Origin: a virus
Virus record (IMG/VR): IMGVR_UViG_3300025646_000024
Span: 16,264-80,263 of that record
Strand: one strand, 5' to 3'
DNA length: 64,000 nt
Position 1 is the first letter of the stretch; every line of letters begins with the position of its first letter. Both the position numbers and the translations under genes were made by a program. A model generated the notes under the pieces. The model made no database searches and had not been told where the DNA came from. It saw nothing but the letters and a program-made list of their open reading frames with translations. Below are positions 1 to 64,000 of this stretch, one piece after another.

Positions 1-39
1 TATCTTTGCAATCTATTTTATCTACAAATGGCTTAACAA

Positions 40-672
40 ATGAAAAGTATTCGCTTCATTGGTGATGTTCATGGTAAATGGAAACAATACAAGAAGATCA
101 TCAGTGAATGTGATACTTCTATTCAGGTGGGTGATTTTGGAGTGGGCTTTATTAGTAAAATCACTGAGGCAGTTCACTCCAATCCACCATATGATTCCAT
201 GAAAAAAGGTGATCATCGCTTTATTCGTGGAAATCATGATAATCCAAATGTATGTAAGAAGCATCCATTCTGGATACCAGATGGTACAATAATTCATGAT
301 AAGATCTTCTGTGTTGGTGGTGCAAAGTCTATTGACAAATCATACCGAACAGAAGGTTATGATTGGTGGGCTGATGAAGAGCTAGCATACTCAAAATTAT
401 TAAAGATGTATGATGAGTATGAAAAACTCAAGCCATCAGTGATCGTAGCACATGAAATGCCAGAAAGCCTGACATACATAGTCTGTGCAAAGTGTAATAT
501 GACAAAACTTAACGATGTGTCTGTCACTCGTTTGTTTTTTGATAATATATTAGAGTTACACAAACCAGACCTCTTTATTCATGGGCATTGGCATGTCAAT
601 CACCATACCATGCACAATGGTGTTGAGTATATTGGTCTGGATGAATTAAATTACGTGGACCTGGAATTATGA
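40..672 (+). CDS. Calcineurin-like metallophosphoesterase
   Basis: Motifs GDVHG, GDFG, GNHD, HGHWH in the canonical order. Confidence 0.85.
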   Translation: MKSIRFIGDVHGKWKQYKKIISECDTSIQVGDFGVGFISKITEAVHSNPPYDSMKKGDHRFIRGNHDNPNVCKKHPFWIPDGTIIHDKIFCVGGAKSIDKSYRTEGYDWWADEELAYSKLLKMYDEYEKLKPSVIVAHEMPESLTYIVCAKCNMTKLNDVSVTRLFFDNILELHKPDLFIHGHWHVNHHTMHNGVEYIGLDELNYVDLEL

Positions 673-824
673 ACGATGAAGACTGGACTAACCTTAGCAA
701 CATGCACAAGGAGTTGACAAAAAACCATTTAGCAGCCTATGATACAGCATATCTTGAGAAGTACGCTGAGCTTCTTGCGAAATCACTTGAAGGGAAAGGA
801 GACCCACATCATGACGGAGACTGA
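669..824 (+). CDS. Small hypothetical protein, 51 aa (MNDEDWTNLSNMHKELTK...SLEGKGDPHHDGD); not in ORF track
   Basis: Manual translation; ATGA overlap with the upstream stop codon. Confidence 0.65.
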   Translation: MNDEDWTNLSNMHKELTKNHLAAYDTAYLEKYAELLAKSLEGKGDPHHDGD

Positions 825-1032
825 TTATTCAATTTATCTCTCACATACAAATGCTATGGAGAGAATGGATAAGTTCAATCAGCGTGCAGTGAAGGCTAAG
901 ACCTACAAAACAATGCACAAGAACTTTAGAATTGCTGATGCTCTTTATGCAGAGTATCGTGAACTGATCGAAGAAGATCAAACCTATGTTACACTTTGTC
1001 TAGATCACCTTGAGGGTATTATCAATGATTGA
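811..1032 (+). CDS. Hypothetical protein (start revised from 739 to ATG 811)
   Basis: AAGGAG upstream; fits behind ORF 669-824. Confidence 0.6.
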   Translation: MTETDYSIYLSHTNAMERMDKFNQRAVKAKTYKTMHKNFRIADALYAEYRELIEEDQTYVTLCLDHLEGIIND

Positions 1033-1210
1033 AACCACTACATTCCCAGTTGAAGTTAATGCTATTGCAGCTGTTGCTGGACTAGCTGGAGCACTTGTTG
1101 TGATTCTTTACGCATTCACACGGAACCATCAGTATGAAATGCGGAAACGTATGCGGAGCATCAGGAAGGCTAATGAGTCAGAGGTTGACATGCCCCCGCA
1201 AATCGGTTAA
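1025..1210 (+). CDS. Small membrane protein (single TM helix, basic tail)
   Basis: Hydrophobic AIAAVAGLAGALVVILYAF; ATG overlaps upstream gene end. Confidence 0.6.
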   Translation: MIETTTFPVEVNAIAAVAGLAGALVVILYAFTRNHQYEMRKRMRSIRKANESEVDMPPQIG

Positions 1211-1213
1211 TCT
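1160..1213 (+). promoter_or_regulatory. ATCAG-N5-CTAAT box plus sigma70-like promoter
   Basis: Box 1160-1174; TTGACA 1185-1190, 17 bp spacer, TAATCT 1208-1213. Confidence 0.6.
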
Positions 1214-1239
1214 ACTGGGGTAGTCAAGGGAACCAACCC

Positions 1240-1491
1240 ATGAACGACATCATCACACTCACGCCAGTCAAGCCCAGAACTCGTGAGGTGTATCATTACA
1301 CCACCAGCCGCTGGGATTGGCAAGATGGTAATGTAAACCAGATGTGGATTGAGCAAGTGGATGAAGACCAATACGTTGCCATCGCCCACAATCCAGCAAA
1401 AGGTGCTAGTATGGTGATGTCGAACCCCAGAGGCTATCATGATACGCTACAATGGGTTCGACAGTTCTGTGGTTCCTTCTGCATTCTCTGA
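1240..1491 (+). CDS. Hypothetical phage protein
   Basis: ORF immediately downstream of a promoter. Confidence 0.7.
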   Translation: MNDIITLTPVKPRTREVYHYTTSRWDWQDGNVNQMWIEQVDEDQYVAIAHNPAKGASMVMSNPRGYHDTLQWVRQFCGSFCIL

Positions 1492-1493
1492 TC

Positions 1494-1655
1494 ATGAAAA
1501 ACTACAAAGTTGTTGTAAAAACCTATGATGGTCTGTGTACTATCTGGTATGAAAAGTCTAAAGCAAAGTCTGCAACAGATTTGATTTGCCGTCGTGTGCA
1601 TGAACAACTCTGTGGACTTAACATCAAGCAAATTGAAGTTTCTCTCTCGGTATGA
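1494..1655 (+). CDS. Small hypothetical protein (start revised to ATG 1494)
   Basis: Tightly packed after upstream stop. Confidence 0.6.
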   Translation: MKNYKVVVKTYDGLCTIWYEKSKAKSATDLICRRVHEQLCGLNIKQIEVSLSV

Positions 1656-1828
1656 AACCCTATCCACTTGGTATTGATAATCCGTACAGGATTATGCAAG
1701 AAATTGGTTCTACTAAATGGTCTATTTACAGACTAGAACCATTCCAAAAAGTAGCAACATTCAAGTCACAATTCGATGCCTATGATGCTCGCAGGGCTCT
1801 ACTCAAAGTAGAAGGTTACAATGCATGA
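1652..1828 (+). CDS. Small hypothetical protein, 58 aa (MKPYPLGIDNPY...); not in ORF track
   Basis: Manual translation; ATGA overlaps at both ends. Confidence 0.65.
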   Translation: MKPYPLGIDNPYRIMQEIGSTKWSIYRLEPFQKVATFKSQFDAYDARRALLKVEGYNA

Positions 1829-1962
1829 CTGCTAAGTATATCATTACAGGCATGATTGGCGTTATTCTAATCATTGCCTGGAATGTGTTTCTAATTCATA
1901 GAGATACAGAAATGTTCAAGTCCTATTACTATCCAAATTACCAACAAAATGAACTTCACTGA
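1825..1962 (+). CDS. Small membrane protein, 45 aa (MTAKYIITGMIGVILIIAWNVFLIHRD...); not in ORF track
   Basis: Manual translation; N-terminal TM segment. Confidence 0.6.
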   Translation: MTAKYIITGMIGVILIIAWNVFLIHRDTEMFKSYYYPNYQQNELH

Positions 1963-2218
1963 TCTAAACTTTCAACCACATCCACATTACAAAGATGGTG
2001 TGCAAGCTAAGTACTTTTTCTCTAATGGGTATGGTGTATCTGTAGTCAGGTTTCCTGGTTCCTATGGTTTCCAAAATGATCTGTATGAAGTAGCCATCCT
2101 GAAAGGTACAGAAGATAAATATGATCTAGTTTATGATACACCAATCACTGATGATGTATTAGGTCATCGTGATGAACAAGACATTAACAACATTCTAGAG
2201 GAAGTAGCAGCACTATGA
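1949..2218 (+). CDS. Hypothetical phage protein (FSNGYGVSVV...GSYG...LYEVAIL)
   Basis: ORF; motif recalled from a widespread phage family of unknown function. Confidence 0.75.
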   Translation: MNFTDLNFQPHPHYKDGVQAKYFFSNGYGVSVVRFPGSYGFQNDLYEVAILKGTEDKYDLVYDTPITDDVLGHRDEQDINNILEEVAAL

Positions 2219-2291
2219 GTAACAAACCTTACAACAAGCAACCAAAGCCCAAAACTGTAAAGATCTTCGGTACCTATCATACCTATATTAA

Positions 2292-2348
2292 GCCAGTTAA
2301 GTCACTGGCACAATAACCATACACCAGGGGCTGCAAAGCCCCTATACT
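2292..2348 (+). promoter_or_regulatory. GCCAGT-N6-ACTGGC palindrome + GC hairpin + -10 TATACT
   Basis: Palindrome 2292-2309; hairpin AGGGGCT-GCAA-AGCCCCT 2326-2343; TATACT 2343-2348. Confidence 0.6.
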
Positions 2349-2376
2349 AGTTTCAGTTCCATCGCAACCACCTCCA

Positions 2377-2826
2377 ATGGGTACTCGCTCCAGAATCGGC
2401 ATCGAACTCAAGAACCGCTCTGTGGTTTCTGTGTATTGTCATTATGATGGCTACCCTGAGCACAATGGTAAGATTCTCCAGAATCTGTATACTACCAGAG
2501 AGCAAGTCATCAATCTAATTGATGGTGGCAGTATGTCATCTTTGCATACGTCACATGTATGGGAAACCAAAGCCATGCGGAATGAATCAAATGAAATCAT
2601 CACTGATTCCGCAGGTAATTGGATGTATGAACCCACCAGACCTGAACAACCACTGTATCATACAGAGCGAGGTGAAGAACTAAATGTAGAACACACCAGC
2701 AAAAAGGAATTCCTGTCTGGTAATTCTGGAGAAGAGTATGCTTATCTCTTCACCCTAGATAATCAATGGAAATGCTATAAGATTGGCTGGGGTGATACCA
2801 ACACTCAAGAGATTCCTCTATCATGA
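2377..2826 (+). CDS. Hypothetical phage protein (MGTRSRIG...YCHYDGYP family)
   Basis: Recognisable N-terminal motif recalled from cyanophage early regions. Confidence 0.8.
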   Translation: MGTRSRIGIELKNRSVVSVYCHYDGYPEHNGKILQNLYTTREQVINLIDGGSMSSLHTSHVWETKAMRNESNEIITDSAGNWMYEPTRPEQPLYHTERGEELNVEHTSKKEFLSGNSGEEYAYLFTLDNQWKCYKIGWGDTNTQEIPLS

Positions 2827-2969
2827 ACATTCCAAACTGGCAACACCATTCTAATAAACCAAAAACCACTAAAGGACAATCAAAAGCCAAACTCAAAGCA
2901 CGTAGACAATCACTGAACCACCTCAAAGCCAAGTATTTACAACAGAAAAACACCACTTTCTCACATTAA
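2823..2969 (+). CDS. Small basic protein, 48 aa (MNIPNWQHHSNKPK...); not in ORF track
   Basis: Manual translation; ATGA overlap. Confidence 0.6.
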   Translation: MNIPNWQHHSNKPKTTKGQSKAKLKARRQSLNHLKAKYLQQKNTTFSH

Positions 2970-3018
2970 AATTATACTCTATACTAAATACATCATGTTC
3001 CATCGTTTCTTTCAAAAA

Positions 3019-3357
3019 ATGCGTACTTTCAGACAATTCCTAGAAGAAGCAAAGAAGAAGAAGCCACTATATTCCGAAAAGCAAATCATGAAAGCCCTAA
3101 ACAAACAAGGTGGAATTGGTGGTAAAGCAGTAGAAAAGTATAATCAACAGAATCCAGATAGAGGACCAAGAGAGTATAAACTAGGTGAAGATATTCAACA
3201 GAGACAACAACAACTTAATACAACACAGAGAGAAAGACTACAAGCAGAAAGAGAAAGAGTAGCAAAGTATAAAGCAAAGAGACAAGCAGATGTAGAGAGA
3301 GAAGATGAACAAGATGAAATTATTAAACGAATAGAAATCATTAACAAAAATAAGTAG
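3019..3357 (+). CDS. Late protein with capsid-targeting-like N-terminus (MRTFRQFLEE), coiled-coil
   Basis: CTAAATA late-promoter-like motif at 2984-2990; N-terminus resembles T4 internal-protein CTS MKTYQEFIAE. Confidence 0.6.
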   Translation: MRTFRQFLEEAKKKKPLYSEKQIMKALNKQGGIGGKAVEKYNQQNPDRGPREYKLGEDIQQRQQQLNTTQRERLQAERERVAKYKAKRQADVEREDEQDEIIKRIEIINKNK

Positions 3358-3364
3358 AGTATAG

Positions 3365-3420
3365 TATTAGTTTTCCACAGGTAGAGTATAAATTGTGGAA
3401 AAACCTGTGGAAAACTAATA
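3365..3420. repeat. 18-bp perfect inverted repeat containing three TTTTCCACA DnaA-type boxes
   Basis: TATTAGTTTTCCACAGGT 3365-3382 / ACCTGTGGAAAACTAATA 3403-3420; boxes at 3371-3379(+), 3394-3402(-), 3406-3414(-). Confidence 0.8.
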
Positions 3421-3490
3421 GATTAAAAATATGTTAAAAAATATGTATGAGAGAGATAGAATTATTAAGTATATGTGATAGAAAGAAAGG

Positions 3491-3642
3491 ATTATTAACC
3501 TTATACTGTATGCCTCCGAGAATTATTAACTGTATACTGTATGCCTCCGAGTGTGTCAAGTAAATTATTAACCTTATACTGTATGCCTCCGAGTGTGTCA
3601 AGTAAATTATTAACCTTATACTGTATGCCTCCGAGTGTGTCA
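3491..3642. repeat. Tandem repeat, ~42-bp unit x4 (first and last partial)
   Basis: ATTATTAACCTTATACTGTATGCCTCCGAG(TGTGTCAAGTAA) at 3491, 3522, 3564, 3606. Confidence 0.95.
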
Positions 3643-3687
3643 GAGAAAGTATCTGAAATGTTCGGAGGTGTAGCAGTCTTGGCCCGC

Positions 3688-3716
3688 AGTATATCACATC
3701 ACGCCGAATTTGTCAA
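3688..3716 (-). promoter_or_regulatory. Leftward sigma70-like promoter
   Basis: Minus strand TTGACA-17 bp-TATACT. Confidence 0.7.
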
Positions 3717-3812
3717 GCCCCCCAGCCCAAAAAACCCATAAGGACTCCAAATCATTCCGAGGCCACCAATAAGTATTACTAATATAAGCATTCCAAATCC
3801 CTCCGAGTCCAT

Positions 3813-3868
3813 TCATTAGCATTACTAATCACAGACCCCTTGACATACCACCCAGGATCAGGTATATT
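3813..3868 (+). promoter_or_regulatory. ATTAG-N5-CTAAT box + sigma70-like promoter
   Basis: Box 3813-3831; TTGACA 3840-3845, 17 bp, TATATT 3863-3868. Confidence 0.75.
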
Positions 3869-3895
3869 ACATATGTCACTGAGACACCCCAACCC

Positions 3896-4090
3896 ATGAA
3901 CTACCCAGACGTGGTACAATTCTTCAGCCCATCCATGAAACAAGATGAGATGATTGAAGTATTAACAGAAGAACTTTATAGTAATAACTACAAACTAATG
4001 GAAATGATTATTGAGGAATATGTAACCTCTATGGATAGTGAACAGTTGACTCATTTAGAATGTTTTATCAATAACAACCTGACTGATTAG
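3896..4090 (+). CDS. Small acidic hypothetical protein
   Basis: ORF directly after promoter. Confidence 0.7.
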   Translation: MNYPDVVQFFSPSMKQDEMIEVLTEELYSNNYKLMEMIIEEYVTSMDSEQLTHLECFINNNLTD

Positions 4091-4140
4091 TAACACTTAT
4101 GGCTCAGGGGGTTGACTCCAGCCCCAATTCAGGCCATACT
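4084..4140 (+). promoter_or_regulatory. ATTAG-N5-CTTAT box + hairpin-embedded promoter
   Basis: Box 4084-4102; TTGACT 4112-4117, 17 bp, CATACT 4135-4140. Confidence 0.7.
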
Positions 4141-4163
4141 TGAATCGTTCACCACCTGAACCC

Positions 4164-4439
4164 ATGAAACTCACCACCGAGCAAACTCAAGACCTGCTGA
4201 CTGCACATTGCTATCGAGTTATTGATAACATGGATGCAGATGATTTGTTTAGCTATGCTATGCAACTCATGATGCAATCTTTTGACAAGAATCCTGGCCA
4301 AGGTGATACAGATGTTGAAGGATTGATTTCTGACATCTGGATTGCAGAAGATGAGGATGATGATAGTGCTCAAGAGTTTATTGCTGGTGTTCTAGGTAAT
4401 GAACTCGCAGAGGAGATTGTAAAGACTACTCAATTCTAA
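4164..4439 (+). CDS. Acidic hypothetical protein A1 (paralogue of 5327-5599)
   Basis: Start revised to ATG 4164; clear similarity to A2 (AHCYRVI..M..DDL.SYA.Q.M..SF.KNPG.GD.DVE). Confidence 0.8.
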   Translation: MKLTTEQTQDLLTAHCYRVIDNMDADDLFSYAMQLMMQSFDKNPGQGDTDVEGLISDIWIAEDEDDDSAQEFIAGVLGNELAEEIVKTTQF

Positions 4440-4448
4440 TTATTAACA

Positions 4449-4577
4449 ATGGAAACTAGCTTCGATTTCCCTGAACTAGAGACTGAATGGCAGGATGACA
4501 TGTTAATTCCTGCAGATGATGACTATGAAAGTGAACAACACTTTCAGCAGTTTATTAACTCCAACACTGATTATTGA
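4449..4577 (+). CDS. Small acidic protein B1, 42 aa (paralogue of 5603-5737); not in ORF track
   Basis: METSFDFPELETEWQDDMLIPADDD...QFINSNTDY; conserved in duplicate. Confidence 0.75.
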   Translation: METSFDFPELETEWQDDMLIPADDDYESEQHFQQFINSNTDY

Positions 4578-4582
4578 TTATT

Positions 4583-4723
4583 ATGTCTAAAGCACTTCTG
4601 GTTTCAATGCTTCGCAAAGGTCAAACTGGCAATGAGATTCTCACGATTCTTAACATGCTCGCCAGTGAAGATGAAGACATTAGTAATACTAATGAACCAA
4701 CTCTAGATGAGATTGAGTTCTGA
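4583..4723 (+). CDS. Small protein C1, 46 aa (paralogue of 5743-5871); not in ORF track
   Basis: MSKALLVSMLRKGQTGNEILTIL...EIEF; conserved in duplicate. Confidence 0.75.
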   Translation: MSKALLVSMLRKGQTGNEILTILNMLASEDEDISNTNEPTLDEIEF

Positions 4724-4777
4724 TTAGTATTACTAATCATTCAGGGGGTTGACAAGACCCTGAAAATCGGTTAAGTT
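4721..4777 (+). promoter_or_regulatory. Perfect palindrome TGATTAGTATTACTAATCA + promoter
   Basis: Box 4721-4739; TTGACA 4749-4754, 17 bp, TAAGTT 4772-4777. Confidence 0.8.
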
Positions 4778-4804
4778 ACCTTTGTTCACTTCTGAACCAC
4801 TCCA

Positions 4805-4987
4805 ATGGCTCTGATTCTCGACACCAGCAATCAGTACAACTCTGTTGCAAACCATGACTACAAAATGACATGGTGTGCATCTTGGGTTGACCATTATAAT
4901 TTCCTTGCAGGTATTAGCTTTAATACTGAAGCTGAAACTGCAATGTATAAAGAAGAGATGATGGAATATCTCTGCTATGATGTCTGA
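4805..4987 (+). CDS. Small hypothetical protein
   Basis: ORF between two promoter cassettes. Confidence 0.7.
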   Translation: MALILDTSNQYNSVANHDYKMTWCASWVDHYNFLAGISFNTEAETAMYKEEMMEYLCYDV

Positions 4988-5041
4988 TTAGTATTACTAA
5001 TCAATCGGGGGGTTGACACCTCAACCCCCACCTGCTACATT
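4985..5041 (+). promoter_or_regulatory. Perfect palindrome + hairpin-embedded promoter
   Basis: Box 4985-5003; TTGACA 5013-5018, 17 bp, TACATT 5036-5041. Confidence 0.8.
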
Positions 5042-5063
5042 ATCAATGTTCACTACTGAACCC

Positions 5064-5249
5064 ATGACCAACACTTTTGACCGTGATTCGCTGATTGAAA
5101 CCTATGTTCAGCAGCTTATTGATGGTATGGACATGAAGACTATGGAGCGTATGGTTTATGATACCTTGATTGACAATCTTTCTTCCTATTCTGATGAAGA
5201 ACTGATTACAGAGGTTGAAGAATACAATCCCGAACTGTTGGAGGATTGA
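5064..5249 (+). CDS. Small acidic protein, distant paralogue of the A1/A2 N-terminus
   Basis: Start revised to ATG 5064; LIETYVQQLIDGMDM resembles LLTAHCYRVIDNMDA. Confidence 0.75.
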   Translation: MTNTFDRDSLIETYVQQLIDGMDMKTMERMVYDTLIDNLSSYSDEELITEVEEYNPELLED

Positions 5250-5303
5250 TCAGCATTACTAATCAATCGGGGGGTTGACAGGGATCAATCCCCATGCCAT
5301 ACT
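5247..5303 (+). promoter_or_regulatory. ATCAG-N5-CTAAT box + hairpin-embedded promoter
   Basis: Box 5247-5265; TTGACA 5275-5280, 17 bp, CATACT 5298-5303. Confidence 0.8.
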
Positions 5304-5326
5304 TACATCGTTCACCACACAAGGCC

Positions 5327-5599
5327 ATGAACCTCACTTCTGAACAGGTCAAAGATCTCTGTCAGGCACATTGTTATCGTGTCATTGAACAAATGAACCA
5401 CGATGATTTAATTAGCTATGCTGTACAGATGATGTACATGTCATTTGAAAAGAATCCTGGTGATGGTGACATTGATGTTGAAATGTTGGTTTCTGACATC
5501 TATGTTGCTGAAGATGAAGATGATGATTCTGTGTATGAATTTGTTTCTGGCACAGTAGGTGAAGAGATTGCTGAACAAGTTATTAACTATCAATTCTGA
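5327..5599 (+). CDS. Acidic hypothetical protein A2
   Basis: Start revised to ATG 5327; paralogue of A1. Confidence 0.8.
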   Translation: MNLTSEQVKDLCQAHCYRVIEQMNHDDLISYAVQMMYMSFEKNPGDGDIDVEMLVSDIYVAEDEDDDSVYEFVSGTVGEEIAEQVINYQF

Positions 5600-5602
5600 A
5601 TC

Positions 5603-5737
5603 ATGGACACTTATGATTTCGCTGAACTTGAGGCTGAAGTATTTGACTGGCAGGATGATATGTTGATTCCTGCCGATGATGATGCTGAAGCTGACAAACA
5701 TTTCAGCCAGTTTATTAACTCCAACACTGATTATTGA
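5603..5737 (+). CDS. Small acidic protein B2, 44 aa; not in ORF track
   Basis: MDTYDFAELEAEVFDWQDDMLIPADDD...QFINSNTDY. Confidence 0.75.
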   Translation: MDTYDFAELEAEVFDWQDDMLIPADDDAEADKHFSQFINSNTDY

Positions 5738-5742
5738 TTATT

Positions 5743-5871
5743 ATGTCTACAGAAGTTCTGATTTCGATGCTTCGCAAGGGAAAGAATGGTGAGCAAATTC
5801 TCACTATTCTCGACATGATTACTGGTGAGGATGATACTGCAGAGCCCACATCTGAAGAGATTGAGTTCTGA
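5743..5871 (+). CDS. Small protein C2, 42 aa; not in ORF track
   Basis: MSTEVLISMLRKGKNGEQILTIL...EIEF. Confidence 0.75.
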   Translation: MSTEVLISMLRKGKNGEQILTILDMITGEDDTAEPTSEEIEF

Positions 5872-5925
5872 TTAGTATTACTAATCATTCAAGGGGTTGA
5901 CAAACTCAGCCCCATCCTGTAAATT
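5869..5925 (+). promoter_or_regulatory. Perfect palindrome + hairpin-embedded promoter
   Basis: Box 5869-5887; TTGACA 5897-5902, 17 bp, TAAATT 5920-5925. Confidence 0.8.
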
Positions 5926-5952
5926 ATTAACCGTACACCTGCTGAACACATC

Positions 5953-6216
5953 ATGGCAACTGCAATCGCTCCTGTACATCGTCAGTTTACTAAAGAGCAA
6001 TCTAGTGCTATTCATTCTATTACTATCCCTGGTGATAGTAATGATGTTTTTATTAACTATCATAGCAATGCAGATAAAGTTTACAACTTCACTGCATCAG
6101 ATAGTTACATTGAATTCCTAAGTGATCTTCTCACTAATGATGAGATCCTGAAGAATGTTAGCATTGGTTCTACTATTGCTGATGGGCGACGGACTGAAGA
6201 ACTGAAGTCTGTCTGA
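5953..6216 (+). CDS. Hypothetical protein, possibly KTSC-like
   Basis: SSAIHSI...VFINYHSNADKVYNF pattern resembles the KTSC domain. Confidence 0.6.
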   Translation: MATAIAPVHRQFTKEQSSAIHSITIPGDSNDVFINYHSNADKVYNFTASDSYIEFLSDLLTNDEILKNVSIGSTIADGRRTEELKSV

Positions 6217-6226
6217 TAGAATCTAT

Positions 6227-6249
6227 GGGGGGTGAGATTCCCCCCTTTT
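6227..6249 (+). terminator. Intrinsic terminator
   Basis: GGGGGG-TGAGATT-CCCCCC-TTTT. Confidence 0.65.
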
Positions 6250-6339
6250 CATTACATTATTACAGATTGTGACAGCTGAACTCATTGCAGCCCTGATCAT
6301 GCTTAAACTGTTGAACACAGCCCATCGCAAACTCTCACA

Positions 6340-6531
6340 ATGGATCCGATGATTTCTGTTCAGCCTATCAGCAAAAAGGCCAAAAACAGGTTCGCTAATC
6401 TAATGGAATCTTGCGAGCATTGTATTGTTGAACAACACAAAGGAGATAAAGTCTTTCTGCGTAGTCTAAATGGCAGAAACTTCTTCTGGGTTAATGTACA
6501 CCACGATCAGGATTGGCTGTTGGAGATGTAA
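6340..6531 (+). CDS. Hypothetical protein (VQPISKKAKNRFANLM...)
   Basis: ORF downstream of a TAAACT -10 at 6304. Confidence 0.75.
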   Translation: MDPMISVQPISKKAKNRFANLMESCEHCIVEQHKGDKVFLRSLNGRNFFWVNVHHDQDWLLEM

Positions 6532-6610
6532 TTATTTCGGATTGTGAACATGGGGGCATCCAAGCCCCCAGCCATGCTGTAGGATTGATGAGTCAACCGC
6601 AAACGACACC

Positions 6611-6775
6611 GTGACCAGCCAAAACCCCTACGTTCAGCAGCTGCAAGCCCAGGGCAAGGAGCCCAGCAAGGCTGCTGCCCCTAAGCGGACCTTCCCTTGC
6701 ACCATCGGTGCTCGGACCTTCCACACCGAGGAGCAGTATCAGGAAGCCCTGCACGAGTTTCTGAACGGGTACTGA
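6611..6775 (+). CDS. Small hypothetical protein, 54 aa, GTG start; not in ORF track
   Basis: Manual translation (MTSQNPYVQQLQAQGKEP...FLNGY); -10 TAGGAT at 6580. Confidence 0.65.
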   Translation: MTSQNPYVQQLQAQGKEPSKAAAPKRTFPCTIGARTFHTEEQYQEALHEFLNGY

Positions 6776-6850
6776 TAAGCAACGCTAATCAGTCGGGGGC
6801 TCCACGAGCCCCCACCAGCTGCTAGACTTTTCTCAGTTCACACCCAAGCC

Positions 6851-7519
6851 ATGAACTTCGCCCTCACCGCCATCAGCAGCAACGCTAAGACTGGCCCGAT
6901 CCCCACCAGCACTAGCAGCCGTGAGACCTGCCCCAGCACCTGCCCCTTTTACGACAAAGGGTGCTACGCTAAGTCTGGCCCCCAGAACATTCACTGGAAA
7001 AAGGTTACTGAAGGTGAGCGTGGTGTAAACTTTCAAGAGTTTACAACTGCAATCCGTAAGCTTCAGCGAGGCCAACTCTGGCGGCACAATGTATCTGGTG
7101 ATCTGCCACACATTCTGGGTGACATTAACGCACCTATGGTGGAAGCTCTCGCTGATGCAAACCGTGGCCGCAAAGGTTACACCTACACCCACCACATTCT
7201 GAATGATCATAACCTAAAGGTCATTCAGGAAGCTAACAGCAAAGGCTTCACGATTAACGCTTCCACTGAAGACGTAGAGGTGGCTGATGCAGTGATGACA
7301 GAGCACGGTATTCCTGCTGTTGCTGTTGTCAAGTCTGACAAAACAGATAGATTCTACAAAACAGAATCAGGTCGCAAAGTTGTCACCTGCCCCGCTACAA
7401 TTCATGAGAATGTAACTTGTGCAACCTGTAAGCTTTGTGCAAAGTCTGACCGAGACTTTATCATTGCATTCCCTGCACATGGCAATGCAAAGAAAACAGT
7501 GAACGAGATTGTCGCCTAA
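6851..7519 (+). CDS. Cys-rich phage protein, possible Fe-S/radical-SAM-like enzyme
   Basis: CPSTCPFYDKGCYA, WRHNVSGDL, YTYTHH, CPA...CATCKLC...FPAHG. Confidence 0.7.
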   Translation: MNFALTAISSNAKTGPIPTSTSSRETCPSTCPFYDKGCYAKSGPQNIHWKKVTEGERGVNFQEFTTAIRKLQRGQLWRHNVSGDLPHILGDINAPMVEALADANRGRKGYTYTHHILNDHNLKVIQEANSKGFTINASTEDVEVADAVMTEHGIPAVAVVKSDKTDRFYKTESGRKVVTCPATIHENVTCATCKLCAKSDRDFIIAFPAHGNAKKTVNEIVA

Positions 7520-7633
7520 AGTATAATTATTTCGGATTGTGAACAATCGGGTCTGGGGCATCGCCAGCCCCCACCCGATGCTGTAGAATACGATCAAGCG
7601 AGGCAAGGGACCTCGCACAACCCACCCGAGACA

Positions 7634-7948
7634 ATGACCAGCTCTGACCGTCTGACCCGTACCAGCATCCCCACCGTGGTGGCTGTTGCCATTGCCAAGG
7701 TCACTCTGCTGAAACCCCACGTTATCGGCAGGCACCGTGCACAGTGGCTGTTCGATCTGGCCACCAGTGAGACTGCTCTCAAGGAGGAGCGCAAGCTGGG
7801 CCGTAAGGCACTGCAGATCGCTGCCGATGCTGCTGGCCGCAGCGTGATCACCCTGGCTGATGGTCGCACCATCGGCAACCGAGTCTACAGCAAGGCCAGC
7901 AACCGCAGGCTAGTTCGCTGGAGCCAGGATCGCCCTAGCGCAGTCTGA
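7634..7948 (+). CDS. Basic hypothetical protein
   Basis: ORF after -10 TAGAAT at 7584; GC3-rich codons. Confidence 0.7.
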   Translation: MTSSDRLTRTSIPTVVAVAIAKVTLLKPHVIGRHRAQWLFDLATSETALKEERKLGRKALQIAADAAGRSVITLADGRTIGNRVYSKASNRRLVRWSQDRPSAV

Positions 7949-7962
7949 CAAGTGGCACAAGG

Positions 7963-7987
7963 GGGCTTGACAGCAAGCCCTTTTTTT
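7963..7987 (+). terminator. Intrinsic terminator (hairpin spans a TTGACA)
   Basis: GGGCTTG-ACAG-CAAGCCC-TTTTTTT. Confidence 0.8.
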
Positions 7988-8194
7988 GTCTTTTTTTATT
8001 AACTATTTTATGGCAGGGGGCGTGGCGACCATTTCATCATCAGGCTTACCCCAGCCCTCTCTCGGTTGTGAAACTATCCTAGCACGGCACCAGCCCACTA
8101 GGACAGCTCCAAACCAGTTCAGCCACTGGCACAAGACCCCTAGACTCTGGCCAGGATCTGTGCGATTCTATAAAGGTCAAACAAAGGCAACCCC

Positions 8195-8344
8195 ATGAAT
8201 CCCTTTCTCACTGATTCACAAGTGGAAGAACTGAATACAATGGGTTACATTGAATTGACTGAAGAATTATTAAGCGTTATATTTAATACTACCAATGTAG
8301 TTTGGGAGAATGATATTCTGGTAGACAAGAATTATTATCAATAA
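8195..8344 (+). CDS. Small acidic, AT-rich ORF, 49 aa; not in ORF track
   Basis: MNPFLTDSQVEELNTMGYIELTEELL...; follows palindrome at 8114. Confidence 0.5.
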   Translation: MNPFLTDSQVEELNTMGYIELTEELLSVIFNTTNVVWENDILVDKNYYQ

Positions 8345-8514
8345 TACAAAATTATTAACCGTAATAGGTAATACTTAACCATACATTCCCCCATACACAT
8401 AGGGGCACAATGTATGATTAAAGCACACACCTAGGCCAGTCCAGAGACTGGCCACCAGCTGGCCCAGACCCCACCAGCCCACCTGCTATACTGATCTCAG
8501 TTCAGCCAAAGGCC

Positions 8515-8724
8515 ATGATCGCCAACCACGCCACCGCACAAGACTTCGCCAACTGGGAAGCCAAGGCCAAGGCCATGACCATGGCTGAGCTGCTATGGTC
8601 GGCACAGGATGCTCGCAAGGCCGAACAGGCGATGCGAGGCTGGAACCCCATCGCTGAGGGTCGCTACAGCGATGAGGCAAGCACCTATGGCGATGAGATC
8701 CGCCGCCGCAGGGCCAGAGCCTGA
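8515..8724 (+). CDS. Small hypothetical protein
   Basis: Follows palindrome 8434-8453 and TATACT 8487; GC3-biased. Confidence 0.75.
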   Translation: MIANHATAQDFANWEAKAKAMTMAELLWSAQDARKAEQAMRGWNPIAEGRYSDEASTYGDEIRRRRARA

Positions 8725-8881
8725 GCTGGCCCAGGGCCACCTGGCCCACTGGCACACTCCAAACCCCAGTGGGCCAGCTCCAAACCCGTCACAGTGTGAC
8801 AATCCAAAAAGCTGCACAAGCCCCTGTTGCCAGCTGCCGCTTGGGCCTGCTAGTGTTGATCACGTACACCGCACTACAGCG

Positions 8882-9085
8882 ATGCAACCCACCGTCACCC
8901 TGACCCTGACCGCTTGGGAGGCCGAGCAGCTGCGCCGCATGGCCTTCGACTCCAGTTCCTACTGGTTCGGCATCCTGCAGGAGGCATTCAACGACCCTGC
9001 CAACACCAGGGATCGGGAAGCCATTGAGCGCCTGTGGCGTCAAAGCGGGGCCATGGCCCAGCGCCTGGGTGAGCTGATCGGCTGA
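8882..9085 (+). CDS. Small hypothetical protein (start revised to ATG 8882)
   Basis: Promoter-like TTGCCA 8827 / TAGTGT 8851 upstream; 8609-8881 extension overlaps another gene and regulatory DNA. Confidence 0.65.
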   Translation: MQPTVTLTLTAWEAEQLRRMAFDSSSYWFGILQEAFNDPANTRDREAIERLWRQSGAMAQRLGELIG

Positions 9086-9172
9086 TCAACCACGGGGCCA
9101 CCATCTGGCCCCACCATGATGTACACTTAATCTCAAGCGGGCCGACAGGAGCCCGCACACCCCCCAGAGACA

Positions 9173-9466
9173 ATGGCAAACGACATCGCCACCCTCGCCC
9201 TCGCCTACAAGCAGGCCACTGATGCCCTGAAGCTCGCCGAGCAGGCCAAAGCCGATGCCAGCCTGGCCTTGGTGGAAGCCATGCAGGCTGCCGAACAGGA
9301 GCGGGTTGAAACCCCTGCAGGCAAGGTCAGCCTGTGCCAGGGTCGCCGCACCGTTAAGGTCACTTGCAAAGCTTTGCAGGCCGAGATCAAGCTCCTACAG
9401 GAGCGGGCCGTCAGGACAGGCCGAGCCGTTGAAGCGGTGGGCAAACCCTACGTCATGATCCGCTGA
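9173..9466 (+). CDS. Hypothetical protein (N-terminal coiled coil + beta segment)
   Basis: ORF after hairpin 9093-9111 and -10 TACACT. Confidence 0.75.
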   Translation: MANDIATLALAYKQATDALKLAEQAKADASLALVEAMQAAEQERVETPAGKVSLCQGRRTVKVTCKALQAEIKLLQERAVRTGRAVEAVGKPYVMIR

Positions 9467-9539
9467 TCAACCATGGGGCAAGCTTGACGGCTTGCCCCTT
9501 TCTGCCCCATAATGGGGAAGTCCAAACGACACCCGACCC

Positions 9540-9725
9540 ATGGCCACGATCAACCCCATCGAAGCCGACTTCATCACCCATTGCATCGAGGTGTGGTGTA
9601 ACGAGCTGCCGCAGATCGCTGGGCGTCCCGTGATGTTCACCACACAGGGCGAGCAGCCTGAGCAGGTGCTGCTGACTCATGATCAGATCGAAGCTCTGTA
9701 CCTGCGGCTGCAGGCCCTGAAGTGA
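9540..9725 (+). CDS. Small hypothetical protein
   Basis: TTGACG 9484 / CATAAT 9508 promoter upstream. Confidence 0.7.
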   Translation: MATINPIEADFITHCIEVWCNELPQIAGRPVMFTTQGEQPEQVLLTHDQIEALYLRLQALK

Positions 9726-9784
9726 GCCCTACGGGGAGCCTACGGGCTCCCCTTCCTATCCACAACCACAACCACACACCGAGC

Positions 9785-9973
9785 ATGTTTGAGACCCTCA
9801 GAGAGGCCACCATGGCCCGTGCAAACGATGCTGGCTGCATCCCATACCAAGACGCCCTAACCGAGGCCATCAGCCACGGTGCAGGCCAGGAGTTTATTGC
9901 CCTGTATGGGTCAGCCATCGCCTGGCCTATGGGTGTGGATGCTGGCGAGTGGCTGGCCTGGCTCGGTTACTGA
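9785..9973 (+). CDS. Small hypothetical protein (start revised to ATG 9785)
   Basis: Follows hairpin GGGGAGCC-TACG-GGCTCCCC (9733-9752) and a C/A-rich leader. Confidence 0.65.
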   Translation: MFETLREATMARANDAGCIPYQDALTEAISHGAGQEFIALYGSAIAWPMGVDAGEWLAWLGY

Positions 9974-10001
9974 ATGTAACGGGGGAGCCAGTCTCCCCCA
10001 T

Positions 10002-10037
10002 TGATCAGCGATACTGATCGATCAGCAGTGCTGATCA
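10002..10037. repeat. Two adjacent perfect ATCAG-N5-CTGAT boxes at the end of the GC-rich island
   Basis: ATCAG-CGATA-CTGAT 10004-10018; ATCAG-CAGTG-CTGAT 10021-10035. Confidence 0.75.
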
Positions 10038-10145
10038 GTGGGCAGAGGCAGTATAAACGGCCCTTATGGGTCGCCGCCCCCCGTACCCGTGGAAAATTCT
10101 AAATACTCAAGCTATAAACCTTTACCAGCGACTTCGATATATTCA

Positions 10146-10601
10146 ATGATTAAAAATAAAAAAATTTTGCCCACAAAATTTGACGGCTACTATGTTTCTG
10201 AAGACGGAAAAATTTTTACTGAGTGGCATTTAGTAAATAATAATGGAAGATTTGGTTCAATCAGAGGAGAGCTGCGAGAAGTAAAATCTCATCCAAGAGG
10301 AGGATGTAATCCAAATGACAGATATTTAGCTGTAAATATTTCATTAAAAAATGACCAAGGAAAAACTATTAAGCAAATCAAATATTACTCACATAGACTC
10401 ATAGCAGAGACTTTTATAGAAAACCCACAAAATTTGAAAGAAGTAGACCATATTGATGGAAACAAACAAAATAACTCAACAACAAATCTGAGGTGGGTAG
10501 ATAGAAAAGAAAACCTAAAATGGATGATAGGAAATACTTTTGGAAAAAATTTTCGACAAAAAAAATCCGAGAACCTTGTAGATTCTCGGAGAAAAAAATA
10601 A
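10146..10601 (+). CDS. HNH homing endonuclease (NUMOD4-like N-terminus + HNH)
   Basis: GYYVSEDGKI; HRLIAETFIENP...VDHIDGNKQNN...NLRW; start revised to ATG 10146. Confidence 0.9.
   Translation: MIKNKKILPTKFDGYYVSEDGKIFTEWHLVNNNGRFGSIRGELREVKSHPRGGCNPNDRYLAVNISLKNDQGKTIKQIKYYSHRLIAETFIENPQNLKEVDHIDGNKQNNSTTNLRWVDRKENLKWMIGNTFGKNFRQKKSENLVDSRRKK
10557..10590 (-). terminator. Intrinsic terminator for the minus-strand kinase gene
   Basis: TCCGAGAA/TTCTCGGA stem followed on the minus strand by a T run. Confidence 0.65.
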
Positions 10602-10612
10602 TTTATTTGAGA

Positions 10613-11251
10613 TTAGTCTTTACCTCTCTTTGGATTTTCAACTCCTAGTCTTGCTCTTGCAGAATTACGATTCAATCTGAATCTCTTAGTCAGGTCTTTA
10701 CCTGTCTTAACTGCTTCTTTTCCTTCTTTAGACTTTCTAAATTGCTTTTCTTGTGATGCCATGCTTTTCATCACAAATCTTGGAACTGGCTGATCTCTTT
10801 TTGCATTTCTTGCAAATGATCTCCTTTGTGATGTTCTAGGTGATACTGTAGTAATAGATCTAAAATCAGCATCTTTCTTTAGACTATCATCAGTGCTCTT
10901 TTTAAACTTTGGATTAACATTAGTGTTATCCTGAATTCTTGGCTTAGATTTATCTGCGTTTCTTAGTCGATTCATTGTAAGTTTGTGGACTTCAGGAAAC
11001 TTAGATTGATTAGATCTATTACCATGAATTGTTTCTCGTGCATCATCATATCCAGTTGCAGTTCCACCAGTCTTCTTGGCTAGCCCTTTTGCCATTGTTG
11101 ATTTACCAGAGCCAGGCATTCCAGCCATTTTAATATCTAATGGTGCACTAGATTTGCCACTCTTTGCACCTGGCTTTGGTGTTCTACCTTGCTTTGATGC
11201 AACTTGTGATCTTCTAGAAGATTCTAAAAGAAATTCAGAATATGTCTTCAT
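10613..11251 (-). CDS. P-loop kinase (Pnk/AAA_33-like) with capsid-targeting-like N-terminus
   Basis: GMPGSGKST Walker A; DD.R; DNTN; RNAKRD..VP..V...M; starts MKTYSEFLLE; late-type AATAAATA upstream on minus strand. Confidence 0.8.
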   Translation of the reverse strand: MKTYSEFLLESSRRSQVASKQGRTPKPGAKSGKSSAPLDIKMAGMPGSGKSTMAKGLAKKTGGTATGYDDARETIHGNRSNQSKFPEVHKLTMNRLRNADKSKPRIQDNTNVNPKFKKSTDDSLKKDADFRSITTVSPRTSQRRSFARNAKRDQPVPRFVMKSMASQEKQFRKSKEGKEAVKTGKDLTKRFRLNRNSARARLGVENPKRGKD

Positions 11252-11309
11252 ATAATTGAATTTTTTAAATATTTATTTCGGCTATATACTGTAGTTTTAA
11301 ATACAATAC

Positions 11310-11492
11310 ATGTCAACATTTTCTTCATTTACTACTGAGGTACAGTATGATGATGCATCTGGAGAATACTTCATTACATTCCCAGATGAGCTTATAGATG
11401 AGATGCAATGGCAAGAGGGTGATACTTTAGAATTTGAATACTTTGATCACCATGATACTCCTGGTATTCGCATACATAAAGTAGGAGACTGA
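11310..11492 (+). CDS. AbrB/MazE-like (swapped-hairpin) DNA-binding protein
   Basis: YFITFPDELIDEMQWQEGDTLEF pattern. Confidence 0.7.
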   Translation: MSTFSSFTTEVQYDDASGEYFITFPDELIDEMQWQEGDTLEFEYFDHHDTPGIRIHKVGD

Positions 11493-11502
11493 CCCTAATA
11501 AT

Positions 11503-14500
11503 ATGTCTAATTGTAGTCCAAAGAAAGACCCTGTAGATAAGAAGCTTACTTTTACATATACAGAGTGCCCTGCACCAGAAGAAGGATCACCAGCTCAGAT
11601 TACTATAGAGTTTCCATATATTGAAAAGTACTGGTACGAAGTTAGGCCGCCTGATGCAGCAAACAAGACCATCCAAAATGGAAGCAAGCAACAAAAGCTT
11701 CGTCGATCTGTAATTCAAGTACCTGCTGTTGATGCAGAGAATGCAGATGGAGATAATGTAAACTTTGTTGATCAGGTATTTTATCAACCAGAATATGAGA
11801 TTGTTGGTTCTGGTGATGACATTAAAAGTAAGCCAGTATATGAAAGATTCTGTAAGGCAGATAAAGTATACGACGAGCAATACTTCTACCATATCTTTGA
11901 ATGGCCATTAACACATACTCTTCCTGCACGACCTGTGGGAGGTATTACTGTAACTACTCCACCACCTCCTCCACCAGGATCTGAGGGTGGAGAAGAGAGT
12001 TGTCCAGTTTATGCAGTATCCAGTACCAGCGTCGGTGGTACATTTACACTCAATAGAGTAGACAGTCAAGTAATTGGCCTACCTGAGGGAAGCGTTGCTT
12101 ACCATGGAGGTACACTCGATAATAAGATATTCTTTTACTATGAGAATACCACCAATAAAGATATGATTGCTGTTGGTGATGTCATTAATGGCTGGACAGT
12201 TGATAAAGTAGTTAACTATAACTCTGAGCACTTTGACGAGAAATCTTTAAGAACCACAGAGTCCGTTAGAAGAAGAGTCTCTAAGTTTTCTGAGAAGAAC
12301 AAGACTCCTGGGTTTATCTTTATCAACAAAAACGACGGTGCAGAAGATAGAATTATCAACGTCGGGGACTTAGTGACTGGCTATGGTATTCAGAAGGACA
12401 CTTATGTAGATAGTATTCAAGGACTTAAGATCTTTCTTACTAGACCTTTAAAGTACAAAAACAAGAGAAGAGTTAGAAACGTCAGGTTTACTAACACTGG
12501 TCTTGCTAATAACATCTCAAACCAGATTCTTTGCTATGCAGAAATTAGTGGTGGCAGTGCTGCATTCATTAAAGACCAGTACTATTCAAAAGATACCCCC
12601 TCAACTCCCCAGTATACAAGTACGATTTACCATGTTTTTGACGACAAAAAGAACAAAAACATACAACTGACCACAACCAAGGAAATAAAGGTTCAAACTA
12701 TCAATAGAAACGACGAAGGTGGGTCAAATGATAGTGATAACAGAAAGCACTACTTAGTGACTTTCTTGGATGAAACTACAATTAGCAATAAAAGTGATGT
12801 GCAAATTTCTATTACTGATGATAGGACTGCATCAGGAGTAGAACAATCTTTTGTATTTGCTTCTAAAATTGAAGTTGTAGACAGTAAAAGTTTCAAAGTA
12901 TGGTTCAAGAGAAATGATAACAAGGTTAACACTTATGTTCGTGGATGGAATGTAACCAGAGTTCCAGGTGGAGCAGTCATTCCTGAAAATAGAATTCAAG
13001 TGATTGCTGGTAGAGGCATCATAGACAGGTCTGCAGTCTGTGGTGTTTATGTCAGTAATGATAAAAAGTTCTATACTTATACTCCTTTATTCTATTCTAG
13101 AGATGGATTCTGCGAATCTACTTACCTAGAAGATGACCTAGGTAAATTTGCACTTGGTAGTGTTATTCTAAACGATAAAAGTTATTACTTACAACAACAG
13201 TTTTTATGTGTTGGACCTGCAAATGACACTGCATACCAAATCAATAACATTTTTTGGACCTATTTTAACAGGCCATCCGAGATTAATGAACTAAAAACTT
13301 GGATAAGTCGCTTAGCTTCTTCTGATTTTCTTACTATTCAAAAGGAAATTATAGATTCTGAGAAGTTAAAACTCGGACAAAGAACTATTTTAGCAGTTAA
13401 AGACTCCGAATGTGACAGCACTATCAATCCAGACTACTCAAAAGTCTATTATCCACACAGTGAATTCAATACTTTTAATGAATATATTGCTCCTGTTCAA
13501 AATGATAGTGTATTTGACCCATGTATTGACGTAAAAACACCTAAAACTTACAGTAAAGAAGAGTTAGACTCTATAATTACGACAAATCTTGGTGGTAGTT
13601 TTCACTTTTCTAGTATCAATTTACCTGAGGAGATGTATAAACAGGTGATTTCTAATGAAAATTCACTTCAAAATACCCTACTGAGAGCAATTACTGCTAT
13701 TGGTAGTTCTGTTCCAAAGCAAACTACCATCCCAAATCTACCTCCACTCATTGAAGGAGAGGATAAATCCAGTCAAGTGTTTAGAACTGAGGCTGCATAT
13801 CGCATTCCACCAAGATTTAAGTCACTTGAATACATTATTGAAGACTTTAGTTTCGTCAGTGATTCAAGTCTCTTCCCAGATTCAGATGAAAACAACACTG
13901 AAATACAAATTAAGTCTATTCCTAAGTGGACTGGAAGTGTTTCTCCAGCAAGTGGGGATGGTTGGCAAGCAAATGTCAATACTGATGGAGAAGGTTTCAT
14001 TAACACAGTAACTATTTCTGCAGTTCCATTCCCTGCTCCACCACTAGGTGGAAGTACTACTGCATGGGCTGCTGGGCCAGCTCCTACTACATTCTGGCAT
14101 GGGGATGATACTAACTACCAAGTTACATTTAAAAAGATCTTAAACTTTAGAGTTAACGAAGTTAGTAAGAACCTTTCTAATGCAGTCAAGAACAAAGGTA
14201 ATCCATTTATGGATGAACCTCCATATGCAAAGCTAGTTCAAGATCTAAAACCAACTGATACTACAATCAAAGTAGACAGTACTAGCCAATTTATCTCTGC
14301 AGGATATTTAATTATTCCAAAATATATCGTCAAAAAAGAAGTAAATCCAGAAACTAGGAATGAAACCCCATATCATTATTACCTAGGTGAAGAAATTATC
14401 TATTACAGAGATAAAACAGAAACAGAGTTTCTGCAATGTACACGAGAGATGTTTGATACAACATCTTCATTTGAAAAAATTGCAAATTCAGGAGATATTG

Positions 14501-14757
14501 AATCTGATGTAACCTATATAATTAAGACTCTTGGATCTGTCAATTGGAAAGATTATGGTGCTCCAGATGATTATGGAGTCGGAACTATATTTACTGCTAC
14601 ATCTGATGGCTCTGGTGAAGTTGAAAGTGGAGAAGTATACTTGTTTGAGAGTACTATGACTCCATTTGAAAATAGTAATTATGCATACTATAGTTATGAA
14701 AAGAATAATTACTTGTCTCAATTCTGGCCAATCTCAATTCAGAATAAAAACGTATGA
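11503..14757 (+). CDS. Large virion structural protein (baseplate/tail associated), 1084 aa
   Basis: Precedes PAAR/g25; C-terminal modules shared with gp7. Confidence 0.6.
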   Translation: MSNCSPKKDPVDKKLTFTYTECPAPEEGSPAQITIEFPYIEKYWYEVRPPDAANKTIQNGSKQQKLRRSVIQVPAVDAENADGDNVNFVDQVFYQPEYEIVGSGDDIKSKPVYERFCKADKVYDEQYFYHIFEWPLTHTLPARPVGGITVTTPPPPPPGSEGGEESCPVYAVSSTSVGGTFTLNRVDSQVIGLPEGSVAYHGGTLDNKIFFYYENTTNKDMIAVGDVINGWTVDKVVNYNSEHFDEKSLRTTESVRRRVSKFSEKNKTPGFIFINKNDGAEDRIINVGDLVTGYGIQKDTYVDSIQGLKIFLTRPLKYKNKRRVRNVRFTNTGLANNISNQILCYAEISGGSAAFIKDQYYSKDTPSTPQYTSTIYHVFDDKKNKNIQLTTTKEIKVQTINRNDEGGSNDSDNRKHYLVTFLDETTISNKSDVQISITDDRTASGVEQSFVFASKIEVVDSKSFKVWFKRNDNKVNTYVRGWNVTRVPGGAVIPENRIQVIAGRGIIDRSAVCGVYVSNDKKFYTYTPLFYSRDGFCESTYLEDDLGKFALGSVILNDKSYYLQQQFLCVGPANDTAYQINNIFWTYFNRPSEINELKTWISRLASSDFLTIQKEIIDSEKLKLGQRTILAVKDSECDSTINPDYSKVYYPHSEFNTFNEYIAPVQNDSVFDPCIDVKTPKTYSKEELDSIITTNLGGSFHFSSINLPEEMYKQVISNENSLQNTLLRAITAIGSSVPKQTTIPNLPPLIEGEDKSSQVFRTEAAYRIPPRFKSLEYIIEDFSFVSDSSLFPDSDENNTEIQIKSIPKWTGSVSPASGDGWQANVNTDGEGFINTVTISAVPFPAPPLGGSTTAWAAGPAPTTFWHGDDTNYQVTFKKILNFRVNEVSKNLSNAVKNKGNPFMDEPPYAKLVQDLKPTDTTIKVDSTSQFISAGYLIIPKYIVKKEVNPETRNETPYHYYLGEEIIYYRDKTETEFLQCTREMFDTTSSFEKIANSGDIESDVTYIIKTLGSVNWKDYGAPDDYGVGTIFTATSDGSGEVESGEVYLFESTMTPFENSNYAYYSYEKNNYLSQFWPISIQNKNV

Positions 14758-15077
14758 CAAGACCCATCGCAGCATTAGGAAATCCAGATTCTATTTCATT
14801 TAGACCCTGTTGTGTCTATCCACCAAATATCGTCACTCCCATTGTGGCAACGGTATTTGCCAATGGACGCCCTAGAGCCAAGGCAGGAGACGTTCTAACC
14901 CCAGCTCCAGGCTTTCCAGTCTGTCCAAATACTACATGCACCCCCATAGCTAGGACTATCATTGCCCCCAGCAAGGTCTTTGTAAATGGTCGGCCATCCG
15001 CACACGTAGGGGACTTGACAAATCCAGTTTCCCCACGTACAATACTACCTGTACCCACCAACATTTTCGTGAACTAA
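14754..15077 (+). CDS. PAAR-repeat baseplate spike tip (gp5.4-like)
   Basis: PIAALG, VFANGRPRAKAGD, VFVNGRPSAHVGD. Confidence 0.85.
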   Translation: MTRPIAALGNPDSISFRPCCVYPPNIVTPIVATVFANGRPRAKAGDVLTPAPGFPVCPNTTCTPIARTIIAPSKVFVNGRPSAHVGDLTNPVSPRTILPVPTNIFVN

Positions 15078-15078
15078 C

Positions 15079-15222
15079 ATGGCAAAAGCACCTAGTTTTA
15101 ACAAGTCTGGCTATACTCCAGCTAAGCCCAAAATGACTCGTCAAGGTCAGTCAAAAAATACCCGACTTTCTGCATCCAGTCGAAATGGACGCAAAAAAGC
15201 CTATCGAGGGCAAGGTCGATAA
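15079..15222 (+). CDS. Small basic protein, 47 aa (MAKAPSF...KPKMTRQG...YRGQGR); not in ORF track
   Basis: Manual translation; sits between PAAR stop and terminator. Confidence 0.8.
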   Translation: MAKAPSFNKSGYTPAKPKMTRQGQSKNTRLSASSRNGRKKAYRGQGR

Positions 15223-15226
15223 TAGT

Positions 15227-15253
15227 AAAAAGGGGTCGAAAGACCCCTTTTTT
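15227..15253 (+). terminator. Intrinsic (bidirectional) terminator
   Basis: AAAAA-GGGGTC-GAAA-GACCCC-TTTTTT. Confidence 0.85.
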
Positions 15254-15325
15254 GTCCCTAAATACTACCGAAGGGATAGCAACCCCTTTAAAAGTTCTGT
15301 TAGACCCATTTTTTGGAGAAAACAG

Positions 15326-15481
15326 ATGGCAATTCACCCAAATCCCGACAGGGATGTTACATATATGAAGCAAACGTGGGGAACTACAAAATTAGTTACA
15401 GATTATGCTTCGTTACCAACAAAAAGAAAAAAGGTTTACCAAGTAGACTATTGTGAATACTTTAAAGATACATCTAAATAG
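15326..15481 (+). CDS. Small hypothetical protein upstream of g25 (start revised to ATG 15326)
   Basis: GGAG SD at 15315; CTAAATA late motif at 15258. Confidence 0.7.
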   Translation: MAIHPNPDRDVTYMKQTWGTTKLVTDYASLPTKRKKVYQVDYCEYFKDTSK

Positions 15482-15506
15482 TTTATAATTACAACATTTT
15501 ATTTAA

Positions 15507-15923
15507 ATGTCAACTGTTTCACAAGAGTTAGGCAAAATTTCTAGGTCATTTAAGGACATTAGTTTAAATTTTGGACTAAATCCTGTGACTAAAGACATTG
15601 TAGTGCTAAAGAATGAAGAGGCAATTAAACAGTCGGTAAAAAATTTAGTATTAACTAGGTTAGGAGAAAGACTGTTTAATCCTCTTATTGGAACTGATAC
15701 TACAAGTTACTTATTTGAGCTAACTGCTACATTCTCAGCAAATTCACTGATTGAAGAAATTGAAAGTGTTTTGCTTACATATGAACCTAGAATAACACTT
15801 AATAATATTACAGTTAATGTGGATGACGATACAAATGAATTTGAAGTTATAATAGATTATTTTATTGTTGGATTACCTCCCATAGTACAAACCGTAGATT
15901 TTATCCTCGTAAGAGAAAGTTAA
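15507..15923 (+). CDS. g25: Baseplate wedge subunit gp25
   Basis: AIKQSVKNLVLT..GERLFNP.IG; YEPRI. Confidence 0.92.
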   Translation: MSTVSQELGKISRSFKDISLNFGLNPVTKDIVVLKNEEAIKQSVKNLVLTRLGERLFNPLIGTDTTSYLFELTATFSANSLIEEIESVLLTYEPRITLNNITVNVDDDTNEFEVIIDYFIVGLPPIVQTVDFILVRES

Positions 15924-15926
15924 TAA

Positions 15927-18095
15927 ATGGAACTACCTACTATCTCTGCTTTAGAATTCGATCAAATCAGAGAATCCATTAAAAATTTTATCAAAAGTAA
16001 GACTGATTTCCAGGATTACGATTTTGAAGGATCCAACTTATCCATGTTGGTGGATGTTTTGGCATATAACAGCATGTATTCGTCATATAACATCAATATG
16101 GCGGCAAATGAGCTTAATCTGGATACTGCAGTGCTTCGTGATAATGTAGTTTCACATGCAAAAAGATTAGGATATACTCCAAATTCATATACTTCGGCAA
16201 AAGTCAATTATAACATTACAGTAAACAACGTTGGCAATTACCAATCAGTAAATATTAGTGCCGGACCACTATTTTCTACAACTCAAAATAATAAAGTATA
16301 TACATTTTTACTTAGAAGTGCGCTGAATGTAAATACTCAAGGAAGTTCTTCAGTAACATTTCAAAATATAGAGCTAGTTGAGGGCTCCGAATTTAGTATT
16401 AGATACACTGTAGATGATGCCAACGAAAACCAACGTTTTTTTGTCCCAAATAACTTTGTAGATGCAGATTCCATCAAGGTTTTCATAATTTCAGACCCAT
16501 CAACTAACTTAGAAGTTGAATATGAAAGAAAACTTGGTATTGTAGGTGTAATTGCATCAGATAGAGTATTTTTTGTCGAAGAAGTTCAAGATCAAAAATA
16601 TGAAATTATTTTTGGAGACGATATAATTGGTAGAAAACTACAAAATGGAGAAATTGTAATCATACGATATATTGTGTCAAATGGATCAGATGCTAATCAA
16701 ATTGCGACCTCTCAATTAAAGTTTATTGGTACTGTAACTGGAGATTCATCTAATATTTCAGCAACTAATATTTCTACCACTGCACTAAGTACAAAAACTG
16801 ATGGTGGATCAGAGTTTGAATCAATTAAATCAATAAAATATAGAGCCCCTAGATACTACGCTGCCCAGCAACGAGCAGTAGTGAATAGTGACTATGAAAG
16901 CATTCTACAAAATATTTATTCAAATGCAGATTTAATTAGAGTTATTGGAGGAGAAACTAAATCGCCTCCAGAATTTGGTAAAGTTTTTATTTCAATTAAG
17001 CCAAAAATTGGTTCTACAATTTCAATCGTAGAAAAAACTAAAATTGTTAATGAATTAAAAAGATATGCAGTTGGTTCTATAACTACAGTTATAGAAGATG
17101 CTATTCCATTCTTTATTGATTTATACATTGATGTCATTTATGAACAAAGTAAAACAAATAAAGATAAATTAACTCTCATTAATTTAACTAGACAAATTAT
17201 ATCAAATTATAATTTAGACGATGAATTTAAAAACTTTAATGGTATATTTTCGTCATCTAAATTAATTTGTCTTATTAGAGATATTGAACCTGCAGTAAAA
17301 TTTGTTATTGTGAAATCAATATTTAGAAGAACAGTTCAATTATTTGAAAACGTACATTATAGATATAAAGTTAATTTTTATACTAAATTAAAGAACAACA
17401 TTGATAGTAAGTACACTTTAATTAGTGATCCGTTTTGCATTAAAGGTTATAATGTTCCATTGGTTTTGGTAGCATTTTCAAATAATTTTTCTGGTTGTGA
17501 AAAAAATGGAATTGTCTATTTAATGACTGAAAATGAAAGAGTTATAGCAATTGCAGGATCTATAAATTATGACACTGGTGTTGTGCAATTTGATTTAACT
17601 GCATGTCAAACCACACCAATAAATATCTATGTTATTCCAGACAATCCAGATGTAACCACTGGAGCAGACACTTATCCAGTGGTCACTCCAATTAATGTGG
17701 AATATATTGATATAGGATCTTCTACTGGATCTCAAACCACAGTTCAACCGTTGCCAACTACAACCTCTCTAGTTCCACCAACACCAGCACCATCTGGAGA
17801 TCCATTAGGATCTTCTCCAACAAATAATATCCCAGGAACTACAGTAACAAACCCAGATGGTAGTGTTACCACAGTGGATGATGATGGAACTGCAATAACA
17901 ACAAATCCAGATGGAAGCCAAACTATAGAGCAACCAACAGATCCAGTAGATCCTTGCATTGCACTATATGATAAAATTGAAGCTCAAGGCTACATGGATA
18001 ATGATACCAAGCAAAAGCTTGCAGAATATGGATGCCCACCACCAGATCCAACTATTGAAGACTTTACTCCAGTTACCCCAGATATCTGCTCATGA
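15927..18095 (+). CDS. g6: Baseplate wedge subunit gp6 with Pro/Thr/Asp-rich C-terminal extension
   Basis: FDQIRESIKNFI...DYDFEGSNLSML.D.LAYN; AQQRAV...DY. Confidence 0.93.
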   Translation: MELPTISALEFDQIRESIKNFIKSKTDFQDYDFEGSNLSMLVDVLAYNSMYSSYNINMAANELNLDTAVLRDNVVSHAKRLGYTPNSYTSAKVNYNITVNNVGNYQSVNISAGPLFSTTQNNKVYTFLLRSALNVNTQGSSSVTFQNIELVEGSEFSIRYTVDDANENQRFFVPNNFVDADSIKVFIISDPSTNLEVEYERKLGIVGVIASDRVFFVEEVQDQKYEIIFGDDIIGRKLQNGEIVIIRYIVSNGSDANQIATSQLKFIGTVTGDSSNISATNISTTALSTKTDGGSEFESIKSIKYRAPRYYAAQQRAVVNSDYESILQNIYSNADLIRVIGGETKSPPEFGKVFISIKPKIGSTISIVEKTKIVNELKRYAVGSITTVIEDAIPFFIDLYIDVIYEQSKTNKDKLTLINLTRQIISNYNLDDEFKNFNGIFSSSKLICLIRDIEPAVKFVIVKSIFRRTVQLFENVHYRYKVNFYTKLKNNIDSKYTLISDPFCIKGYNVPLVLVAFSNNFSGCEKNGIVYLMTENERVIAIAGSINYDTGVVQFDLTACQTTPINIYVIPDNPDVTTGADTYPVVTPINVEYIDIGSSTGSQTTVQPLPTTTSLVPPTPAPSGDPLGSSPTNNIPGTTVTNPDGSVTTVDDDGTAITTNPDGSQTIEQPTDPVDPCIALYDKIEAQGYMDNDTKQKLAEYGCPPPDPTIEDFTPVTPDICS

Positions 18096-21000
18096 ACAGT
18101 CTAAAAGAAAAAATTGTAAATATTTCTTCCCTGATTGAAAAGCAGTTACCAAACTTTGTTGCTGAGGATAATCCAAAATTCATTTCATTTTTAAATTCAT
18201 ATTATGAATCTCAGGAAACCAAGTATAATTCGTTAGATTTAGTTACCAACTTAATTAATTATTATAATATTGGAAGTTATACTCCAGCTAGTTTAACACA
18301 ATATACAAATTTACAATCTCATTTAACAGATAGTTCTGATAGTATTACTGTAATATCCACTAAAGGATTTCCAGACAAAAATGGGTATCTTTCAATTGAT
18401 GGAGAAATAATTTTTTATAAAGAGAAAACCGCAACTCAGTTTATTAACTGTGTTCGTGGAACTTCTGCGTTTGTGTTTGAAAGTGTTCCATATAATCAAG
18501 TAGTATATAAACAAGGTTCTGGCGCTGTTTCTCATGCTAGTGGATCTCAAGTAGTTAATATTGCATATTATTTTACTCAGGAATTTTTAAAGAGAATAAA
18601 ATCTGAAATTTCTCCAAATCTACCAGAAGTACTAGTACAAGATCTAAATTTAATCACATTTTTAAAAAATATAAAATCTTTTTATTCCGCTAAAGGAAGT
18701 GAAGAGTCTCATAAAGTTTTATTCCGAATTTTATTTAACGATAAAAAGGTAAAGATACGTCTCACACCTAGAGGTTCTGGTGCTGCCATTGATATTTTAA
18801 ATTATACAGGAAAAATTGATATATTTAATTTAGTATCTGGTGGTAGTGATTACTACTACGAATTAGTCAATGGAAATTTAGTTTCTGAACCGTTGATTGA
18901 AATTGTCGGTTCTGGCACTGGCAAAAAGTTACCAGGGGAATTATCTGTACCACCTTCAGCTCAAATGAAAGTGACTCAGATGAATTCATCTGGTGCCATT
19001 ACTCAAATCTCAGTTTTAAATGAAGGTGAAAATTACATTGGTCCAATTAGTGCAAGAATAAGACCAAGAACATTTACGCAAGATCAACAAATTTATAATG
19101 TAGATTCAAATGGAGTTACTACTGGAACTGCAAAAGTAGATACTTGGGATTCTGGTGCAAATGAACTAATTTTGTATGATGTGGTCGGATATTTTAAAAT
19201 TGATGATAAAATTATTGGAGAGGGTGGAGAAAATCCAAGAGCATTTATTTCAAAAGCATATGCAGTAACAGATATAAACAAAGAAGGAAATCCTGCAATT
19301 GAAATTATTTCTGAAGATCCTACTATAGAATATCCAAAAAATTATGTATTTAGACCATCATCTGCATCATTTTATGAAAGAATAGCTATACGTTGTGAGT
19401 TATTGGCAGACCATAGTTCAATGCGAAGTTTAGATAATGTAAATTTAATCGAATTAGTACAAGCTAAAGATACTATCAATAATATTTCTGGAACATCATT
19501 CATAGTATCTGAAATTTCAAAGATAAGTGATTCATTATATGAGTTTGAATTGCAAAAATCATTGAACTATAAAGATTTATATCTCCCGTCATCAACAAAA
19601 GTTACTTCTACTGTCAGTAACATTACATCTTCATCAAATTCTACTATTTCAGTCGAATCAACTTTTAATTTTCCAAAAACTAATGGAAAATTGTTTGTAA
19701 ATAATGCAATTATAAACTATCAAAGTAAAAATGATACTCAATTTTTAAACTGCACATTAGTAGGAAATGGGAATGTCAGTGTAGTATCTGGCAATAATAT
19801 TCATTTATATGGTAGAAATTGCTTAACCTCTGGAGAACTTACATATTTCATTAAAGGTTATATTAATGGAGATAGAAGTTCTACTCCTGTTTTATTAAGA
19901 TTGTATGCTCTTCCATCCACCCCAATTATTGAAGATGGTGGAAAATTATACTCAAATGACATATATGAGTTGGAAGTTCCATCTTTAAAATTTAATAAAA
20001 CTATATTAAAGTCTAGTCAATATAGTAGTGGAAAAATAGATAGTGTAATTATAGAAAATGCAGGAACTAACTACAAGGTAAATGATAAATTAATTATAAA
20101 CAACGTGGGAAATATTGGTAGTGGATTTTCTGCTCAAATTTCTAGTATTGTTGGAAAGCAACTAGTATCAGTTAATTTTGCTGAAATTAATGAGCAAAAT
20201 TGCATAGTATTTACAACTAGTGAAAATCATGGTTTGGTAGTTGGGGATAAGGTAAAATTTAATACTAGTTTGGGAAATCAAACAGTTTTCAATGTAGTAT
20301 CAACTACTAAATTTGCTGTTGAAAATTCAACTAATTTGACAACATTATCGCTGGTAAACGTATTTTATATTACTAACTCGCCTACCGCATTGGGTCCTAT
20401 TAACTCAATCAATATTTCAAATTATGGAAAAAATTATTCTAAACTACCAGAAGTAGTTGGAGTAAATTCTCAATTTGGCACTGGAGCATTTATTCAGTTA
20501 AATTCTTCTGAAGTAGGAAAACTTACGAAGTTTACATATGATTCAGTTGGCGATGAATTGATTGGGAACAAAAATACTAAATATCAAGTAAAAATTCCAA
20601 CTAGTGCTAAAATTATTAATAATTTTGAATTAGCCTCTATTGAGGTTTTAATTGGTGGTAATAATTATAATTCTTTATTAGATAAAATAACTGTAAATGG
20701 TGTAGTAGATTTAAACTATGAGTTTGAGATAATAGCTGATTCTGGAATTATTAGGGAAGTCAATATTTTAAAAAGTAAGTATAACTTAAATTCATTTCCT
20801 ACAATTGGTGTTCAAAGCCAGTTTGGATCTGGGGCAACTTTTAATTCAAAATTAAAAAGAAAACAGCTAAAGCAAGGTGATATTTTAACATTTGGAACTC
20901 CCACATCTAATGTTAAAGCCGAAGTGGTACAGTTCGATTCTCAGTCATCTACACTAGAGTATTATGTGATATCTGGAACTATCTCAAATGGAGATGCAAT

Positions 21001-24000
21001 TTATGATTCACTTGGGATGATATATGGAAATATTCAAAGTATTAGCAATGCTTCAGTTTATTGCAAAAGATCTCCTTACATTAAATACACACCAAAGTTT
21101 TTAGATAATCTTGGATTTGTTAGTGATTCAAGTCAAAGAATTATTAATAGTGACTACATTCAAGATTGGTCATATACAATATCATCTACCAGAAATACAT
21201 CAGAGTGGAAAAATCAAGTACTTGATAATACTCATGTATCTGGCTGTAGAGTATTTGGAAAGCACAGAATTGAAAACAAAAAGGAATTTTTTGAGGCAAA
21301 AGAGGAAGTATTTAATAGTTCAGTTATTTTTAAATCTTCTCTAAGTAATTTAGTTAATTTAAATTTAAATTTATCTAAATCAACTTTATATAAAATTGCA
21401 ATAGCTGATGTATCTACATTTTCAGTTTCTGATATTGTGTATGGCAGTTTTAGCAGATCATATGGAATTATTACTGCAATAAATGATAATTACATTACAA
21501 TTAATACAGTCAGTGATACTGAATTTGAACTTGAAGAGTACATATTTAAAGTATCAGTAGAATTTATTCTTGAAAATGATAATATTACTAACTATGGCAT
21601 CTCTTTCTGGAATGGTATTTTTCAACAGCCAGTTAATTCATATTATTTGACAGAATCTGACTATATTCCTGCATTCCCAGTATCATCCACTGACGATATA
21701 GTATTGCAAGAACTTGAAACACCATTTCAAGTTTTAGATACTACGTTAATAGGAAATCAAATAATTTTAACCAAAAATTCAATACCAGTAGTACCATCAG
21801 CTAAAGAGCAACTTATAATTTCAATTCATGGCGTAGTTCAATCACCATCAGCTTATACACTTTCCCAAAATATTTTAAATTTTAATTCAATTACGATAAA
21901 ACCAGAGGATAATCTAATTGTACTATATCATCCAAAATTAAAATCACTTACATTCACTGGTTCTGGAACTAATTACACGATAAATTATACTCCCGCATCT
22001 ACATGCAATTTAGTTGTATTTGCTAATGGAGTTTATCAGACTCATTTATCTCCACTATCTAATTATTCGTTAACTGGTAATCAAATAGTATTTGCTAGTT
22101 CAATTATAAATCCTTCCATAAATCTGGTAGGATGGTACATTGATGAAACAGTAACCTGCTCTATTGTAGATATAGGAGACATCAATAATAGAAAAATTAT
22201 TGATTTAAAACCAGTAGATCTTCAAAAATTAACTGAGTATTTAGAAACCAATTCAGTTAAGTCGCCATCATCTTCATATGAAATAACTAAAGATTTACTT
22301 GAAGGTACAGTATACACAGATAATATTGGTAATGTATATGGATTTGATACAAAATTTATGTATTCAAGTCCAGAATACTCAAAGAGTTATGTTGAAGTAC
22401 TAGATCCAATTATATTTGATGGAAGTTCATACACATTTCCATTAAAGTACATGGATGGAAATTCATATGCGCTAATTAATGGAAAAACTAATTTAATTGT
22501 AAATATAGATGGAAATATTTTAGATCCAAAAAAATATACCATTACTGGTTCAAATATAGTATTTCAAAATTTATATACTTCTGCAAATAAATGCACGATA
22601 ATTGATTTCTTTAGCAATTATATCGCAAATACAACTTCTTCATCTAGGGGAATAATTTTAGATGACTTAAATGTAGTTCAAGATGGAAGCAGAAAAACTT
22701 TTAATTTATCTGATAGAGGTGTTCCTCAATATGTTAAAAATACAGCAGATATATTTACCGTAAAAAATCAAGTATTATTAATTCCTACCACACAATCACA
22801 AACAGTATCTGCAAATAAAATTACATTGCAAGAAGCACCAACTGCATCTGATATTACTCAATTATTTTATTTTAATAGACAATTAAGTCCAGCAAACACA
22901 AAGAATGTAATTTTAGATGCGTGGGAATGTTTTGATGGAGTTGATAAAACTTGGCCATTGACACGAAATGGAATTTTATTTACACCAGTAAGTGTCAATA
23001 ATTTACTGGTTTGTAGAAATGGCGTGTTTCAAATTCCAGGAGTAGATTATACTATTTCTGGCACATACATAACTTTTGATGAAGCACCAGAAATTACTGA
23101 AGATATTGTACTTATCTATTCATATAATAACATCAATCAAAATAGTTATATCACTAGCTTTAGTGCAATCGCTGAAGTATCTACTGTAAACTTAGGATTG
23201 ACTCCACCAAATGTATATGATTTGTTAGTTTCTAGAAATGGAATTATTCAAAATCCAACAGAAGATTTTACAGTATCTGGTTCTACATTAACATTTACTT
23301 CTCCAGTTCAGGTATCAGAAAGTGTCTTTATAGTATATGCTCATGCTTCTGAAGAAATTGGTATTTCTAGTGTTACTAATTCTACCATAGTTTTAGCCAC
23401 TGCAATCACTTCTGGGCAGGAAGATGGTCTTGTACTTTATGTTAATGGAACTCCAAAATTTAACAATAAAGATTATACCATTTCCAATGGAAATACAGTG
23501 ACTCTTCTCGATGGAGTTACAGTAGATCCTGGCACAGTACCATTTGCCATCAAATATGTTACTTCATTCATTGTAGATGATCTTGGAGATTGCCAAAATG
23601 GAATCAAGCAAAAATTCAGACTATTCTACAATCAACAAAACTTAATCGCTTCGGATGTAGCAAGCAATGCAGATATCTTAGTTTCAAAAAATGGAACTAT
23701 TCTATCTCCTGGAGTTCAATACACAATAAACTCTGAGAGAGGCATGATAGTATTTTCTACACCTCTAATCTCTACAGATGTAGTGTTTATGGTTAGAATG
23801 TACAATAATAAACTAATAACTTTATCTGGAAGTGGTTCGCAGTACACTCTAAGTGAAGCTGTAACAACACCAGAAAGAGAACAGTTAATTATATTTGGGT
23901 CTAAACAATGGTGTAGCGAAGAAGCTAATGACTTTGCATTCCAGAACTCAACTACTGTAACTTTTAATGGTATTACTGCAGGTGCAAATCTGTTTGCTAT

Positions 24001-25558
24001 AAAATTTGATGTCTCATTTAAAGTGTTAGATCAAATTAATACTCCATTTAATGGAGTAAATACTAAGTTTAATTTGTTTGCTACTCAAGAGAATTTCCTA
24101 CCACAAGGAACTATTGAAAATAATCAATACCCGAGTGAAACTAGTTTGATTGTAATCAAGGATGGTAAATTGCTTGATCCTGGAGTAGATTACACACTAC
24201 AAGGAGACATTAAGAGTCAAATTCAATTTGCGACAGCTCCTAGTTCATCCAGTGAAATTTCAGTTAGATCAGTCGGTTCTTTCCTAAAATTAAAAACTAT
24301 TAATTCTGCTACTGGAGCTTCATTTAATATTCAAAAAGTTGATAATACAGATTATTATGCAAATAAAGATATTGGTAGACCTAGAAAACTTGAAAATCAG
24401 ATTTTAGTTTTTAGAAACGGAAATATTCAAAGTCCACTATATGACTATTACATTGATAATAATAAATTAATTTTTACTTCAAGTATTTCATCAAGCAAAT
24501 TAGTTATACTAGATTTTAGAGGAGTTTCTTCCGATGTAAGTGTTGATTCTGTCAATTACCAAGTTTCGGTTGGAGATAAAATATTACTAGATGGAGATCC
24601 TGACTTAAAAGTAGTTTCTTCTGTGCTGTCTCCCACTGCAATGACCGTAACTTCATATATTGAGGTTGGCAAAAAGTATGTTATTACTACAGCAGGAACT
24701 AATTTTACAACATTTGGAGCTTCAAATAATAATATAGGTACTATATTTACTGCTACTGCTTCTGGAACTTCTAATGGGATCGCAAATACAGTAAATACTA
24801 AACGAGCATCTGGGCTTGCAGTTACTAGCACCACTTCAAATGGAAAAGTTACTAATTTTTCTATTACAAACGGTGGAAATAATTACAAAGATCCTGTTGT
24901 AATCAGAACTAAAGGAACTGGATTTAATGCCAAAGGAACTGCAACTGTAGATATTACTTTAGGAAACAAAGTAGTTGAACCAGTTAAAATTGAATCTCAA
25001 GGATATAATCAATATTCTACTCCTATAGTAGTACCTACTTTATATTCATATCTCTATAGACAAGTTCCATTTAGTAATTCTACAATCAAAGTAGCTACAA
25101 AATTACACACTGCAATAAATTCAACTGATGAAATTATAACTATATCAAATTCAAGTCGATTTGAATTTAGTGATATTCAGGTTGTTGTAACCTCATCTAC
25201 TGGATCTGGAGCTACATTTAGGCCATTTGTTAATAAAGGAAAAATTACTAAAATAGAGTTATTGAGTGGTGGTAGTAATTACAATGAAATAGATATATCC
25301 GTTGATGTCATCAATGGTGGTGGGTCTGGTTGTGTAATTGAACCCGTGTTAAATTCTAGTGGAACTATAACGTCAATAAATCTAAGGAATTCTGGAGAAG
25401 GATATGATAACTATAGAGTAATTATAGATTCTGAAATAGTAGAATATACTACAATTGATACTACTCAGGCACAACCACGTTTACTAGGATGCACTAGAGC
25501 ACTAAATGCAACTTCACATAATCAAAATACTTTGGTTTATTTTGATAGCTTTATTTAA
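18092..25558 (+). CDS. g7: Baseplate wedge initiator gp7 (giant, repeat-expanded)
   Basis: QLPNFV..DNPKF..FL..YY.SQE; KNIKSFY.AKG..ES; position between g6 and g8. Confidence 0.8.
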   Translation: MNSLKEKIVNISSLIEKQLPNFVAEDNPKFISFLNSYYESQETKYNSLDLVTNLINYYNIGSYTPASLTQYTNLQSHLTDSSDSITVISTKGFPDKNGYLSIDGEIIFYKEKTATQFINCVRGTSAFVFESVPYNQVVYKQGSGAVSHASGSQVVNIAYYFTQEFLKRIKSEISPNLPEVLVQDLNLITFLKNIKSFYSAKGSEESHKVLFRILFNDKKVKIRLTPRGSGAAIDILNYTGKIDIFNLVSGGSDYYYELVNGNLVSEPLIEIVGSGTGKKLPGELSVPPSAQMKVTQMNSSGAITQISVLNEGENYIGPISARIRPRTFTQDQQIYNVDSNGVTTGTAKVDTWDSGANELILYDVVGYFKIDDKIIGEGGENPRAFISKAYAVTDINKEGNPAIEIISEDPTIEYPKNYVFRPSSASFYERIAIRCELLADHSSMRSLDNVNLIELVQAKDTINNISGTSFIVSEISKISDSLYEFELQKSLNYKDLYLPSSTKVTSTVSNITSSSNSTISVESTFNFPKTNGKLFVNNAIINYQSKNDTQFLNCTLVGNGNVSVVSGNNIHLYGRNCLTSGELTYFIKGYINGDRSSTPVLLRLYALPSTPIIEDGGKLYSNDIYELEVPSLKFNKTILKSSQYSSGKIDSVIIENAGTNYKVNDKLIINNVGNIGSGFSAQISSIVGKQLVSVNFAEINEQNCIVFTTSENHGLVVGDKVKFNTSLGNQTVFNVVSTTKFAVENSTNLTTLSLVNVFYITNSPTALGPINSINISNYGKNYSKLPEVVGVNSQFGTGAFIQLNSSEVGKLTKFTYDSVGDELIGNKNTKYQVKIPTSAKIINNFELASIEVLIGGNNYNSLLDKITVNGVVDLNYEFEIIADSGIIREVNILKSKYNLNSFPTIGVQSQFGSGATFNSKLKRKQLKQGDILTFGTPTSNVKAEVVQFDSQSSTLEYYVISGTISNGDAIYDSLGMIYGNIQSISNASVYCKRSPYIKYTPKFLDNLGFVSDSSQRIINSDYIQDWSYTISSTRNTSEWKNQVLDNTHVSGCRVFGKHRIENKKEFFEAKEEVFNSSVIFKSSLSNLVNLNLNLSKSTLYKIAIADVSTFSVSDIVYGSFSRSYGIITAINDNYITINTVSDTEFELEEYIFKVSVEFILENDNITNYGISFWNGIFQQPVNSYYLTESDYIPAFPVSSTDDIVLQELETPFQVLDTTLIGNQIILTKNSIPVVPSAKEQLIISIHGVVQSPSAYTLSQNILNFNSITIKPEDNLIVLYHPKLKSLTFTGSGTNYTINYTPASTCNLVVFANGVYQTHLSPLSNYSLTGNQIVFASSIINPSINLVGWYIDETVTCSIVDIGDINNRKIIDLKPVDLQKLTEYLETNSVKSPSSSYEITKDLLEGTVYTDNIGNVYGFDTKFMYSSPEYSKSYVEVLDPIIFDGSSYTFPLKYMDGNSYALINGKTNLIVNIDGNILDPKKYTITGSNIVFQNLYTSANKCTIIDFFSNYIANTTSSSRGIILDDLNVVQDGSRKTFNLSDRGVPQYVKNTADIFTVKNQVLLIPTTQSQTVSANKITLQEAPTASDITQLFYFNRQLSPANTKNVILDAWECFDGVDKTWPLTRNGILFTPVSVNNLLVCRNGVFQIPGVDYTISGTYITFDEAPEITEDIVLIYSYNNINQNSYITSFSAIAEVSTVNLGLTPPNVYDLLVSRNGIIQNPTEDFTVSGSTLTFTSPVQVSESVFIVYAHASEEIGISSVTNSTIVLATAITSGQEDGLVLYVNGTPKFNNKDYTISNGNTVTLLDGVTVDPGTVPFAIKYVTSFIVDDLGDCQNGIKQKFRLFYNQQNLIASDVASNADILVSKNGTILSPGVQYTINSERGMIVFSTPLISTDVVFMVRMYNNKLITLSGSGSQYTLSEAVTTPEREQLIIFGSKQWCSEEANDFAFQNSTTVTFNGITAGANLFAIKFDVSFKVLDQINTPFNGVNTKFNLFATQENFLPQGTIENNQYPSETSLIVIKDGKLLDPGVDYTLQGDIKSQIQFATAPSSSSEISVRSVGSFLKLKTINSATGASFNIQKVDNTDYYANKDIGRPRKLENQILVFRNGNIQSPLYDYYIDNNKLIFTSSISSSKLVILDFRGVSSDVSVDSVNYQVSVGDKILLDGDPDLKVVSSVLSPTAMTVTSYIEVGKKYVITTAGTNFTTFGASNNNIGTIFTATASGTSNGIANTVNTKRASGLAVTSTTSNGKVTNFSITNGGNNYKDPVVIRTKGTGFNAKGTATVDITLGNKVVEPVKIESQGYNQYSTPIVVPTLYSYLYRQVPFSNSTIKVATKLHTAINSTDEIITISNSSRFEFSDIQVVVTSSTGSGATFRPFVNKGKITKIELLSGGSNYNEIDISVDVINGGGSGCVIEPVLNSSGTITSINLRNSGEGYDNYRVIIDSEIVEYTTIDTTQAQPRLLGCTRALNATSHNQNTLVYFDSFI

Positions 25559-25599
25559 ATAAATAATCATACAAAAGACTAACTACAAGGATAAAACTA

Positions 25600-27201
25600 A
25601 TGCCTTCTTTAGTAACTGATAATTTTAGAGTGTTTGCAGCACAGCAGTTCATAGAATCACTTGCAGAGCCTTTTACTGGGCAAGCTCAAGATGCAGATTC
25701 ATCTGCTAGTGCTCAAGCATATAGAAGTAAAATATATCTGTTTATTGGAAGATCCTATAACTGGAATGATCCAAACGGCGCAATTAAGGAAAAATATGCC
25801 CTATTGCCATCTGTTAGCGATCAAACACCACCAAATCCAATTGACAATTTAGATGAATTGAACGAAATTTATGATGATATGATTGCAATTAAACGAATTC
25901 AGCCAGGTGATGTAGCTGAAGTAATTCGTAAAAGAACTTGGCAATCTGGAATTGTCTATGATATGTACAGGCATGACTATGGCCCATCAAATCCAGCAAA
26001 GGCATCATTGCAGGCAAAATTATATGATTCCAATTTTTATGTGATGACTGATGATTTTCGTGTTTATAAGTGCATTTATAATGGTCAAACTCCAGCAGGC
26101 GGGGCATATCCAAACGGAAAACCTTCAACAGTAAAACCTACTGCAACTACTCCTACTATTGACACTACTAGTGATGGATATAGATGGAAGTACATGTATA
26201 CTATTTCTATAACTGACTATATTAAATTTGTTTCTACAGATTTTATACCAGTTAGAATAGAATCTACTGTTGCAAATGCTGCAATTCCTGGTTCAATAGA
26301 TCAGGTACTTATTCAAAATGCGGGATCTGGATTAACAATAAATGGTAGTACCACATCTGGTACTGTACACACTAGTATTGACGGAAATGGAACTGGCGGA
26401 GTTGTTTCTATTACAATTGCTGGAGGAGTAGTTACTGGAGCATCGGTAGTTGCTGTTGGTACTGGATATACATTTGGATATATTGATTTATCTAAATGCT
26501 ATACTCAAAGTAATTTAAGTGGTTCTGTTGTGGGACTAGGGTTAAATTCAAGCAGTGCTAAAATTCTTCCAATTATTTCACCTCCTGGAGGACACGGCAA
26601 AAATGCCATCTATGAATTAGGTGGGTATAGAGTAATGATCAATAAAACTATTGAATTTTTGGATGGCAGTGGCGACATTCCAGTTAATATGGAATTTAGA
26701 CGATTTGGTATTATTGAAGATCCTCAAATCAGTAGTTTAGATTTTGTTGAAACTACTGGAACAGTGTGTAAGGCAGTCAAATTTTTAGATACTACACCAG
26801 AAACAACTACATTTCAAAATGGTCAAATTATAACTCAAACTAGAACAGTTAATGAAGTTACATATGAAGCAAAAGGAAGGGTAATTCATTGGGATTCAAT
26901 TAATAAAGTTTTAAGGTATTATCAAAATGAATATATTTCAGAAACTCAATCGTCAACAAGTAAAAATAAATTAGTACCATTTAATGGAAATTCTCCCATT
27001 ACTAGTGCTACTGGATCTGCTACTCCAGATTCTTCATTTACTGGATCTATTGCAGGGCTACCCGCAATTCAATTTTTGAATGGATACTTTACTTCCGAAA
27101 TAACCCCATACAGTGGCAATATTCTATATGTTGAAAATAGAAAGCCTGTATTTAGATCAAATGATCAGATTGAAGATGTAAAATTAGTGATCGAGTTTTA
27201 A
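25600..27201 (+). CDS. g8: Baseplate wedge subunit gp8
   Basis: FYVMT.DFRVYKCIYNG; DGYRWKYMY; C-term EDVKLVIEF. Confidence 0.92.
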   Translation: MPSLVTDNFRVFAAQQFIESLAEPFTGQAQDADSSASAQAYRSKIYLFIGRSYNWNDPNGAIKEKYALLPSVSDQTPPNPIDNLDELNEIYDDMIAIKRIQPGDVAEVIRKRTWQSGIVYDMYRHDYGPSNPAKASLQAKLYDSNFYVMTDDFRVYKCIYNGQTPAGGAYPNGKPSTVKPTATTPTIDTTSDGYRWKYMYTISITDYIKFVSTDFIPVRIESTVANAAIPGSIDQVLIQNAGSGLTINGSTTSGTVHTSIDGNGTGGVVSITIAGGVVTGASVVAVGTGYTFGYIDLSKCYTQSNLSGSVVGLGLNSSSAKILPIISPPGGHGKNAIYELGGYRVMINKTIEFLDGSGDIPVNMEFRRFGIIEDPQISSLDFVETTGTVCKAVKFLDTTPETTTFQNGQIITQTRTVNEVTYEAKGRVIHWDSINKVLRYYQNEYISETQSSTSKNKLVPFNGNSPITSATGSATPDSSFTGSIAGLPAIQFLNGYFTSEITPYSGNILYVENRKPVFRSNDQIEDVKLVIEF

Positions 27202-27243
27202 AATAAATAATAAGAAGCACAAAAAAACTTGAAGGTTAAATAG

Positions 27244-30200
27244 ATGCAAAATACAGATCTTAGTTTGCAACCATACTTTGATGATTTTACTGAAGATAAA
27301 AAATTTTATAAGGTATTATTCAAGCCAAACTATCCTGTACAGGCTAGAGAGTTAACCACTCTGCAGTCTATGCTACAATACCAAATTGAAAAATTTGGAC
27401 AGCATGTATTTAAAGAAGGTTCGGTAGTTATTCCTGGTCAAACAGGATACAATACTCAATATCATGCAGTATTAGTTCAACCAACTGTAAACTCTATTAG
27501 TTTTGAAACTATTAGAGAAAATTTAGTTGAAAGGACTGTTAGGGGACTAACAAGTAATGTAGTTGCAACTGTAGTTAATAGTATTAGTGCCGAAGAATCT
27601 GAAAAATCTGTAGCTACATTATATGTAAAGTATACTTCATCTGGCAATATTGTCAACGGAGTTCAGTTTACTAAATTTACTAGTGGAGAAACTTTAGTCG
27701 ATGAATTTAATAATCCAGTAGCAGTGACAGCATCTCAAAACGCTACTGATTATGTTGGAAGTGCCGCATACATTACTGAAGGAATATTTTTTATCAGGGG
27801 ATTTTTTGTAACTGTACCTGCACAAACTATTATACTAGATCAATATTCAAATTACCCATCTTATAAAATTGGGTTATCTGTACAAGAGTCTATAGTAACT
27901 GCAGAAACAGATTCTACTCTATATGATAATGCTGTCGGATCTTCTAACTACACTGCTCCTGGCGCAGACAGACTAAAAATTGATGCAGTATTAACAAAAC
28001 AAGATACTAATTTTGGAACAGACTCGGCATTTATTGAACTACTTAGACTAGATGAAGGAAAATTAGTCGAGCAAGTCGATGCTTCAGTTTATGATGAACT
28101 GGAGAAAAATTTAGCCAGAAGAACTTATGATGAGTCTGGAAACTATACTATTAACAATATTAATCTTAGAATTCGTGAAACATATGACGACGGAAGAAAT
28201 AATGGAGTTTACAAATTGAATGATGCTCTTCCAGATGGAAGAAAAGTATTAAATAGAAATCCAACTTCAGAAGATGGTAGTGCAATTAATGGTTTAGATT
28301 ATTATACTATTGAATTGGATCCACTAAAAGCTTATGTAAAAGGATATGAAATTAATAATACCAGTAAAAAATATTTAACAGTAGAAAAACCTAGATCATC
28401 ATTAGCTTTAAATAACCAAGGCATTTCTTCAATTTTTGGTAATTATTTTACATTGAAAGTGAATACTATTATTGGTGGAGTAATTCCAACAGGAACTACA
28501 ATTCAGCTACTAAGTTCAGGAACTCAAGTCGGTCAATGTAGATCATTAGCATTAATCTCTGGTGGAAGATTATTTGTATGTGATGTTACGATGTTTTCTG
28601 TCATCACTACAAATGAAGCAACACCAAATTTAGTGGTAGGAGATTTTATTTTTGGTTCAAATGGCAGTCAAGGAGTAGTTCATGGAGTAAATGGTAATAT
28701 TATTACTGTAAGGCAAACTACTGGAGATTTTTCTAGTGGCGTATCATTTTCTAATAGTAATAATTCTAGTACATATATTATAAACACTGCAGTAAATAAT
28801 AAGATTGAAAATATAACTTCAATTTCTACATCTGGTGGTGCTACTGCAGAATTAGAGTTAGAAAAAGTTTCAATTTCTGGTTCCTCATTTGCAGTAACAA
28901 GCAATATTTTAACAGGAACTTCTACTCAATTTTCAAGAGATTTGAAAGCTGGCATGAAGCTTGAAATTGGCACTAATATTGCTACACTTCAATCTATTAC
29001 TGGAGAATCTGCAACTTTATCTACTGGAAGTATTGCAGATGGAAATTATTATTCTATTAAAAAATTAGTACCAAAATTAAAAACATTTGGCACTAATTTC
29101 TTTTCTAAATTTCCAAATACAGTTAAATCTACATCAGATTTGACATATTATAAAACTATAAACGAAACTAAAGTAGTAACTTCTGGTTCAGGTGGAGTAG
29201 GAAATATCACAATTTCAACTACTGCGGATTATTCAATTTCAACTGGAGATATTAGTGTATCTAATTCTTCTGGATTTGTGTCATATACAGTAAGTCCTTC
29301 ATCTCAGTCCAATAGTGTAATTTTGGTAGTAAGTGATGCATCAATTGGATCTTCAGTATTAGTTACATATAAAGTACGAGTAAACAACCCAACATTAAAA
29401 GGCAAAACTTCTAATAAATTTACTAGTTTACTTGTAGATAAACAAAAAAATAATACAAATACTAAATATGGAACTAGAATTTCCGATAAAGAAATTTCAT
29501 TAAAATTTTCTGATGTATATAGAATTCATGCAATTCATGAGGCTATATCATCATCGGATGCAAATACTAGTTTATTTGACAGTGTAGTAGTAAATAGTTC
29601 CAATCAAATTCAAGTTGGTGATGTATTATATCATGAATTAATTAGTGCAAGAGTCATTTCTATTAGTGGAAATACTTTATACATTAAGTACTTATCTTCC
29701 AATAAATTTCCAGTAATATTTACTCAGCCAATAGAAATTACAGTTGCAGGAAATTCTAATGTACAAGGAAAATTTGTTACTTCTGTAACAAATGGAAATT
29801 ATAGAGATATTACAAATAACTTTAATTTAGTAAAAAATGATTCATCAGAATTTTATAATATCTCTAAATTAGTTAGAAATGATGGAAGACCAGTTCCAAC
29901 CAACAAATTTATTGTAATATTTGATTATTATATTCATTCCAATACATCAAATGATTTCTATACCGCAAATTCATACAATTTTAGTGAAGAGCCTTTTGCA
30001 ACAGTTCCTACAACATACAACGGAATTGCATATACAGATATTGTAGATTTTAGATATGAAACTGCTGCATCCTCAACTTCTGGGACATCTGGAACTCTAT
30101 CGTCTCCTTTTGTTGAAACCAATTCTGCATTTGACTTATTTAATGCTACTTCACTAGCAAATAGACCTGTTAATGTATTTACCTACCCAGGAGAAATTAT

Positions 30201-33200
30201 TAGTGCAGATTATAGTTACTACTTAGGAAGAATTGACAAAATTTTCCTAGATGAAAATAACAATTTATTGGCTCTAAAAGGATCCGAATCAAATTCTCCA
30301 CAAGAACCTCAGGAAATTCAAAATTCACTATTACTAGCTACAGTTACGATTCCTCCATACATGAAGGATGTTTCAACAGCTAGTGTAAAAATTAGTGACT
30401 TTAAACGTTATACAATGAAGGATATTTCATCAATTGATAAGCGTTTAGAGACTGTAGAAAATTTAACCTCACTAAATCTACTAGAAGTTGGAACTAACAG
30501 CTTATTAATACTAGATGAATTTGGAAACAATAGATTCAAAACGGGCTTTATTGCAGATAATTTTAAAAGTACTGACTTTGCAGATTTAAATAATGTTACA
30601 TATACTGCGTCTATTGATACTGAAAATGCAATACTGAGACCATATCCATATGCAACAAAGATTGGAGTAAATTATGATGATGTTTCAACTACAGTGAAAA
30701 AAGGATCTATAGTAACATTACCATATACAGAAGTTGAATACATCAAACAACAGTATGCAAGTAGAGTAGAAAATTTACAACCATTTGAAGTTATTTCATG
30801 GAATGGAGAAATTACACTTGAACCAAATAAAGATGTGTGGTTTGACACTGTTAGAACTGAGACTAATACTCAACAAATAGATTTAACCACTCCTTTTAGA
30901 GCACTATTTGATCGCACAACTGCACTAGCAGATCAATGGAATGATTGGAATAGAAATATTGTTCCTAGACTTCAAGTTGCAGGAGGAACATTAAATGTTA
31001 GTAATACTGGTAGTGTAGACAATACATTTACAACATTTACTCAAGATATTGAAGTTGGAGACAGCATTAATAGTATTGAAGTAAACAGGTTTGTTCGTTC
31101 TAGACTAGTTTATTTAAGTGCTAATAAATTAAAAGCCAATACTGTAATTCATTTCTTTGTTGATGAAGTTCTACATGATGAAATGATTTTCCCTCTGGAT
31201 ATCATTGACATGACCGAAAGGACTGGAACTTTTGTAATTGGAGAAAAGGTATTTTTATCTAATACTGATACAGTAACCACTCCTCCAGAATCAACTACTA
31301 TAGAAACTACTGTAATTAGTTCATCTCTGGGAGATTATACTTCATCTAGTACATATCTATCAATACAGCCACCAACTACATCTGATGGAACTCAGTTAAA
31401 TCCAACAATTTTAAATTCTACATTTTATGTTATTGGAGAAACTTCTGGTGCAATTGGAAAAGTAACCTTATTAAATTCGGCCAGAGTTAAAACAGATGCA
31501 GCTGGTAGCTTAGAAACATTTTTAGTAATTCCTCCAGATACTTTTGAGACTGGCAATTTATCCTTTAAAGTTTGTGATCAAATTACTGGAACTTCAATTT
31601 ATGGTATTTCTGATACTAATGCAGTAGCTACATATGATACTTTAGGAACTACTGTGAATTTGACCAGTAACATTATGTCTCTAGATTTGCCAGAAATTTC
31701 TTCTGGTCCAATTAGAGGAACTACAGTAAGATTTATTCCATTCCCACCACCACCACCACCAGCTGGACGAGATCCAATAGCTCAATCATTCTATGTAGAT
31801 TCCCAGGGTGGAGTGTTCTTATCTTCAATTGATTTATATTTCCAGTCAAAAGATCCAACAATTCCAGTTTCTATTGAAATTAGAACAATGGAGAACGGAA
31901 CACTTACTGATACTGTAGTTCCAAACTCAGTTGCAGTAGTTCAGGCTTCTGATGTAAAAATTTCTTCCGATGCTTCTCTTGCGACTAAATTTACATTCCC
32001 ATCTGTAGTATATCTAAATCAAGACACATATTACGCATTTGTGGCAAGAAGTGATTCAAAATTATATAAAATTTGGGTTTCTAGACTCAATGATTCTGAT
32101 GTAACCACTGCTTATGCTATTGATAAACAACCATATTCTGGGTCACTATTTAAATCTCAGAACATGTCCACTTGGACTCCAGATGATTTTGAAGATGTTA
32201 AATTTACAATTAATCGAGCAAAATTTGCTACTAACTCAACATACACTTGTGTATTAAATAACGATCCAATTGCAGATGCAGCACTAATTCAAAGTCCATT
32301 GCAAATGACTTTGAATTCATCTGAAATTAGAGTTTTTCAGCCAAATCATTGTATGAATACTACACAAAATTATGTTAAAATTTCTGGTGTTACTTCAGAT
32401 GCTCCTGCAACTATACTAAGCAATCCAATTACAATAACGTATATTGGAAATGTTACTGTAGGAAATGCAGCATCAACTACATGGCAGACAATTAATGGGG
32501 CACCTGTCAGTGCATCTAATCCTGGTTATGTAATGATTGATAACGAAATTATTACATACGCTTCTATATCAGGAAATACTTTAGGTATTGTTGAAAGAGG
32601 TGTTGCAGGAACTACTGCAACTGGACATAGCGGAAATGCCCCAGTAATGTGTTACAATTTAAATGGAATTCCACTAATAGAAATTAATAAAGTGCACAAA
32701 ATAACAGAAGTTATTGATTTTGATAATTACAAAATTTCAACTATTAGTAAAGCATCTTCAGATTTAAGAAGTGGAGGAGATACTGCAAAAGCTTCTAAGA
32801 ATATTCAGTATGAAGAATTATATCCAGATTTAAATAATCTAGTTCTTCCATCTACAGATATGTCTATAACATTTACTAGTGTAAGTGGAAGTTCTCTATA
32901 TGGTGCTGCCAATTCATTTACACAACTAAACGAAGAGTCTGTTGAAAATAGACAATATTCTAGAATGAACTCATCTAGATTAATTGCATCCGCCCCAAAT
33001 ACTGCTGTATACTATCCAGGGTATCCATATACTTTAAAATTAAATGTAAAAATGTCTTCTAATTTAGATAATGTTAGCCCTGTACTAGAATTATACGGAT
33101 CTGCCATTAATACGGTGTCTAATAGGTTAAGTAAAAAACTTATAGATAATAGTGTTGATATTTCAGCAGAATTAACACCTTCATCTGGTTTCTATTCATC

Positions 33201-33546
33201 ATACATAACTAAAAAAGTTACATTAGAAGGAGTATCTACATCAATTAAAGTATTCTTGGATGCAGTTAGAACTCAAGGTTTAAATGGAAATTACTCTGAT
33301 ATTAAAGTATTTGTTAGAACTGTTGGTGATGGAAATCTAGGATCATTTAATGAAACTGGTTATGTAGAGGTTCCAGCAGTATCATATCCAAAATCTTCAA
33401 ATTCTAATGATTACAAAGCTTTTGAGTTTGAGTTGAAAAATTTACCTGAATTTAAACAATATGCAGTAAAAATTTGTATGATTAGTGAAGATCAAACAAA
33501 TAACATTAAAATTAGAAACTTTAGAGCTATTTCTCTAGCAGTATAA
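27244..33546 (+). CDS. VrlC-like (DUF4815-type) large virion structural protein
   Basis: PYFDDF...FYKVLFKP.YPVQARELT.LQS.LQ.Q; APGADRL; RFKTGF..DNF; DPIAQSF. Confidence 0.85.
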   Translation: MQNTDLSLQPYFDDFTEDKKFYKVLFKPNYPVQARELTTLQSMLQYQIEKFGQHVFKEGSVVIPGQTGYNTQYHAVLVQPTVNSISFETIRENLVERTVRGLTSNVVATVVNSISAEESEKSVATLYVKYTSSGNIVNGVQFTKFTSGETLVDEFNNPVAVTASQNATDYVGSAAYITEGIFFIRGFFVTVPAQTIILDQYSNYPSYKIGLSVQESIVTAETDSTLYDNAVGSSNYTAPGADRLKIDAVLTKQDTNFGTDSAFIELLRLDEGKLVEQVDASVYDELEKNLARRTYDESGNYTINNINLRIRETYDDGRNNGVYKLNDALPDGRKVLNRNPTSEDGSAINGLDYYTIELDPLKAYVKGYEINNTSKKYLTVEKPRSSLALNNQGISSIFGNYFTLKVNTIIGGVIPTGTTIQLLSSGTQVGQCRSLALISGGRLFVCDVTMFSVITTNEATPNLVVGDFIFGSNGSQGVVHGVNGNIITVRQTTGDFSSGVSFSNSNNSSTYIINTAVNNKIENITSISTSGGATAELELEKVSISGSSFAVTSNILTGTSTQFSRDLKAGMKLEIGTNIATLQSITGESATLSTGSIADGNYYSIKKLVPKLKTFGTNFFSKFPNTVKSTSDLTYYKTINETKVVTSGSGGVGNITISTTADYSISTGDISVSNSSGFVSYTVSPSSQSNSVILVVSDASIGSSVLVTYKVRVNNPTLKGKTSNKFTSLLVDKQKNNTNTKYGTRISDKEISLKFSDVYRIHAIHEAISSSDANTSLFDSVVVNSSNQIQVGDVLYHELISARVISISGNTLYIKYLSSNKFPVIFTQPIEITVAGNSNVQGKFVTSVTNGNYRDITNNFNLVKNDSSEFYNISKLVRNDGRPVPTNKFIVIFDYYIHSNTSNDFYTANSYNFSEEPFATVPTTYNGIAYTDIVDFRYETAASSTSGTSGTLSSPFVETNSAFDLFNATSLANRPVNVFTYPGEIISADYSYYLGRIDKIFLDENNNLLALKGSESNSPQEPQEIQNSLLLATVTIPPYMKDVSTASVKISDFKRYTMKDISSIDKRLETVENLTSLNLLEVGTNSLLILDEFGNNRFKTGFIADNFKSTDFADLNNVTYTASIDTENAILRPYPYATKIGVNYDDVSTTVKKGSIVTLPYTEVEYIKQQYASRVENLQPFEVISWNGEITLEPNKDVWFDTVRTETNTQQIDLTTPFRALFDRTTALADQWNDWNRNIVPRLQVAGGTLNVSNTGSVDNTFTTFTQDIEVGDSINSIEVNRFVRSRLVYLSANKLKANTVIHFFVDEVLHDEMIFPLDIIDMTERTGTFVIGEKVFLSNTDTVTTPPESTTIETTVISSSLGDYTSSSTYLSIQPPTTSDGTQLNPTILNSTFYVIGETSGAIGKVTLLNSARVKTDAAGSLETFLVIPPDTFETGNLSFKVCDQITGTSIYGISDTNAVATYDTLGTTVNLTSNIMSLDLPEISSGPIRGTTVRFIPFPPPPPPAGRDPIAQSFYVDSQGGVFLSSIDLYFQSKDPTIPVSIEIRTMENGTLTDTVVPNSVAVVQASDVKISSDASLATKFTFPSVVYLNQDTYYAFVARSDSKLYKIWVSRLNDSDVTTAYAIDKQPYSGSLFKSQNMSTWTPDDFEDVKFTINRAKFATNSTYTCVLNNDPIADAALIQSPLQMTLNSSEIRVFQPNHCMNTTQNYVKISGVTSDAPATILSNPITITYIGNVTVGNAASTTWQTINGAPVSASNPGYVMIDNEIITYASISGNTLGIVERGVAGTTATGHSGNAPVMCYNLNGIPLIEINKVHKITEVIDFDNYKISTISKASSDLRSGGDTAKASKNIQYEELYPDLNNLVLPSTDMSITFTSVSGSSLYGAANSFTQLNEESVENRQYSRMNSSRLIASAPNTAVYYPGYPYTLKLNVKMSSNLDNVSPVLELYGSAINTVSNRLSKKLIDNSVDISAELTPSSGFYSSYITKKVTLEGVSTSIKVFLDAVRTQGLNGNYSDIKVFVRTVGDGNLGSFNETGYVEVPAVSYPKSSNSNDYKAFEFELKNLPEFKQYAVKICMISEDQTNNIKIRNFRAISLAV

Positions 33547-33550
33547 AATT

Positions 33551-33784
33551 ATGAAAAAAGTAATGGTAGATGGACACCCAGGATTATACAGAGACCTTGA
33601 AAGTGGTGCCATAGTAAATGATAACTTATATGAATATGAATCCTACATGAAAAGTTATCAGAATAGAAAAGATAAGTTTGATAAAATTAATCAAATTGAA
33701 AATGATCTCAGTACATTAAAATCTGAGATGTCTGAAATTAAAAATTTGCTATTAGAATTACATGAACGAACTTCCCCTAACTAA
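33551..33784 (+). CDS. Hypothetical protein (V.GHPGLYRD..SGAIVN, coiled-coil C-term)
   Basis: Small ORF in the position expected after the VrlC-like gene. Confidence 0.8.
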   Translation: MKKVMVDGHPGLYRDLESGAIVNDNLYEYESYMKSYQNRKDKFDKINQIENDLSTLKSEMSEIKNLLLELHERTSPN

Positions 33785-33920
33785 ACAGTTTACTCTTCAA
33801 AAAATTTATAATGATATAGACACTTTGAATGAAGAGGAAGCTAAAAAAATAGCAAAGGAATTTGCTAGACTATACCATATGCAACAACATGTTGTGATGA
33901 ATTTATTAATTAGAAAATAA
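33762..33920 (+). CDS. nblA: NblA-like phycobilisome degradation adaptor, 52 aa; not in ORF track
   Basis: MNELPLTKQFTLQKIYNDIDTLNEEEAKKIAKEFARLYHMQQHVVMNLLIRK aligns by eye with NblA pattern LSLEQQF.L..+...V..+S.EQA...L.....Q.M......+L+. Confidence 0.6.
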   Translation: MNELPLTKQFTLQKIYNDIDTLNEEEAKKIAKEFARLYHMQQHVVMNLLIRK

Positions 33921-33928
33921 TATAAATA
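33921..33928 (+). promoter_or_regulatory. T4-type late promoter
   Basis: TATAAATA upstream of 33952. Confidence 0.8.
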
Positions 33929-33951
33929 TTAGAGAAACCTCTATATTAATA

Positions 33952-34287
33952 ATGGCAGCTGTAAAGAACTTGTATGTTGATCAAGGATCTGATTTTAATG
34001 CTGAAATAACATTATATGATTATTTTAATCAACCTTGGAATTTAGCTTCTTATACAAGTGTAAATGCAAAGATAAAAAAATCTTATTACAGTACAAATTC
34101 TGTAAATTTTACAGCAACTTTTGTAAGTGATCGAACAAGTGGATCTATATTATTGACTTTATCTTCTTCTCAAACATCTTCTTTAGAACAAGGAAGATAC
34201 CTGTATGATGTAGTAATTACTCATTTGGATGGCACAAAAACCAGAGTAATAGAGGGAATTGTTACTATTAATCCTGGAGTAACATGA
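33952..34287 (+). CDS. Virion structural protein (tail-associated)
   Basis: NLYVDQGSDF...GRYLYDVVI...TRVIEGIVTINPGVT. Confidence 0.75.
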   Translation: MAAVKNLYVDQGSDFNAEITLYDYFNQPWNLASYTSVNAKIKKSYYSTNSVNFTATFVSDRTSGSILLTLSSSQTSSLEQGRYLYDVVITHLDGTKTRVIEGIVTINPGVT

Positions 34288-34490
34288 AAACAAATGTAAG
34301 AGTCTCAAATCAACCTCAAGTAATAACTGTTGCAACAAACTTTGCAGCTAAAATTTCATCTGCAGTTGATGTTGACATGACAAATGCATCAACAGGGGCT
34401 CTATTACAATATGATGATACAACCAAAACTTGGTATGCAAGAACTATTATAGAAGAAAGTGGTTTAATTATAAATTGCGGAAACTACTAA
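34284..34490 (+). CDS. Small structural protein
   Basis: DVD.....GALLQYD....W; ends INCGNY like the following fibre. Confidence 0.7.
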   Translation: MKTNVRVSNQPQVITVATNFAAKISSAVDVDMTNASTGALLQYDDTTKTWYARTIIEESGLIINCGNY

Positions 34491-34508
34491 CTATTAGGAA
34501 GTAAAAAA

Positions 34509-36260
34509 ATGGCAACAATTATTAAAATTAAAAGATCTTCTGGAACTAGTCAACCAAACCTTGGTCAAGGTGAATTAGGTTATTCCTGGGGTGCTGGAAC
34601 TTACACAGACGCACAAAATGCCACAGTATCATCTTATGGTAAGATGTACTTGGGTACTGGTACTGAAACTAGTGGAATTGCGGCAAACATAGAAGTTATT
34701 GGTGGTAAGTATTTCACCGATATGCTTGACCATGGACATGGTATATTAACAGCAAACTCAGCAGTTATTGTTGATTCTGCGAGTAAAATTAATGTTTGGA
34801 ATGTAGATAATTTAAGCCTAGATGCAAATACAATTTCATCTACTGATACAGATGGAGACATTGTAATTGACCCAAATGGTACTGGGGAAATTGTTGTTCC
34901 AGATGATACATATTTAACTTTTGGTACAAGTAAGGATACTAAAATTAAATATGACGAAGCTACTGACGATAGACTAGAAGTAACTGGTGCTGATTGGAAT
35001 TTTGCATCTGGTGTTGCAATCAGTGTTAGTGATAGTACTGCATCCACAGATACAACTTCTGGAGCTTTTGTTGTATCTGGTGGAGTTGGTATTGGAGGAA
35101 ATCTAAATGTAGGTGGTTCCTTAAATTCTGGATCTTTAACTGTAATTGATTTTACAGCTTCTGGAGATTTAACAGTTCAAGGTGGAGATATTAATGTAAT
35201 TGCAACCGCAACAAATATTAATATTAAAGATAATACTCCTAGTGCTCTTGCAATTAAAGAAGGTACTAATGAATATATTAAAATTGACACTACAGATGGT
35301 TTTGAATTAATTACATTAGGAACTTCAAATGTTGTTATTTCTAATGATTTGTCAGTTAATGGTGGAGATCTTACAACAAATCAAACTACATTTAATCTAT
35401 TAAATGCAACTGCTACTACAGTAAATGCATTTGGTGCTGCAACCACTATTAACATTGGTACTTCTGCAACTACTACAGACTTTGGTGATTTAAAAATTAA
35501 TGGATCTACTATTTTTGGAGATGAAAATGGTCAAACTATTACCCTTGATCCTTATCCTGCTGGTGGAGACGCTGGTGGTGATGTCGTTGTCAGGGGTAAC
35601 TTTAAGGTAACTGGTACTACAACTACGGTAAATTCTACCGTAATGACAGTAAATGATCCAATCTTTACCTTAGGTGATGCTATCAGTGAAAAGGTACTAA
35701 AAAATTCTGCATCTAATGGTGCAACTACACTAACACTTGATAATACAACAGGTTTAAACACTGGCGATATTATCACTGGAGATGCAAATATTCCTGCAAA
35801 TACTACAATTACAGTAGATAATGCAACACAAGTAACATTAAGTGCTGCATTGACAGGTGGGATTGCAGCTGGAACTACTCTGACCTTCACTCAAGGTGCA
35901 GATGATAACATGGATCGTGGTATTGAATACAGATACTACAACGGAAGCCTTAAGACTGGATTCTTTGGTTATGATGAATCTGGAATCTCTGAGGATGTAA
36001 CCACATATTATTTCACATATATTCCAGATGCAACAAATAGTGGAAACGTATTTACTGGAACAAGAGGTAGTGCATACTTCAAGACTGTAAAGCTTGATGA
36101 TGGTGTTCTAAATGGTGTTGCATTCTTTGATCAGTATAAGAGACTAACTAGAACAGTAGCAGCAGGAACTTCTGATGCAACTACTTCTAATCAAATTTTA
36201 ACTGTAGATGGATCTGGAGTTCCTGTTTGGACTACAACTCTTGACGGTGGAACCTACTGA
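34509..36260 (+). CDS. Tail fibre/whisker-like protein
   Basis: IIKIKRS...P.L..GELGY; G/T/S-rich beta repeats; ends LDGGTY. Confidence 0.75.
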   Translation: MATIIKIKRSSGTSQPNLGQGELGYSWGAGTYTDAQNATVSSYGKMYLGTGTETSGIAANIEVIGGKYFTDMLDHGHGILTANSAVIVDSASKINVWNVDNLSLDANTISSTDTDGDIVIDPNGTGEIVVPDDTYLTFGTSKDTKIKYDEATDDRLEVTGADWNFASGVAISVSDSTASTDTTSGAFVVSGGVGIGGNLNVGGSLNSGSLTVIDFTASGDLTVQGGDINVIATATNINIKDNTPSALAIKEGTNEYIKIDTTDGFELITLGTSNVVISNDLSVNGGDLTTNQTTFNLLNATATTVNAFGAATTINIGTSATTTDFGDLKINGSTIFGDENGQTITLDPYPAGGDAGGDVVVRGNFKVTGTTTTVNSTVMTVNDPIFTLGDAISEKVLKNSASNGATTLTLDNTTGLNTGDIITGDANIPANTTITVDNATQVTLSAALTGGIAAGTTLTFTQGADDNMDRGIEYRYYNGSLKTGFFGYDESGISEDVTTYYFTYIPDATNSGNVFTGTRGSAYFKTVKLDDGVLNGVAFFDQYKRLTRTVAAGTSDATTSNQILTVDGSGVPVWTTTLDGGTY

Positions 36261-36286
36261 TAAATAATTAAAACCATGAGGTAATT

Positions 36287-36502
36287 ATGAATCCAGATGA
36301 AGTAAACAATTTGTTGTCAGTCATGCAAAAGAAAATAAATGATCTGACATCTCAAAATATTATGCTTGAAGCTAAGGTAATTTACCTTAATAATATTGTA
36401 ACTTCACTGCAAAAACAAGTTCCTGTGTCTGATGGAGGATCTTTCGGTGAATCTTCTGACACAGAAACTAAAGAACCAGTAAAATCTAGAAGGTCAGCAT
36501 AA
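36287..36502 (+). CDS. Small coiled-coil hypothetical protein
   Basis: GAGG SD; ATAAATA upstream. Confidence 0.75.
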   Translation: MNPDEVNNLLSVMQKKINDLTSQNIMLEAKVIYLNNIVTSLQKQVPVSDGGSFGESSDTETKEPVKSRRSA

Positions 36503-37323
36503 TGGCAAAACCAAGTAGCAGAGTACAATTAAAAGAATATTGTCTTCGTAAACTTGGTAAGCCAGTGATTGAAATTAACGTGGACGATGATCAGATTGAA
36601 GATCTAATTGATGATACCATTCAACTCTTCAATGAAAGAGCATATAATGGTATGGAGAGAACGTATTTAAAATATAAACTTAGTCAAGAAGATATTGATA
36701 ACGGGAAGAAAAGAAACTTCACTACAACTACTACAGATACCAACGAATCTGATAATTCTAGAACTTTAAATTTTGAAGAAGGTAGAGGATATTTAACAAT
36801 ACCAGATCACGTTATTGGTGTGCAAGGTATTTTTAAAGTATCAAATGCTTTTGTCAATAATATGTTTGGTTTTAGATACCAGTTTTTCTTGAATGATTTT
36901 TATAACTTTTATTCTTATGATATCATGAATTATTACATGGTATTAACTTATCTTGAAACTCTGGATTTTATGTTAGAGGGTAATAAAGATATTAGATATA
37001 ATAAAGTTCAAAATAGATTGTACATTGATTTAGATTGGGGTATGCAATCTAAAGATGATTTTATAGTTATTGATTGTTATAGAGCTTTAAATCCAAATGA
37101 ATTTACAAAATTATATGATGAAATTTGGGTTAAGAAATATTTGACTGCATTAATCAAAAAACAATGGGGGCAAAATTTAGGTAAATTTGAAGGAATTCAA
37201 ATGCCAGGTGGAGTTACATTTAATGGCAGACAATTTTATGATGATGCAGTACAAGAAATAGATAAATTAGAAGAAACTTTAATGACAACTTATTCTTTGC
37301 CACCACTTGATATGGTAGGATAA
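36502..37323 (+). CDS. g13: Neck protein gp13
   Basis: LKEYCLRKLGKPVIEINVDDDQ; KQWGQNL.KF.G.Q.PGG. Confidence 0.95.
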   Translation: MAKPSSRVQLKEYCLRKLGKPVIEINVDDDQIEDLIDDTIQLFNERAYNGMERTYLKYKLSQEDIDNGKKRNFTTTTTDTNESDNSRTLNFEEGRGYLTIPDHVIGVQGIFKVSNAFVNNMFGFRYQFFLNDFYNFYSYDIMNYYMVLTYLETLDFMLEGNKDIRYNKVQNRLYIDLDWGMQSKDDFIVIDCYRALNPNEFTKLYDEIWVKKYLTALIKKQWGQNLGKFEGIQMPGGVTFNGRQFYDDAVQEIDKLEETLMTTYSLPPLDMVG

Positions 37324-38420
37324 TGAAAAACGTTTACTTTTCACATGGAACTTCATCTGAACAGAGACTCTATGAAGATTTAATCATAGAGTCTCTGAAA
37401 ATATATGGATTTGATGTTTATTATCTTCCAAGAGAAATTTCTCAAGATGATAGATTATTTGGAGAAGATCCACTTGCATTGTTTGATGAAAACTACATGA
37501 TCGAGATGTATGTGTCAAACTATGAGGGTTTCACTGGAGAAGGAACCCTGTTAACTAGGTTTGGTGTACGAATTGCAGAAGAAGCTACGTTTATTATATC
37601 AAAAAGACGTTGGGAAGATTTAATATCATCTTCTAATAATTTAATTTCTAGTAAAAGACCTAATGAAGGAGACGTAATTTATTTCCCACTAACAAATCAA
37701 TTATTTCAAATTAAATTTGTAGAACATAATAAACCATTCAGGCAATTAGGACAGATTGCAACTTATCAACTAGTTTGCGAAGTAATGGAAGATTCCAGTG
37801 AAAGATTTGAAACTGGAATTGATGAGATTGATAATATTAGAAGAGATGAAGGATATTCTATTACGTTTAATTTAACAGAAGGTATAAAACAAATCAATGT
37901 TCTTACAAGTGGAACTGGATATACTGCGTCTGGAACTACTATTACAATAGGATCTATATATGGTGCATCTGGAGCAACAGCTGCAGCAACAGTCTCCTCG
38001 GGAACAATTACTGGAGTAAAAGTTATTGAACCTGGAACTGGATATACAACTGTTCCATCAGTTACTATTAATGGTGCTGGAACTGGAGCTACTGCACAAG
38101 CAGTGTTAGCTCTCAAAGGAAATTATAAAGTTGGTGAAATAGTAATTGGTTCTAAAAGTAATGCAAGAGGAAAAGTTATTCGATATGATATTTCAAACAA
38201 GGAATTAGAACTTATAGATATAGTAGGAACATTTGTGGATAATGAACTTCTTGTTGGACAAACAAGTAATGCTCAATGGATCACAAATTCATTTAGTTCT
38301 ATAGAAAATCAAAATGATGATTTCAATGAAAACAAATGGTTTGAAGATCAAGGTAACACACTTGTTGATTGGTCCGAAAGAAATCCATTCGGTGAATATA
38401 CAAATATGGGAGACTTCTAA
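37323..38420 (+). CDS. g14: Neck protein gp14
   Basis: EQRLYEDLIIESLKIYG.DVYYLPR; RPNEGD.IYFP; SE.NPFG. Confidence 0.93.
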   Translation: MKNVYFSHGTSSEQRLYEDLIIESLKIYGFDVYYLPREISQDDRLFGEDPLALFDENYMIEMYVSNYEGFTGEGTLLTRFGVRIAEEATFIISKRRWEDLISSSNNLISSKRPNEGDVIYFPLTNQLFQIKFVEHNKPFRQLGQIATYQLVCEVMEDSSERFETGIDEIDNIRRDEGYSITFNLTEGIKQINVLTSGTGYTASGTTITIGSIYGASGATAAATVSSGTITGVKVIEPGTGYTTVPSVTINGAGTGATAQAVLALKGNYKVGEIVIGSKSNARGKVIRYDISNKELELIDIVGTFVDNELLVGQTSNAQWITNSFSSIENQNDDFNENKWFEDQGNTLVDWSERNPFGEYTNMGDF

Positions 38421-39217
38421 TGTTAGGCACACATTTTTATAACGAATCTATTCGCAAAACAATTATTGGTTTTGGAACATTATTTAATAACATTGAATTA
38501 CAACGAAAAGATAAACTTGGTTCTGTTCAACAAACTATTAAAGTTCCATTGGCATATGGTCCAATTGAAAAATTTCTTGCAAGGGTTGAAGCTGAACCAG
38601 ATTTAGATAAGAGACGACCAACTCAAATTCAATTACCTAGAATTTCATTTGAAATGAAAGGAATTTCATATGATCCATCTAGGAAACTTGGACCAACTCA
38701 GGTTTGCAGGACTCCAAAAGACGGAGAAACTGACATAACATATTCTCATTATATGCCAGTTCCATATAATTTAGATTTTGAAGTTGCAATTATTAGTAAG
38801 AATAATGATGATGCAGTTCAAATTTTAGAACAGATTCTACCTTTCTTTCAACCATTTTTTTCAGTCACAATTAATATGGTAAGTGAAACAGATGAGAAAA
38901 AAGATATTCCAATCTTATTAAATAATGTTTCTATTCAAGATGATTATGAAGGAGATTTCAAAGTAAGAAGAACAATTATATATACTTTAACTTTTACAGC
39001 AAAATCATATATCTACGGTCCAATTACGACTTCAGATGTAATTAAGAAAGTTAATGTTGATATTGGAACTGCAATTAATGCAAATCGTTATATTACCTAT
39101 AGTGCAACGCCAAAAGCACTTGAAGATTTAAATAATGATGGACAGATTAATGCAGATGATGATCTACTAGTTGAACCAGAAGATAATTTTGGATTTAATG
39201 AAATTTGGACAGAATAA
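38420..39217 (+). CDS. g15: Tail sheath stabiliser/completion protein gp15
   Basis: FYNESIRK.IIGFGTLFNNI; VPLAYGP..KF; LPRISFE. Confidence 0.95.
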   Translation: MLGTHFYNESIRKTIIGFGTLFNNIELQRKDKLGSVQQTIKVPLAYGPIEKFLARVEAEPDLDKRRPTQIQLPRISFEMKGISYDPSRKLGPTQVCRTPKDGETDITYSHYMPVPYNLDFEVAIISKNNDDAVQILEQILPFFQPFFSVTINMVSETDEKKDIPILLNNVSIQDDYEGDFKVRRTIIYTLTFTAKSYIYGPITTSDVIKKVNVDIGTAINANRYITYSATPKALEDLNNDGQINADDDLLVEPEDNFGFNEIWTE

Positions 39218-39219
39218 TT

Positions 39220-39633
39220 ATGTCATCATACGATAACTTAGATGATGTATTCAATATAGTTCCACAAGATTCCGAAAAGGAATTAACTACTGTGGAAGTA
39301 GATTCAGATCTAGATCATATTGAAGCAGACTATCAGTATAGTAGAAATCAACTATACAAATTAATTCAGAAAGGTCAGCAAGCTATAGATGGTATTATAG
39401 ATGTAGCCTCAAGTAGTGATCACCCAAGGGCTTATGAAGTAGCATTTCAAGGGATGAAACATGTCTCTGATATGACTGACAAACTTATTGATCTACAAAA
39501 GAAAATGAAAACAATTGAAGGGGATGTTCCACAGAAGGGACCATCTACTATTAACAATACTATGTTTGTTGGATCTACTGCAGAACTTCAAAAGTTTCTA
39601 AAACAATCAAAAATAAATAATATAGAAGAATAG
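39220..39633 (+). CDS. g16: Terminase small subunit gp16
   Basis: DYQYSR..LY.LI.KG; HPRAYEV; FVGST.ELQK. Confidence 0.92.
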   Translation: MSSYDNLDDVFNIVPQDSEKELTTVEVDSDLDHIEADYQYSRNQLYKLIQKGQQAIDGIIDVASSSDHPRAYEVAFQGMKHVSDMTDKLIDLQKKMKTIEGDVPQKGPSTINNTMFVGSTAELQKFLKQSKINNIEE

Positions 39634-39643
39634 GAGTATTTTA

Positions 39644-40195
39644 ATGTCTGTACTTAAAGTCGTGCAAAATATTGCTGCAGTAGCTTGCACTGGTGGTAAT
39701 GCTGTTCAATCTGCAGCCGTCATTGTTAAAAGTGGAATTTATCGTTTCACTGCTGATACAAGTGACGCAATCCATGTTGCTTGGGGTGGCAATCCAACTG
39801 CAGTAGATGGAAATGACTTTCATATTCCAAAAGAGAATTCTGAGATTGTGAAGTGTGCAACTCCCAAAAAAGTAAGAATTACTTCAATCACTAAAGGAGC
39901 AACAAATACTGTAATGAATATTCCACTTGATACTGGTACTCCTGGACATCCTTTTGCAGTTGGTGATTATGTAACTCTCACTGGATCTTCCGTTGCTGCA
40001 TATAATACTGGAATTGCACACTTAGCAGTTACAGCAGTTACCGATACTTCAATTACAGTTGCACTAGATTCATCTGAATATGCTGCATTCACTGGAACTG
40101 CAACTCTTTCTAATTCAATCAAGTTTTCTGTAAAGCCTGATGGAAATGGTGCTGCTACAGGACACATCACTGAAGTACAGATTGTAGGTGGATAA
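39644..40195 (+). CDS. Hypothetical (probable virion) protein
   Basis: AGGAG SD, AATAAATA upstream, between g16 and g17. Confidence 0.75.
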   Translation: MSVLKVVQNIAAVACTGGNAVQSAAVIVKSGIYRFTADTSDAIHVAWGGNPTAVDGNDFHIPKENSEIVKCATPKKVRITSITKGATNTVMNIPLDTGTPGHPFAVGDYVTLTGSSVAAYNTGIAHLAVTAVTDTSITVALDSSEYAAFTGTATLSNSIKFSVKPDGNGAATGHITEVQIVGG

Positions 40196-41250
40196 TGGCA
40201 CAAAAAAGAGTTCCTACTGAAAAAGAGATTGCCAAAAAACATGGCGTATCTGTAGATTATGTTACACGACAAGCTGAGATAGGCTCTACAGTAGAAAGAG
40301 AGCATGTCACCAAGCATGACGAAGCCTACAATATTGCACTTCAGCATATAGCAGAATTTCCAGATTACTACAAGCATTTACTCAAAATGGAAAAGAAACT
40401 CAAGGGAGAATGGAAAAATGGAAAAAAAGCCGTTAAAGAAGAAAAAGAAGAGACTCGTTATTGCCATCTTTGCGAAAAGCCAGAAAAAAAATCTGAATGT
40501 TCTTATGGACCTAGTGCATGGGAAATGAACACTAGTCTTTTGAACATGCAAGAAGATCATAAAGAAATTGCATCTGGAAAGATGAAAGATCATGAAGGTT
40601 ACATGGCAAAACTTGAATTGGATCAAATGGAAAGATCTATTGCCATGCTTCGCAAAGTTATTCGCAAATCAAATCAACAACTTCCAGCTTGGGTGCAATC
40701 TAAAATTACCAGAGCTGCTGATTTTGTAGATACTGCTGCAGAATATCTTTCATCTGATGAAAAATTAAGTGAACAAAAATCATTTTCACAGTTTGTGAGA
40801 GAGGCTAGTTTTGAAATTGATCCCGAACATAATAGATTCAAAAAACAAAAAAAGATTAGAGATCTTGCAGTTAGAACCAACAATCGTGGAGAAAGGACAG
40901 CTGCAGAAAGAAAAATAACAGGACCAGCTTATCAAAAACCAAAACCACAAAAAACTGTGTATATTCAACGAAGCGGTCAATTAAATACTGAGGGGGCTGC
41001 ATGGCAACGTAAAGAAGGTAAAAATCCCACAGGAGGACTAAATGCTGCAGGTAGAGCTTCTGCTAAAAAACAAGGAATGAATTTGAAACCTCCAGTTACT
41101 AAACCACCTTCAGAATTAAATCCAGATTCAGAAGCAGCTAAAAGAAGAAATTCATTCTGTGCAAGAATGGGAGGAAATCCTGGACCAATGAAAGACGAAA
41201 AAGGTAGACCAACAAGAAAAGCATTAGCTTTGCGTAAATGGAATTGTTAA
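40195..41250 (+). CDS. Mosaic multi-module protein, probable internal head polyprotein
   Basis: Modules HIAEFPDYY, CHLC..C.YG, LPAWVQSKIT.A.D, WQRKEGK...SFCARM...RKWNC separated by hydrophobic-x-E linkers. Confidence 0.65.
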   Translation: MAQKRVPTEKEIAKKHGVSVDYVTRQAEIGSTVEREHVTKHDEAYNIALQHIAEFPDYYKHLLKMEKKLKGEWKNGKKAVKEEKEETRYCHLCEKPEKKSECSYGPSAWEMNTSLLNMQEDHKEIASGKMKDHEGYMAKLELDQMERSIAMLRKVIRKSNQQLPAWVQSKITRAADFVDTAAEYLSSDEKLSEQKSFSQFVREASFEIDPEHNRFKKQKKIRDLAVRTNNRGERTAAERKITGPAYQKPKPQKTVYIQRSGQLNTEGAAWQRKEGKNPTGGLNAAGRASAKKQGMNLKPPVTKPPSELNPDSEAAKRRNSFCARMGGNPGPMKDEKGRPTRKALALRKWNC

Positions 41251-41265
41251 TTTAAATTAAACATT

Positions 41266-42942
41266 ATGAGTGAAAGATCTAGTTATAAAGGTAATCCTAA
41301 TTTAAAACCTTCTAACGTACAAATACAATTTACTTCTGAGCAATTAGAAGAGTATTTAAAGTGTCAAGAAGATCCAATTTATTTTGCGAAAAAATATATT
41401 AAAATTGTTTCTCTTGATGAAGGTCTAGTGCCTTTTAAGATGTGGGACTTCCAGGAAAAGTTGATTGATAATTTTCACAAGCATAGATTCAATATTGCAA
41501 AGCTTCCTAGGCAAACTGGTAAGTCAACAACTGTTGTCTCTTACCTACTTCATTATGCTCTTTTTAATCCCAACGTAAAAATAGCGATTCTTGCAAACAA
41601 AGCGGAGACCTCAAGGGAACTTCTATCCAGATTGCAGTTATCATACGAAAACCTACCTAAATGGCTACAGCAGGGAGTGGGTTCTTGGAACCGTGGCTCG
41701 CTTGAACTAGAAAACGGATCGAAGATTATTGCAGCATCTACTTCCTCATCTGCAGTCCGAGGTAACTCTTTTAACATCATCTTCCTTGACGAGTTTGCGT
41801 TCATTCCAAACCATATTGCAGAACAGTTCTTCAGTTCTGTATACCCAACTATTTCGTCTGGTAAGACAACCAAAGTTATTATCATTTCCACTCCAAATGG
41901 AATGAACATGTTCTACAAGTTCTGGCATGATGCAGAACGAGGAAAGAACAGTTATACCCCACTTGAAGTTAACTGGTGGGATGTTCCAGGTAGAGACCAA
42001 AAGTGGAAAGAAGAAACTATTGCAAACACTTCTCAGAGGCAGTTTGAGCAGGAGTTTGAATGCACATTCTTAGGATCTGTTGATACTCTCATCAATCCAA
42101 ATAAATTACGTTCAATGGTTTATGAGGACCCACTAAAACGAAGTGGGGGACTAGATATCTATGAAGAGGTTATTGAAGGCCATGATTATGTAATGACTGT
42201 TGATGTTGCACGAGGAGTTGGAAATGATTACTCTGCATTTGCTGTTGTAGATGTTACTACAATTCCATATAAATTAGTAGCAAAATATAAAAATAACGAA
42301 ATTAAACCAATTCTGTTCCCTAATATTATTGATACAGTAGGACGTAATTATAATAACGCCAACGTATTAGTAGAAGTTAATGATATTGGTGGACAGGTAG
42401 CTGACATTCTTCAGTTTGATTTAGAGTATGACAACTTGCTCATGTGTGCAATGAAAGGTCGTGCAGGTCAGATTGTAGGCACTGGATTTTCAAATAAAGC
42501 ACAGCTAGGTGTAAAAATGACCAAAGCTGTGAAAAAATATGGTTGTGCTAATTTAAAAGCATTGATTGAAGATGATAAGTTATTAGTTCCAGACTATGAT
42601 ATTATTAGTGAATTGACAACGTTTATCCAAAAAAGTGATACCTTCAATGCAGAAGAAGGTTGCAATGATGACCTTGCGATGTGCCTTGTAATTTTCTCTT
42701 GGTTATCCACTCAACCTTACTTTAGGGAGCTTACTTCAAATGACGTTAGGAAAAGAATTTTTGAAGATCAAAGAGAGGCTATCGAGCAGGATATGGCTCC
42801 ATTTGGTTTTATATTGGATGGCTTGACTGATGATGAGACTACATTTGTAGATACTAAAGGAGACTATTGGGTGTCTGCAACAGATAGCAAATGGAATGTT
42901 GATGAATATGGTGACATGGCGTACATGTGGGAGTATAAGTGA
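41266..42942 (+). CDS. g17: Terminase large subunit gp17
   Basis: PRQTGKST Walker A; IIFLDEFAF; STPNG; DVARG; DDLAM. Confidence 0.97.
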   Translation: MSERSSYKGNPNLKPSNVQIQFTSEQLEEYLKCQEDPIYFAKKYIKIVSLDEGLVPFKMWDFQEKLIDNFHKHRFNIAKLPRQTGKSTTVVSYLLHYALFNPNVKIAILANKAETSRELLSRLQLSYENLPKWLQQGVGSWNRGSLELENGSKIIAASTSSSAVRGNSFNIIFLDEFAFIPNHIAEQFFSSVYPTISSGKTTKVIIISTPNGMNMFYKFWHDAERGKNSYTPLEVNWWDVPGRDQKWKEETIANTSQRQFEQEFECTFLGSVDTLINPNKLRSMVYEDPLKRSGGLDIYEEVIEGHDYVMTVDVARGVGNDYSAFAVVDVTTIPYKLVAKYKNNEIKPILFPNIIDTVGRNYNNANVLVEVNDIGGQVADILQFDLEYDNLLMCAMKGRAGQIVGTGFSNKAQLGVKMTKAVKKYGCANLKALIEDDKLLVPDYDIISELTTFIQKSDTFNAEEGCNDDLAMCLVIFSWLSTQPYFRELTSNDVRKRIFEDQREAIEQDMAPFGFILDGLTDDETTFVDTKGDYWVSATDSKWNVDEYGDMAYMWEYK

Positions 42943-43003
42943 CCTCAAAATATAAAGATAAATAAATAGTTTTGAGAAAAAAAATCTCATAGAGGTAATA
43001 AAC

Positions 43004-45019
43004 ATGGCGTTTGCTTCACCTGGAGTATCTATCAAGGAAGTTGACTTAACTCCTACAATTAATGTATCTGACCAAAATATTGGAGCAGTTGTAATTGCTG
43101 CCGAAACTGGTCCTGTAGATACTGTAACTTTTGTTACTAGTGAAAAGGAATTAGTAGACACATTTGGTAAACCAAATGATAATAACTACGAGTCTTGGTT
43201 TGCTGCATCAACTATCATTCAGTACGGTGGTATTGCAGCTGTAGTTAGACCAACAAGTTCAAACATTGTACTAAACTCTTCATCTGATGCTGGATTAGCT
43301 AGCTTCATCATCAAGAGCAAGTTTGATTTTGATAACTACAGTGGAACCGCATTCAAATTTGCTGGCAGAAGTGCAGGTTCACTATTCAATTCAATTAAAG
43401 TAGTTGCAGTTGATCATGGTGCAGATCAAGTAATCACTTATACTGGAGCAGATCCTTCAGTAGTTGCTGGAGATGCAATTAGAATTCTAAATGGCGGAAC
43501 TCTACTTGGCACTGGATGGATCTATAAAGTAGACCCCACTGCAAATACACTCCACATTATTCTAAATGATAGTACTAAGAGAATTCCATCCACTGGAACT
43601 GCTACATATAGCATCACAGATAATGCTGGAACTCCTGTAGTTCTAGTTGCAGCTGGAGAAATTGGATCAGTAAATAATACTTACTACGATACTCTTGAGT
43701 ATGCATCTGGATTAAAGTGGAGAGATGTAGCACCTCAGCCAGGAACATCTGCGTCAGTAGCCGCTAAAGGCGGCAAGTTTGATGAAATGCACATCCTTGT
43801 TATTGATGAAGATGGTAATATTTCTGGCACTCCAAATACAATTCTAGAAAAATATCTATTTGTTTCAAAAGCAAAGGATGCAAGCACTCTAGATGGATCA
43901 CTAGTGTATTTCTATAGCGCAATCGCAGAAAGATCCAAGTACATCTTCCCAGGATATTCAACTGAATTAGATTTTATTAGCACTTCAAAAATTACACTAG
44001 AAGGAGTAACTAATACATCTATTGGAGAAACAAATAGTGCAAATAAGGTCTTTTCTCCAATTTTAAACGCAGGCTCTTCAGTTCTAGGTTTCAGTCTAAC
44101 AGGTGGTACTGACTATGACTTTACTAATGATGCTTCTGACATCGCAGCAGCAGTAACTAATGGATATGAGCTTCTCAGAGATTCTGAAACATTCAATGAC
44201 GTAGATTTTCTAATCCCAGGTAGCATCAACCTTGATAGAGCAGCTAAGCTAATTGACATCGCAGAATCAAGAAGAGATTGTGTAGCAGTAATTTCTCCAA
44301 GAAGATCTGATGTAATTAACAGCTCAACCAGTGATGTTAAAACTGAAAACATTGTAGATTTCTTCAGTGGAATTGCAAGTAGCTCATTTGCAATGTTCGA
44401 CTCTGGATATAAGTACATCTATGATAAGTTTAATGACACATATCGCTACGTACCTTGTGCTGCTGACGTTGCAGGTCTTTGCATTAATACTACTATTAAT
44501 TCAGAAACTTGGTTCTCACCAGCAGGTTATAACAGAGGCAATCTAAGAAACGCAACCAAACTTGCATATTCACCAAAACAATCAGAAAGAGACAGACTCT
44601 ATACAAATAGAATCAACCCAATTGTTTCCTTCCCAGGTCAAGGCATTGTTCTCTTTGGAGATAAGACTGCACTATCTTCTCCTAGTGCTTTCAATAGAAT
44701 TAATGTTCGCAGACTGTTTATTGAAATTGAAAAGAACATTGCAAGATTCTCTAAATTCCAGCTATTTGAAATTAATGATGAAGTAACCAGAAGTTCATTC
44801 AAAGCTGCAGTAGAGCCTTACCTCAGAGGGGTTCAAGGTAGAAGAGGAATTTATGATTTCCTTGTTGTATGTGACGAAACTAATAATACTTCTGATGTCA
44901 TTGATAGAAATGAATTTAATGCTGAGATTTATGTTAAACCTGCGAGAAGCATTAACTTTATTACCATTACCTTTACTGCTACAAGAACTGGTATTTCCTT
45001 TGGCGAACTAACTCAGTAA
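43004..45019 (+). CDS. g18: Tail sheath protein gp18
   Basis: SPGV.IKEVDLT; WFSPAG.NRG; RINVRRLF; YVKPARSINFI. Confidence 0.97.
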   Translation: MAFASPGVSIKEVDLTPTINVSDQNIGAVVIAAETGPVDTVTFVTSEKELVDTFGKPNDNNYESWFAASTIIQYGGIAAVVRPTSSNIVLNSSSDAGLASFIIKSKFDFDNYSGTAFKFAGRSAGSLFNSIKVVAVDHGADQVITYTGADPSVVAGDAIRILNGGTLLGTGWIYKVDPTANTLHIILNDSTKRIPSTGTATYSITDNAGTPVVLVAAGEIGSVNNTYYDTLEYASGLKWRDVAPQPGTSASVAAKGGKFDEMHILVIDEDGNISGTPNTILEKYLFVSKAKDASTLDGSLVYFYSAIAERSKYIFPGYSTELDFISTSKITLEGVTNTSIGETNSANKVFSPILNAGSSVLGFSLTGGTDYDFTNDASDIAAAVTNGYELLRDSETFNDVDFLIPGSINLDRAAKLIDIAESRRDCVAVISPRRSDVINSSTSDVKTENIVDFFSGIASSSFAMFDSGYKYIYDKFNDTYRYVPCAADVAGLCINTTINSETWFSPAGYNRGNLRNATKLAYSPKQSERDRLYTNRINPIVSFPGQGIVLFGDKTALSSPSAFNRINVRRLFIEIEKNIARFSKFQLFEINDEVTRSSFKAAVEPYLRGVQGRRGIYDFLVVCDETNNTSDVIDRNEFNAEIYVKPARSINFITITFTATRTGISFGELTQ

Positions 45020-45051
45020 TTAATTTTTTGTAAACCATCTAGGAGAACACA

Positions 45052-45687
45052 ATGGCTAAGAGTATCTCAGATTTCAAATCATATTTAAAAAAAGGTGGGG
45101 CAAGACCTAACCTATTCCTCGTTAGATTAAATTTTCCATCACAACTTAACCAAGTTTTAGATATTGAATCCCGTGGTGGATCTTCAGCTGGAAATTTAAC
45201 TACTCAAGCTGAATTTTTAGTAAAAACAGCTCAAATTCCAGCATCAAACATTGGAACTATTGAAGTTCCATATCGTGGAAGAATGCTTAAAGTTGCTGGA
45301 GATAGAACTTTTGAACCATGGTCAGTAACAGTTGTAAATGATGGCAATTTTGAAATTCGTAAAGCATTTGAAACTTGGTCAAGAGGAATTAATGCACTAA
45401 CTGAAAACGTATCTCAGTTAGGTTATGGTGCAGATGGTGGAGCATCTTATTGTGTAGACATGACTGTATTCCAACTCAGCAGAGATGGACAAGCTCCAAG
45501 TAGAACACCAGACAGCAATAATTCTGGAACAGATGGAATGGAAACCATTCGTGCATATAAGTTTTATGACGCATGGCCTTCAGCAATTTCTTCAATTGAT
45601 CTTTCTTTTGAAGCAAATGACCAAATTGAAGAGTTTACTGTAGAATTTCAGTACAACTTCTTTGAAGTTACCAAGGATAAAGTTTGA
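45052..45687 (+). CDS. g19: Tail tube protein gp19
   Basis: GGARPNLF; AGDRTFEPW; IEEFTVEFQY. Confidence 0.96.
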   Translation: MAKSISDFKSYLKKGGARPNLFLVRLNFPSQLNQVLDIESRGGSSAGNLTTQAEFLVKTAQIPASNIGTIEVPYRGRMLKVAGDRTFEPWSVTVVNDGNFEIRKAFETWSRGINALTENVSQLGYGADGGASYCVDMTVFQLSRDGQAPSRTPDSNNSGTDGMETIRAYKFYDAWPSAISSIDLSFEANDQIEEFTVEFQYNFFEVTKDKV

Positions 45688-45722
45688 TACTAAATACTAT
45701 ATAAAGAGTTTTTAGGATTATT

Positions 45723-47420
45723 ATGACTCAATTATTTGGTTTCTCAATTGAAGACAGAAAAAAGAAACCAGCAAAGGCGTTTTCACCAGCGCCTCCTAAT
45801 GATGATGATGGCACCTCAGTAGTAGCTGCAGGTGCCTATTTTGGTCAATACCTAGACTTAGACGGTGTTGGTCAGCACAACAACGAATTTGAGCTGGTTA
45901 GAAAGTATAGAGAAATTGCATTACACCCAGAAATTGATAGTGCTATTGATGATATCATTAACGAAGCAATCAGCAGTGATTTAGATTATGCTCCAGTAGC
46001 AGTAGAACTATCCACATTAGAAGCTAGTGATAAAATTAAAAAATCAATCAAAGAAGAATTTGGTAATATTTTAAGACTACTAAGTTTTGATAAAAAGTGC
46101 CACAATATCTTTCGTCGCTGGTATATTGACGGAAGGTTATATTACCATAAAATCATTGACTTTGATAAACCAAAAGAAGGAATCAAAGAATTAAGATATA
46201 TTGATTCCCTCAAAATTAAAAGAGTACGAGAAATTAAAAGGCAAAAAAATGTAGATTCTCTAACCACCATGGAAGGTCAGAAGTATGACTATGGTGAGTT
46301 TATTGAGTATTACATTTATTTCCCAAGAGGCTACAAAGGTTCAGACGCCAACGGAATTAAAATTTCAAATGATGCAGTTACTTATGTAACATCTGGATTG
46401 TTTGACCACAACAGAAATATGGTTCTTAGTTATCTGTACAAGGCAATTAAGGCTGTAAATCAACTTAGAATGATTGAAGATTCACTAGTAATTTACAGAT
46501 TATCTCGTGCTCCAGAGCGTAGAATTTTTTATATCGACGTAGGCAATTTACCTAAAGTAAAAGCAGAGCAGTATCTACGAGAAGTGATGGGTAGGTATAG
46601 AAATAAACTCGTATATGATTCTGCTACTGGAGAAATTCGTGATGATCGCAAGCATCTAAGTATGCTTGAAGATTTTTGGCTACCAAGACGAGAGGGTGGT
46701 CGTGGCACAGAAATCACTACTCTTCCAGGTGGACAAAACCTTGGAGAACTTGAAGATGTCAAGTATTTCCAGAAGAAACTCTACAAGTCACTAAATATTC
46801 CTCTCTCAAGACTAGAGCAAGAAAGCTCATTTACCATTGGTAGAACTAACGAAATCACTAGAGATGAACTTAAGTTTGCTAAATTTGTTGGTAGACTCCG
46901 TAAGCGTTTTAGTGAACTATTCCATGATCTTCTCAGAACTCAGTTAATTCTAAAGGGAATTATTACTGCAGATGATTGGGAAGAAATGAAAGAATTTATT
47001 CAGTATGATTATATTTTTGATAATCATTTTACTGAACTAAAAAATTCTGAGATGATGAATGATCGTCTCAATATTGTCAATCAAGTTGAGCCATATCTTG
47101 GCAAATATTTTTCAGTTGAATATGTTCGTAGACAAATTCTTAAGCAGACTGATGATGAAATTGAAGAAATTGATATGCAAATTGAGAATGAAAAACAACT
47201 TGGAATTATTCAAGATCCGAATGCAATGATGATGGATCAGCAAGGTATGCTTCCACCTGGCCAAGATCAAGCCATGCAAGGTGATATGGCTGCATCTGGT
47301 GAAGCTGGACCTGCTGGAGGTGGCATGTCTGGTGGTTCTGGTGGAGCTAACGGAACTGGGTTGGATGCGGAGTTTAAAAAATTTGTTTCTCCGTCAGATT
47401 ACGGAAAGGGCAAATTTTAA
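45723..47420 (+). CDS. g20: Portal protein gp20
   Basis: RAPERRIFYIDVGNLPK.KAEQYL; EDFWLPRREGGRGTEITTLPGG. Confidence 0.98.
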   Translation: MTQLFGFSIEDRKKKPAKAFSPAPPNDDDGTSVVAAGAYFGQYLDLDGVGQHNNEFELVRKYREIALHPEIDSAIDDIINEAISSDLDYAPVAVELSTLEASDKIKKSIKEEFGNILRLLSFDKKCHNIFRRWYIDGRLYYHKIIDFDKPKEGIKELRYIDSLKIKRVREIKRQKNVDSLTTMEGQKYDYGEFIEYYIYFPRGYKGSDANGIKISNDAVTYVTSGLFDHNRNMVLSYLYKAIKAVNQLRMIEDSLVIYRLSRAPERRIFYIDVGNLPKVKAEQYLREVMGRYRNKLVYDSATGEIRDDRKHLSMLEDFWLPRREGGRGTEITTLPGGQNLGELEDVKYFQKKLYKSLNIPLSRLEQESSFTIGRTNEITRDELKFAKFVGRLRKRFSELFHDLLRTQLILKGIITADDWEEMKEFIQYDYIFDNHFTELKNSEMMNDRLNIVNQVEPYLGKYFSVEYVRRQILKQTDDEIEEIDMQIENEKQLGIIQDPNAMMMDQQGMLPPGQDQAMQGDMAASGEAGPAGGGMSGGSGGANGTGLDAEFKKFVSPSDYGKGKF

Positions 47421-47460
47421 TAAATAGTTATTGTAATTTTTATACATTATTGAGGTTTTT

Positions 47461-47706
47461 ATGTCTTTGTCACAAGAAATTGTTGATAGCATTATTGCTA
47501 GAAACAATGTAAATGCAAATGAAAAAATTTATGATGCACTATATGGAATAGCTTCCGATAAAATTGGAATGCGAAGAGTTGAACTTGCTCAGAATATGTT
47601 TGCATCAGGTAATTATGAAGATGAAGATGATTACTATGAAGAGGGTGAAGAAGTAGTCGAATATGAAGATGAAGATCAAGAACCAGAAGACGAGTACGAA
47701 CAATGA
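47461..47706 (+). CDS. Small acidic prohead core protein (gp67-like position)
   Basis: Between g20 and g21; very acidic C-terminus. Confidence 0.7.
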   Translation: MSLSQEIVDSIIARNNVNANEKIYDALYGIASDKIGMRRVELAQNMFASGNYEDEDDYYEEGEEVVEYEDEDQEPEDEYEQ

Positions 47707-48356
47707 AACTAATCACAGAAACTATCGAAAATATTAGGGTTATCACCGAAGAAAAAGGTGGTAAAAAAAACCTATATATTGAAGGAGTATTTCTTCAGGC
47801 GGAATTAAAAAACCGCAATGGTCGCATGTACCCAATGGAAACTCTTAATAGGGAAGTTGGTGCATATAATGAGAATTATGTTGCGAAAGGTCGTGCTCTA
47901 GGTGAACTGGGTCATCCAGATAGCCCAACAATCAATCTAGATAGAGTATCTCATAAAATTGTTTCTCTCTGTGCAGAAGGAACAAATTTTATTGGAAAGG
48001 CTCAAATTCTAGAGACTCCAATGGGTAAAATTGCCAAGTCTCTTCTTGAGTCTGGTGTTACACTCGGAGTTTCCTCACGAGGCATTGGTTCTATTGAGGA
48101 AAGAAATGGAGTAAACGTAGTAAAAGATGACTTCATGTTATCTACTGCTGCAGACATTGTTGCGGATCCTTCTGCTCCAGATGCTTTTGTGCAAGGTATC
48201 ATGGAAGGTAAAGAATGGATTTGGAACAATGGAATGTTAGAGGAAAAAGTAATTAATAGTTACAGACGAGCAATTAATAATGCATCTTCTAACAATTTAA
48301 CTGAAAGAAAACTACAAGTTTTTGAAAGTTTTCTCCGTAATATCAAAATTTCATAA
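47703..48356 (+). CDS. g21: Prohead protease gp21
   Basis: NRNGRMYP; ALGELGHP; GVSSRG; DIVADPSAPDAFV. Confidence 0.96.
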   Translation: MKLITETIENIRVITEEKGGKKNLYIEGVFLQAELKNRNGRMYPMETLNREVGAYNENYVAKGRALGELGHPDSPTINLDRVSHKIVSLCAEGTNFIGKAQILETPMGKIAKSLLESGVTLGVSSRGIGSIEERNGVNVVKDDFMLSTAADIVADPSAPDAFVQGIMEGKEWIWNNGMLEEKVINSYRRAINNASSNNLTERKLQVFESFLRNIKIS

Positions 48357-48397
48357 ATAATAGTAGAAAATATCACATATTCTAGAGGGTTTTTTCG

Positions 48398-49537
48398 ATG
48401 TCCAATGTATTAGATACAGAATTTGACGAATTTCTAGAAGAAGGAAACGTTGTCACTGCTCACGCAAAACCAGGAGACCGCATGGAAAAATTACAACACA
48501 GCACTCCTGGCCAGGGTGCATCACCAGAAGAACTAGGTGGCTCATCTACCACCAAGCCAGAAGGTGATGAGATTGGCAAAAAGGCTTCTTCCAGAATGAG
48601 AAAGTCATCTTCTAAAGTAAATGCTGGTGCAAAGTCACCAGATGGAATGGCTCGCCTTCAAGGCTCAGCTCCTGGTCAAAAGGGAATGAGAGAAGAGGAA
48701 GAGTTAGAAGATGATGAGCTAATTTATGAAGCTCAAGAAGATGATGAAGAAGATGAAGATGAAGATGAAAAGGAAGATGAGAAAAAATCTTCTAAAAAAC
48801 AAAAAACAGAAATGAAAGCAGAAGAGATTGAAGTCGATATCACCGATGATCTCAATGCACTCTTCCACGGAGAAGAACTCTCCGAACACTTTATGCAAAA
48901 AGCTGCAACTATTTTTGAAGCAGCAGTAAAGGCTAAAGTAGTTGAAGAAGTTCAAAAGTTTGAGGCACTATACGAACAGCGTCTAATCGAGGAAATCGAA
49001 GAAATCGCTGAGTCTCTAGAGACTCGTGTAGACGCTCACCTTGATTATGTTGCTGAGCAGTGGATTGCTGAGAACCAGCTTTCCGTTGACAATGGCATCA
49101 AGACCGAAATTGCTGAAAATCTAATGCAAGGTCTTGCAGACCTCTTTATGGAGAACAATATTGATCTTCCAGAAGAGCAACAAGATGTAGTTGCCGAAAT
49201 GGCAGCTAAACTAGATGAGATGGAGGAAAAACTCAACGAACAGATTGAAGTCAATGTTGAGCTAAACCAAGAAATCGGATCCTATATTAAACATGGAATT
49301 ATTGCAGAAGTATCCGAAGGTCTAGCAGAAACACAGAAAGAAAAACTGTTCAACCTTTCAGAAGGTGTTGAGTTTATGAGTGAAGAATCTTTCCGTGGCA
49401 AGATTGAAACTATTAAGGAAAATTATTTCCCTAAGACTCAATCTAATTATGTGGAAGACCTCGTTGAAAAGAATCAAGACTTCTATGAGGGACCAATGGC
49501 AGCATATGTAAATGCTGTATCCAGATGGGCTCAGTGA
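48398..49537 (+). CDS. g22: Prohead scaffold protein gp22
   Basis: KAATIFEAAV; YVAEQW..EN; KENYF; M.AYV.A. Confidence 0.93.
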   Translation: MSNVLDTEFDEFLEEGNVVTAHAKPGDRMEKLQHSTPGQGASPEELGGSSTTKPEGDEIGKKASSRMRKSSSKVNAGAKSPDGMARLQGSAPGQKGMREEEELEDDELIYEAQEDDEEDEDEDEKEDEKKSSKKQKTEMKAEEIEVDITDDLNALFHGEELSEHFMQKAATIFEAAVKAKVVEEVQKFEALYEQRLIEEIEEIAESLETRVDAHLDYVAEQWIAENQLSVDNGIKTEIAENLMQGLADLFMENNIDLPEEQQDVVAEMAAKLDEMEEKLNEQIEVNVELNQEIGSYIKHGIIAEVSEGLAETQKEKLFNLSEGVEFMSEESFRGKIETIKENYFPKTQSNYVEDLVEKNQDFYEGPMAAYVNAVSRWAQ

Positions 49538-49550
49538 TAGTCTAGATTTT

Positions 49551-49558
49551 TATAAATA
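49551..49558 (+). promoter_or_regulatory. T4-type late promoter for g23
   Basis: TATAAATA. Confidence 0.85.
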
Positions 49559-49607
49559 TTAATAGATTCCTAACAAATAAATTTAACAACCAAGGAGTTT
49601 ACCCCCA

Positions 49608-50999
49608 ATGTTTAATTCAGAACAGCTACAAAGAAAATGGGCTCCTATTCTGGAGCATAATGATCTAAGTCCAATTACAGACAGATATCGTAAAGCAGTA
49701 ACCGCAGTTCTACTTGAGAACCAAGAGCAATTCCTCCGTGAAGAGCGTGGTGTTCTTTCAGAAGTTGCTGTAAACAGCACTGGTTCATTCACTGCAGGTG
49801 GTGCTGGTGTAGGCGCACATGGCTTCTCAGGTAGTGCAGCTGCTGCTGGTCCAGTTGCTGGTTTTGATCCAGTTCTAATCAGCCTAATCCGCCGTTCAAT
49901 GCCTAAGCTAATTGCTTATGACATTTGCGGTGTTCAGCCAATGAGCGGTCCTACTGGACTAATCTTCGCAATGCGTGCTCATCGTGGTACTGACCGTAAT
50001 GGTAATGGTGCTACTCCAAACGTATTTGACAACGAGACTTTCTTCAACGAAGTTCCAACTGGCTTCTCTGCTGCTGGTGGTGCATACTCTGCTGCAACTG
50101 GCGAGACTGCAACCAACCCAGGTGTACTAAACGCTGCTTCTCCTGGTGATTATGCTGCTGTAGGTGCCATGAACACCAACCTCGCAGAAGCTCTAGGTGA
50201 AAGCGGAAGTGAGTTCCGTGAAATGAGCTTCTCAATCGAGAAGACCACTGTAACAGCAAAGAGCCGTGCTCTAAAAGCTGAGTACACCCTAGAACTCGCA
50301 CAAGACCTCAAGGCTATCCATGGTCTTGATGCTGAGACTGAGCTTGCAAACATCCTAAGCTCAGAGATTCTAACTGAAATCAACCGTGAAGTTGTACGTA
50401 CCATCTACGTAACCGCTAAGCCTGGTGCTCAGAACAACGTAGCTAACGCTGGTACTTTCGACCTCGACGTTGACTCAAATGGCCGTTGGTCAGTTGAGAA
50501 GTTCAAGGGTCTACTCTTCCAGATTGAGCGTGATGCAAACGCAATCGGTCATGAGACTCGTAGAGGGAAGGGCAACTTCATCGTTTGTTCCGCAGACGTA
50601 GCAAGTGCTCTAGCTGCTGCTAAGGTAATGGATTACACCCCACTACTCAACACCAGCGACACCCCAGACGACACCGTATCAACTCTAGCTGGTACAATCA
50701 ATGGTCGTATCAAGGTATATGTTGACCCATATTCCGCAAACATCTCTAACGATCACTACTATGTGATGGGTTATAAGGGAAGCAATGCATACGATGCAGG
50801 TCTTTTCTATTGCCCATATGTACCTCTCCAGATGGTACGTTCAATCGGCCAAGACACCTTCCAGCCAAAGATTGGCTTCAAGACCCGTTATGGCATGGTT
50901 GCAAACCCATTCGCAGGTGGTCTAACCCAGCGTTCTGGTGCTCTCCAGGCAAACGACAACGTTTACTACAGAAGAACCCGTGTGATCAATTTGATGTAA
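49608..50999 (+). CDS. g23: Major capsid protein gp23
   Basis: GVQPM.GPTGLIFAMR; KSRALKAEYT.ELAQDLKAIHGLDAE; FQPKIGFKTRYG. Confidence 0.99.
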   Translation: MFNSEQLQRKWAPILEHNDLSPITDRYRKAVTAVLLENQEQFLREERGVLSEVAVNSTGSFTAGGAGVGAHGFSGSAAAAGPVAGFDPVLISLIRRSMPKLIAYDICGVQPMSGPTGLIFAMRAHRGTDRNGNGATPNVFDNETFFNEVPTGFSAAGGAYSAATGETATNPGVLNAASPGDYAAVGAMNTNLAEALGESGSEFREMSFSIEKTTVTAKSRALKAEYTLELAQDLKAIHGLDAETELANILSSEILTEINREVVRTIYVTAKPGAQNNVANAGTFDLDVDSNGRWSVEKFKGLLFQIERDANAIGHETRRGKGNFIVCSADVASALAAAKVMDYTPLLNTSDTPDDTVSTLAGTINGRIKVYVDPYSANISNDHYYVMGYKGSNAYDAGLFYCPYVPLQMVRSIGQDTFQPKIGFKTRYGMVANPFAGGLTQRSGALQANDNVYYRRTRVINLM

Positions 51000-51020
51000 T
51001 AACTAATTCACATAATTCAG

Positions 51021-51044
51021 GAGCCCCGAAAGGGGCTTTTTTTT
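51021..51044 (+). terminator. Intrinsic terminator after g23
   Basis: AGCCCC-GAAA-GGGGCT-TTTTTTT. Confidence 0.9.
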
Positions 51045-51067
51045 ATCTAAATAAATATAAAACTCCC

Positions 51068-51604
51068 ATGGCTGCTAATTTTATAACTAATTCAGCGTGT
51101 CCAACTAATTTTTTAACAGGAGTTGGATTTCAATTTCAGCTAATTAAATATCCAAAAGTATCCTTCTTTTGCCAATCTGCAACTGTGCCTGGCATATCAC
51201 TTTCAGTAGCAAATCAAGCAACAAGATATAATTACGTACCACATCCTGGAGATGAAATTAATTTTGATGACTTAAATATTCAATTTATAGTTGATGAGAA
51301 CATGACCAACTACATCACTATGCACAATTGGGTTAGAAAATTAGGACATCCGTATTCATCAAGAGATATTCAACAACTTCCTGGGGAAGATCTAGAAGAT
51401 AAAACTTATAGTGATGGGGTACTATTTGTTTTAGATTCTAATTTCAATAAAAAATTTAAAATCGTGTTTAGTGATTTATTCCCAACCAGTATTGGCGGAT
51501 TAACTTTTCAATCCACTGCCACTGATGTGCAATATTTTACCGTAGATGCTACCTTTAAGTATACTATATACGATATATACGACATTAATGACAACAAATT
51601 ATGA
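51068..51604 (+). CDS. g3: Tail completion/tube terminator gp3 (start revised to ATG 51068)
   Basis: NFL..GF.F....PKV.FFCQSA..PGI; F.VDE.M.NY; LFP.S. Confidence 0.88.
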   Translation: MAANFITNSACPTNFLTGVGFQFQLIKYPKVSFFCQSATVPGISLSVANQATRYNYVPHPGDEINFDDLNIQFIVDENMTNYITMHNWVRKLGHPYSSRDIQQLPGEDLEDKTYSDGVLFVLDSNFNKKFKIVFSDLFPTSIGGLTFQSTATDVQYFTVDATFKYTIYDIYDINDNKL

Positions 51605-52032
51605 TTGACATTGACTTTATTAAAGATCATTGGGCACAAGATTCCAAAATGGATGAAGACCTACTTGATCATGAATCTATCAAAATTCCACAACTTCATA
51701 GCAAGTATTTAAATTGGCTTTCTGATGTAAGGCTGTTTAAAATTAAAAAAGAGCAAGAGTATAAACGATTACTCAGAGAAAAGTTTGAGTACTACACTGG
51801 AAAATCAGACGCTCAAGTATACAGAGAAAAGCCGTTTGATTTAAAGATACTCAAACAAGATGTTCAATTGTATATTGATTCGGATGAAGAAATTCAGTCT
51901 GCTTTAAATAAACTAAATTATTATAAGGAGATGATATTTTTACTAGAAAGTATTCTTAGTAATATTAGTACTAGAGGCTTTCAAATTAAAAACAGCATTG
52001 ACTGGCAGAAATTTATGCAAGGAAGTATTTAA
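51601..52032 (+). CDS. uvsY: Recombination mediator UvsY
   Basis: W..DS.+D...L..ES.KIP.LH.KY; YYTGK; R.FQIKN.I.W. Confidence 0.92.
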   Translation: MIDIDFIKDHWAQDSKMDEDLLDHESIKIPQLHSKYLNWLSDVRLFKIKKEQEYKRLLREKFEYYTGKSDAQVYREKPFDLKILKQDVQLYIDSDEEIQSALNKLNYYKEMIFLLESILSNISTRGFQIKNSIDWQKFMQGSI

Positions 52033-53504
52033 TGGCTGACGTTATTATCCAGAAGAAAAATGAAGTATATTTAACAGTAGAGTGCGAACCACATATTAAA
52101 TATGAGTTGGCTGAATACTTTACATTTGATGTGCCTAATGCAAAATTCATGCCACAATTTAAAAATAGAATGTGGGATGGAAAAATTAGATTGTTTAGTC
52201 CTCATGAAGGAAAAATCTATGTTGGATTATATGACTATCTAACAGAATGGTTATGCATTAAAAAGTACACATACCTAGATCAAGACAATAAATTCTATGG
52301 TTTACCAAAAGATTCTAACCAAAACATCACTCCAGAGGGTTTAGTAGATTATATTAAATCTCTAAACATTCCATTTAAAGTTAGAGATTATCAATATAAG
52401 GCAATTTACGAAGCAATTAAAAATAATAGAAAACTATTACTATCTCCAACTGCTTCGGGTAAGTCATTAATGATCTATGCAATTGTCAGATATTATCTTG
52501 ACAGAAATTTAAATGTACTTATTATTACTCCAACCACGTCTCTGGTAGAACAACTATCCAAAGATTTTCAAGATTATGGTTGGGGAGAGGAAGCACACAA
52601 AATTTATGCTGGCAAGTCTAAGCAGAGTATTAATCCAGTAACTATTACTACTTGGCAATCAATTTACAAATTACCAAAGAGTTTCTTTGAAAAATATGAT
52701 GTAGTGATTGGAGATGAGGCTCATCAGTTCAAAGCCAAGTCCCTGATTACGATTATGGAAAAACTGCATAATTGTAAGCATAGAATTGGGTTCACAGGTA
52801 CTCTGGATGGGTCCAACACAAATCAACTCGTATTAGAGGGGTTATTCGGTCCTGTTAACAAGGTTATTAAGACCAAAAAACTGATAGACAAGGGCTACCT
52901 CTCAAACCTCAAAATTAATATCCTCTTGCTTCAACATGGAGAATCTATGTTTGAGTCATATCAAGAAGAAATTGATTATATCTGCAAAGATGAAAAAAGA
53001 AACAACTACATTAAAAAGTTAGCTATCAATCAAGATGGTAATACTTTGATATTATTTGCTATGGTAGAAAAACATGGCAAGATACTTCACGAAATAATAA
53101 ATAGTGATGTAGGCCATGAACGAAAAGTGTTTTTCGTATATGGTGGAGTTGATACTGAAGAAAGAGAATTAATTAGAAAATTAACAGAAGAAGAGTCAAA
53201 TGCTATTATCATTGCTTCTTATGGCACTTTTTCTACTGGTATCAATATTCGTAATCTACACAACGTTATTTTTGCAAGTCCAAGCAAATCAAGAATAAGA
53301 AATCTTCAATCAATCGGTAGAGTATTGAGAAAAGGAGACAATAAATCAAAAGCAAAATTATTTGATATTGCAGATGATTTCTCTAAAGGAGATAAAAGAA
53401 ATTATACTTTAAATCACTTAGTAGAACGAATTAAAACTTACTCAGAAGAAAACTTTGAGTACGAGATAATTCCAGTAAATTTTAAAAGGAAAGAACATGA
53501 CTGA
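52032..53504 (+). CDS. uvsW: DNA helicase UvsW
   Basis: SPTASGKS; DEAH; QSIGRVLR. Confidence 0.96.
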   Translation: MADVIIQKKNEVYLTVECEPHIKYELAEYFTFDVPNAKFMPQFKNRMWDGKIRLFSPHEGKIYVGLYDYLTEWLCIKKYTYLDQDNKFYGLPKDSNQNITPEGLVDYIKSLNIPFKVRDYQYKAIYEAIKNNRKLLLSPTASGKSLMIYAIVRYYLDRNLNVLIITPTTSLVEQLSKDFQDYGWGEEAHKIYAGKSKQSINPVTITTWQSIYKLPKSFFEKYDVVIGDEAHQFKAKSLITIMEKLHNCKHRIGFTGTLDGSNTNQLVLEGLFGPVNKVIKTKKLIDKGYLSNLKINILLLQHGESMFESYQEEIDYICKDEKRNNYIKKLAINQDGNTLILFAMVEKHGKILHEIINSDVGHERKVFFVYGGVDTEERELIRKLTEEESNAIIIASYGTFSTGINIRNLHNVIFASPSKSRIRNLQSIGRVLRKGDNKSKAKLFDIADDFSKGDKRNYTLNHLVERIKTYSEENFEYEIIPVNFKRKEHD

Positions 53505-53895
53505 ATTCTATGGAATAATTAAATTAATTGATGGAACAGAATTAGTTGGCAATGTAGTTGTATGTGAAGAAGAAGATGGATTTGTTGTAGAGAATCCGTT
53601 TGAAGTATCCGTAGAACCAATATCAACTCCTGCTGGAGAGATGTATAAAGTTGATATGAGACCTTGGATAAAGTTCTCTAAAGAAGATATTTTCTTTATT
53701 GAAAAGAATAAAGTCTTTACTGTAGGTGAAGCAGATAATAAAATATTAACTCTGTATCGTAGTACTCTAAAGAAGTATTTTAATCAAGATAATAACAATA
53801 GAGTATCACTAGATAAGGAATTAGGATTCAAGAATAAGATTGAAGAAGCAAGGAAGCTTCTAGAGAAGTCTTTTAAACTCAATATAGATCTCTAA
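53497..53895 (+). CDS. Hypothetical protein between uvsW and g55
   Basis: IKL..G.E+...; PW motif; typical synteny. Confidence 0.8.
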   Translation: MTEFYGIIKLIDGTELVGNVVVCEEEDGFVVENPFEVSVEPISTPAGEMYKVDMRPWIKFSKEDIFFIEKNKVFTVGEADNKILTLYRSTLKKYFNQDNNNRVSLDKELGFKNKIEEARKLLEKSFKLNIDL

Positions 53896-53931
53896 AGAAC
53901 TTAAAATAAAGTTTTGAACCCTGACAGAGTT

Positions 53932-53960
53932 ATTATACACACATCCAGAGGTTTTGTCAA
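53932..53960 (-). promoter_or_regulatory. Perfect-consensus sigma70 promoter on the antisense strand
   Basis: Minus strand TTGACA-17 bp-TATAAT. Confidence 0.75.
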
Positions 53961-53974
53961 CCCCCCCCTCCCCC

Positions 53975-54003
53975 TTGACAAACTCTAGGTATCGTGTTAC
54001 ACT
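53975..54003 (+). promoter_or_regulatory. Sigma70-like promoter for g55
   Basis: TTGACA-17 bp-TACACT. Confidence 0.75.
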
Positions 54004-54029
54004 GAGTACAATTGAAGTAAAAACCTTGA

Positions 54030-54500
54030 ATGAAGAAAAAAGAACATTATGTAAACAATAAGGATTTTCTAGATGCCTTAATGGTTTACAGGAAAGAAGT
54101 TAAGCTAGCTAAAGAAGAAGGAAAGGAAAAACCAAAGGTTCCAAATTATATTGGGGAGTGCTTTCTGAAGATTGCCACTCACCTATCATATCGACCTAAT
54201 TTTGTCAACTACATGTTTAAAGACGATATGATTTGTGATGGTATTGAAAACTGTCTTCAGTATATTGACAACTTTGATCCAGAAAAATCAACTAACCCAT
54301 TTGCATATTTTACACAGATTATTTACTTTGCCTTTCTTCGCAGAATTCAAAAAGAAAAAAAACAGTTAGAAATTAAAACCAAGCTTCTAGAACGATCTGG
54401 ATTCGATGAAGTATTTGCTGCAGACAGTTCTATTATGGGATTCAATATGTCTGATATGAATAGCATTAAGGAAAACCTAGAGTATCGCAACAACCGATGA
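54030..54500 (+). CDS. g55: Late sigma factor gp55
   Basis: HYVNNK.FL; NPFAYFTQIIY.AFLRRIQKEK. Confidence 0.97.
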   Translation: MKKKEHYVNNKDFLDALMVYRKEVKLAKEEGKEKPKVPNYIGECFLKIATHLSYRPNFVNYMFKDDMICDGIENCLQYIDNFDPEKSTNPFAYFTQIIYFAFLRRIQKEKKQLEIKTKLLERSGFDEVFAADSSIMGFNMSDMNSIKENLEYRNNR

Positions 54501-54538
54501 GCATCTAAATGTATAAATAAAATAAACACTTTGATGCT

Positions 54539-55072
54539 ATGGCTAATCAATTTACAAAAGATTCTCTTCCAAGAAGACAGCAAGCAAAGAAAAATGGCGA
54601 TATTACATACCAAGGTTATAAGCCATGTGTTAAATGTGAAAATATCGAAAGATATACAAGTAATGGAAGTTGTGTTAAATGCGAAAGGGAAAAAGGATTG
54701 GTTAAACTTTTAGATGATGAATTAATGGCTCAATACCGAACTAAAGAAAAACACGCTAAAAATAGAGAAAGGAGAAGAGAAATTATTAGAGAAAATAGTA
54801 AACGTTATTCTCAAACAGAAAAAGGTAAAATTTGTTCTAATTTAAGTTCTTCTAATAGAAGAGCAAGAGTTCGTAATCAATTGCCAGATACAGCTGATTT
54901 TGAAAAAATTAAACAAATTTACGCAGAGTGCCGTAGAATAAGTGAAGAAACAGGAATTCCTCACGAAGTTGATCATATTGTTCCAATTTCAAAAGGTGGA
55001 TTGCATCATCAAGATAATCTTCAAATATTAACTAGATTTGAAAACCGATCTAAAGGAGGTCAATTATTATGA
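54539..55072 (+). CDS. HNH homing endonuclease with N-terminal Zn-finger
   Basis: PCVKC...SCVKC; HEVDHIVPISKGGLH..DNLQIL...NRSKG; own TATAAATA at 54512. Confidence 0.9.
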   Translation: MANQFTKDSLPRRQQAKKNGDITYQGYKPCVKCENIERYTSNGSCVKCEREKGLVKLLDDELMAQYRTKEKHAKNRERRREIIRENSKRYSQTEKGKICSNLSSSNRRARVRNQLPDTADFEKIKQIYAECRRISEETGIPHEVDHIVPISKGGLHHQDNLQILTRFENRSKGGQLL

Positions 55073-56115
55073 GTTTAGTTGCTATCATAACAGACACCCA
55101 TTATGGGGCTAGAAAAAATTCTAAAGAATTTCATGACTACTTTAATCTTTTTTATACTAATATATTTTTTCCGACTATAGAGAAACATAATATTACTACT
55201 GTATTTCATCTTGGTGATGCATTTGATAATAGAAAATCTATTGATTTTCAGAGTTTAGAGTGGGCTAAAAAAAATATTTTTGATAAACTAAAACATTGTT
55301 CCGTTCACATGTTAACTGGAAATCATGATTGCTATTTTAAAAATACTAATAGATTAAATGCACACAATCTACTATTAGATTCATATGATAATATTACAAT
55401 CTATGATGAGATTTGTGATATTGATGTTCTAGGAAACACTATTACAATGGTTCCTTGGATTAACTCTGAAAACCAATTTAAGGTGATGAACCATTTAGAA
55501 AACACAAAGTCAGAAGTTCTGATGGGGCATCTAGAGATTAATGGATTTGAAGCTCATCCAGGGCATATGTTTGAGGGTGGTCTAGATAGAGATATTTTCT
55601 CTAAATTTAAGCGAGTTTATTCTGGTCATTTTCACCACAAGTCAAGAAGTGATAACATTTACTATCTCGGCAATCCATATGAAATGACTTGGAGTGATTA
55701 TAACGAAGAACGTGGGTTCCATCTATATAATTTAGATTCCAGGAAACTTGAATTTATTCGTAATCCATTTAGAATGTTCAAGAAATTTTATTATGATGAT
55801 GCGAAGAATGATTACACTAAAGCAGATCTATCAGAATATGCCGACAGCTACCTTAAAGTCATTGTAGAAAATAAAAACGATTTGTACACCTTTGATAAGG
55901 TAATTGAAAAATTCTATAATGTTGGAGTTCATGATCTAAAAATCATTGAAGACACTCAGGTATTTTCTGATCGAGATGACCAAGAAGTTGCAGAACATGA
56001 AGATACTCTGACTACTTTGCAACGATATATAGAAGATATGAAGAATAATTATGATAAATCTCAGTTGAAATCTATCATAAAATCTATCTATTTAGAAGCT
56101 TCTGAAATTCAGTAA
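55069..56115 (+). CDS. g47: Recombination endonuclease subunit gp47 (Mre11/SbcD-like)
   Basis: TDTHYG; GDAFDNR; GNHD; SGHFH. Confidence 0.95.
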   Translation: MSLVAIITDTHYGARKNSKEFHDYFNLFYTNIFFPTIEKHNITTVFHLGDAFDNRKSIDFQSLEWAKKNIFDKLKHCSVHMLTGNHDCYFKNTNRLNAHNLLLDSYDNITIYDEICDIDVLGNTITMVPWINSENQFKVMNHLENTKSEVLMGHLEINGFEAHPGHMFEGGLDRDIFSKFKRVYSGHFHHKSRSDNIYYLGNPYEMTWSDYNEERGFHLYNLDSRKLEFIRNPFRMFKKFYYDDAKNDYTKADLSEYADSYLKVIVENKNDLYTFDKVIEKFYNVGVHDLKIIEDTQVFSDRDDQEVAEHEDTLTTLQRYIEDMKNNYDKSQLKSIIKSIYLEASEIQ

Positions 56116-56390
56116 TGTATATACTAACTCTCAAAGACAGAAAAGAAGAAGGTGCATATGCAGTAGAAACTTCTGATGGAAGTAAAGTTTTGCAAATGTT
56201 TGTTGATGAGGACGATGCACTTCGATATGTTGGTCTTCTGGAAGCAGATGGTTTCCCTGAATTACAATTAGTTGAAATTGAGGAAGAAGATGCTGTGACT
56301 GTTTGTGAGAGTTTTGGATATAATTATTGTGTTATAACACCTGATGATTTTGTAATTCCTCCTGATACCATTTCCTATGATTTTATTTAA
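56115..56390 (+). CDS. Hypothetical protein (DUF3110-like)
   Basis: EGAYAV...F..EDDA.RY...LEA. Confidence 0.75.
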   Translation: MYILTLKDRKEEGAYAVETSDGSKVLQMFVDEDDALRYVGLLEADGFPELQLVEIEEEDAVTVCESFGYNYCVITPDDFVIPPDTISYDFI

Positions 56391-58089
56391 GTCTGTAACG
56401 TATTCTAATTTTCTTGCAGTTGGCAATACACCGATTACAATAAACCTAAATGATGCAAATACAACTCTAATAATTGGATCTAACGGTGCTGGTAAAAGCA
56501 CAGTCATCGAGGCAATCGTATTTGCACTGTTCAACAAGTCCTTTCGCAAGGTCAATAAAAACCAACTTATTAACTCTATAAACGAGAAGGACTGTAAAGT
56601 AGACCTAGAGTTCAGTATAGGATCAAAAGAATACCGTATTATTCGTGGACTCAAACCAAACATCTTTGAGATTTGGATTGATGGGAAACTTTTAGATCAA
56701 GTTGCAGCAGCCTCCGATCAACAGAAGTATCTGGAACAAAACATCCTAAAGTTAAATTACAAATCATTTACTCAAATTGTAATTTTGGGATCCAGTACGT
56801 TTGTTCCTTTCATGCAACTTCCTGCAGCTCATCGTAGAGAAATTATTGAAGATCTTCTAGACATTCGCATCTTCTCGACAATGAATGTTATTCTAAAGGA
56901 TCGAATTAAAACCAATAATGACAACATCAAAACCTTTGAGACTGAGATTCAGTTTTTAAAAGAAAAAGTTGGAATGCAAAAAGATCATATTGATTACATT
57001 ACTAGTCAGTCTCAAAAAAGTATTGATGATAAAAAATCTCAAATACTAGATTACGAAGTGCAGATTAAAGATTGCAATGAAACATATGATAAACTTTGCC
57101 AAGAGTTAGAAGTAAAACACCAAGAACTTTCAGCTCTTCCAAAAATTAATATTAAAGACTTAGAGAAATACAAGACTAAATTTTCAACTAAATTATCAGA
57201 CTATACTACTAACATCAAGTTCTATAATGAAAACGATGTGTGTCCAACTTGCCATCAAGACTTAACTGAAGAAGTTAAGGATACTCACATCTCAAAATGC
57301 AATGAAGAAATAGAAAAACTTGAAACTGCAATCCAAGAAGTAGAACTCAAAATTAAAGAGTCTCAGGTTATCATTGATAAATCTCAAGAGATCTTGACAG
57401 ACATAAATGATTTGAATGTAAAAATTGCATCTCAAAATTACAATTGCAAGAGTCTTCAAAAGTTCATTGATGCACTAGATGATGAAATCAAAAAGATCAA
57501 TGAGACAGATAAAGACATTGCAACTGAAAAGCAAAAACTAACAGCACTTGCTTCCGAAGGAGTAGTACTCAAGAAGCAAGTAGATAAAATGAAGAATAAT
57601 AAAACTTACTATGAAATTGTTTCAACTTTATTAAAAGATACTGGAATCAAATCCAAGATCATCAAAAAATATTTGCCCGTGATGAATCAACTTATCAACA
57701 AATATCTCCAGATGATGGATTTCTATGTAAACTTTAATCTTGATGAGAACTTTGAAGAAACTATTAAATCTAGATTTAGAGATGAGTTTAGTTACACATC
57801 TTTCTCCGAGGGTGAAAAAATGCGAATTGATTTAGCATTGATGTTTACCTGGAGAGCAGTTGCCAAACTTAAAAACTCTGCCAGTACAAATTTACTTATT
57901 TTGGATGAAGTATTTGACAGTTCACTTGACACCTCAGGCACGGAAGATTTTCTAAAAATACTTCGTGGAATTGATAGTGACACAAATGTGTTTGTTATCT
58001 CTCACAAAGGTGACATGCTACATGATAAGTTTGAAAAAGTCTTACAGTTTGAAAAAGTCAAGAACTTTAGCAAAGTAAAAGAGCTATAA
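56377..58089 (+). CDS. g46: Recombination endonuclease subunit gp46 (Rad50/SbcC-like)
   Basis: GSNGAGKST; CPTC zinc hook; SFSEGEK; LILDE; ISH. Confidence 0.96.
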   Translation: MILFKSVTYSNFLAVGNTPITINLNDANTTLIIGSNGAGKSTVIEAIVFALFNKSFRKVNKNQLINSINEKDCKVDLEFSIGSKEYRIIRGLKPNIFEIWIDGKLLDQVAAASDQQKYLEQNILKLNYKSFTQIVILGSSTFVPFMQLPAAHRREIIEDLLDIRIFSTMNVILKDRIKTNNDNIKTFETEIQFLKEKVGMQKDHIDYITSQSQKSIDDKKSQILDYEVQIKDCNETYDKLCQELEVKHQELSALPKINIKDLEKYKTKFSTKLSDYTTNIKFYNENDVCPTCHQDLTEEVKDTHISKCNEEIEKLETAIQEVELKIKESQVIIDKSQEILTDINDLNVKIASQNYNCKSLQKFIDALDDEIKKINETDKDIATEKQKLTALASEGVVLKKQVDKMKNNKTYYEIVSTLLKDTGIKSKIIKKYLPVMNQLINKYLQMMDFYVNFNLDENFEETIKSRFRDEFSYTSFSEGEKMRIDLALMFTWRAVAKLKNSASTNLLILDEVFDSSLDTSGTEDFLKILRGIDSDTNVFVISHKGDMLHDKFEKVLQFEKVKNFSKVKEL

Positions 58090-58140
58090 GCAATCCTTAT
58101 GGTCCACCCCATTGACATGGTGGGGTGGACCTGTTACTAT
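58086..58140 (+). promoter_or_regulatory. ATAAG-N5-CTTAT box + hairpin-embedded promoter
   Basis: Box 58086-58100; 11-bp stem GGTCCACCCCA/TGGGGTGGACC 58101-58131 around TTGACA 58112; TACTAT 58135. Confidence 0.8.
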
Positions 58141-58163
58141 ATGAGGACTGAATTGAGGCACCT

Positions 58164-60314
58164 ATGTCCGACATCAAACAGTCCAAGAGTATTCTTGCTA
58201 AACTTTTGGCAACAGAAAACCTTACTGTTGAGCATCGTTCTGTTCCTACTGCAAGTTTTGATACCCATAATCGGGTTTTGACTCTCCCTATTTGGGAAGG
58301 TACTTCTAATGACGTATATGACCTTCTCGTAGGTCACGAAGTTGGTCATGCTATTTACACTCCAGATTTATATGGTAGTGACCTGAATCTTCCCCAGGGT
58401 TACTTGAATGTGGTTGAGGATGCTCGCATTGAGAAATTGATGAAGCGAAAGTATCCTGGTCTTGCTCGTGCATTTTATCGTGGGTATTCAGAACTTCATG
58501 ATGAAGATTTTTTTGAAGTAAAGTCTATTGATATCAATTCACTTAAGTTTATTGATAAAATCAATCTACACTTTAAACTGGGCAATGTTACTTCTGGAGT
58601 GTTTATTAACTTCACCCCAGAGGAACAGGTAATTATTGGCAAAATTGCTAATGCAGAAACTTTTGATGACGTTGTTAATATTGTCAAGGAACTTGTAGAG
58701 CATACTGAACAACAAGTTGAACTTCAATTGTTTTCCAATGCAGGAGACTCAATGGAAGGTGAGATGGATGATGGTGATTCTGAACCCCAAGAGAATCAAA
58801 GTTCACAGAGTAATGTAAGTGATAGTCAGAATCAAACCTCTGCCCAATCAGATTGCGATAATAAGGAAGATACTCCAAAGGAATCTACTCCATCTTCTTC
58901 TAACAACTCTGGAAAGCAAGCAGATTTTACTTCTGATACCGATGAGGCATGGTCTAAGAATCAACAGCAACTTGCTAGTCTTACTGGAAATGCTTACATT
59001 TATTTGACTCCTCCGACTATTAATATTGATAATCATATTCTTGATTGGAAAGATTGTGTTAATGATCTTCCTGATATTTTTAAAGAACTGATTTCTGACG
59101 CAAATCATTCTGGATACAAGAATAAGCAGTATTACCAGAATATGTTCAATAAAGCAGAGAATGATTATAAAAATTACAAAGATGATTGCAAGAAATCAGT
59201 ATCGTACCTGATTAAAGAATTTGAAATGAAGAAACGAGCAACCGAATATAATCGGTCTGCCACTGCAGGGACAGGCATCCTTGATACCAATAAAATGTAT
59301 TCCTACAAGTGGAATGACGACATCTTCAAGAAAGTAACTGTGGTTCCCAAAGGTAAGTCTCACGGTCTAATCATGTATATTGATTGGTCTGGATCAATGC
59401 AAGGAAACCTAGTTGGTACTGTTAAGCAACTATTCAATCTAATTCAGTTTTGTAAAAAGACACAGATTCCTTTTGAGGTGTTTTCTTTTAATGATCGGAA
59501 TGTAGCAAAGAACTATGGTCAAATGTCTCGCAATAAGCAGACTAAGATTGCAGATAATCAAATTTTCATCAACAATGATTTTCTTCTTGTTAATTTTCTA
59601 AGCAGTAAAATGAACACTGCTCAGCTTGAGAAACAGATGAAGAATATTTGGAAACTTGCACACGCTCTGGATCAGCAATCATATCTAACCTATAATTATA
59701 ATCACTACGATCTAGGTAGCACTCCTCTAAACGAGTGTGTATTTGCAGCGATTGATGTTTTTGAAAAGTTCAAGAACACCTATAAAGTGGATAAAGTCAA
59801 TACAGTCTTCTTGACTGATGGCGAATCCAACTCAGTTTCATATAATCGTCCATCTCATGGCAGTAAAAATATTGTTCATGCTGGTTGGCTACATGGTAAT
59901 GAAGTTCTATGTCTTCAGGACAAAAAGAACAAGATTACTATGATGAACATTAGCAAGAATGGTAGCATTGGAATTACTGGTGCGTTTGTAGATTACTATC
60001 GTCAAGTAACTGGATCAAATGCTGTAGGATTCCGACTTATTGATTACTATGGTGCTAAGTCTTTTGTTTCTCGATACCTAACAGATGAGTTTTCAAATTG
60101 GACTGCAGTATCCCCCCAGTGGGCAAAAACTCGATCATTTACTGCAACTTCTTTGGGATACAACGAACTGTATTTTATTGAGATTGGCAACAGTACTCCT
60201 ACAGACACTGTTTCTGCCACACAAACAAATCCATTGGCTACATTTAAAACTCAAATGAGTAAAAAGGCTTTTAATAAGATTATCTTATCAAAATTCATCG
60301 AGCAAATCGCTTGA
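58164..60314 (+). CDS. Peptidase-like (HExxH) / VWA-domain protein (CobT-like)
   Basis: HEVGHA; NVVEDARIE; MIDAS DWSGS...STPL...TDGE. Confidence 0.85.
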   Translation: MSDIKQSKSILAKLLATENLTVEHRSVPTASFDTHNRVLTLPIWEGTSNDVYDLLVGHEVGHAIYTPDLYGSDLNLPQGYLNVVEDARIEKLMKRKYPGLARAFYRGYSELHDEDFFEVKSIDINSLKFIDKINLHFKLGNVTSGVFINFTPEEQVIIGKIANAETFDDVVNIVKELVEHTEQQVELQLFSNAGDSMEGEMDDGDSEPQENQSSQSNVSDSQNQTSAQSDCDNKEDTPKESTPSSSNNSGKQADFTSDTDEAWSKNQQQLASLTGNAYIYLTPPTINIDNHILDWKDCVNDLPDIFKELISDANHSGYKNKQYYQNMFNKAENDYKNYKDDCKKSVSYLIKEFEMKKRATEYNRSATAGTGILDTNKMYSYKWNDDIFKKVTVVPKGKSHGLIMYIDWSGSMQGNLVGTVKQLFNLIQFCKKTQIPFEVFSFNDRNVAKNYGQMSRNKQTKIADNQIFINNDFLLVNFLSSKMNTAQLEKQMKNIWKLAHALDQQSYLTYNYNHYDLGSTPLNECVFAAIDVFEKFKNTYKVDKVNTVFLTDGESNSVSYNRPSHGSKNIVHAGWLHGNEVLCLQDKKNKITMMNISKNGSIGITGAFVDYYRQVTGSNAVGFRLIDYYGAKSFVSRYLTDEFSNWTAVSPQWAKTRSFTATSLGYNELYFIEIGNSTPTDTVSATQTNPLATFKTQMSKKAFNKIILSKFIEQIA

Positions 60315-60339
60315 CACCCCACCCATTTTGCCCTATACT
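60311..60339 (+). promoter_or_regulatory. Sigma70-like promoter
   Basis: TTGACA-17 bp-TATACT. Confidence 0.75.
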
Positions 60340-60368
60340 ACTTTCATACCAAACGAGGTAACTTCATT

Positions 60369-61481
60369 ATGACTCAAATGATTGATCAGCTTGTTCAAAA
60401 TCTGACTGCTCTTTATGGCGAAACTGTGACTCGTCAACAACTAATTGAATATGCTGCAAACGCAGATACTTCACTTGCGTCTATTTGCAAAATTCTTGAG
60501 CCCAACAAAACTGGTCGTGGAGTCTGGAACTTGACTGTAACTGAACAACTTGAAAAAACCTTTAATTCTATGTCTGCAACTCCTGCTACTCCTGTAGTTA
60601 GCTTCATTCCTCAGAAAGACAAGAACTATGTCTCGTTTGGTAACTTTACTGATGTGAAGCGAATCATCAAGTCTGGGATGTTCTATCCTGTATTCATCAC
60701 TGGTCTTTCTGGTAATGGTAAAACCGTCAGTGTAGAGCAAGCTTGTGCTCAATTGAAGCGTGAACTGATCCGTGTCAACATCACTATTGAGACTGACGAA
60801 GATGATCTGCTGGGTGGTTTCCGACTCGTTGATGGGGAAACTGTATGGCATGACGGTCCTGTGGTGAATGCACTGAAGCGTGGTGCAGTCCTTCTGCTTG
60901 ATGAGATTGACCTTGCATCTAACAAGATCATGTGCCTGCAGTCTGTTCTTGAAGGTAAGGGTGTATTCCTTAAGAAGATCAATCAATATGTAACTCCTTC
61001 TGCTGGCTTTAATGTGATTGCAACTGCCAACACCAAGGGCAAAGGTTCTGATGATGGTCGGTTTATCGGCACCAATGTGATGAACGAAGCCTTCCTTGAA
61101 CGTTTTCCTATCACGTTTGAGCAGCCTTATCCTTCGATGGCAACTGAGAAAAAGATTCTCATGAACCTGATGAATTCTTTTGAGGTTGTTGATGAGGAGT
61201 TTGTAGACAAACTGATTGTCTGGGCAGACACTATCCGTAAGACCTTCTATGACGGTGGTGTTGACGAGATTATTACTACTCGTCGTCTTGTCCACATTAT
61301 TCAATCTTTTGCTATCTTCAAGAACCGCAAAAAAGCAATCAATGTTTGCATCAATCGCTTTGATGATGATACCAAGAGTTCTTTCCTGGATCTCTACAAG
61401 AACATTGATGCATCTGCTCTAGAGACTACTGAAGAAGGCGTAGTAGAACCCAACGAAGAGGAACTTGACAACGCCAACTGA
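60369..61481 (+). CDS. cobS: MoxR-type AAA+ ATPase (phage CobS-like)
   Basis: GLSGNGKT; LLLDEID; ATANTKG; NEAFLERF; ITTRRL. Confidence 0.9.
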   Translation: MTQMIDQLVQNLTALYGETVTRQQLIEYAANADTSLASICKILEPNKTGRGVWNLTVTEQLEKTFNSMSATPATPVVSFIPQKDKNYVSFGNFTDVKRIIKSGMFYPVFITGLSGNGKTVSVEQACAQLKRELIRVNITIETDEDDLLGGFRLVDGETVWHDGPVVNALKRGAVLLLDEIDLASNKIMCLQSVLEGKGVFLKKINQYVTPSAGFNVIATANTKGKGSDDGRFIGTNVMNEAFLERFPITFEQPYPSMATEKKILMNLMNSFEVVDEEFVDKLIVWADTIRKTFYDGGVDEIITTRRLVHIIQSFAIFKNRKKAINVCINRFDDDTKSSFLDLYKNIDASALETTEEGVVEPNEEELDNAN

Positions 61482-61493
61482 TTGATGTATACT
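61465..61493 (+). promoter_or_regulatory. Sigma70-like promoter
   Basis: TTGACA-17 bp-TATACT. Confidence 0.75.
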
Positions 61494-61533
61494 AGGGGAG
61501 TTCTCTCCCCGTTTTTTATTCGGAGATTTAATT

Positions 61534-61848
61534 ATGCAATGGAAGTACAACGAAGACAGAATCCTCAAGGACATCGAGGAGTATGTAGTAAGTACTTATG
61601 GAAGCCACTACTGTGGTCATGATGAAGAATATTCTGATGTTCAAACAATTGATCTGATGGCTGCAAAAGGTCTAGCACAGGATTTTTGTCAAGCCAATAT
61701 TTTGAAGTATGGTTCCAGGTATGGTGACAAGGATGGACATAACAAACGTGATTTGATGAAAGTCATTCACTATGCAATGCTTCTTCTTCACTTTGACAAG
61801 CACTATTCTCGCACACAAAACGGTCTCCAGGAGTTCAAATCTGTATGA
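61534..61848 (+). CDS. Conserved hypothetical protein (DUF3310-like)
   Basis: TY..HY; FC.ANILKY.SRYG.K.G....DL.K..HY. Confidence 0.8.
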   Translation: MQWKYNEDRILKDIEEYVVSTYGSHYCGHDEEYSDVQTIDLMAAKGLAQDFCQANILKYGSRYGDKDGHNKRDLMKVIHYAMLLLHFDKHYSRTQNGLQEFKSV

Positions 61849-62513
61849 AAATTTCCAGTGAAACTTTGAATGTTCTAAAAAACTTCTCTACTATCAATTC
61901 GTCACTTGTAGTTAAAGCTGGGAGTGTTATTCGCACAGTATCTCCAGTAAAAAACATTCTCGCAGAGTACAACTGTACAGAGTCATTTGAGCAGAATTTT
62001 GCTCTGTACGATTTGAATGAATTTTTAGGTGGTCTTACTCTATTCAAAGATCCTGAGTTTGTATTTGATAACGCTAGCTACCTGACTATTAAAAGTGGTC
62101 GGTCAAAGGTAAAGTACTTTTTTTCTGATCCTAGCCTAATTACCAGTCCATCCGACAAGCAAATTCCCATGGATGGAGATAATGTAGAGTTTGAACTTGG
62201 GGAAGAAGTTCTGTCTTCTCTTTTGAAAGCTGCGAATGTTTACCAACTAAAAGATCTATCACTGATCAGTGAAGATGGTGAAATCAATCTTGTAGTTCGT
62301 AATAAAGATAACGATACTTCAAACAGTTTTTCGGCTAAGGTTGGGGAGACAGATAAAGAATTTGTTTTTAACTTTAAGATTGAAAACATCAAGATTATTC
62401 CTGATGTATACAAAGTTTTGGTTTCTCCCCAAAACGTTTCTCAGTTTATTAGCTCTAAGTACAATCTTCAATATTGGATTGCACTTGAGCCAGATTCCAC
62501 ATTCGGAGGTTGA
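61845..62513 (+). CDS. g45: Sliding clamp gp45
   Basis: MK+S..T+..LKNF..IN.S; YDLNEFL; YWIALE.DS. Confidence 0.95.
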   Translation: MKISSETLNVLKNFSTINSSLVVKAGSVIRTVSPVKNILAEYNCTESFEQNFALYDLNEFLGGLTLFKDPEFVFDNASYLTIKSGRSKVKYFFSDPSLITSPSDKQIPMDGDNVEFELGEEVLSSLLKAANVYQLKDLSLISEDGEINLVVRNKDNDTSNSFSAKVGETDKEFVFNFKIENIKIIPDVYKVLVSPQNVSQFISSKYNLQYWIALEPDSTFGG

Positions 62514-62517
62514 TTAA

Positions 62518-63465
62518 ATGGTTCGTAATGATTTTTTGTGGGTGGAGAAACACAGGCCACAAAAAGTAAGTGATTGCATTCTTCCAAAAGATATCAAAGA
62601 TACATTTCAGAATTTTGTAGAAAGAGGAGAAATCCCCAATCTGCTTTTATGTGGTCCCCCAGGCATTGGAAAGACTACAATTGCCAAGGCACTTTGTAAC
62701 GAATTAGGAGTAGATTTTTATGTCATCAATGGATCTGATGAAGGACGATTTCTGGACACGGTACGGAACCAAGCAAAAAACTTTGCTTCGACCCTATCAC
62801 TTCAAGGAAATGGTAAACCAAAAGTCATTATCATTGACGAAGCAGATAACACAACCAATGATGTTCAACTCCTCCTACGGGCTAATATTGAGACGTTTCA
62901 TAACAATTGCAGGTTCATCTTCACATGCAACTACAAGAACAAGATCATTGAACCGCTACAATCTAGGTGTGCCGTCTTCGACTTCACTATCGCAGGAAAG
63001 GACAAACCAAAGGTTGCAGGAGAATTCTTCAACCGTATCAGGACTATTCTTGAGGAAGAAGGTATCCAGTATGATACGAAGGTTGTTGCAGAAGTAATCA
63101 ATAAGTTTTTTCCAGATTGGCGTAGGGTATTGAATGAGCTTCAGCGGTATGCATCTGGTGGAGTTATTGATAGTGGAGTCCTTGCTTCTGTCGGTGATAT
63201 TAACCTAAAAAATCTTGTCAATTCCCTGAAAGAAAAGAACTTCAAGGAAGTACGCAGGTGGGTTGTGGAGAATCTTGATAATGATGTAAACTCTATCATT
63301 CGGAAGATTTACAATACCATGTATGAATGTCTGGAGCCAGCATCTATTCCCCAGGCAGTTTTGATTCTTGCTAAGTATCAGTATCAGGCTGCTTTTGTTG
63401 CCGATCAAGAAATTAATACTCTTGCCTGCTTTACTGAAATCATGTGCGACTGTAAGTTTAAATAA
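62518..63465 (+). CDS. g44: Clamp loader large subunit gp44
   Basis: LWVEK.RP; GPPGIGKTT; IIDEAD; SRC. Confidence 0.96.
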   Translation: MVRNDFLWVEKHRPQKVSDCILPKDIKDTFQNFVERGEIPNLLLCGPPGIGKTTIAKALCNELGVDFYVINGSDEGRFLDTVRNQAKNFASTLSLQGNGKPKVIIIDEADNTTNDVQLLLRANIETFHNNCRFIFTCNYKNKIIEPLQSRCAVFDFTIAGKDKPKVAGEFFNRIRTILEEEGIQYDTKVVAEVINKFFPDWRRVLNELQRYASGGVIDSGVLASVGDINLKNLVNSLKEKNFKEVRRWVVENLDNDVNSIIRKIYNTMYECLEPASIPQAVLILAKYQYQAAFVADQEINTLACFTEIMCDCKFK

Positions 63466-63855
63466 ATGTACGAACTCAAAGACTATCTAAATTCAATCAA
63501 TATTTCTAAGGACAATCTAATGGATTCCGATCCTGATTCGGAATCCAAATATCCTCCATATATTATTAATAGATGCTATTCTGGTTTTATTGACACGATT
63601 CTTCTTGCAAATGAGATGAATTTAAATTCTCATATTGATAAGAAACTACAATATGATTTTTATATAAATATTATCAGACCAAAGAAACGTTTCTCTCCTT
63701 GGCTAAAGAAAGAGAAACTTGATTCTCTGGAATACATCAAAGAATATTATGGCTATAGTGATGAAAAGGCTAAAGTTGCCTTGAAGATACTAACAGACGA
63801 ACAAATTGAATTTATCAAATCTAGATTGAATCGTGGAGGAAAAAATGAACGTTGA
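63466..63855 (+). CDS. g62: Clamp loader small subunit gp62
   Basis: YPPYIINR; ANEMN; KRFSPW; YYGYS.EKA. Confidence 0.93.
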   Translation: MYELKDYLNSINISKDNLMDSDPDSESKYPPYIINRCYSGFIDTILLANEMNLNSHIDKKLQYDFYINIIRPKKRFSPWLKKEKLDSLEYIKEYYGYSDEKAKVALKILTDEQIEFIKSRLNRGGKNER

Positions 63856-64000
63856 TAGTGAAGTGAGTTGGTCGCCAGATCAAATGGTTGAAGTAACTCT
63901 AACTGAGCCAGATGACTTTCTAAAAGTCAGGGAAACTCTAACTCGCATTGGAGTTGCATCACGAAAAGACAAAAAGCTATATCAATCTTGCCACATTCTT
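63845..64000 (+). CDS. regA: Translational repressor RegA (5' partial, runs off window); not in ORF track
   Basis: MVEVTL.EPDDFLKVRETLTRIGVASRKDKKLYQSCHIL. Confidence 0.93.
   Translation, partial: MNVDSEVSWSPDQMVEVTLTEPDDFLKVRETLTRIGVASRKDKKLYQSCHIL

Follow-up and report, generated by a model that had tools for sequence, protein, structure and literature searches.

Interrupted dyads at a fixed distance from the promoters of a T4-like cyanomyovirus and their likeness to the host csoS1-rbcLS operator

Boxed promoters of the window

The window, a stretch of 64,000 nucleotides (positions 16,264 to 80,263 of the 80-kb contig IMGVR_UViG_3300025646_000024), belongs to a T4-like cyanomyovirus. A repeated dyad, here called the box, was found in a hyperplastic small-gene region and at a gp46-like/PHROG-459/cobS locus, both of which would be transcribed from sigma-70-type promoters (Table 1). 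The small genes under boxed promoters include three DUF7326 paralogues. The original prediction had named a VWA/CobS operon; the 716-aa gene after 58112 matched PHROG 459 'peptidase' and had no VWA match in Pfam.

A search with AT(T/C/A)AG-N5-CT(A/G/T)AT (ATHAG-N5-CTDAT) showed 15 matches in the window, while 100 dinucleotide shuffles gave 1.35 +/- 1.17 (largest 5); the remainder of the contig had 1 additional match. The matches started at 1160, 3769, 3815, 4086, 4679, 4723, 4987, 5249, 5871, 6775, 10004, 10021, 29251, 58086 and 60274; that at 29251, within a 2100-aa ORF, is probably a chance match. The dyad in full, TGAT-N-AG-N5-CT-N-ATCA (15-19 bp), has the T-N11-A form and lies one helical turn 5' of the -35; nine promoters have it centred near -54, and the cobS promoter has it centred near -65.

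The predicted placement of the box centre 18-19 bp upstream of the -35 at eight promoters was borne out. Between the box end and TTGAC lay 10 nt at two boxes (1160, 3815) and 11 nt at six (4086, 4723, 4987, 5249, 5871 and 58086). The composite of box, N10-11 and TTGAC thus occurred 8 times, whereas 300 dinucleotide shuffles gave 0.003 copies on average and never more than 1; taking the 15 boxes as given, 0.07 were expected to have TTGAC at this gap. The other placements foreseen were also present, namely the box centred at 6782, which keeps its distance to the -10 at 6823 in a promoter lacking a consensus -35 (spacer of 16 nt, not 17), the cobS box centred 30 bp from its -35 (gap of 22 nt), and the extra copies at 3738-3798, 4679-4693 and 10004-10035. 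Nine of the ten boxed promoters had consensus TTGAC(A/T) and 17-nt spacers, resembling the unboxed promoters of the same contig.

The cluster upstream of P2 includes a 46-bp direct repeat (3738-3783 and 3784-3829), which places box centres at 3745, 3776, 3791 and 3822. The centre of the box at 4679-4693 is 44 bp 5' of the P4 box, and the paralogous gene copy is without it. The pair at 10004-10035, which has no TTGAC downstream, lies immediately 5' of the HNH endonuclease ORF 10038-10601 and is kept in the complete relative G046.

Table 1. Boxes, promoters and predicted target genes in the window (gap, nucleotides from the end of the box to TTGAC)
Feature	Coordinates	Strand	Box	Core promoter	Predicted target and remarks
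P1	1160..1213	+	1160-1174, ATCAG-N5-CTAAT, gap 10	-35 TTGACA 1185-1190, 17-nt spacer, -10 TAATCT 1208-1213	ORF 1240-1491, 83 aa, without family
Cluster upstream of P2	3738..3798	.	three further boxes: 3738-3752 and 3784-3798, degenerate (right half CAAAT); 3769-3783, ATAAG-TATTA-CTAAT
P2	3815..3868	+	3815-3829, ATTAG-CATTA-CTAAT, gap 10	-35 TTGACA 3840-3845, -10 TATATT 3863-3868	ORF 3896-4090
P3	4086..4140	+	4086-4100, gap 11	-35 TTGACT 4112-4117, -10 CATACT 4135-4140	ORF 4164-4439 (DUF7326); GC hairpin surrounding -35, -17.4 kcal/mol
Extra perfect box	4679..4693	.	ATTAG-TAATA-CTAAT		within ORF 4574-4723
P4	4723..4777	+	19-bp perfect palindrome 4721-4739, gap 11	-35 TTGACA 4749-4754, -10 TAAGTT 4772-4777	ORF 4805-4987; TGA of the palindrome is the stop of ORF 4574-4723
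P5	4987..5041	+	perfect palindrome, gap 11	-35 TTGACA 5013-5018, -10 TACATT 5036-5041	ORF 5064-5249 (DUF7326); -35 within 9-bp GC stem, -16.8 kcal/mol
P6	5249..5303	+	ATCAG-CATTA-CTAAT, gap 11	-35 TTGACA 5275-5280, -10 CATACT 5298-5303	ORF 5327-5599, paralogue of 4164-4439
P7	5871..5925	+	perfect palindrome, gap 11	-35 TTGACA 5897-5902, -10 TAAATT 5920-5925	ORF 5953-6216 (PHROG 4357)
P8	6775..6828	+	ATAAG-CAACG-CTAAT	TCCACG where -35 expected, -10 TAGACT 6823-6828	ORF 6851-7519 (DUF7227); 8-bp GC hairpin 6795-6813
Box pair	10004..10035	.	ATCAG-CGATA-CTGAT and ATCAG-CAGTG-CTGAT, adjacent, centres 17 bp apart
P9	58086..58140	+	host-type, ATAAG-CAATC-CTTAT, gap 11	-35 TTGACA 58112-58117, -10 TACTAT 58135-58140	716-aa PHROG-459 gene 58164-60314; box overlaps stop of gp46-like gene; -35 in loop of 8-13-bp GC stem, -25.2 kcal/mol
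P10 (cobS)	60274..60339	+	host-type, ATAAG-ATTAT-CTTAT, gap 22, centre about -65	-35 TTGACA 60311-60316, -10 TATACT 60334-60339	AAA_5/CobS-like gene 60369-61481

Cassettes and conservation in relatives

The original prediction had taken the box for the entire repeat and overlooked a GC hairpin around the -35. Such a hairpin was present at 7 of 9 promoters in the window and at 47% of the 106 promoters examined in relatives; compensatory changes were seen in the stems, and some copies had a T-tract. The boxes are one module of cassettes resembling PeSLs (box, GC hairpin around the -35, -10 and short leader), and these cassettes double as recombination joints. An old tandem duplication of a three-gene module gave rise to segments 4130-4755 and 5293-5903 (72.6% identity over 639 nt), and the P4 cassette, from 4733 to about 5030, shared 92-94% identity with three relatives while its flanks shared only 72-78%. 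The eight promoters can therefore be counted as separate cases only in part: the contexts of P1, P2 and P9 are unrelated, as is that of P10, whereas P3-P8 are related cassettes (59-77% alike), so part of the box recurrence reflects common descent.

The arrangement was present in the cultured phages S-H38 and S-CREM1 and was not found in Syn9, S-SZBM1 and four other phages. Box-bearing phage genomes had 9-13 15-mer boxes each, about two- to three-fold over a reversed-pattern control, and the same spacing was kept in phages whose major capsid protein is just about 70% identical. Many relatives had box pairs with centres 22 bp apart, an arrangement expected of a LysR-type tetramer.

At orthologous promoters of relatives the boxes show as conserved footprints, in which two 4-base half-sites are invariant while the sequence between and around them drifts. 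At P2, for example, six related contigs have kept the half-sites but differ at position 3/13, in the N5 and in the linker. G046, L222, L249 and S-H38 have kept the P9 box; in S-CREM1 it is degenerate, and S-SZBM1 lacks it. At P8, the box and the -35 were both variable. The conservation of the P10 box is confounded by coding constraint, because the box lies within the last codons of the upstream gene; Syn9 has the peptide at this site without the box.

Host operator and candidate binding protein

Comparison with host rbcL/cso promoters, which had been proposed as a check, showed the same dyad ahead of csoS1-rbcLS at a fixed place in 30 of 32 Cyanobiaceae genomes with a readable rbcL upstream region, these 32 being the genomes in which rbcL was found. 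The host consensus is TGATNAGC-N3-GCTTATCA. The ATHAG-N5-CTDAT box was located about 125 nt 5' of the csoS1 start at 25 of the 32 loci, and 5 of the remaining 7 had ATGAG-N5-CTTAT at the same position. The host box lay 43 nt from the host -35 at 26 of the 30 boxed loci, with its centre near -86 (gap classes in the phages were 10-11, 22 and 33), and its flanks were not conserved among genomes with a locus GC of 37-69%. The strict 19-mer had one copy per genome in two 1.8-Mb host genomes, at the csoS1-rbcLS promoter.

With a threshold of 10 bits, a matrix built from the host boxes only found 11 matches in the contig, where 1.4 were expected. With the threshold at 12 bits there were 7 matches in S-H38 (1.9 expected) and 6 in S-CREM1 (2.0 expected), while Syn9 and S-SZBM1 had none. 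Scores of only 7-8 bits were obtained for the three perfect palindromes of the phage, because positions 3/13 and 6/10 differ. The boxes of the pair at 10004-10035 scored 16.1 and 22.9. P8, the promoter without a -35, has a host-type box that ranks second in the window (22.6 bits, after that at 10028).

Four of five host genomes tested had a single LysR gene (PF03466), an orthologue of RbcR, and the fifth added a MetR-like one. Close homologues of the host LysR protein are annotated 'RuBisCO operon transcriptional regulator'. Of the five LysR proteins of Synechocystis, one (345 aa) shared 66% identity with it and the other four at most 32%; over the DNA-binding domain (first 70 residues) identity to the former was 80-87%. 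The RbcR motif quoted in the original prediction, ATTA(G/A)-N5-(C/T)TAAT, agrees with the Synechocystis motif attributed to Bolay et al. 2022 in a 2026 review (PMC13249358), where it is given as a consensus drawn from regulated promoters with an activating position of about -90. Five window copies fit this motif exactly. As predicted, no LysR gene was seen on the phage side: a LysR HTH was absent from the contig, from the complete cultured relatives S-CREM1 and S-H38 and from the 100%-complete uncultured relative G046.

Candidate explanations and known systems

The reading that we favour, with moderate confidence, is that the dyad is a candidate binding site of host RbcR and that the phage gene set would be gated by the carbon-fixation state of the host. 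The dyad shares the sequence specificity of the single conserved operator of the hosts' csoS1-rbcLS (carboxysome/RuBisCO), which makes host RbcR the most likely binder; the phage probably borrows this single LysR regulator of its hosts. RbcR would occupy the dyad upon entry of the DNA into the cell, and a constant distance of whole helical turns to the -35 implies that the bound protein would act on RNA polymerase there. Gating would follow from metabolite effectors sensed by RbcR. As to the effect on the phage promoters, we lean towards activation, and we infer RbcR as the binder on either DNA, the early timing and the direction of the effect. The predicted wiring to host RbcR was supported in part, by the host dyad at a fixed place and the essentially single LysR protein, an RbcR orthologue; the positions differ, the phage boxes lying at about -54 or -65, the host box at about -86 and the reported activating site in Synechocystis at about -90. 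The phage-type composite was essentially absent from 41 host genomes (3 matches against 1 in the control), so no host promoter exemplifies RbcR acting from -54. No paper on a cyanophage-RbcR link was found in the literature searched.

It is rather unlikely, though less so than the other alternatives, that the binder is a phage protein (virion-borne or early, acting for example in early shut-off) or a host cso regulator other than RbcR. An operator-like palindrome beside the -35 of strong early promoters is the usual layout for phage-encoded repressors, and the boxed promoters already have consensus core elements, so the need for an activator is not obvious. The box at -54 against -86 in the host points the same way, several box-controlled small proteins, the DUF7326 paralogues among them, have no assigned function, and RbcR occupancy of the picocyanobacterial host box is itself something that we infer. 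However, the ten small ORFs examined yielded no DNA-binding domain and the phages of the group have no LysR HTH, the identity to the single cso operator of the hosts, including the flanking TG/CA, would have to be coincidence or mimicry, and the T-N11-A form with the fit to the Synechocystis motif, together with the closely similar DNA-binding domain, argues for RbcR. A lower probability is given to a decoy, in which roughly 10-13 boxes multiplied by replication would titrate RbcR off the host operator and lower carboxysome/RuBisCO synthesis, promoter control being secondary. The 9-13 phage 15-mer boxes against one strict site in each of two host genomes, and the promoterless boxes at 3738-3798, 4679 and 10004-10035, are consistent with it. 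In published work, RbcR is essential and its sites may be saturated in Synechocystis, and cyanophages inhibit CO2 fixation. A decoy would nevertheless not need a fixed distance and helical phase to the -35, yet 8 of 15 boxes are at a gap of 10-11 nt, and the 15-mer boxes are only about two- to three-fold above the control. Host transcription is, moreover, largely shut down in T4-like infections anyway.

As improbable as the decoy is a box that is only a piece of a mobile PeSL-type cassette, serving as a recombination joint or UP-like element with no sequence-specific regulator. The likeness of P3-P8, the duplicated module, the sharp identity step at the box-bounded cassette and the frequent GC hairpins all suit such a cassette, as does the description of the PeSL (promoter-early stem-loop) as a stem-loop with a sigma-70 promoter in hyperplastic regions of T4-type phages (PMC2839356; PMC4122927). 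The spacing is the same in the unrelated contexts of P1, P2 and P9, however, the box extends to phages with divergent capsid proteins, the half-sites stay invariant while their surroundings drift, GC-rich spacers are tolerated, unlike in an UP element, and the identity with the host cso operator would be left unexplained. Least of all do we expect an RNA or single-stranded DNA hairpin, such as a terminator of the upstream gene, whose stop codon the box frequently overlaps. An AT-rich stem of 8 bp is possible in the three perfect copies (-5.7 kcal/mol, z -6.5 to -9.8), but 4 of 9 boxes fold at 0 to -1.2 kcal/mol, no U-tract follows the box, and it is the GC hairpin, a separate element of the cassette, that resembles a terminator. 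In a set of 106 distinct boxed promoters drawn from 33 phage sources, the mirrored positions 3/13 were complementary 31 times against 29.7 expected; this lack of covariation, with the inability of several boxes to fold, indicates a protein site and not a hairpin.

The box, read as a putative RbcR site, resembles the RbcR/CbbR-type LysR operators in being an interrupted dyad with T-N11-A, as described for Synechocystis RbcR (in the review PMC13249358) and Anabaena PacR, and the host dyad at about -86 is close to the activating position of about -90 reported there. It differs in lying on phage DNA beside a consensus -35, with up to about a dozen sites per phage genome where small host genomes have one strict site. 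Operators of a host nutrient- or metabolism-sensing factor in a lytic cyanomyovirus, by which phage genes track host physiology, are likewise known from the PhoB boxes of P-SSM2 pstS and of S-PM2d, the latter with EMSA (Rihtman et al. 2024, PMC10976474), and from predicted NtcA sites in cyanophage promoters (Sullivan et al. 2010, PMC3037559). In the present case the factor would be a LysR-type carbon-fixation regulator, the distance to the -35 is rigid, many small early-type genes are involved in place of a few auxiliary metabolic genes, and only one clade (S-H38, S-CREM1 and freshwater/estuarine relatives) has the arrangement. With the PeSLs (Arbiol et al. 2010; Comeau et al. 2014) the cassettes share repeated sigma-70-like promoter/stem-loop units between small ORFan genes and junctions of exchange and duplication within them. 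The stem-loop here encloses the -35, whereas that of the PeSL lies upstream of it, the stem-loops in this window are without a T-tract, and a specific dyad, common to the host operator, stands in place of the AT-rich upstream part.

Boxed promoters and their cassettes

The dyad ATHAG-N5-CTDAT, a 15-mer referred to here as the box, occurred 15 times in the window against 1.35 expected. The T at position 2 and the A at position 14 were 11 apart in every box (A-T-N-A-G-N5-C-T-N-A-T), which makes each of them a T-N11-A dyad. At eight of them the end of the box was separated by precisely 10 or 11 nt from TTGAC(A/T); a spacer of 17 nt, a -10 element of the TANNNT type, a short leader and ATG came next. 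The composite of box, 10-11-nt gap and TTGAC was thus present 8 times; the mean over 300 dinucleotide shuffles was 0.003. The recurrence of the box and its fixed distance to the -35 at eight promoters, both put forward in the original prediction, were borne out, and so was the claim that the box of P8 keeps its register to the -10 without a consensus -35, since TCCACG stands where the -35 would be. With +1 set 7 nt past the -10, the centres of nine boxes came to -53/-54, and only that of the cobS promoter (P10), whose box lies 22 nt ahead of the -35, came to about -65. The stop codon of the preceding gene was often supplied by the box.

Coordinates of boxes and neighbouring elements (window positions; first base of the box for P1-P10)
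Feature	Position	Remarks
P1 box	1160	
Gene-free block upstream of P2	3358-3720	
Perfect inverted repeat, 18 nt	3365-3382 / 3403-3420	Arms contain TTTTCCACA
Four 42-bp direct repeats	3490-3652	Within the gene-free block
Near-consensus promoter, minus strand	3716-3688	TTGACA-17-TATACT, directed into the 42-bp repeats
P2 box	3815	Exact RbcR consensus
P3 box	4086	Centre 4093, among the top host-matrix scores
GC hairpins enclosing the -35	4100-6815, 58100-58135	
Duplicated segments	4130-4755 / 5293-5903	
Leaders with GTTCAC ... CTGAAC	4145-4163, 4785-4800, 5045-5063	
Additional box	4679	Exact RbcR consensus
P4 box	4723	Exact RbcR consensus
Segment shared with L005, L006, L008	4733 to ~5030	
ORF of one-gene cassette	4805-4987	
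P5 box	4987	Exact RbcR consensus
Third DUF7326 ORF	5064-5249	
P6 box	5249	Centre 5256, among the top host-matrix scores
P7 box	5871	Exact RbcR consensus
P8 box	6775	Centre 6782, among the top host-matrix scores
GC hairpin of P8	6795-6813	
Adjacent box pair	10004-10035	Centres 10011 and 10028, both among the top host-matrix scores
P9 box	58086	Centre 58093, among the top host-matrix scores
P10 (cobS) box	60274	
AAAT(C/T)GCTTGAC of cobS promoter	60304-60316	

The boxed promoters are not all independent copies. The duplicated segments were 72.6% identical and the cassettes of P3 to P8 were 59-77% alike; P1, P2, P9 and P10 had little in common outside the motifs. The duplication was an old tandem one of a three-gene module, aligned over 639 nt, and together with a further ORF it accounted for three paralogues of the small DUF7326 proteins, each after its own boxed promoter. 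In the leaders listed in the table, the ATG was immediately preceded by a short inverted repeat and there was no Shine-Dalgarno sequence; GTTCAC or GTTCGC recurred in the leaders of relatives. Scans of the region with Rfam and for tRNA genes returned nothing relevant.

The arrangement agrees, apart from two points given below, with the published idea of promoter-early stem-loop (PeSL) cassettes in T4-type phages (PMC2839356, PMC4122927). The series TTGAC(A/T)-17-TANNNT was present at nine sites with the ATG 22-28 nt past the -10, and the boxed promoters sat among ORFs of 42-222 aa of unknown function, in a hyperplastic small-ORF region. A GC hairpin of -10 to -25 kcal/mol enclosed the -35 hexamer in 7 of 9 boxed promoters, with no T-tract in this contig; at P8 the hairpin remains although the -35 is lost. 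Among 106 distinct boxed promoters such a hairpin was present in 47% and spanned the -35 in 49 of 50, and in relatives the outer stems showed compensatory changes, with a T-tract in some. The hairpin may terminate or stabilise upstream transcripts. Alignment blocks with relatives broke at the cassettes, in addition to the internal three-gene duplication. The segment shared with the related uncultured contigs L005, L006 and L008 was 92-94% identical to them and its flanks 72-78%, and the one-gene cassette between two boxes looks like a recent exchange with its junctions inside the promoter cassettes. Two features set the present cassettes apart from PeSL: their stem-loop and -35 overlap, and a specific operator takes the place of the AT-rich upstream part.

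The adjacent box pair, of the host type described below, had matrix scores of 16.1 and 22.9 and centres 17 bp apart; it directly preceded an HNH endonuclease ORF, was without TTGAC, and was kept in the complete uncultured relative G046 (21597-21628). The motif AAAT(C/T)GCTTGAC occurred once per phage genome and always in the cobS promoter, in this contig as well as in S-H38, S-CREM1 and Syn9. It also equals the sequence around the -35 in the cso promoter of hosts (aaatcgCTTGACg), and in the phages it codes for the C-terminus Q-I-A-stop of the upstream gene, so that the likeness may come from coincidence, coding constraint or shared promoter design, which cannot be told apart here.

The box in host cso promoters

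Picocyanobacterial genomes were reached through the psbA of S-H38, and rbcL loci were gathered by the RuBisCO large-subunit family from 45 Cyanobiaceae genomes and one Synechocystis, with DNA kept for 34 loci. The strict box of the original prediction was present in 25 of the 32 Cyanobiaceae loci with a locatable rbcL, about 505 nt before the rbcL start and about 125 nt before csoS1, and ATGAG-N5-CTTAT stood at the same place in 5 of the other 7. The host rbcL/cso promoters, to which the original prediction had pointed, therefore agreed with it: the same dyad, in the form AT-N-AG-N5-CTTAT, was found at a fixed place in 30 of 32. The consensus of the host box was gTGATNAGC-N3-GCTTATCA, and its flanking TG and CA are common to the phage palindrome. 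The gap from the box to the host -35 (aaatcgCTTGACg) was 43 nt in 26 of 30 loci, which places the box at about -86. The surrounding sequence was unconserved and the GC content of the loci ranged from 37 to 69% across genomes. A strict 19-mer occurred once per whole genome, at the cso promoter, in two genomes of 1.8 Mb. In Synechocystis salina, ATCAG-N5-CTAAT lay 259 nt before rbcL.

Other conserved blocks were seen in the Cyanobiaceae cso promoters, namely cacta and gAc-gTGAT between the box and the -35, and the leader CGAACATTCCAcccc. The gAc-gTGAT block lay about 25-29 nt past the box centre, and its TGAT may be the half-site of a second, weaker RbcR site.

A symmetrised weight matrix was built from the 30 host boxes only and scanned over the phage genomes. 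The contig gave 11 hits at 10 bits against 1.4 expected and 8 at 12 bits against 0.5. At 12 bits, S-H38 gave 7 hits (1.9 expected), S-CREM1 6 (2.0), Syn9 0 (1.7) and S-SZBM1 0 (2.2). The top scores in the contig were mostly known boxes. The three perfect phage palindromes scored only 7-8 bits because they differ at low-information positions. In Syn9 and S-SZBM1 the matrix matched less often than in mononucleotide shuffles (for Syn9, 1 match against 11 at the 8-bit threshold), a deficit that could reflect operator avoidance or merely a bias of the crude null model.

Taken together, the phage box and the host cso operator very probably represent one shared DNA-binding specificity. The host side is useful alone: for csoS1-rbcLS of Prochlorococcus, marine Synechococcus and Cyanobium, in which genetic work is difficult, it offers a clearly delimited candidate operator of RbcR whose position is fixed at -86.

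Distribution among phages and the candidate binding protein

The IMG/VR contig, of 80,263 bp and an estimated 44% completeness, comprises the window as its bases 16264-80263. It encoded T4-type gp23 and gp20, a tail sheath, a gp46-like SMC ATPase and a CobS-like AAA protein, and its major capsid protein shared 69-72% identity with the counterparts in Synechococcus phages S-CREM1, S-H38, S-SZBM1 and S-WAM1. On this gene content and capsid identity it is assigned to the T4-like cyanomyoviruses of the Kyanoviridae. Megablast and blastn of the early region against the phage collection found no close relative, and tblastn with a 1084-aa protein against the same collection gave no match.

S-H38 held 6 copies of the composite and S-CREM1 held 4, every one in the small-gene region and on its coding strand; S-PM2 held one, and none was found in Syn9, P-SSM2, S-CRM01, S-WAM1 or S-SZBM1. 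At least 30 uncultured contigs carried two to eight boxed promoters each; the matches listed from the IMG/VR scan with the composite pattern mix chance and real ones and served as a source of promoters, not for counts. The 15-mer against a reversed-pattern control stood at 13/6, 12/6 and 9/3 in complete box-bearing phage genomes and at 1/3 in Syn9 and 2/6 in S-SZBM1. Syn9, whose early-promoter element the original prediction had singled out for comparison, therefore did not share the arrangement: it had no boxed promoter and no host-matrix match at 12 bits. Synechococcus CB0101 is host to both S-CREM1 and S-SZBM1, and only the former has boxes; the arrangement therefore belongs to one clade of phages rather than to a host. 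The phage-type spacing was essentially absent from 41 host genomes (3 matches against 1 in the control), so the phage promoters are not copies of a host promoter.

A single LysR-family gene (PF03466) was present in 4 of 5 host genomes, and the fifth added a MetR-like one. Homologues at 79% identity carry the name RuBisCO operon transcriptional regulator. The host protein was 66% identical to one LysR of 345 aa in Synechocystis salina and at most 32% to the other four of that genome, and its first 70 residues, which hold the DNA-binding HTH domain, were 80-87% identical to the 345-aa protein, of which it is the orthologue. NCBIfam includes no RbcR-specific model, and all matches were below cut-off. 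According to a preprint, Prochlorococcus MED4 keeps RbcR, which is inferred there to control the cso-rbcLS module. At five loci the 300 nt ahead of the host LysR gene contained no box, which leaves autoregulation through the box unsupported.

No LysR HTH was encoded by the contig, S-CREM1, S-H38 or a 172-kb, 100%-complete relative, in line with the original statement that the window holds no LysR gene. None of ten small ORFs scanned with Pfam and PHROG showed a DNA-binding domain; a sub-threshold Sigma70_r2 match (E 0.048) on a DUF7326 protein was not trusted.

Readings of the box and comparison with known systems

A hairpin was considered as the reason for the dyad and rejected. Complementarity at positions 3/13 was 31 against 29.7 predicted by column make-up in the 106 promoters, and at positions 0/16 it was 44 against 54.5, so that mirrored pairing was not in excess, and 4 of 9 window boxes folded at only 0 to -1.2 kcal/mol. 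An UP element is an A/T-tract that lacks dyad symmetry, lies between -40 and -60 and is recognised by the C-terminal domain of the alpha subunit. This reading was also rejected on the invariant G/C at positions 5 and 11, the symmetric half-sites and the tolerance of GC-rich N5 spacers. In orthologous promoters of relatives, AT-AG and CT-AT were kept and the sequence between and beside them drifted; such conservation of half-sites without mirrored covariation is the signature expected of a dimeric DNA-binding protein. In phages the gap from box to -35 clustered at 10-11, 22 or 33 nt, and in hosts at 43 nt, each step being about one helical turn. Boxes of the 33-nt class were the outer ones of tandem pairs whose centres lie 22 bp apart; such pairs are frequent among relatives and would fit a LysR tetramer. 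The window promoters were mostly single-boxed, with extra boxes 17, 31 or 44-46 bp from their neighbours.

The binding protein is likely RbcR, the LysR-type RuBisCO and carboxysome regulator of the host. The consensus given in the original prediction, ATTA(G/A)-N5-(C/T)TAAT, agrees with the motif quoted in a 2026 review (PMC13249358, citing Bolay et al. 2022); five boxes matched it exactly, and the remaining ones deviated at position 3 or 13 only. That RbcR acts on these phage promoters is given only slightly better than even chances. The nine boxes at -53/-54 match neither the characterised RbcR targets, which the same review places at about -90 for activation and about -10 for repression, nor the host site at about -86. 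Nine of the ten boxed promoters have a consensus -35 and the same apparent strength as unboxed promoters of the contig, and their sequence therefore does not require activation. P8 is the exception, as it lacks a -35 and its host-type box scores close to the best; both box and -35 vary among its orthologues. The final codons of the gene before cobS (N-K-I-I-L-S...) contain the cobS box; in Syn9 this peptide is kept with different codons and the box is lost, so that the conservation of the cobS box is suggestive and confounded by coding constraint. In the classic LysR layout, the recognition site is near -65 and the activation site near -35.

If these boxes, one turn ahead of the -35, were operators with high affinity for RbcR, the early-gene block would fire according to the Calvin-cycle metabolite state. 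A dozen operators per genome, amplified by replication, would in addition strip RbcR from its single operator in the host and shut down the synthesis of carboxysomes and RuBisCO. That one cyanomyovirus clade uses the single, essential RbcR of its hosts in both ways, for early-gene gating and as a DNA decoy, is considered unlikely as a whole; if true, the decoy would be one means by which viruses bring about their known inhibition of CO2 fixation.

A full-text literature search, judged on titles, hit counts and some passages, found no link between cyanophages and RbcR. Cyanophages are known to read the phosphate state of the host through PhoB, with EMSA for S-PM2d (PMC10976474), and probably its nitrogen state through NtcA, whose use has been predicted (PMC3037559). 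A third link of this kind, to the carbon-fixation regulator, would, if true, directly couple the onset of infection to Calvin-cycle status in hosts that perform a large share of aquatic CO2 fixation.
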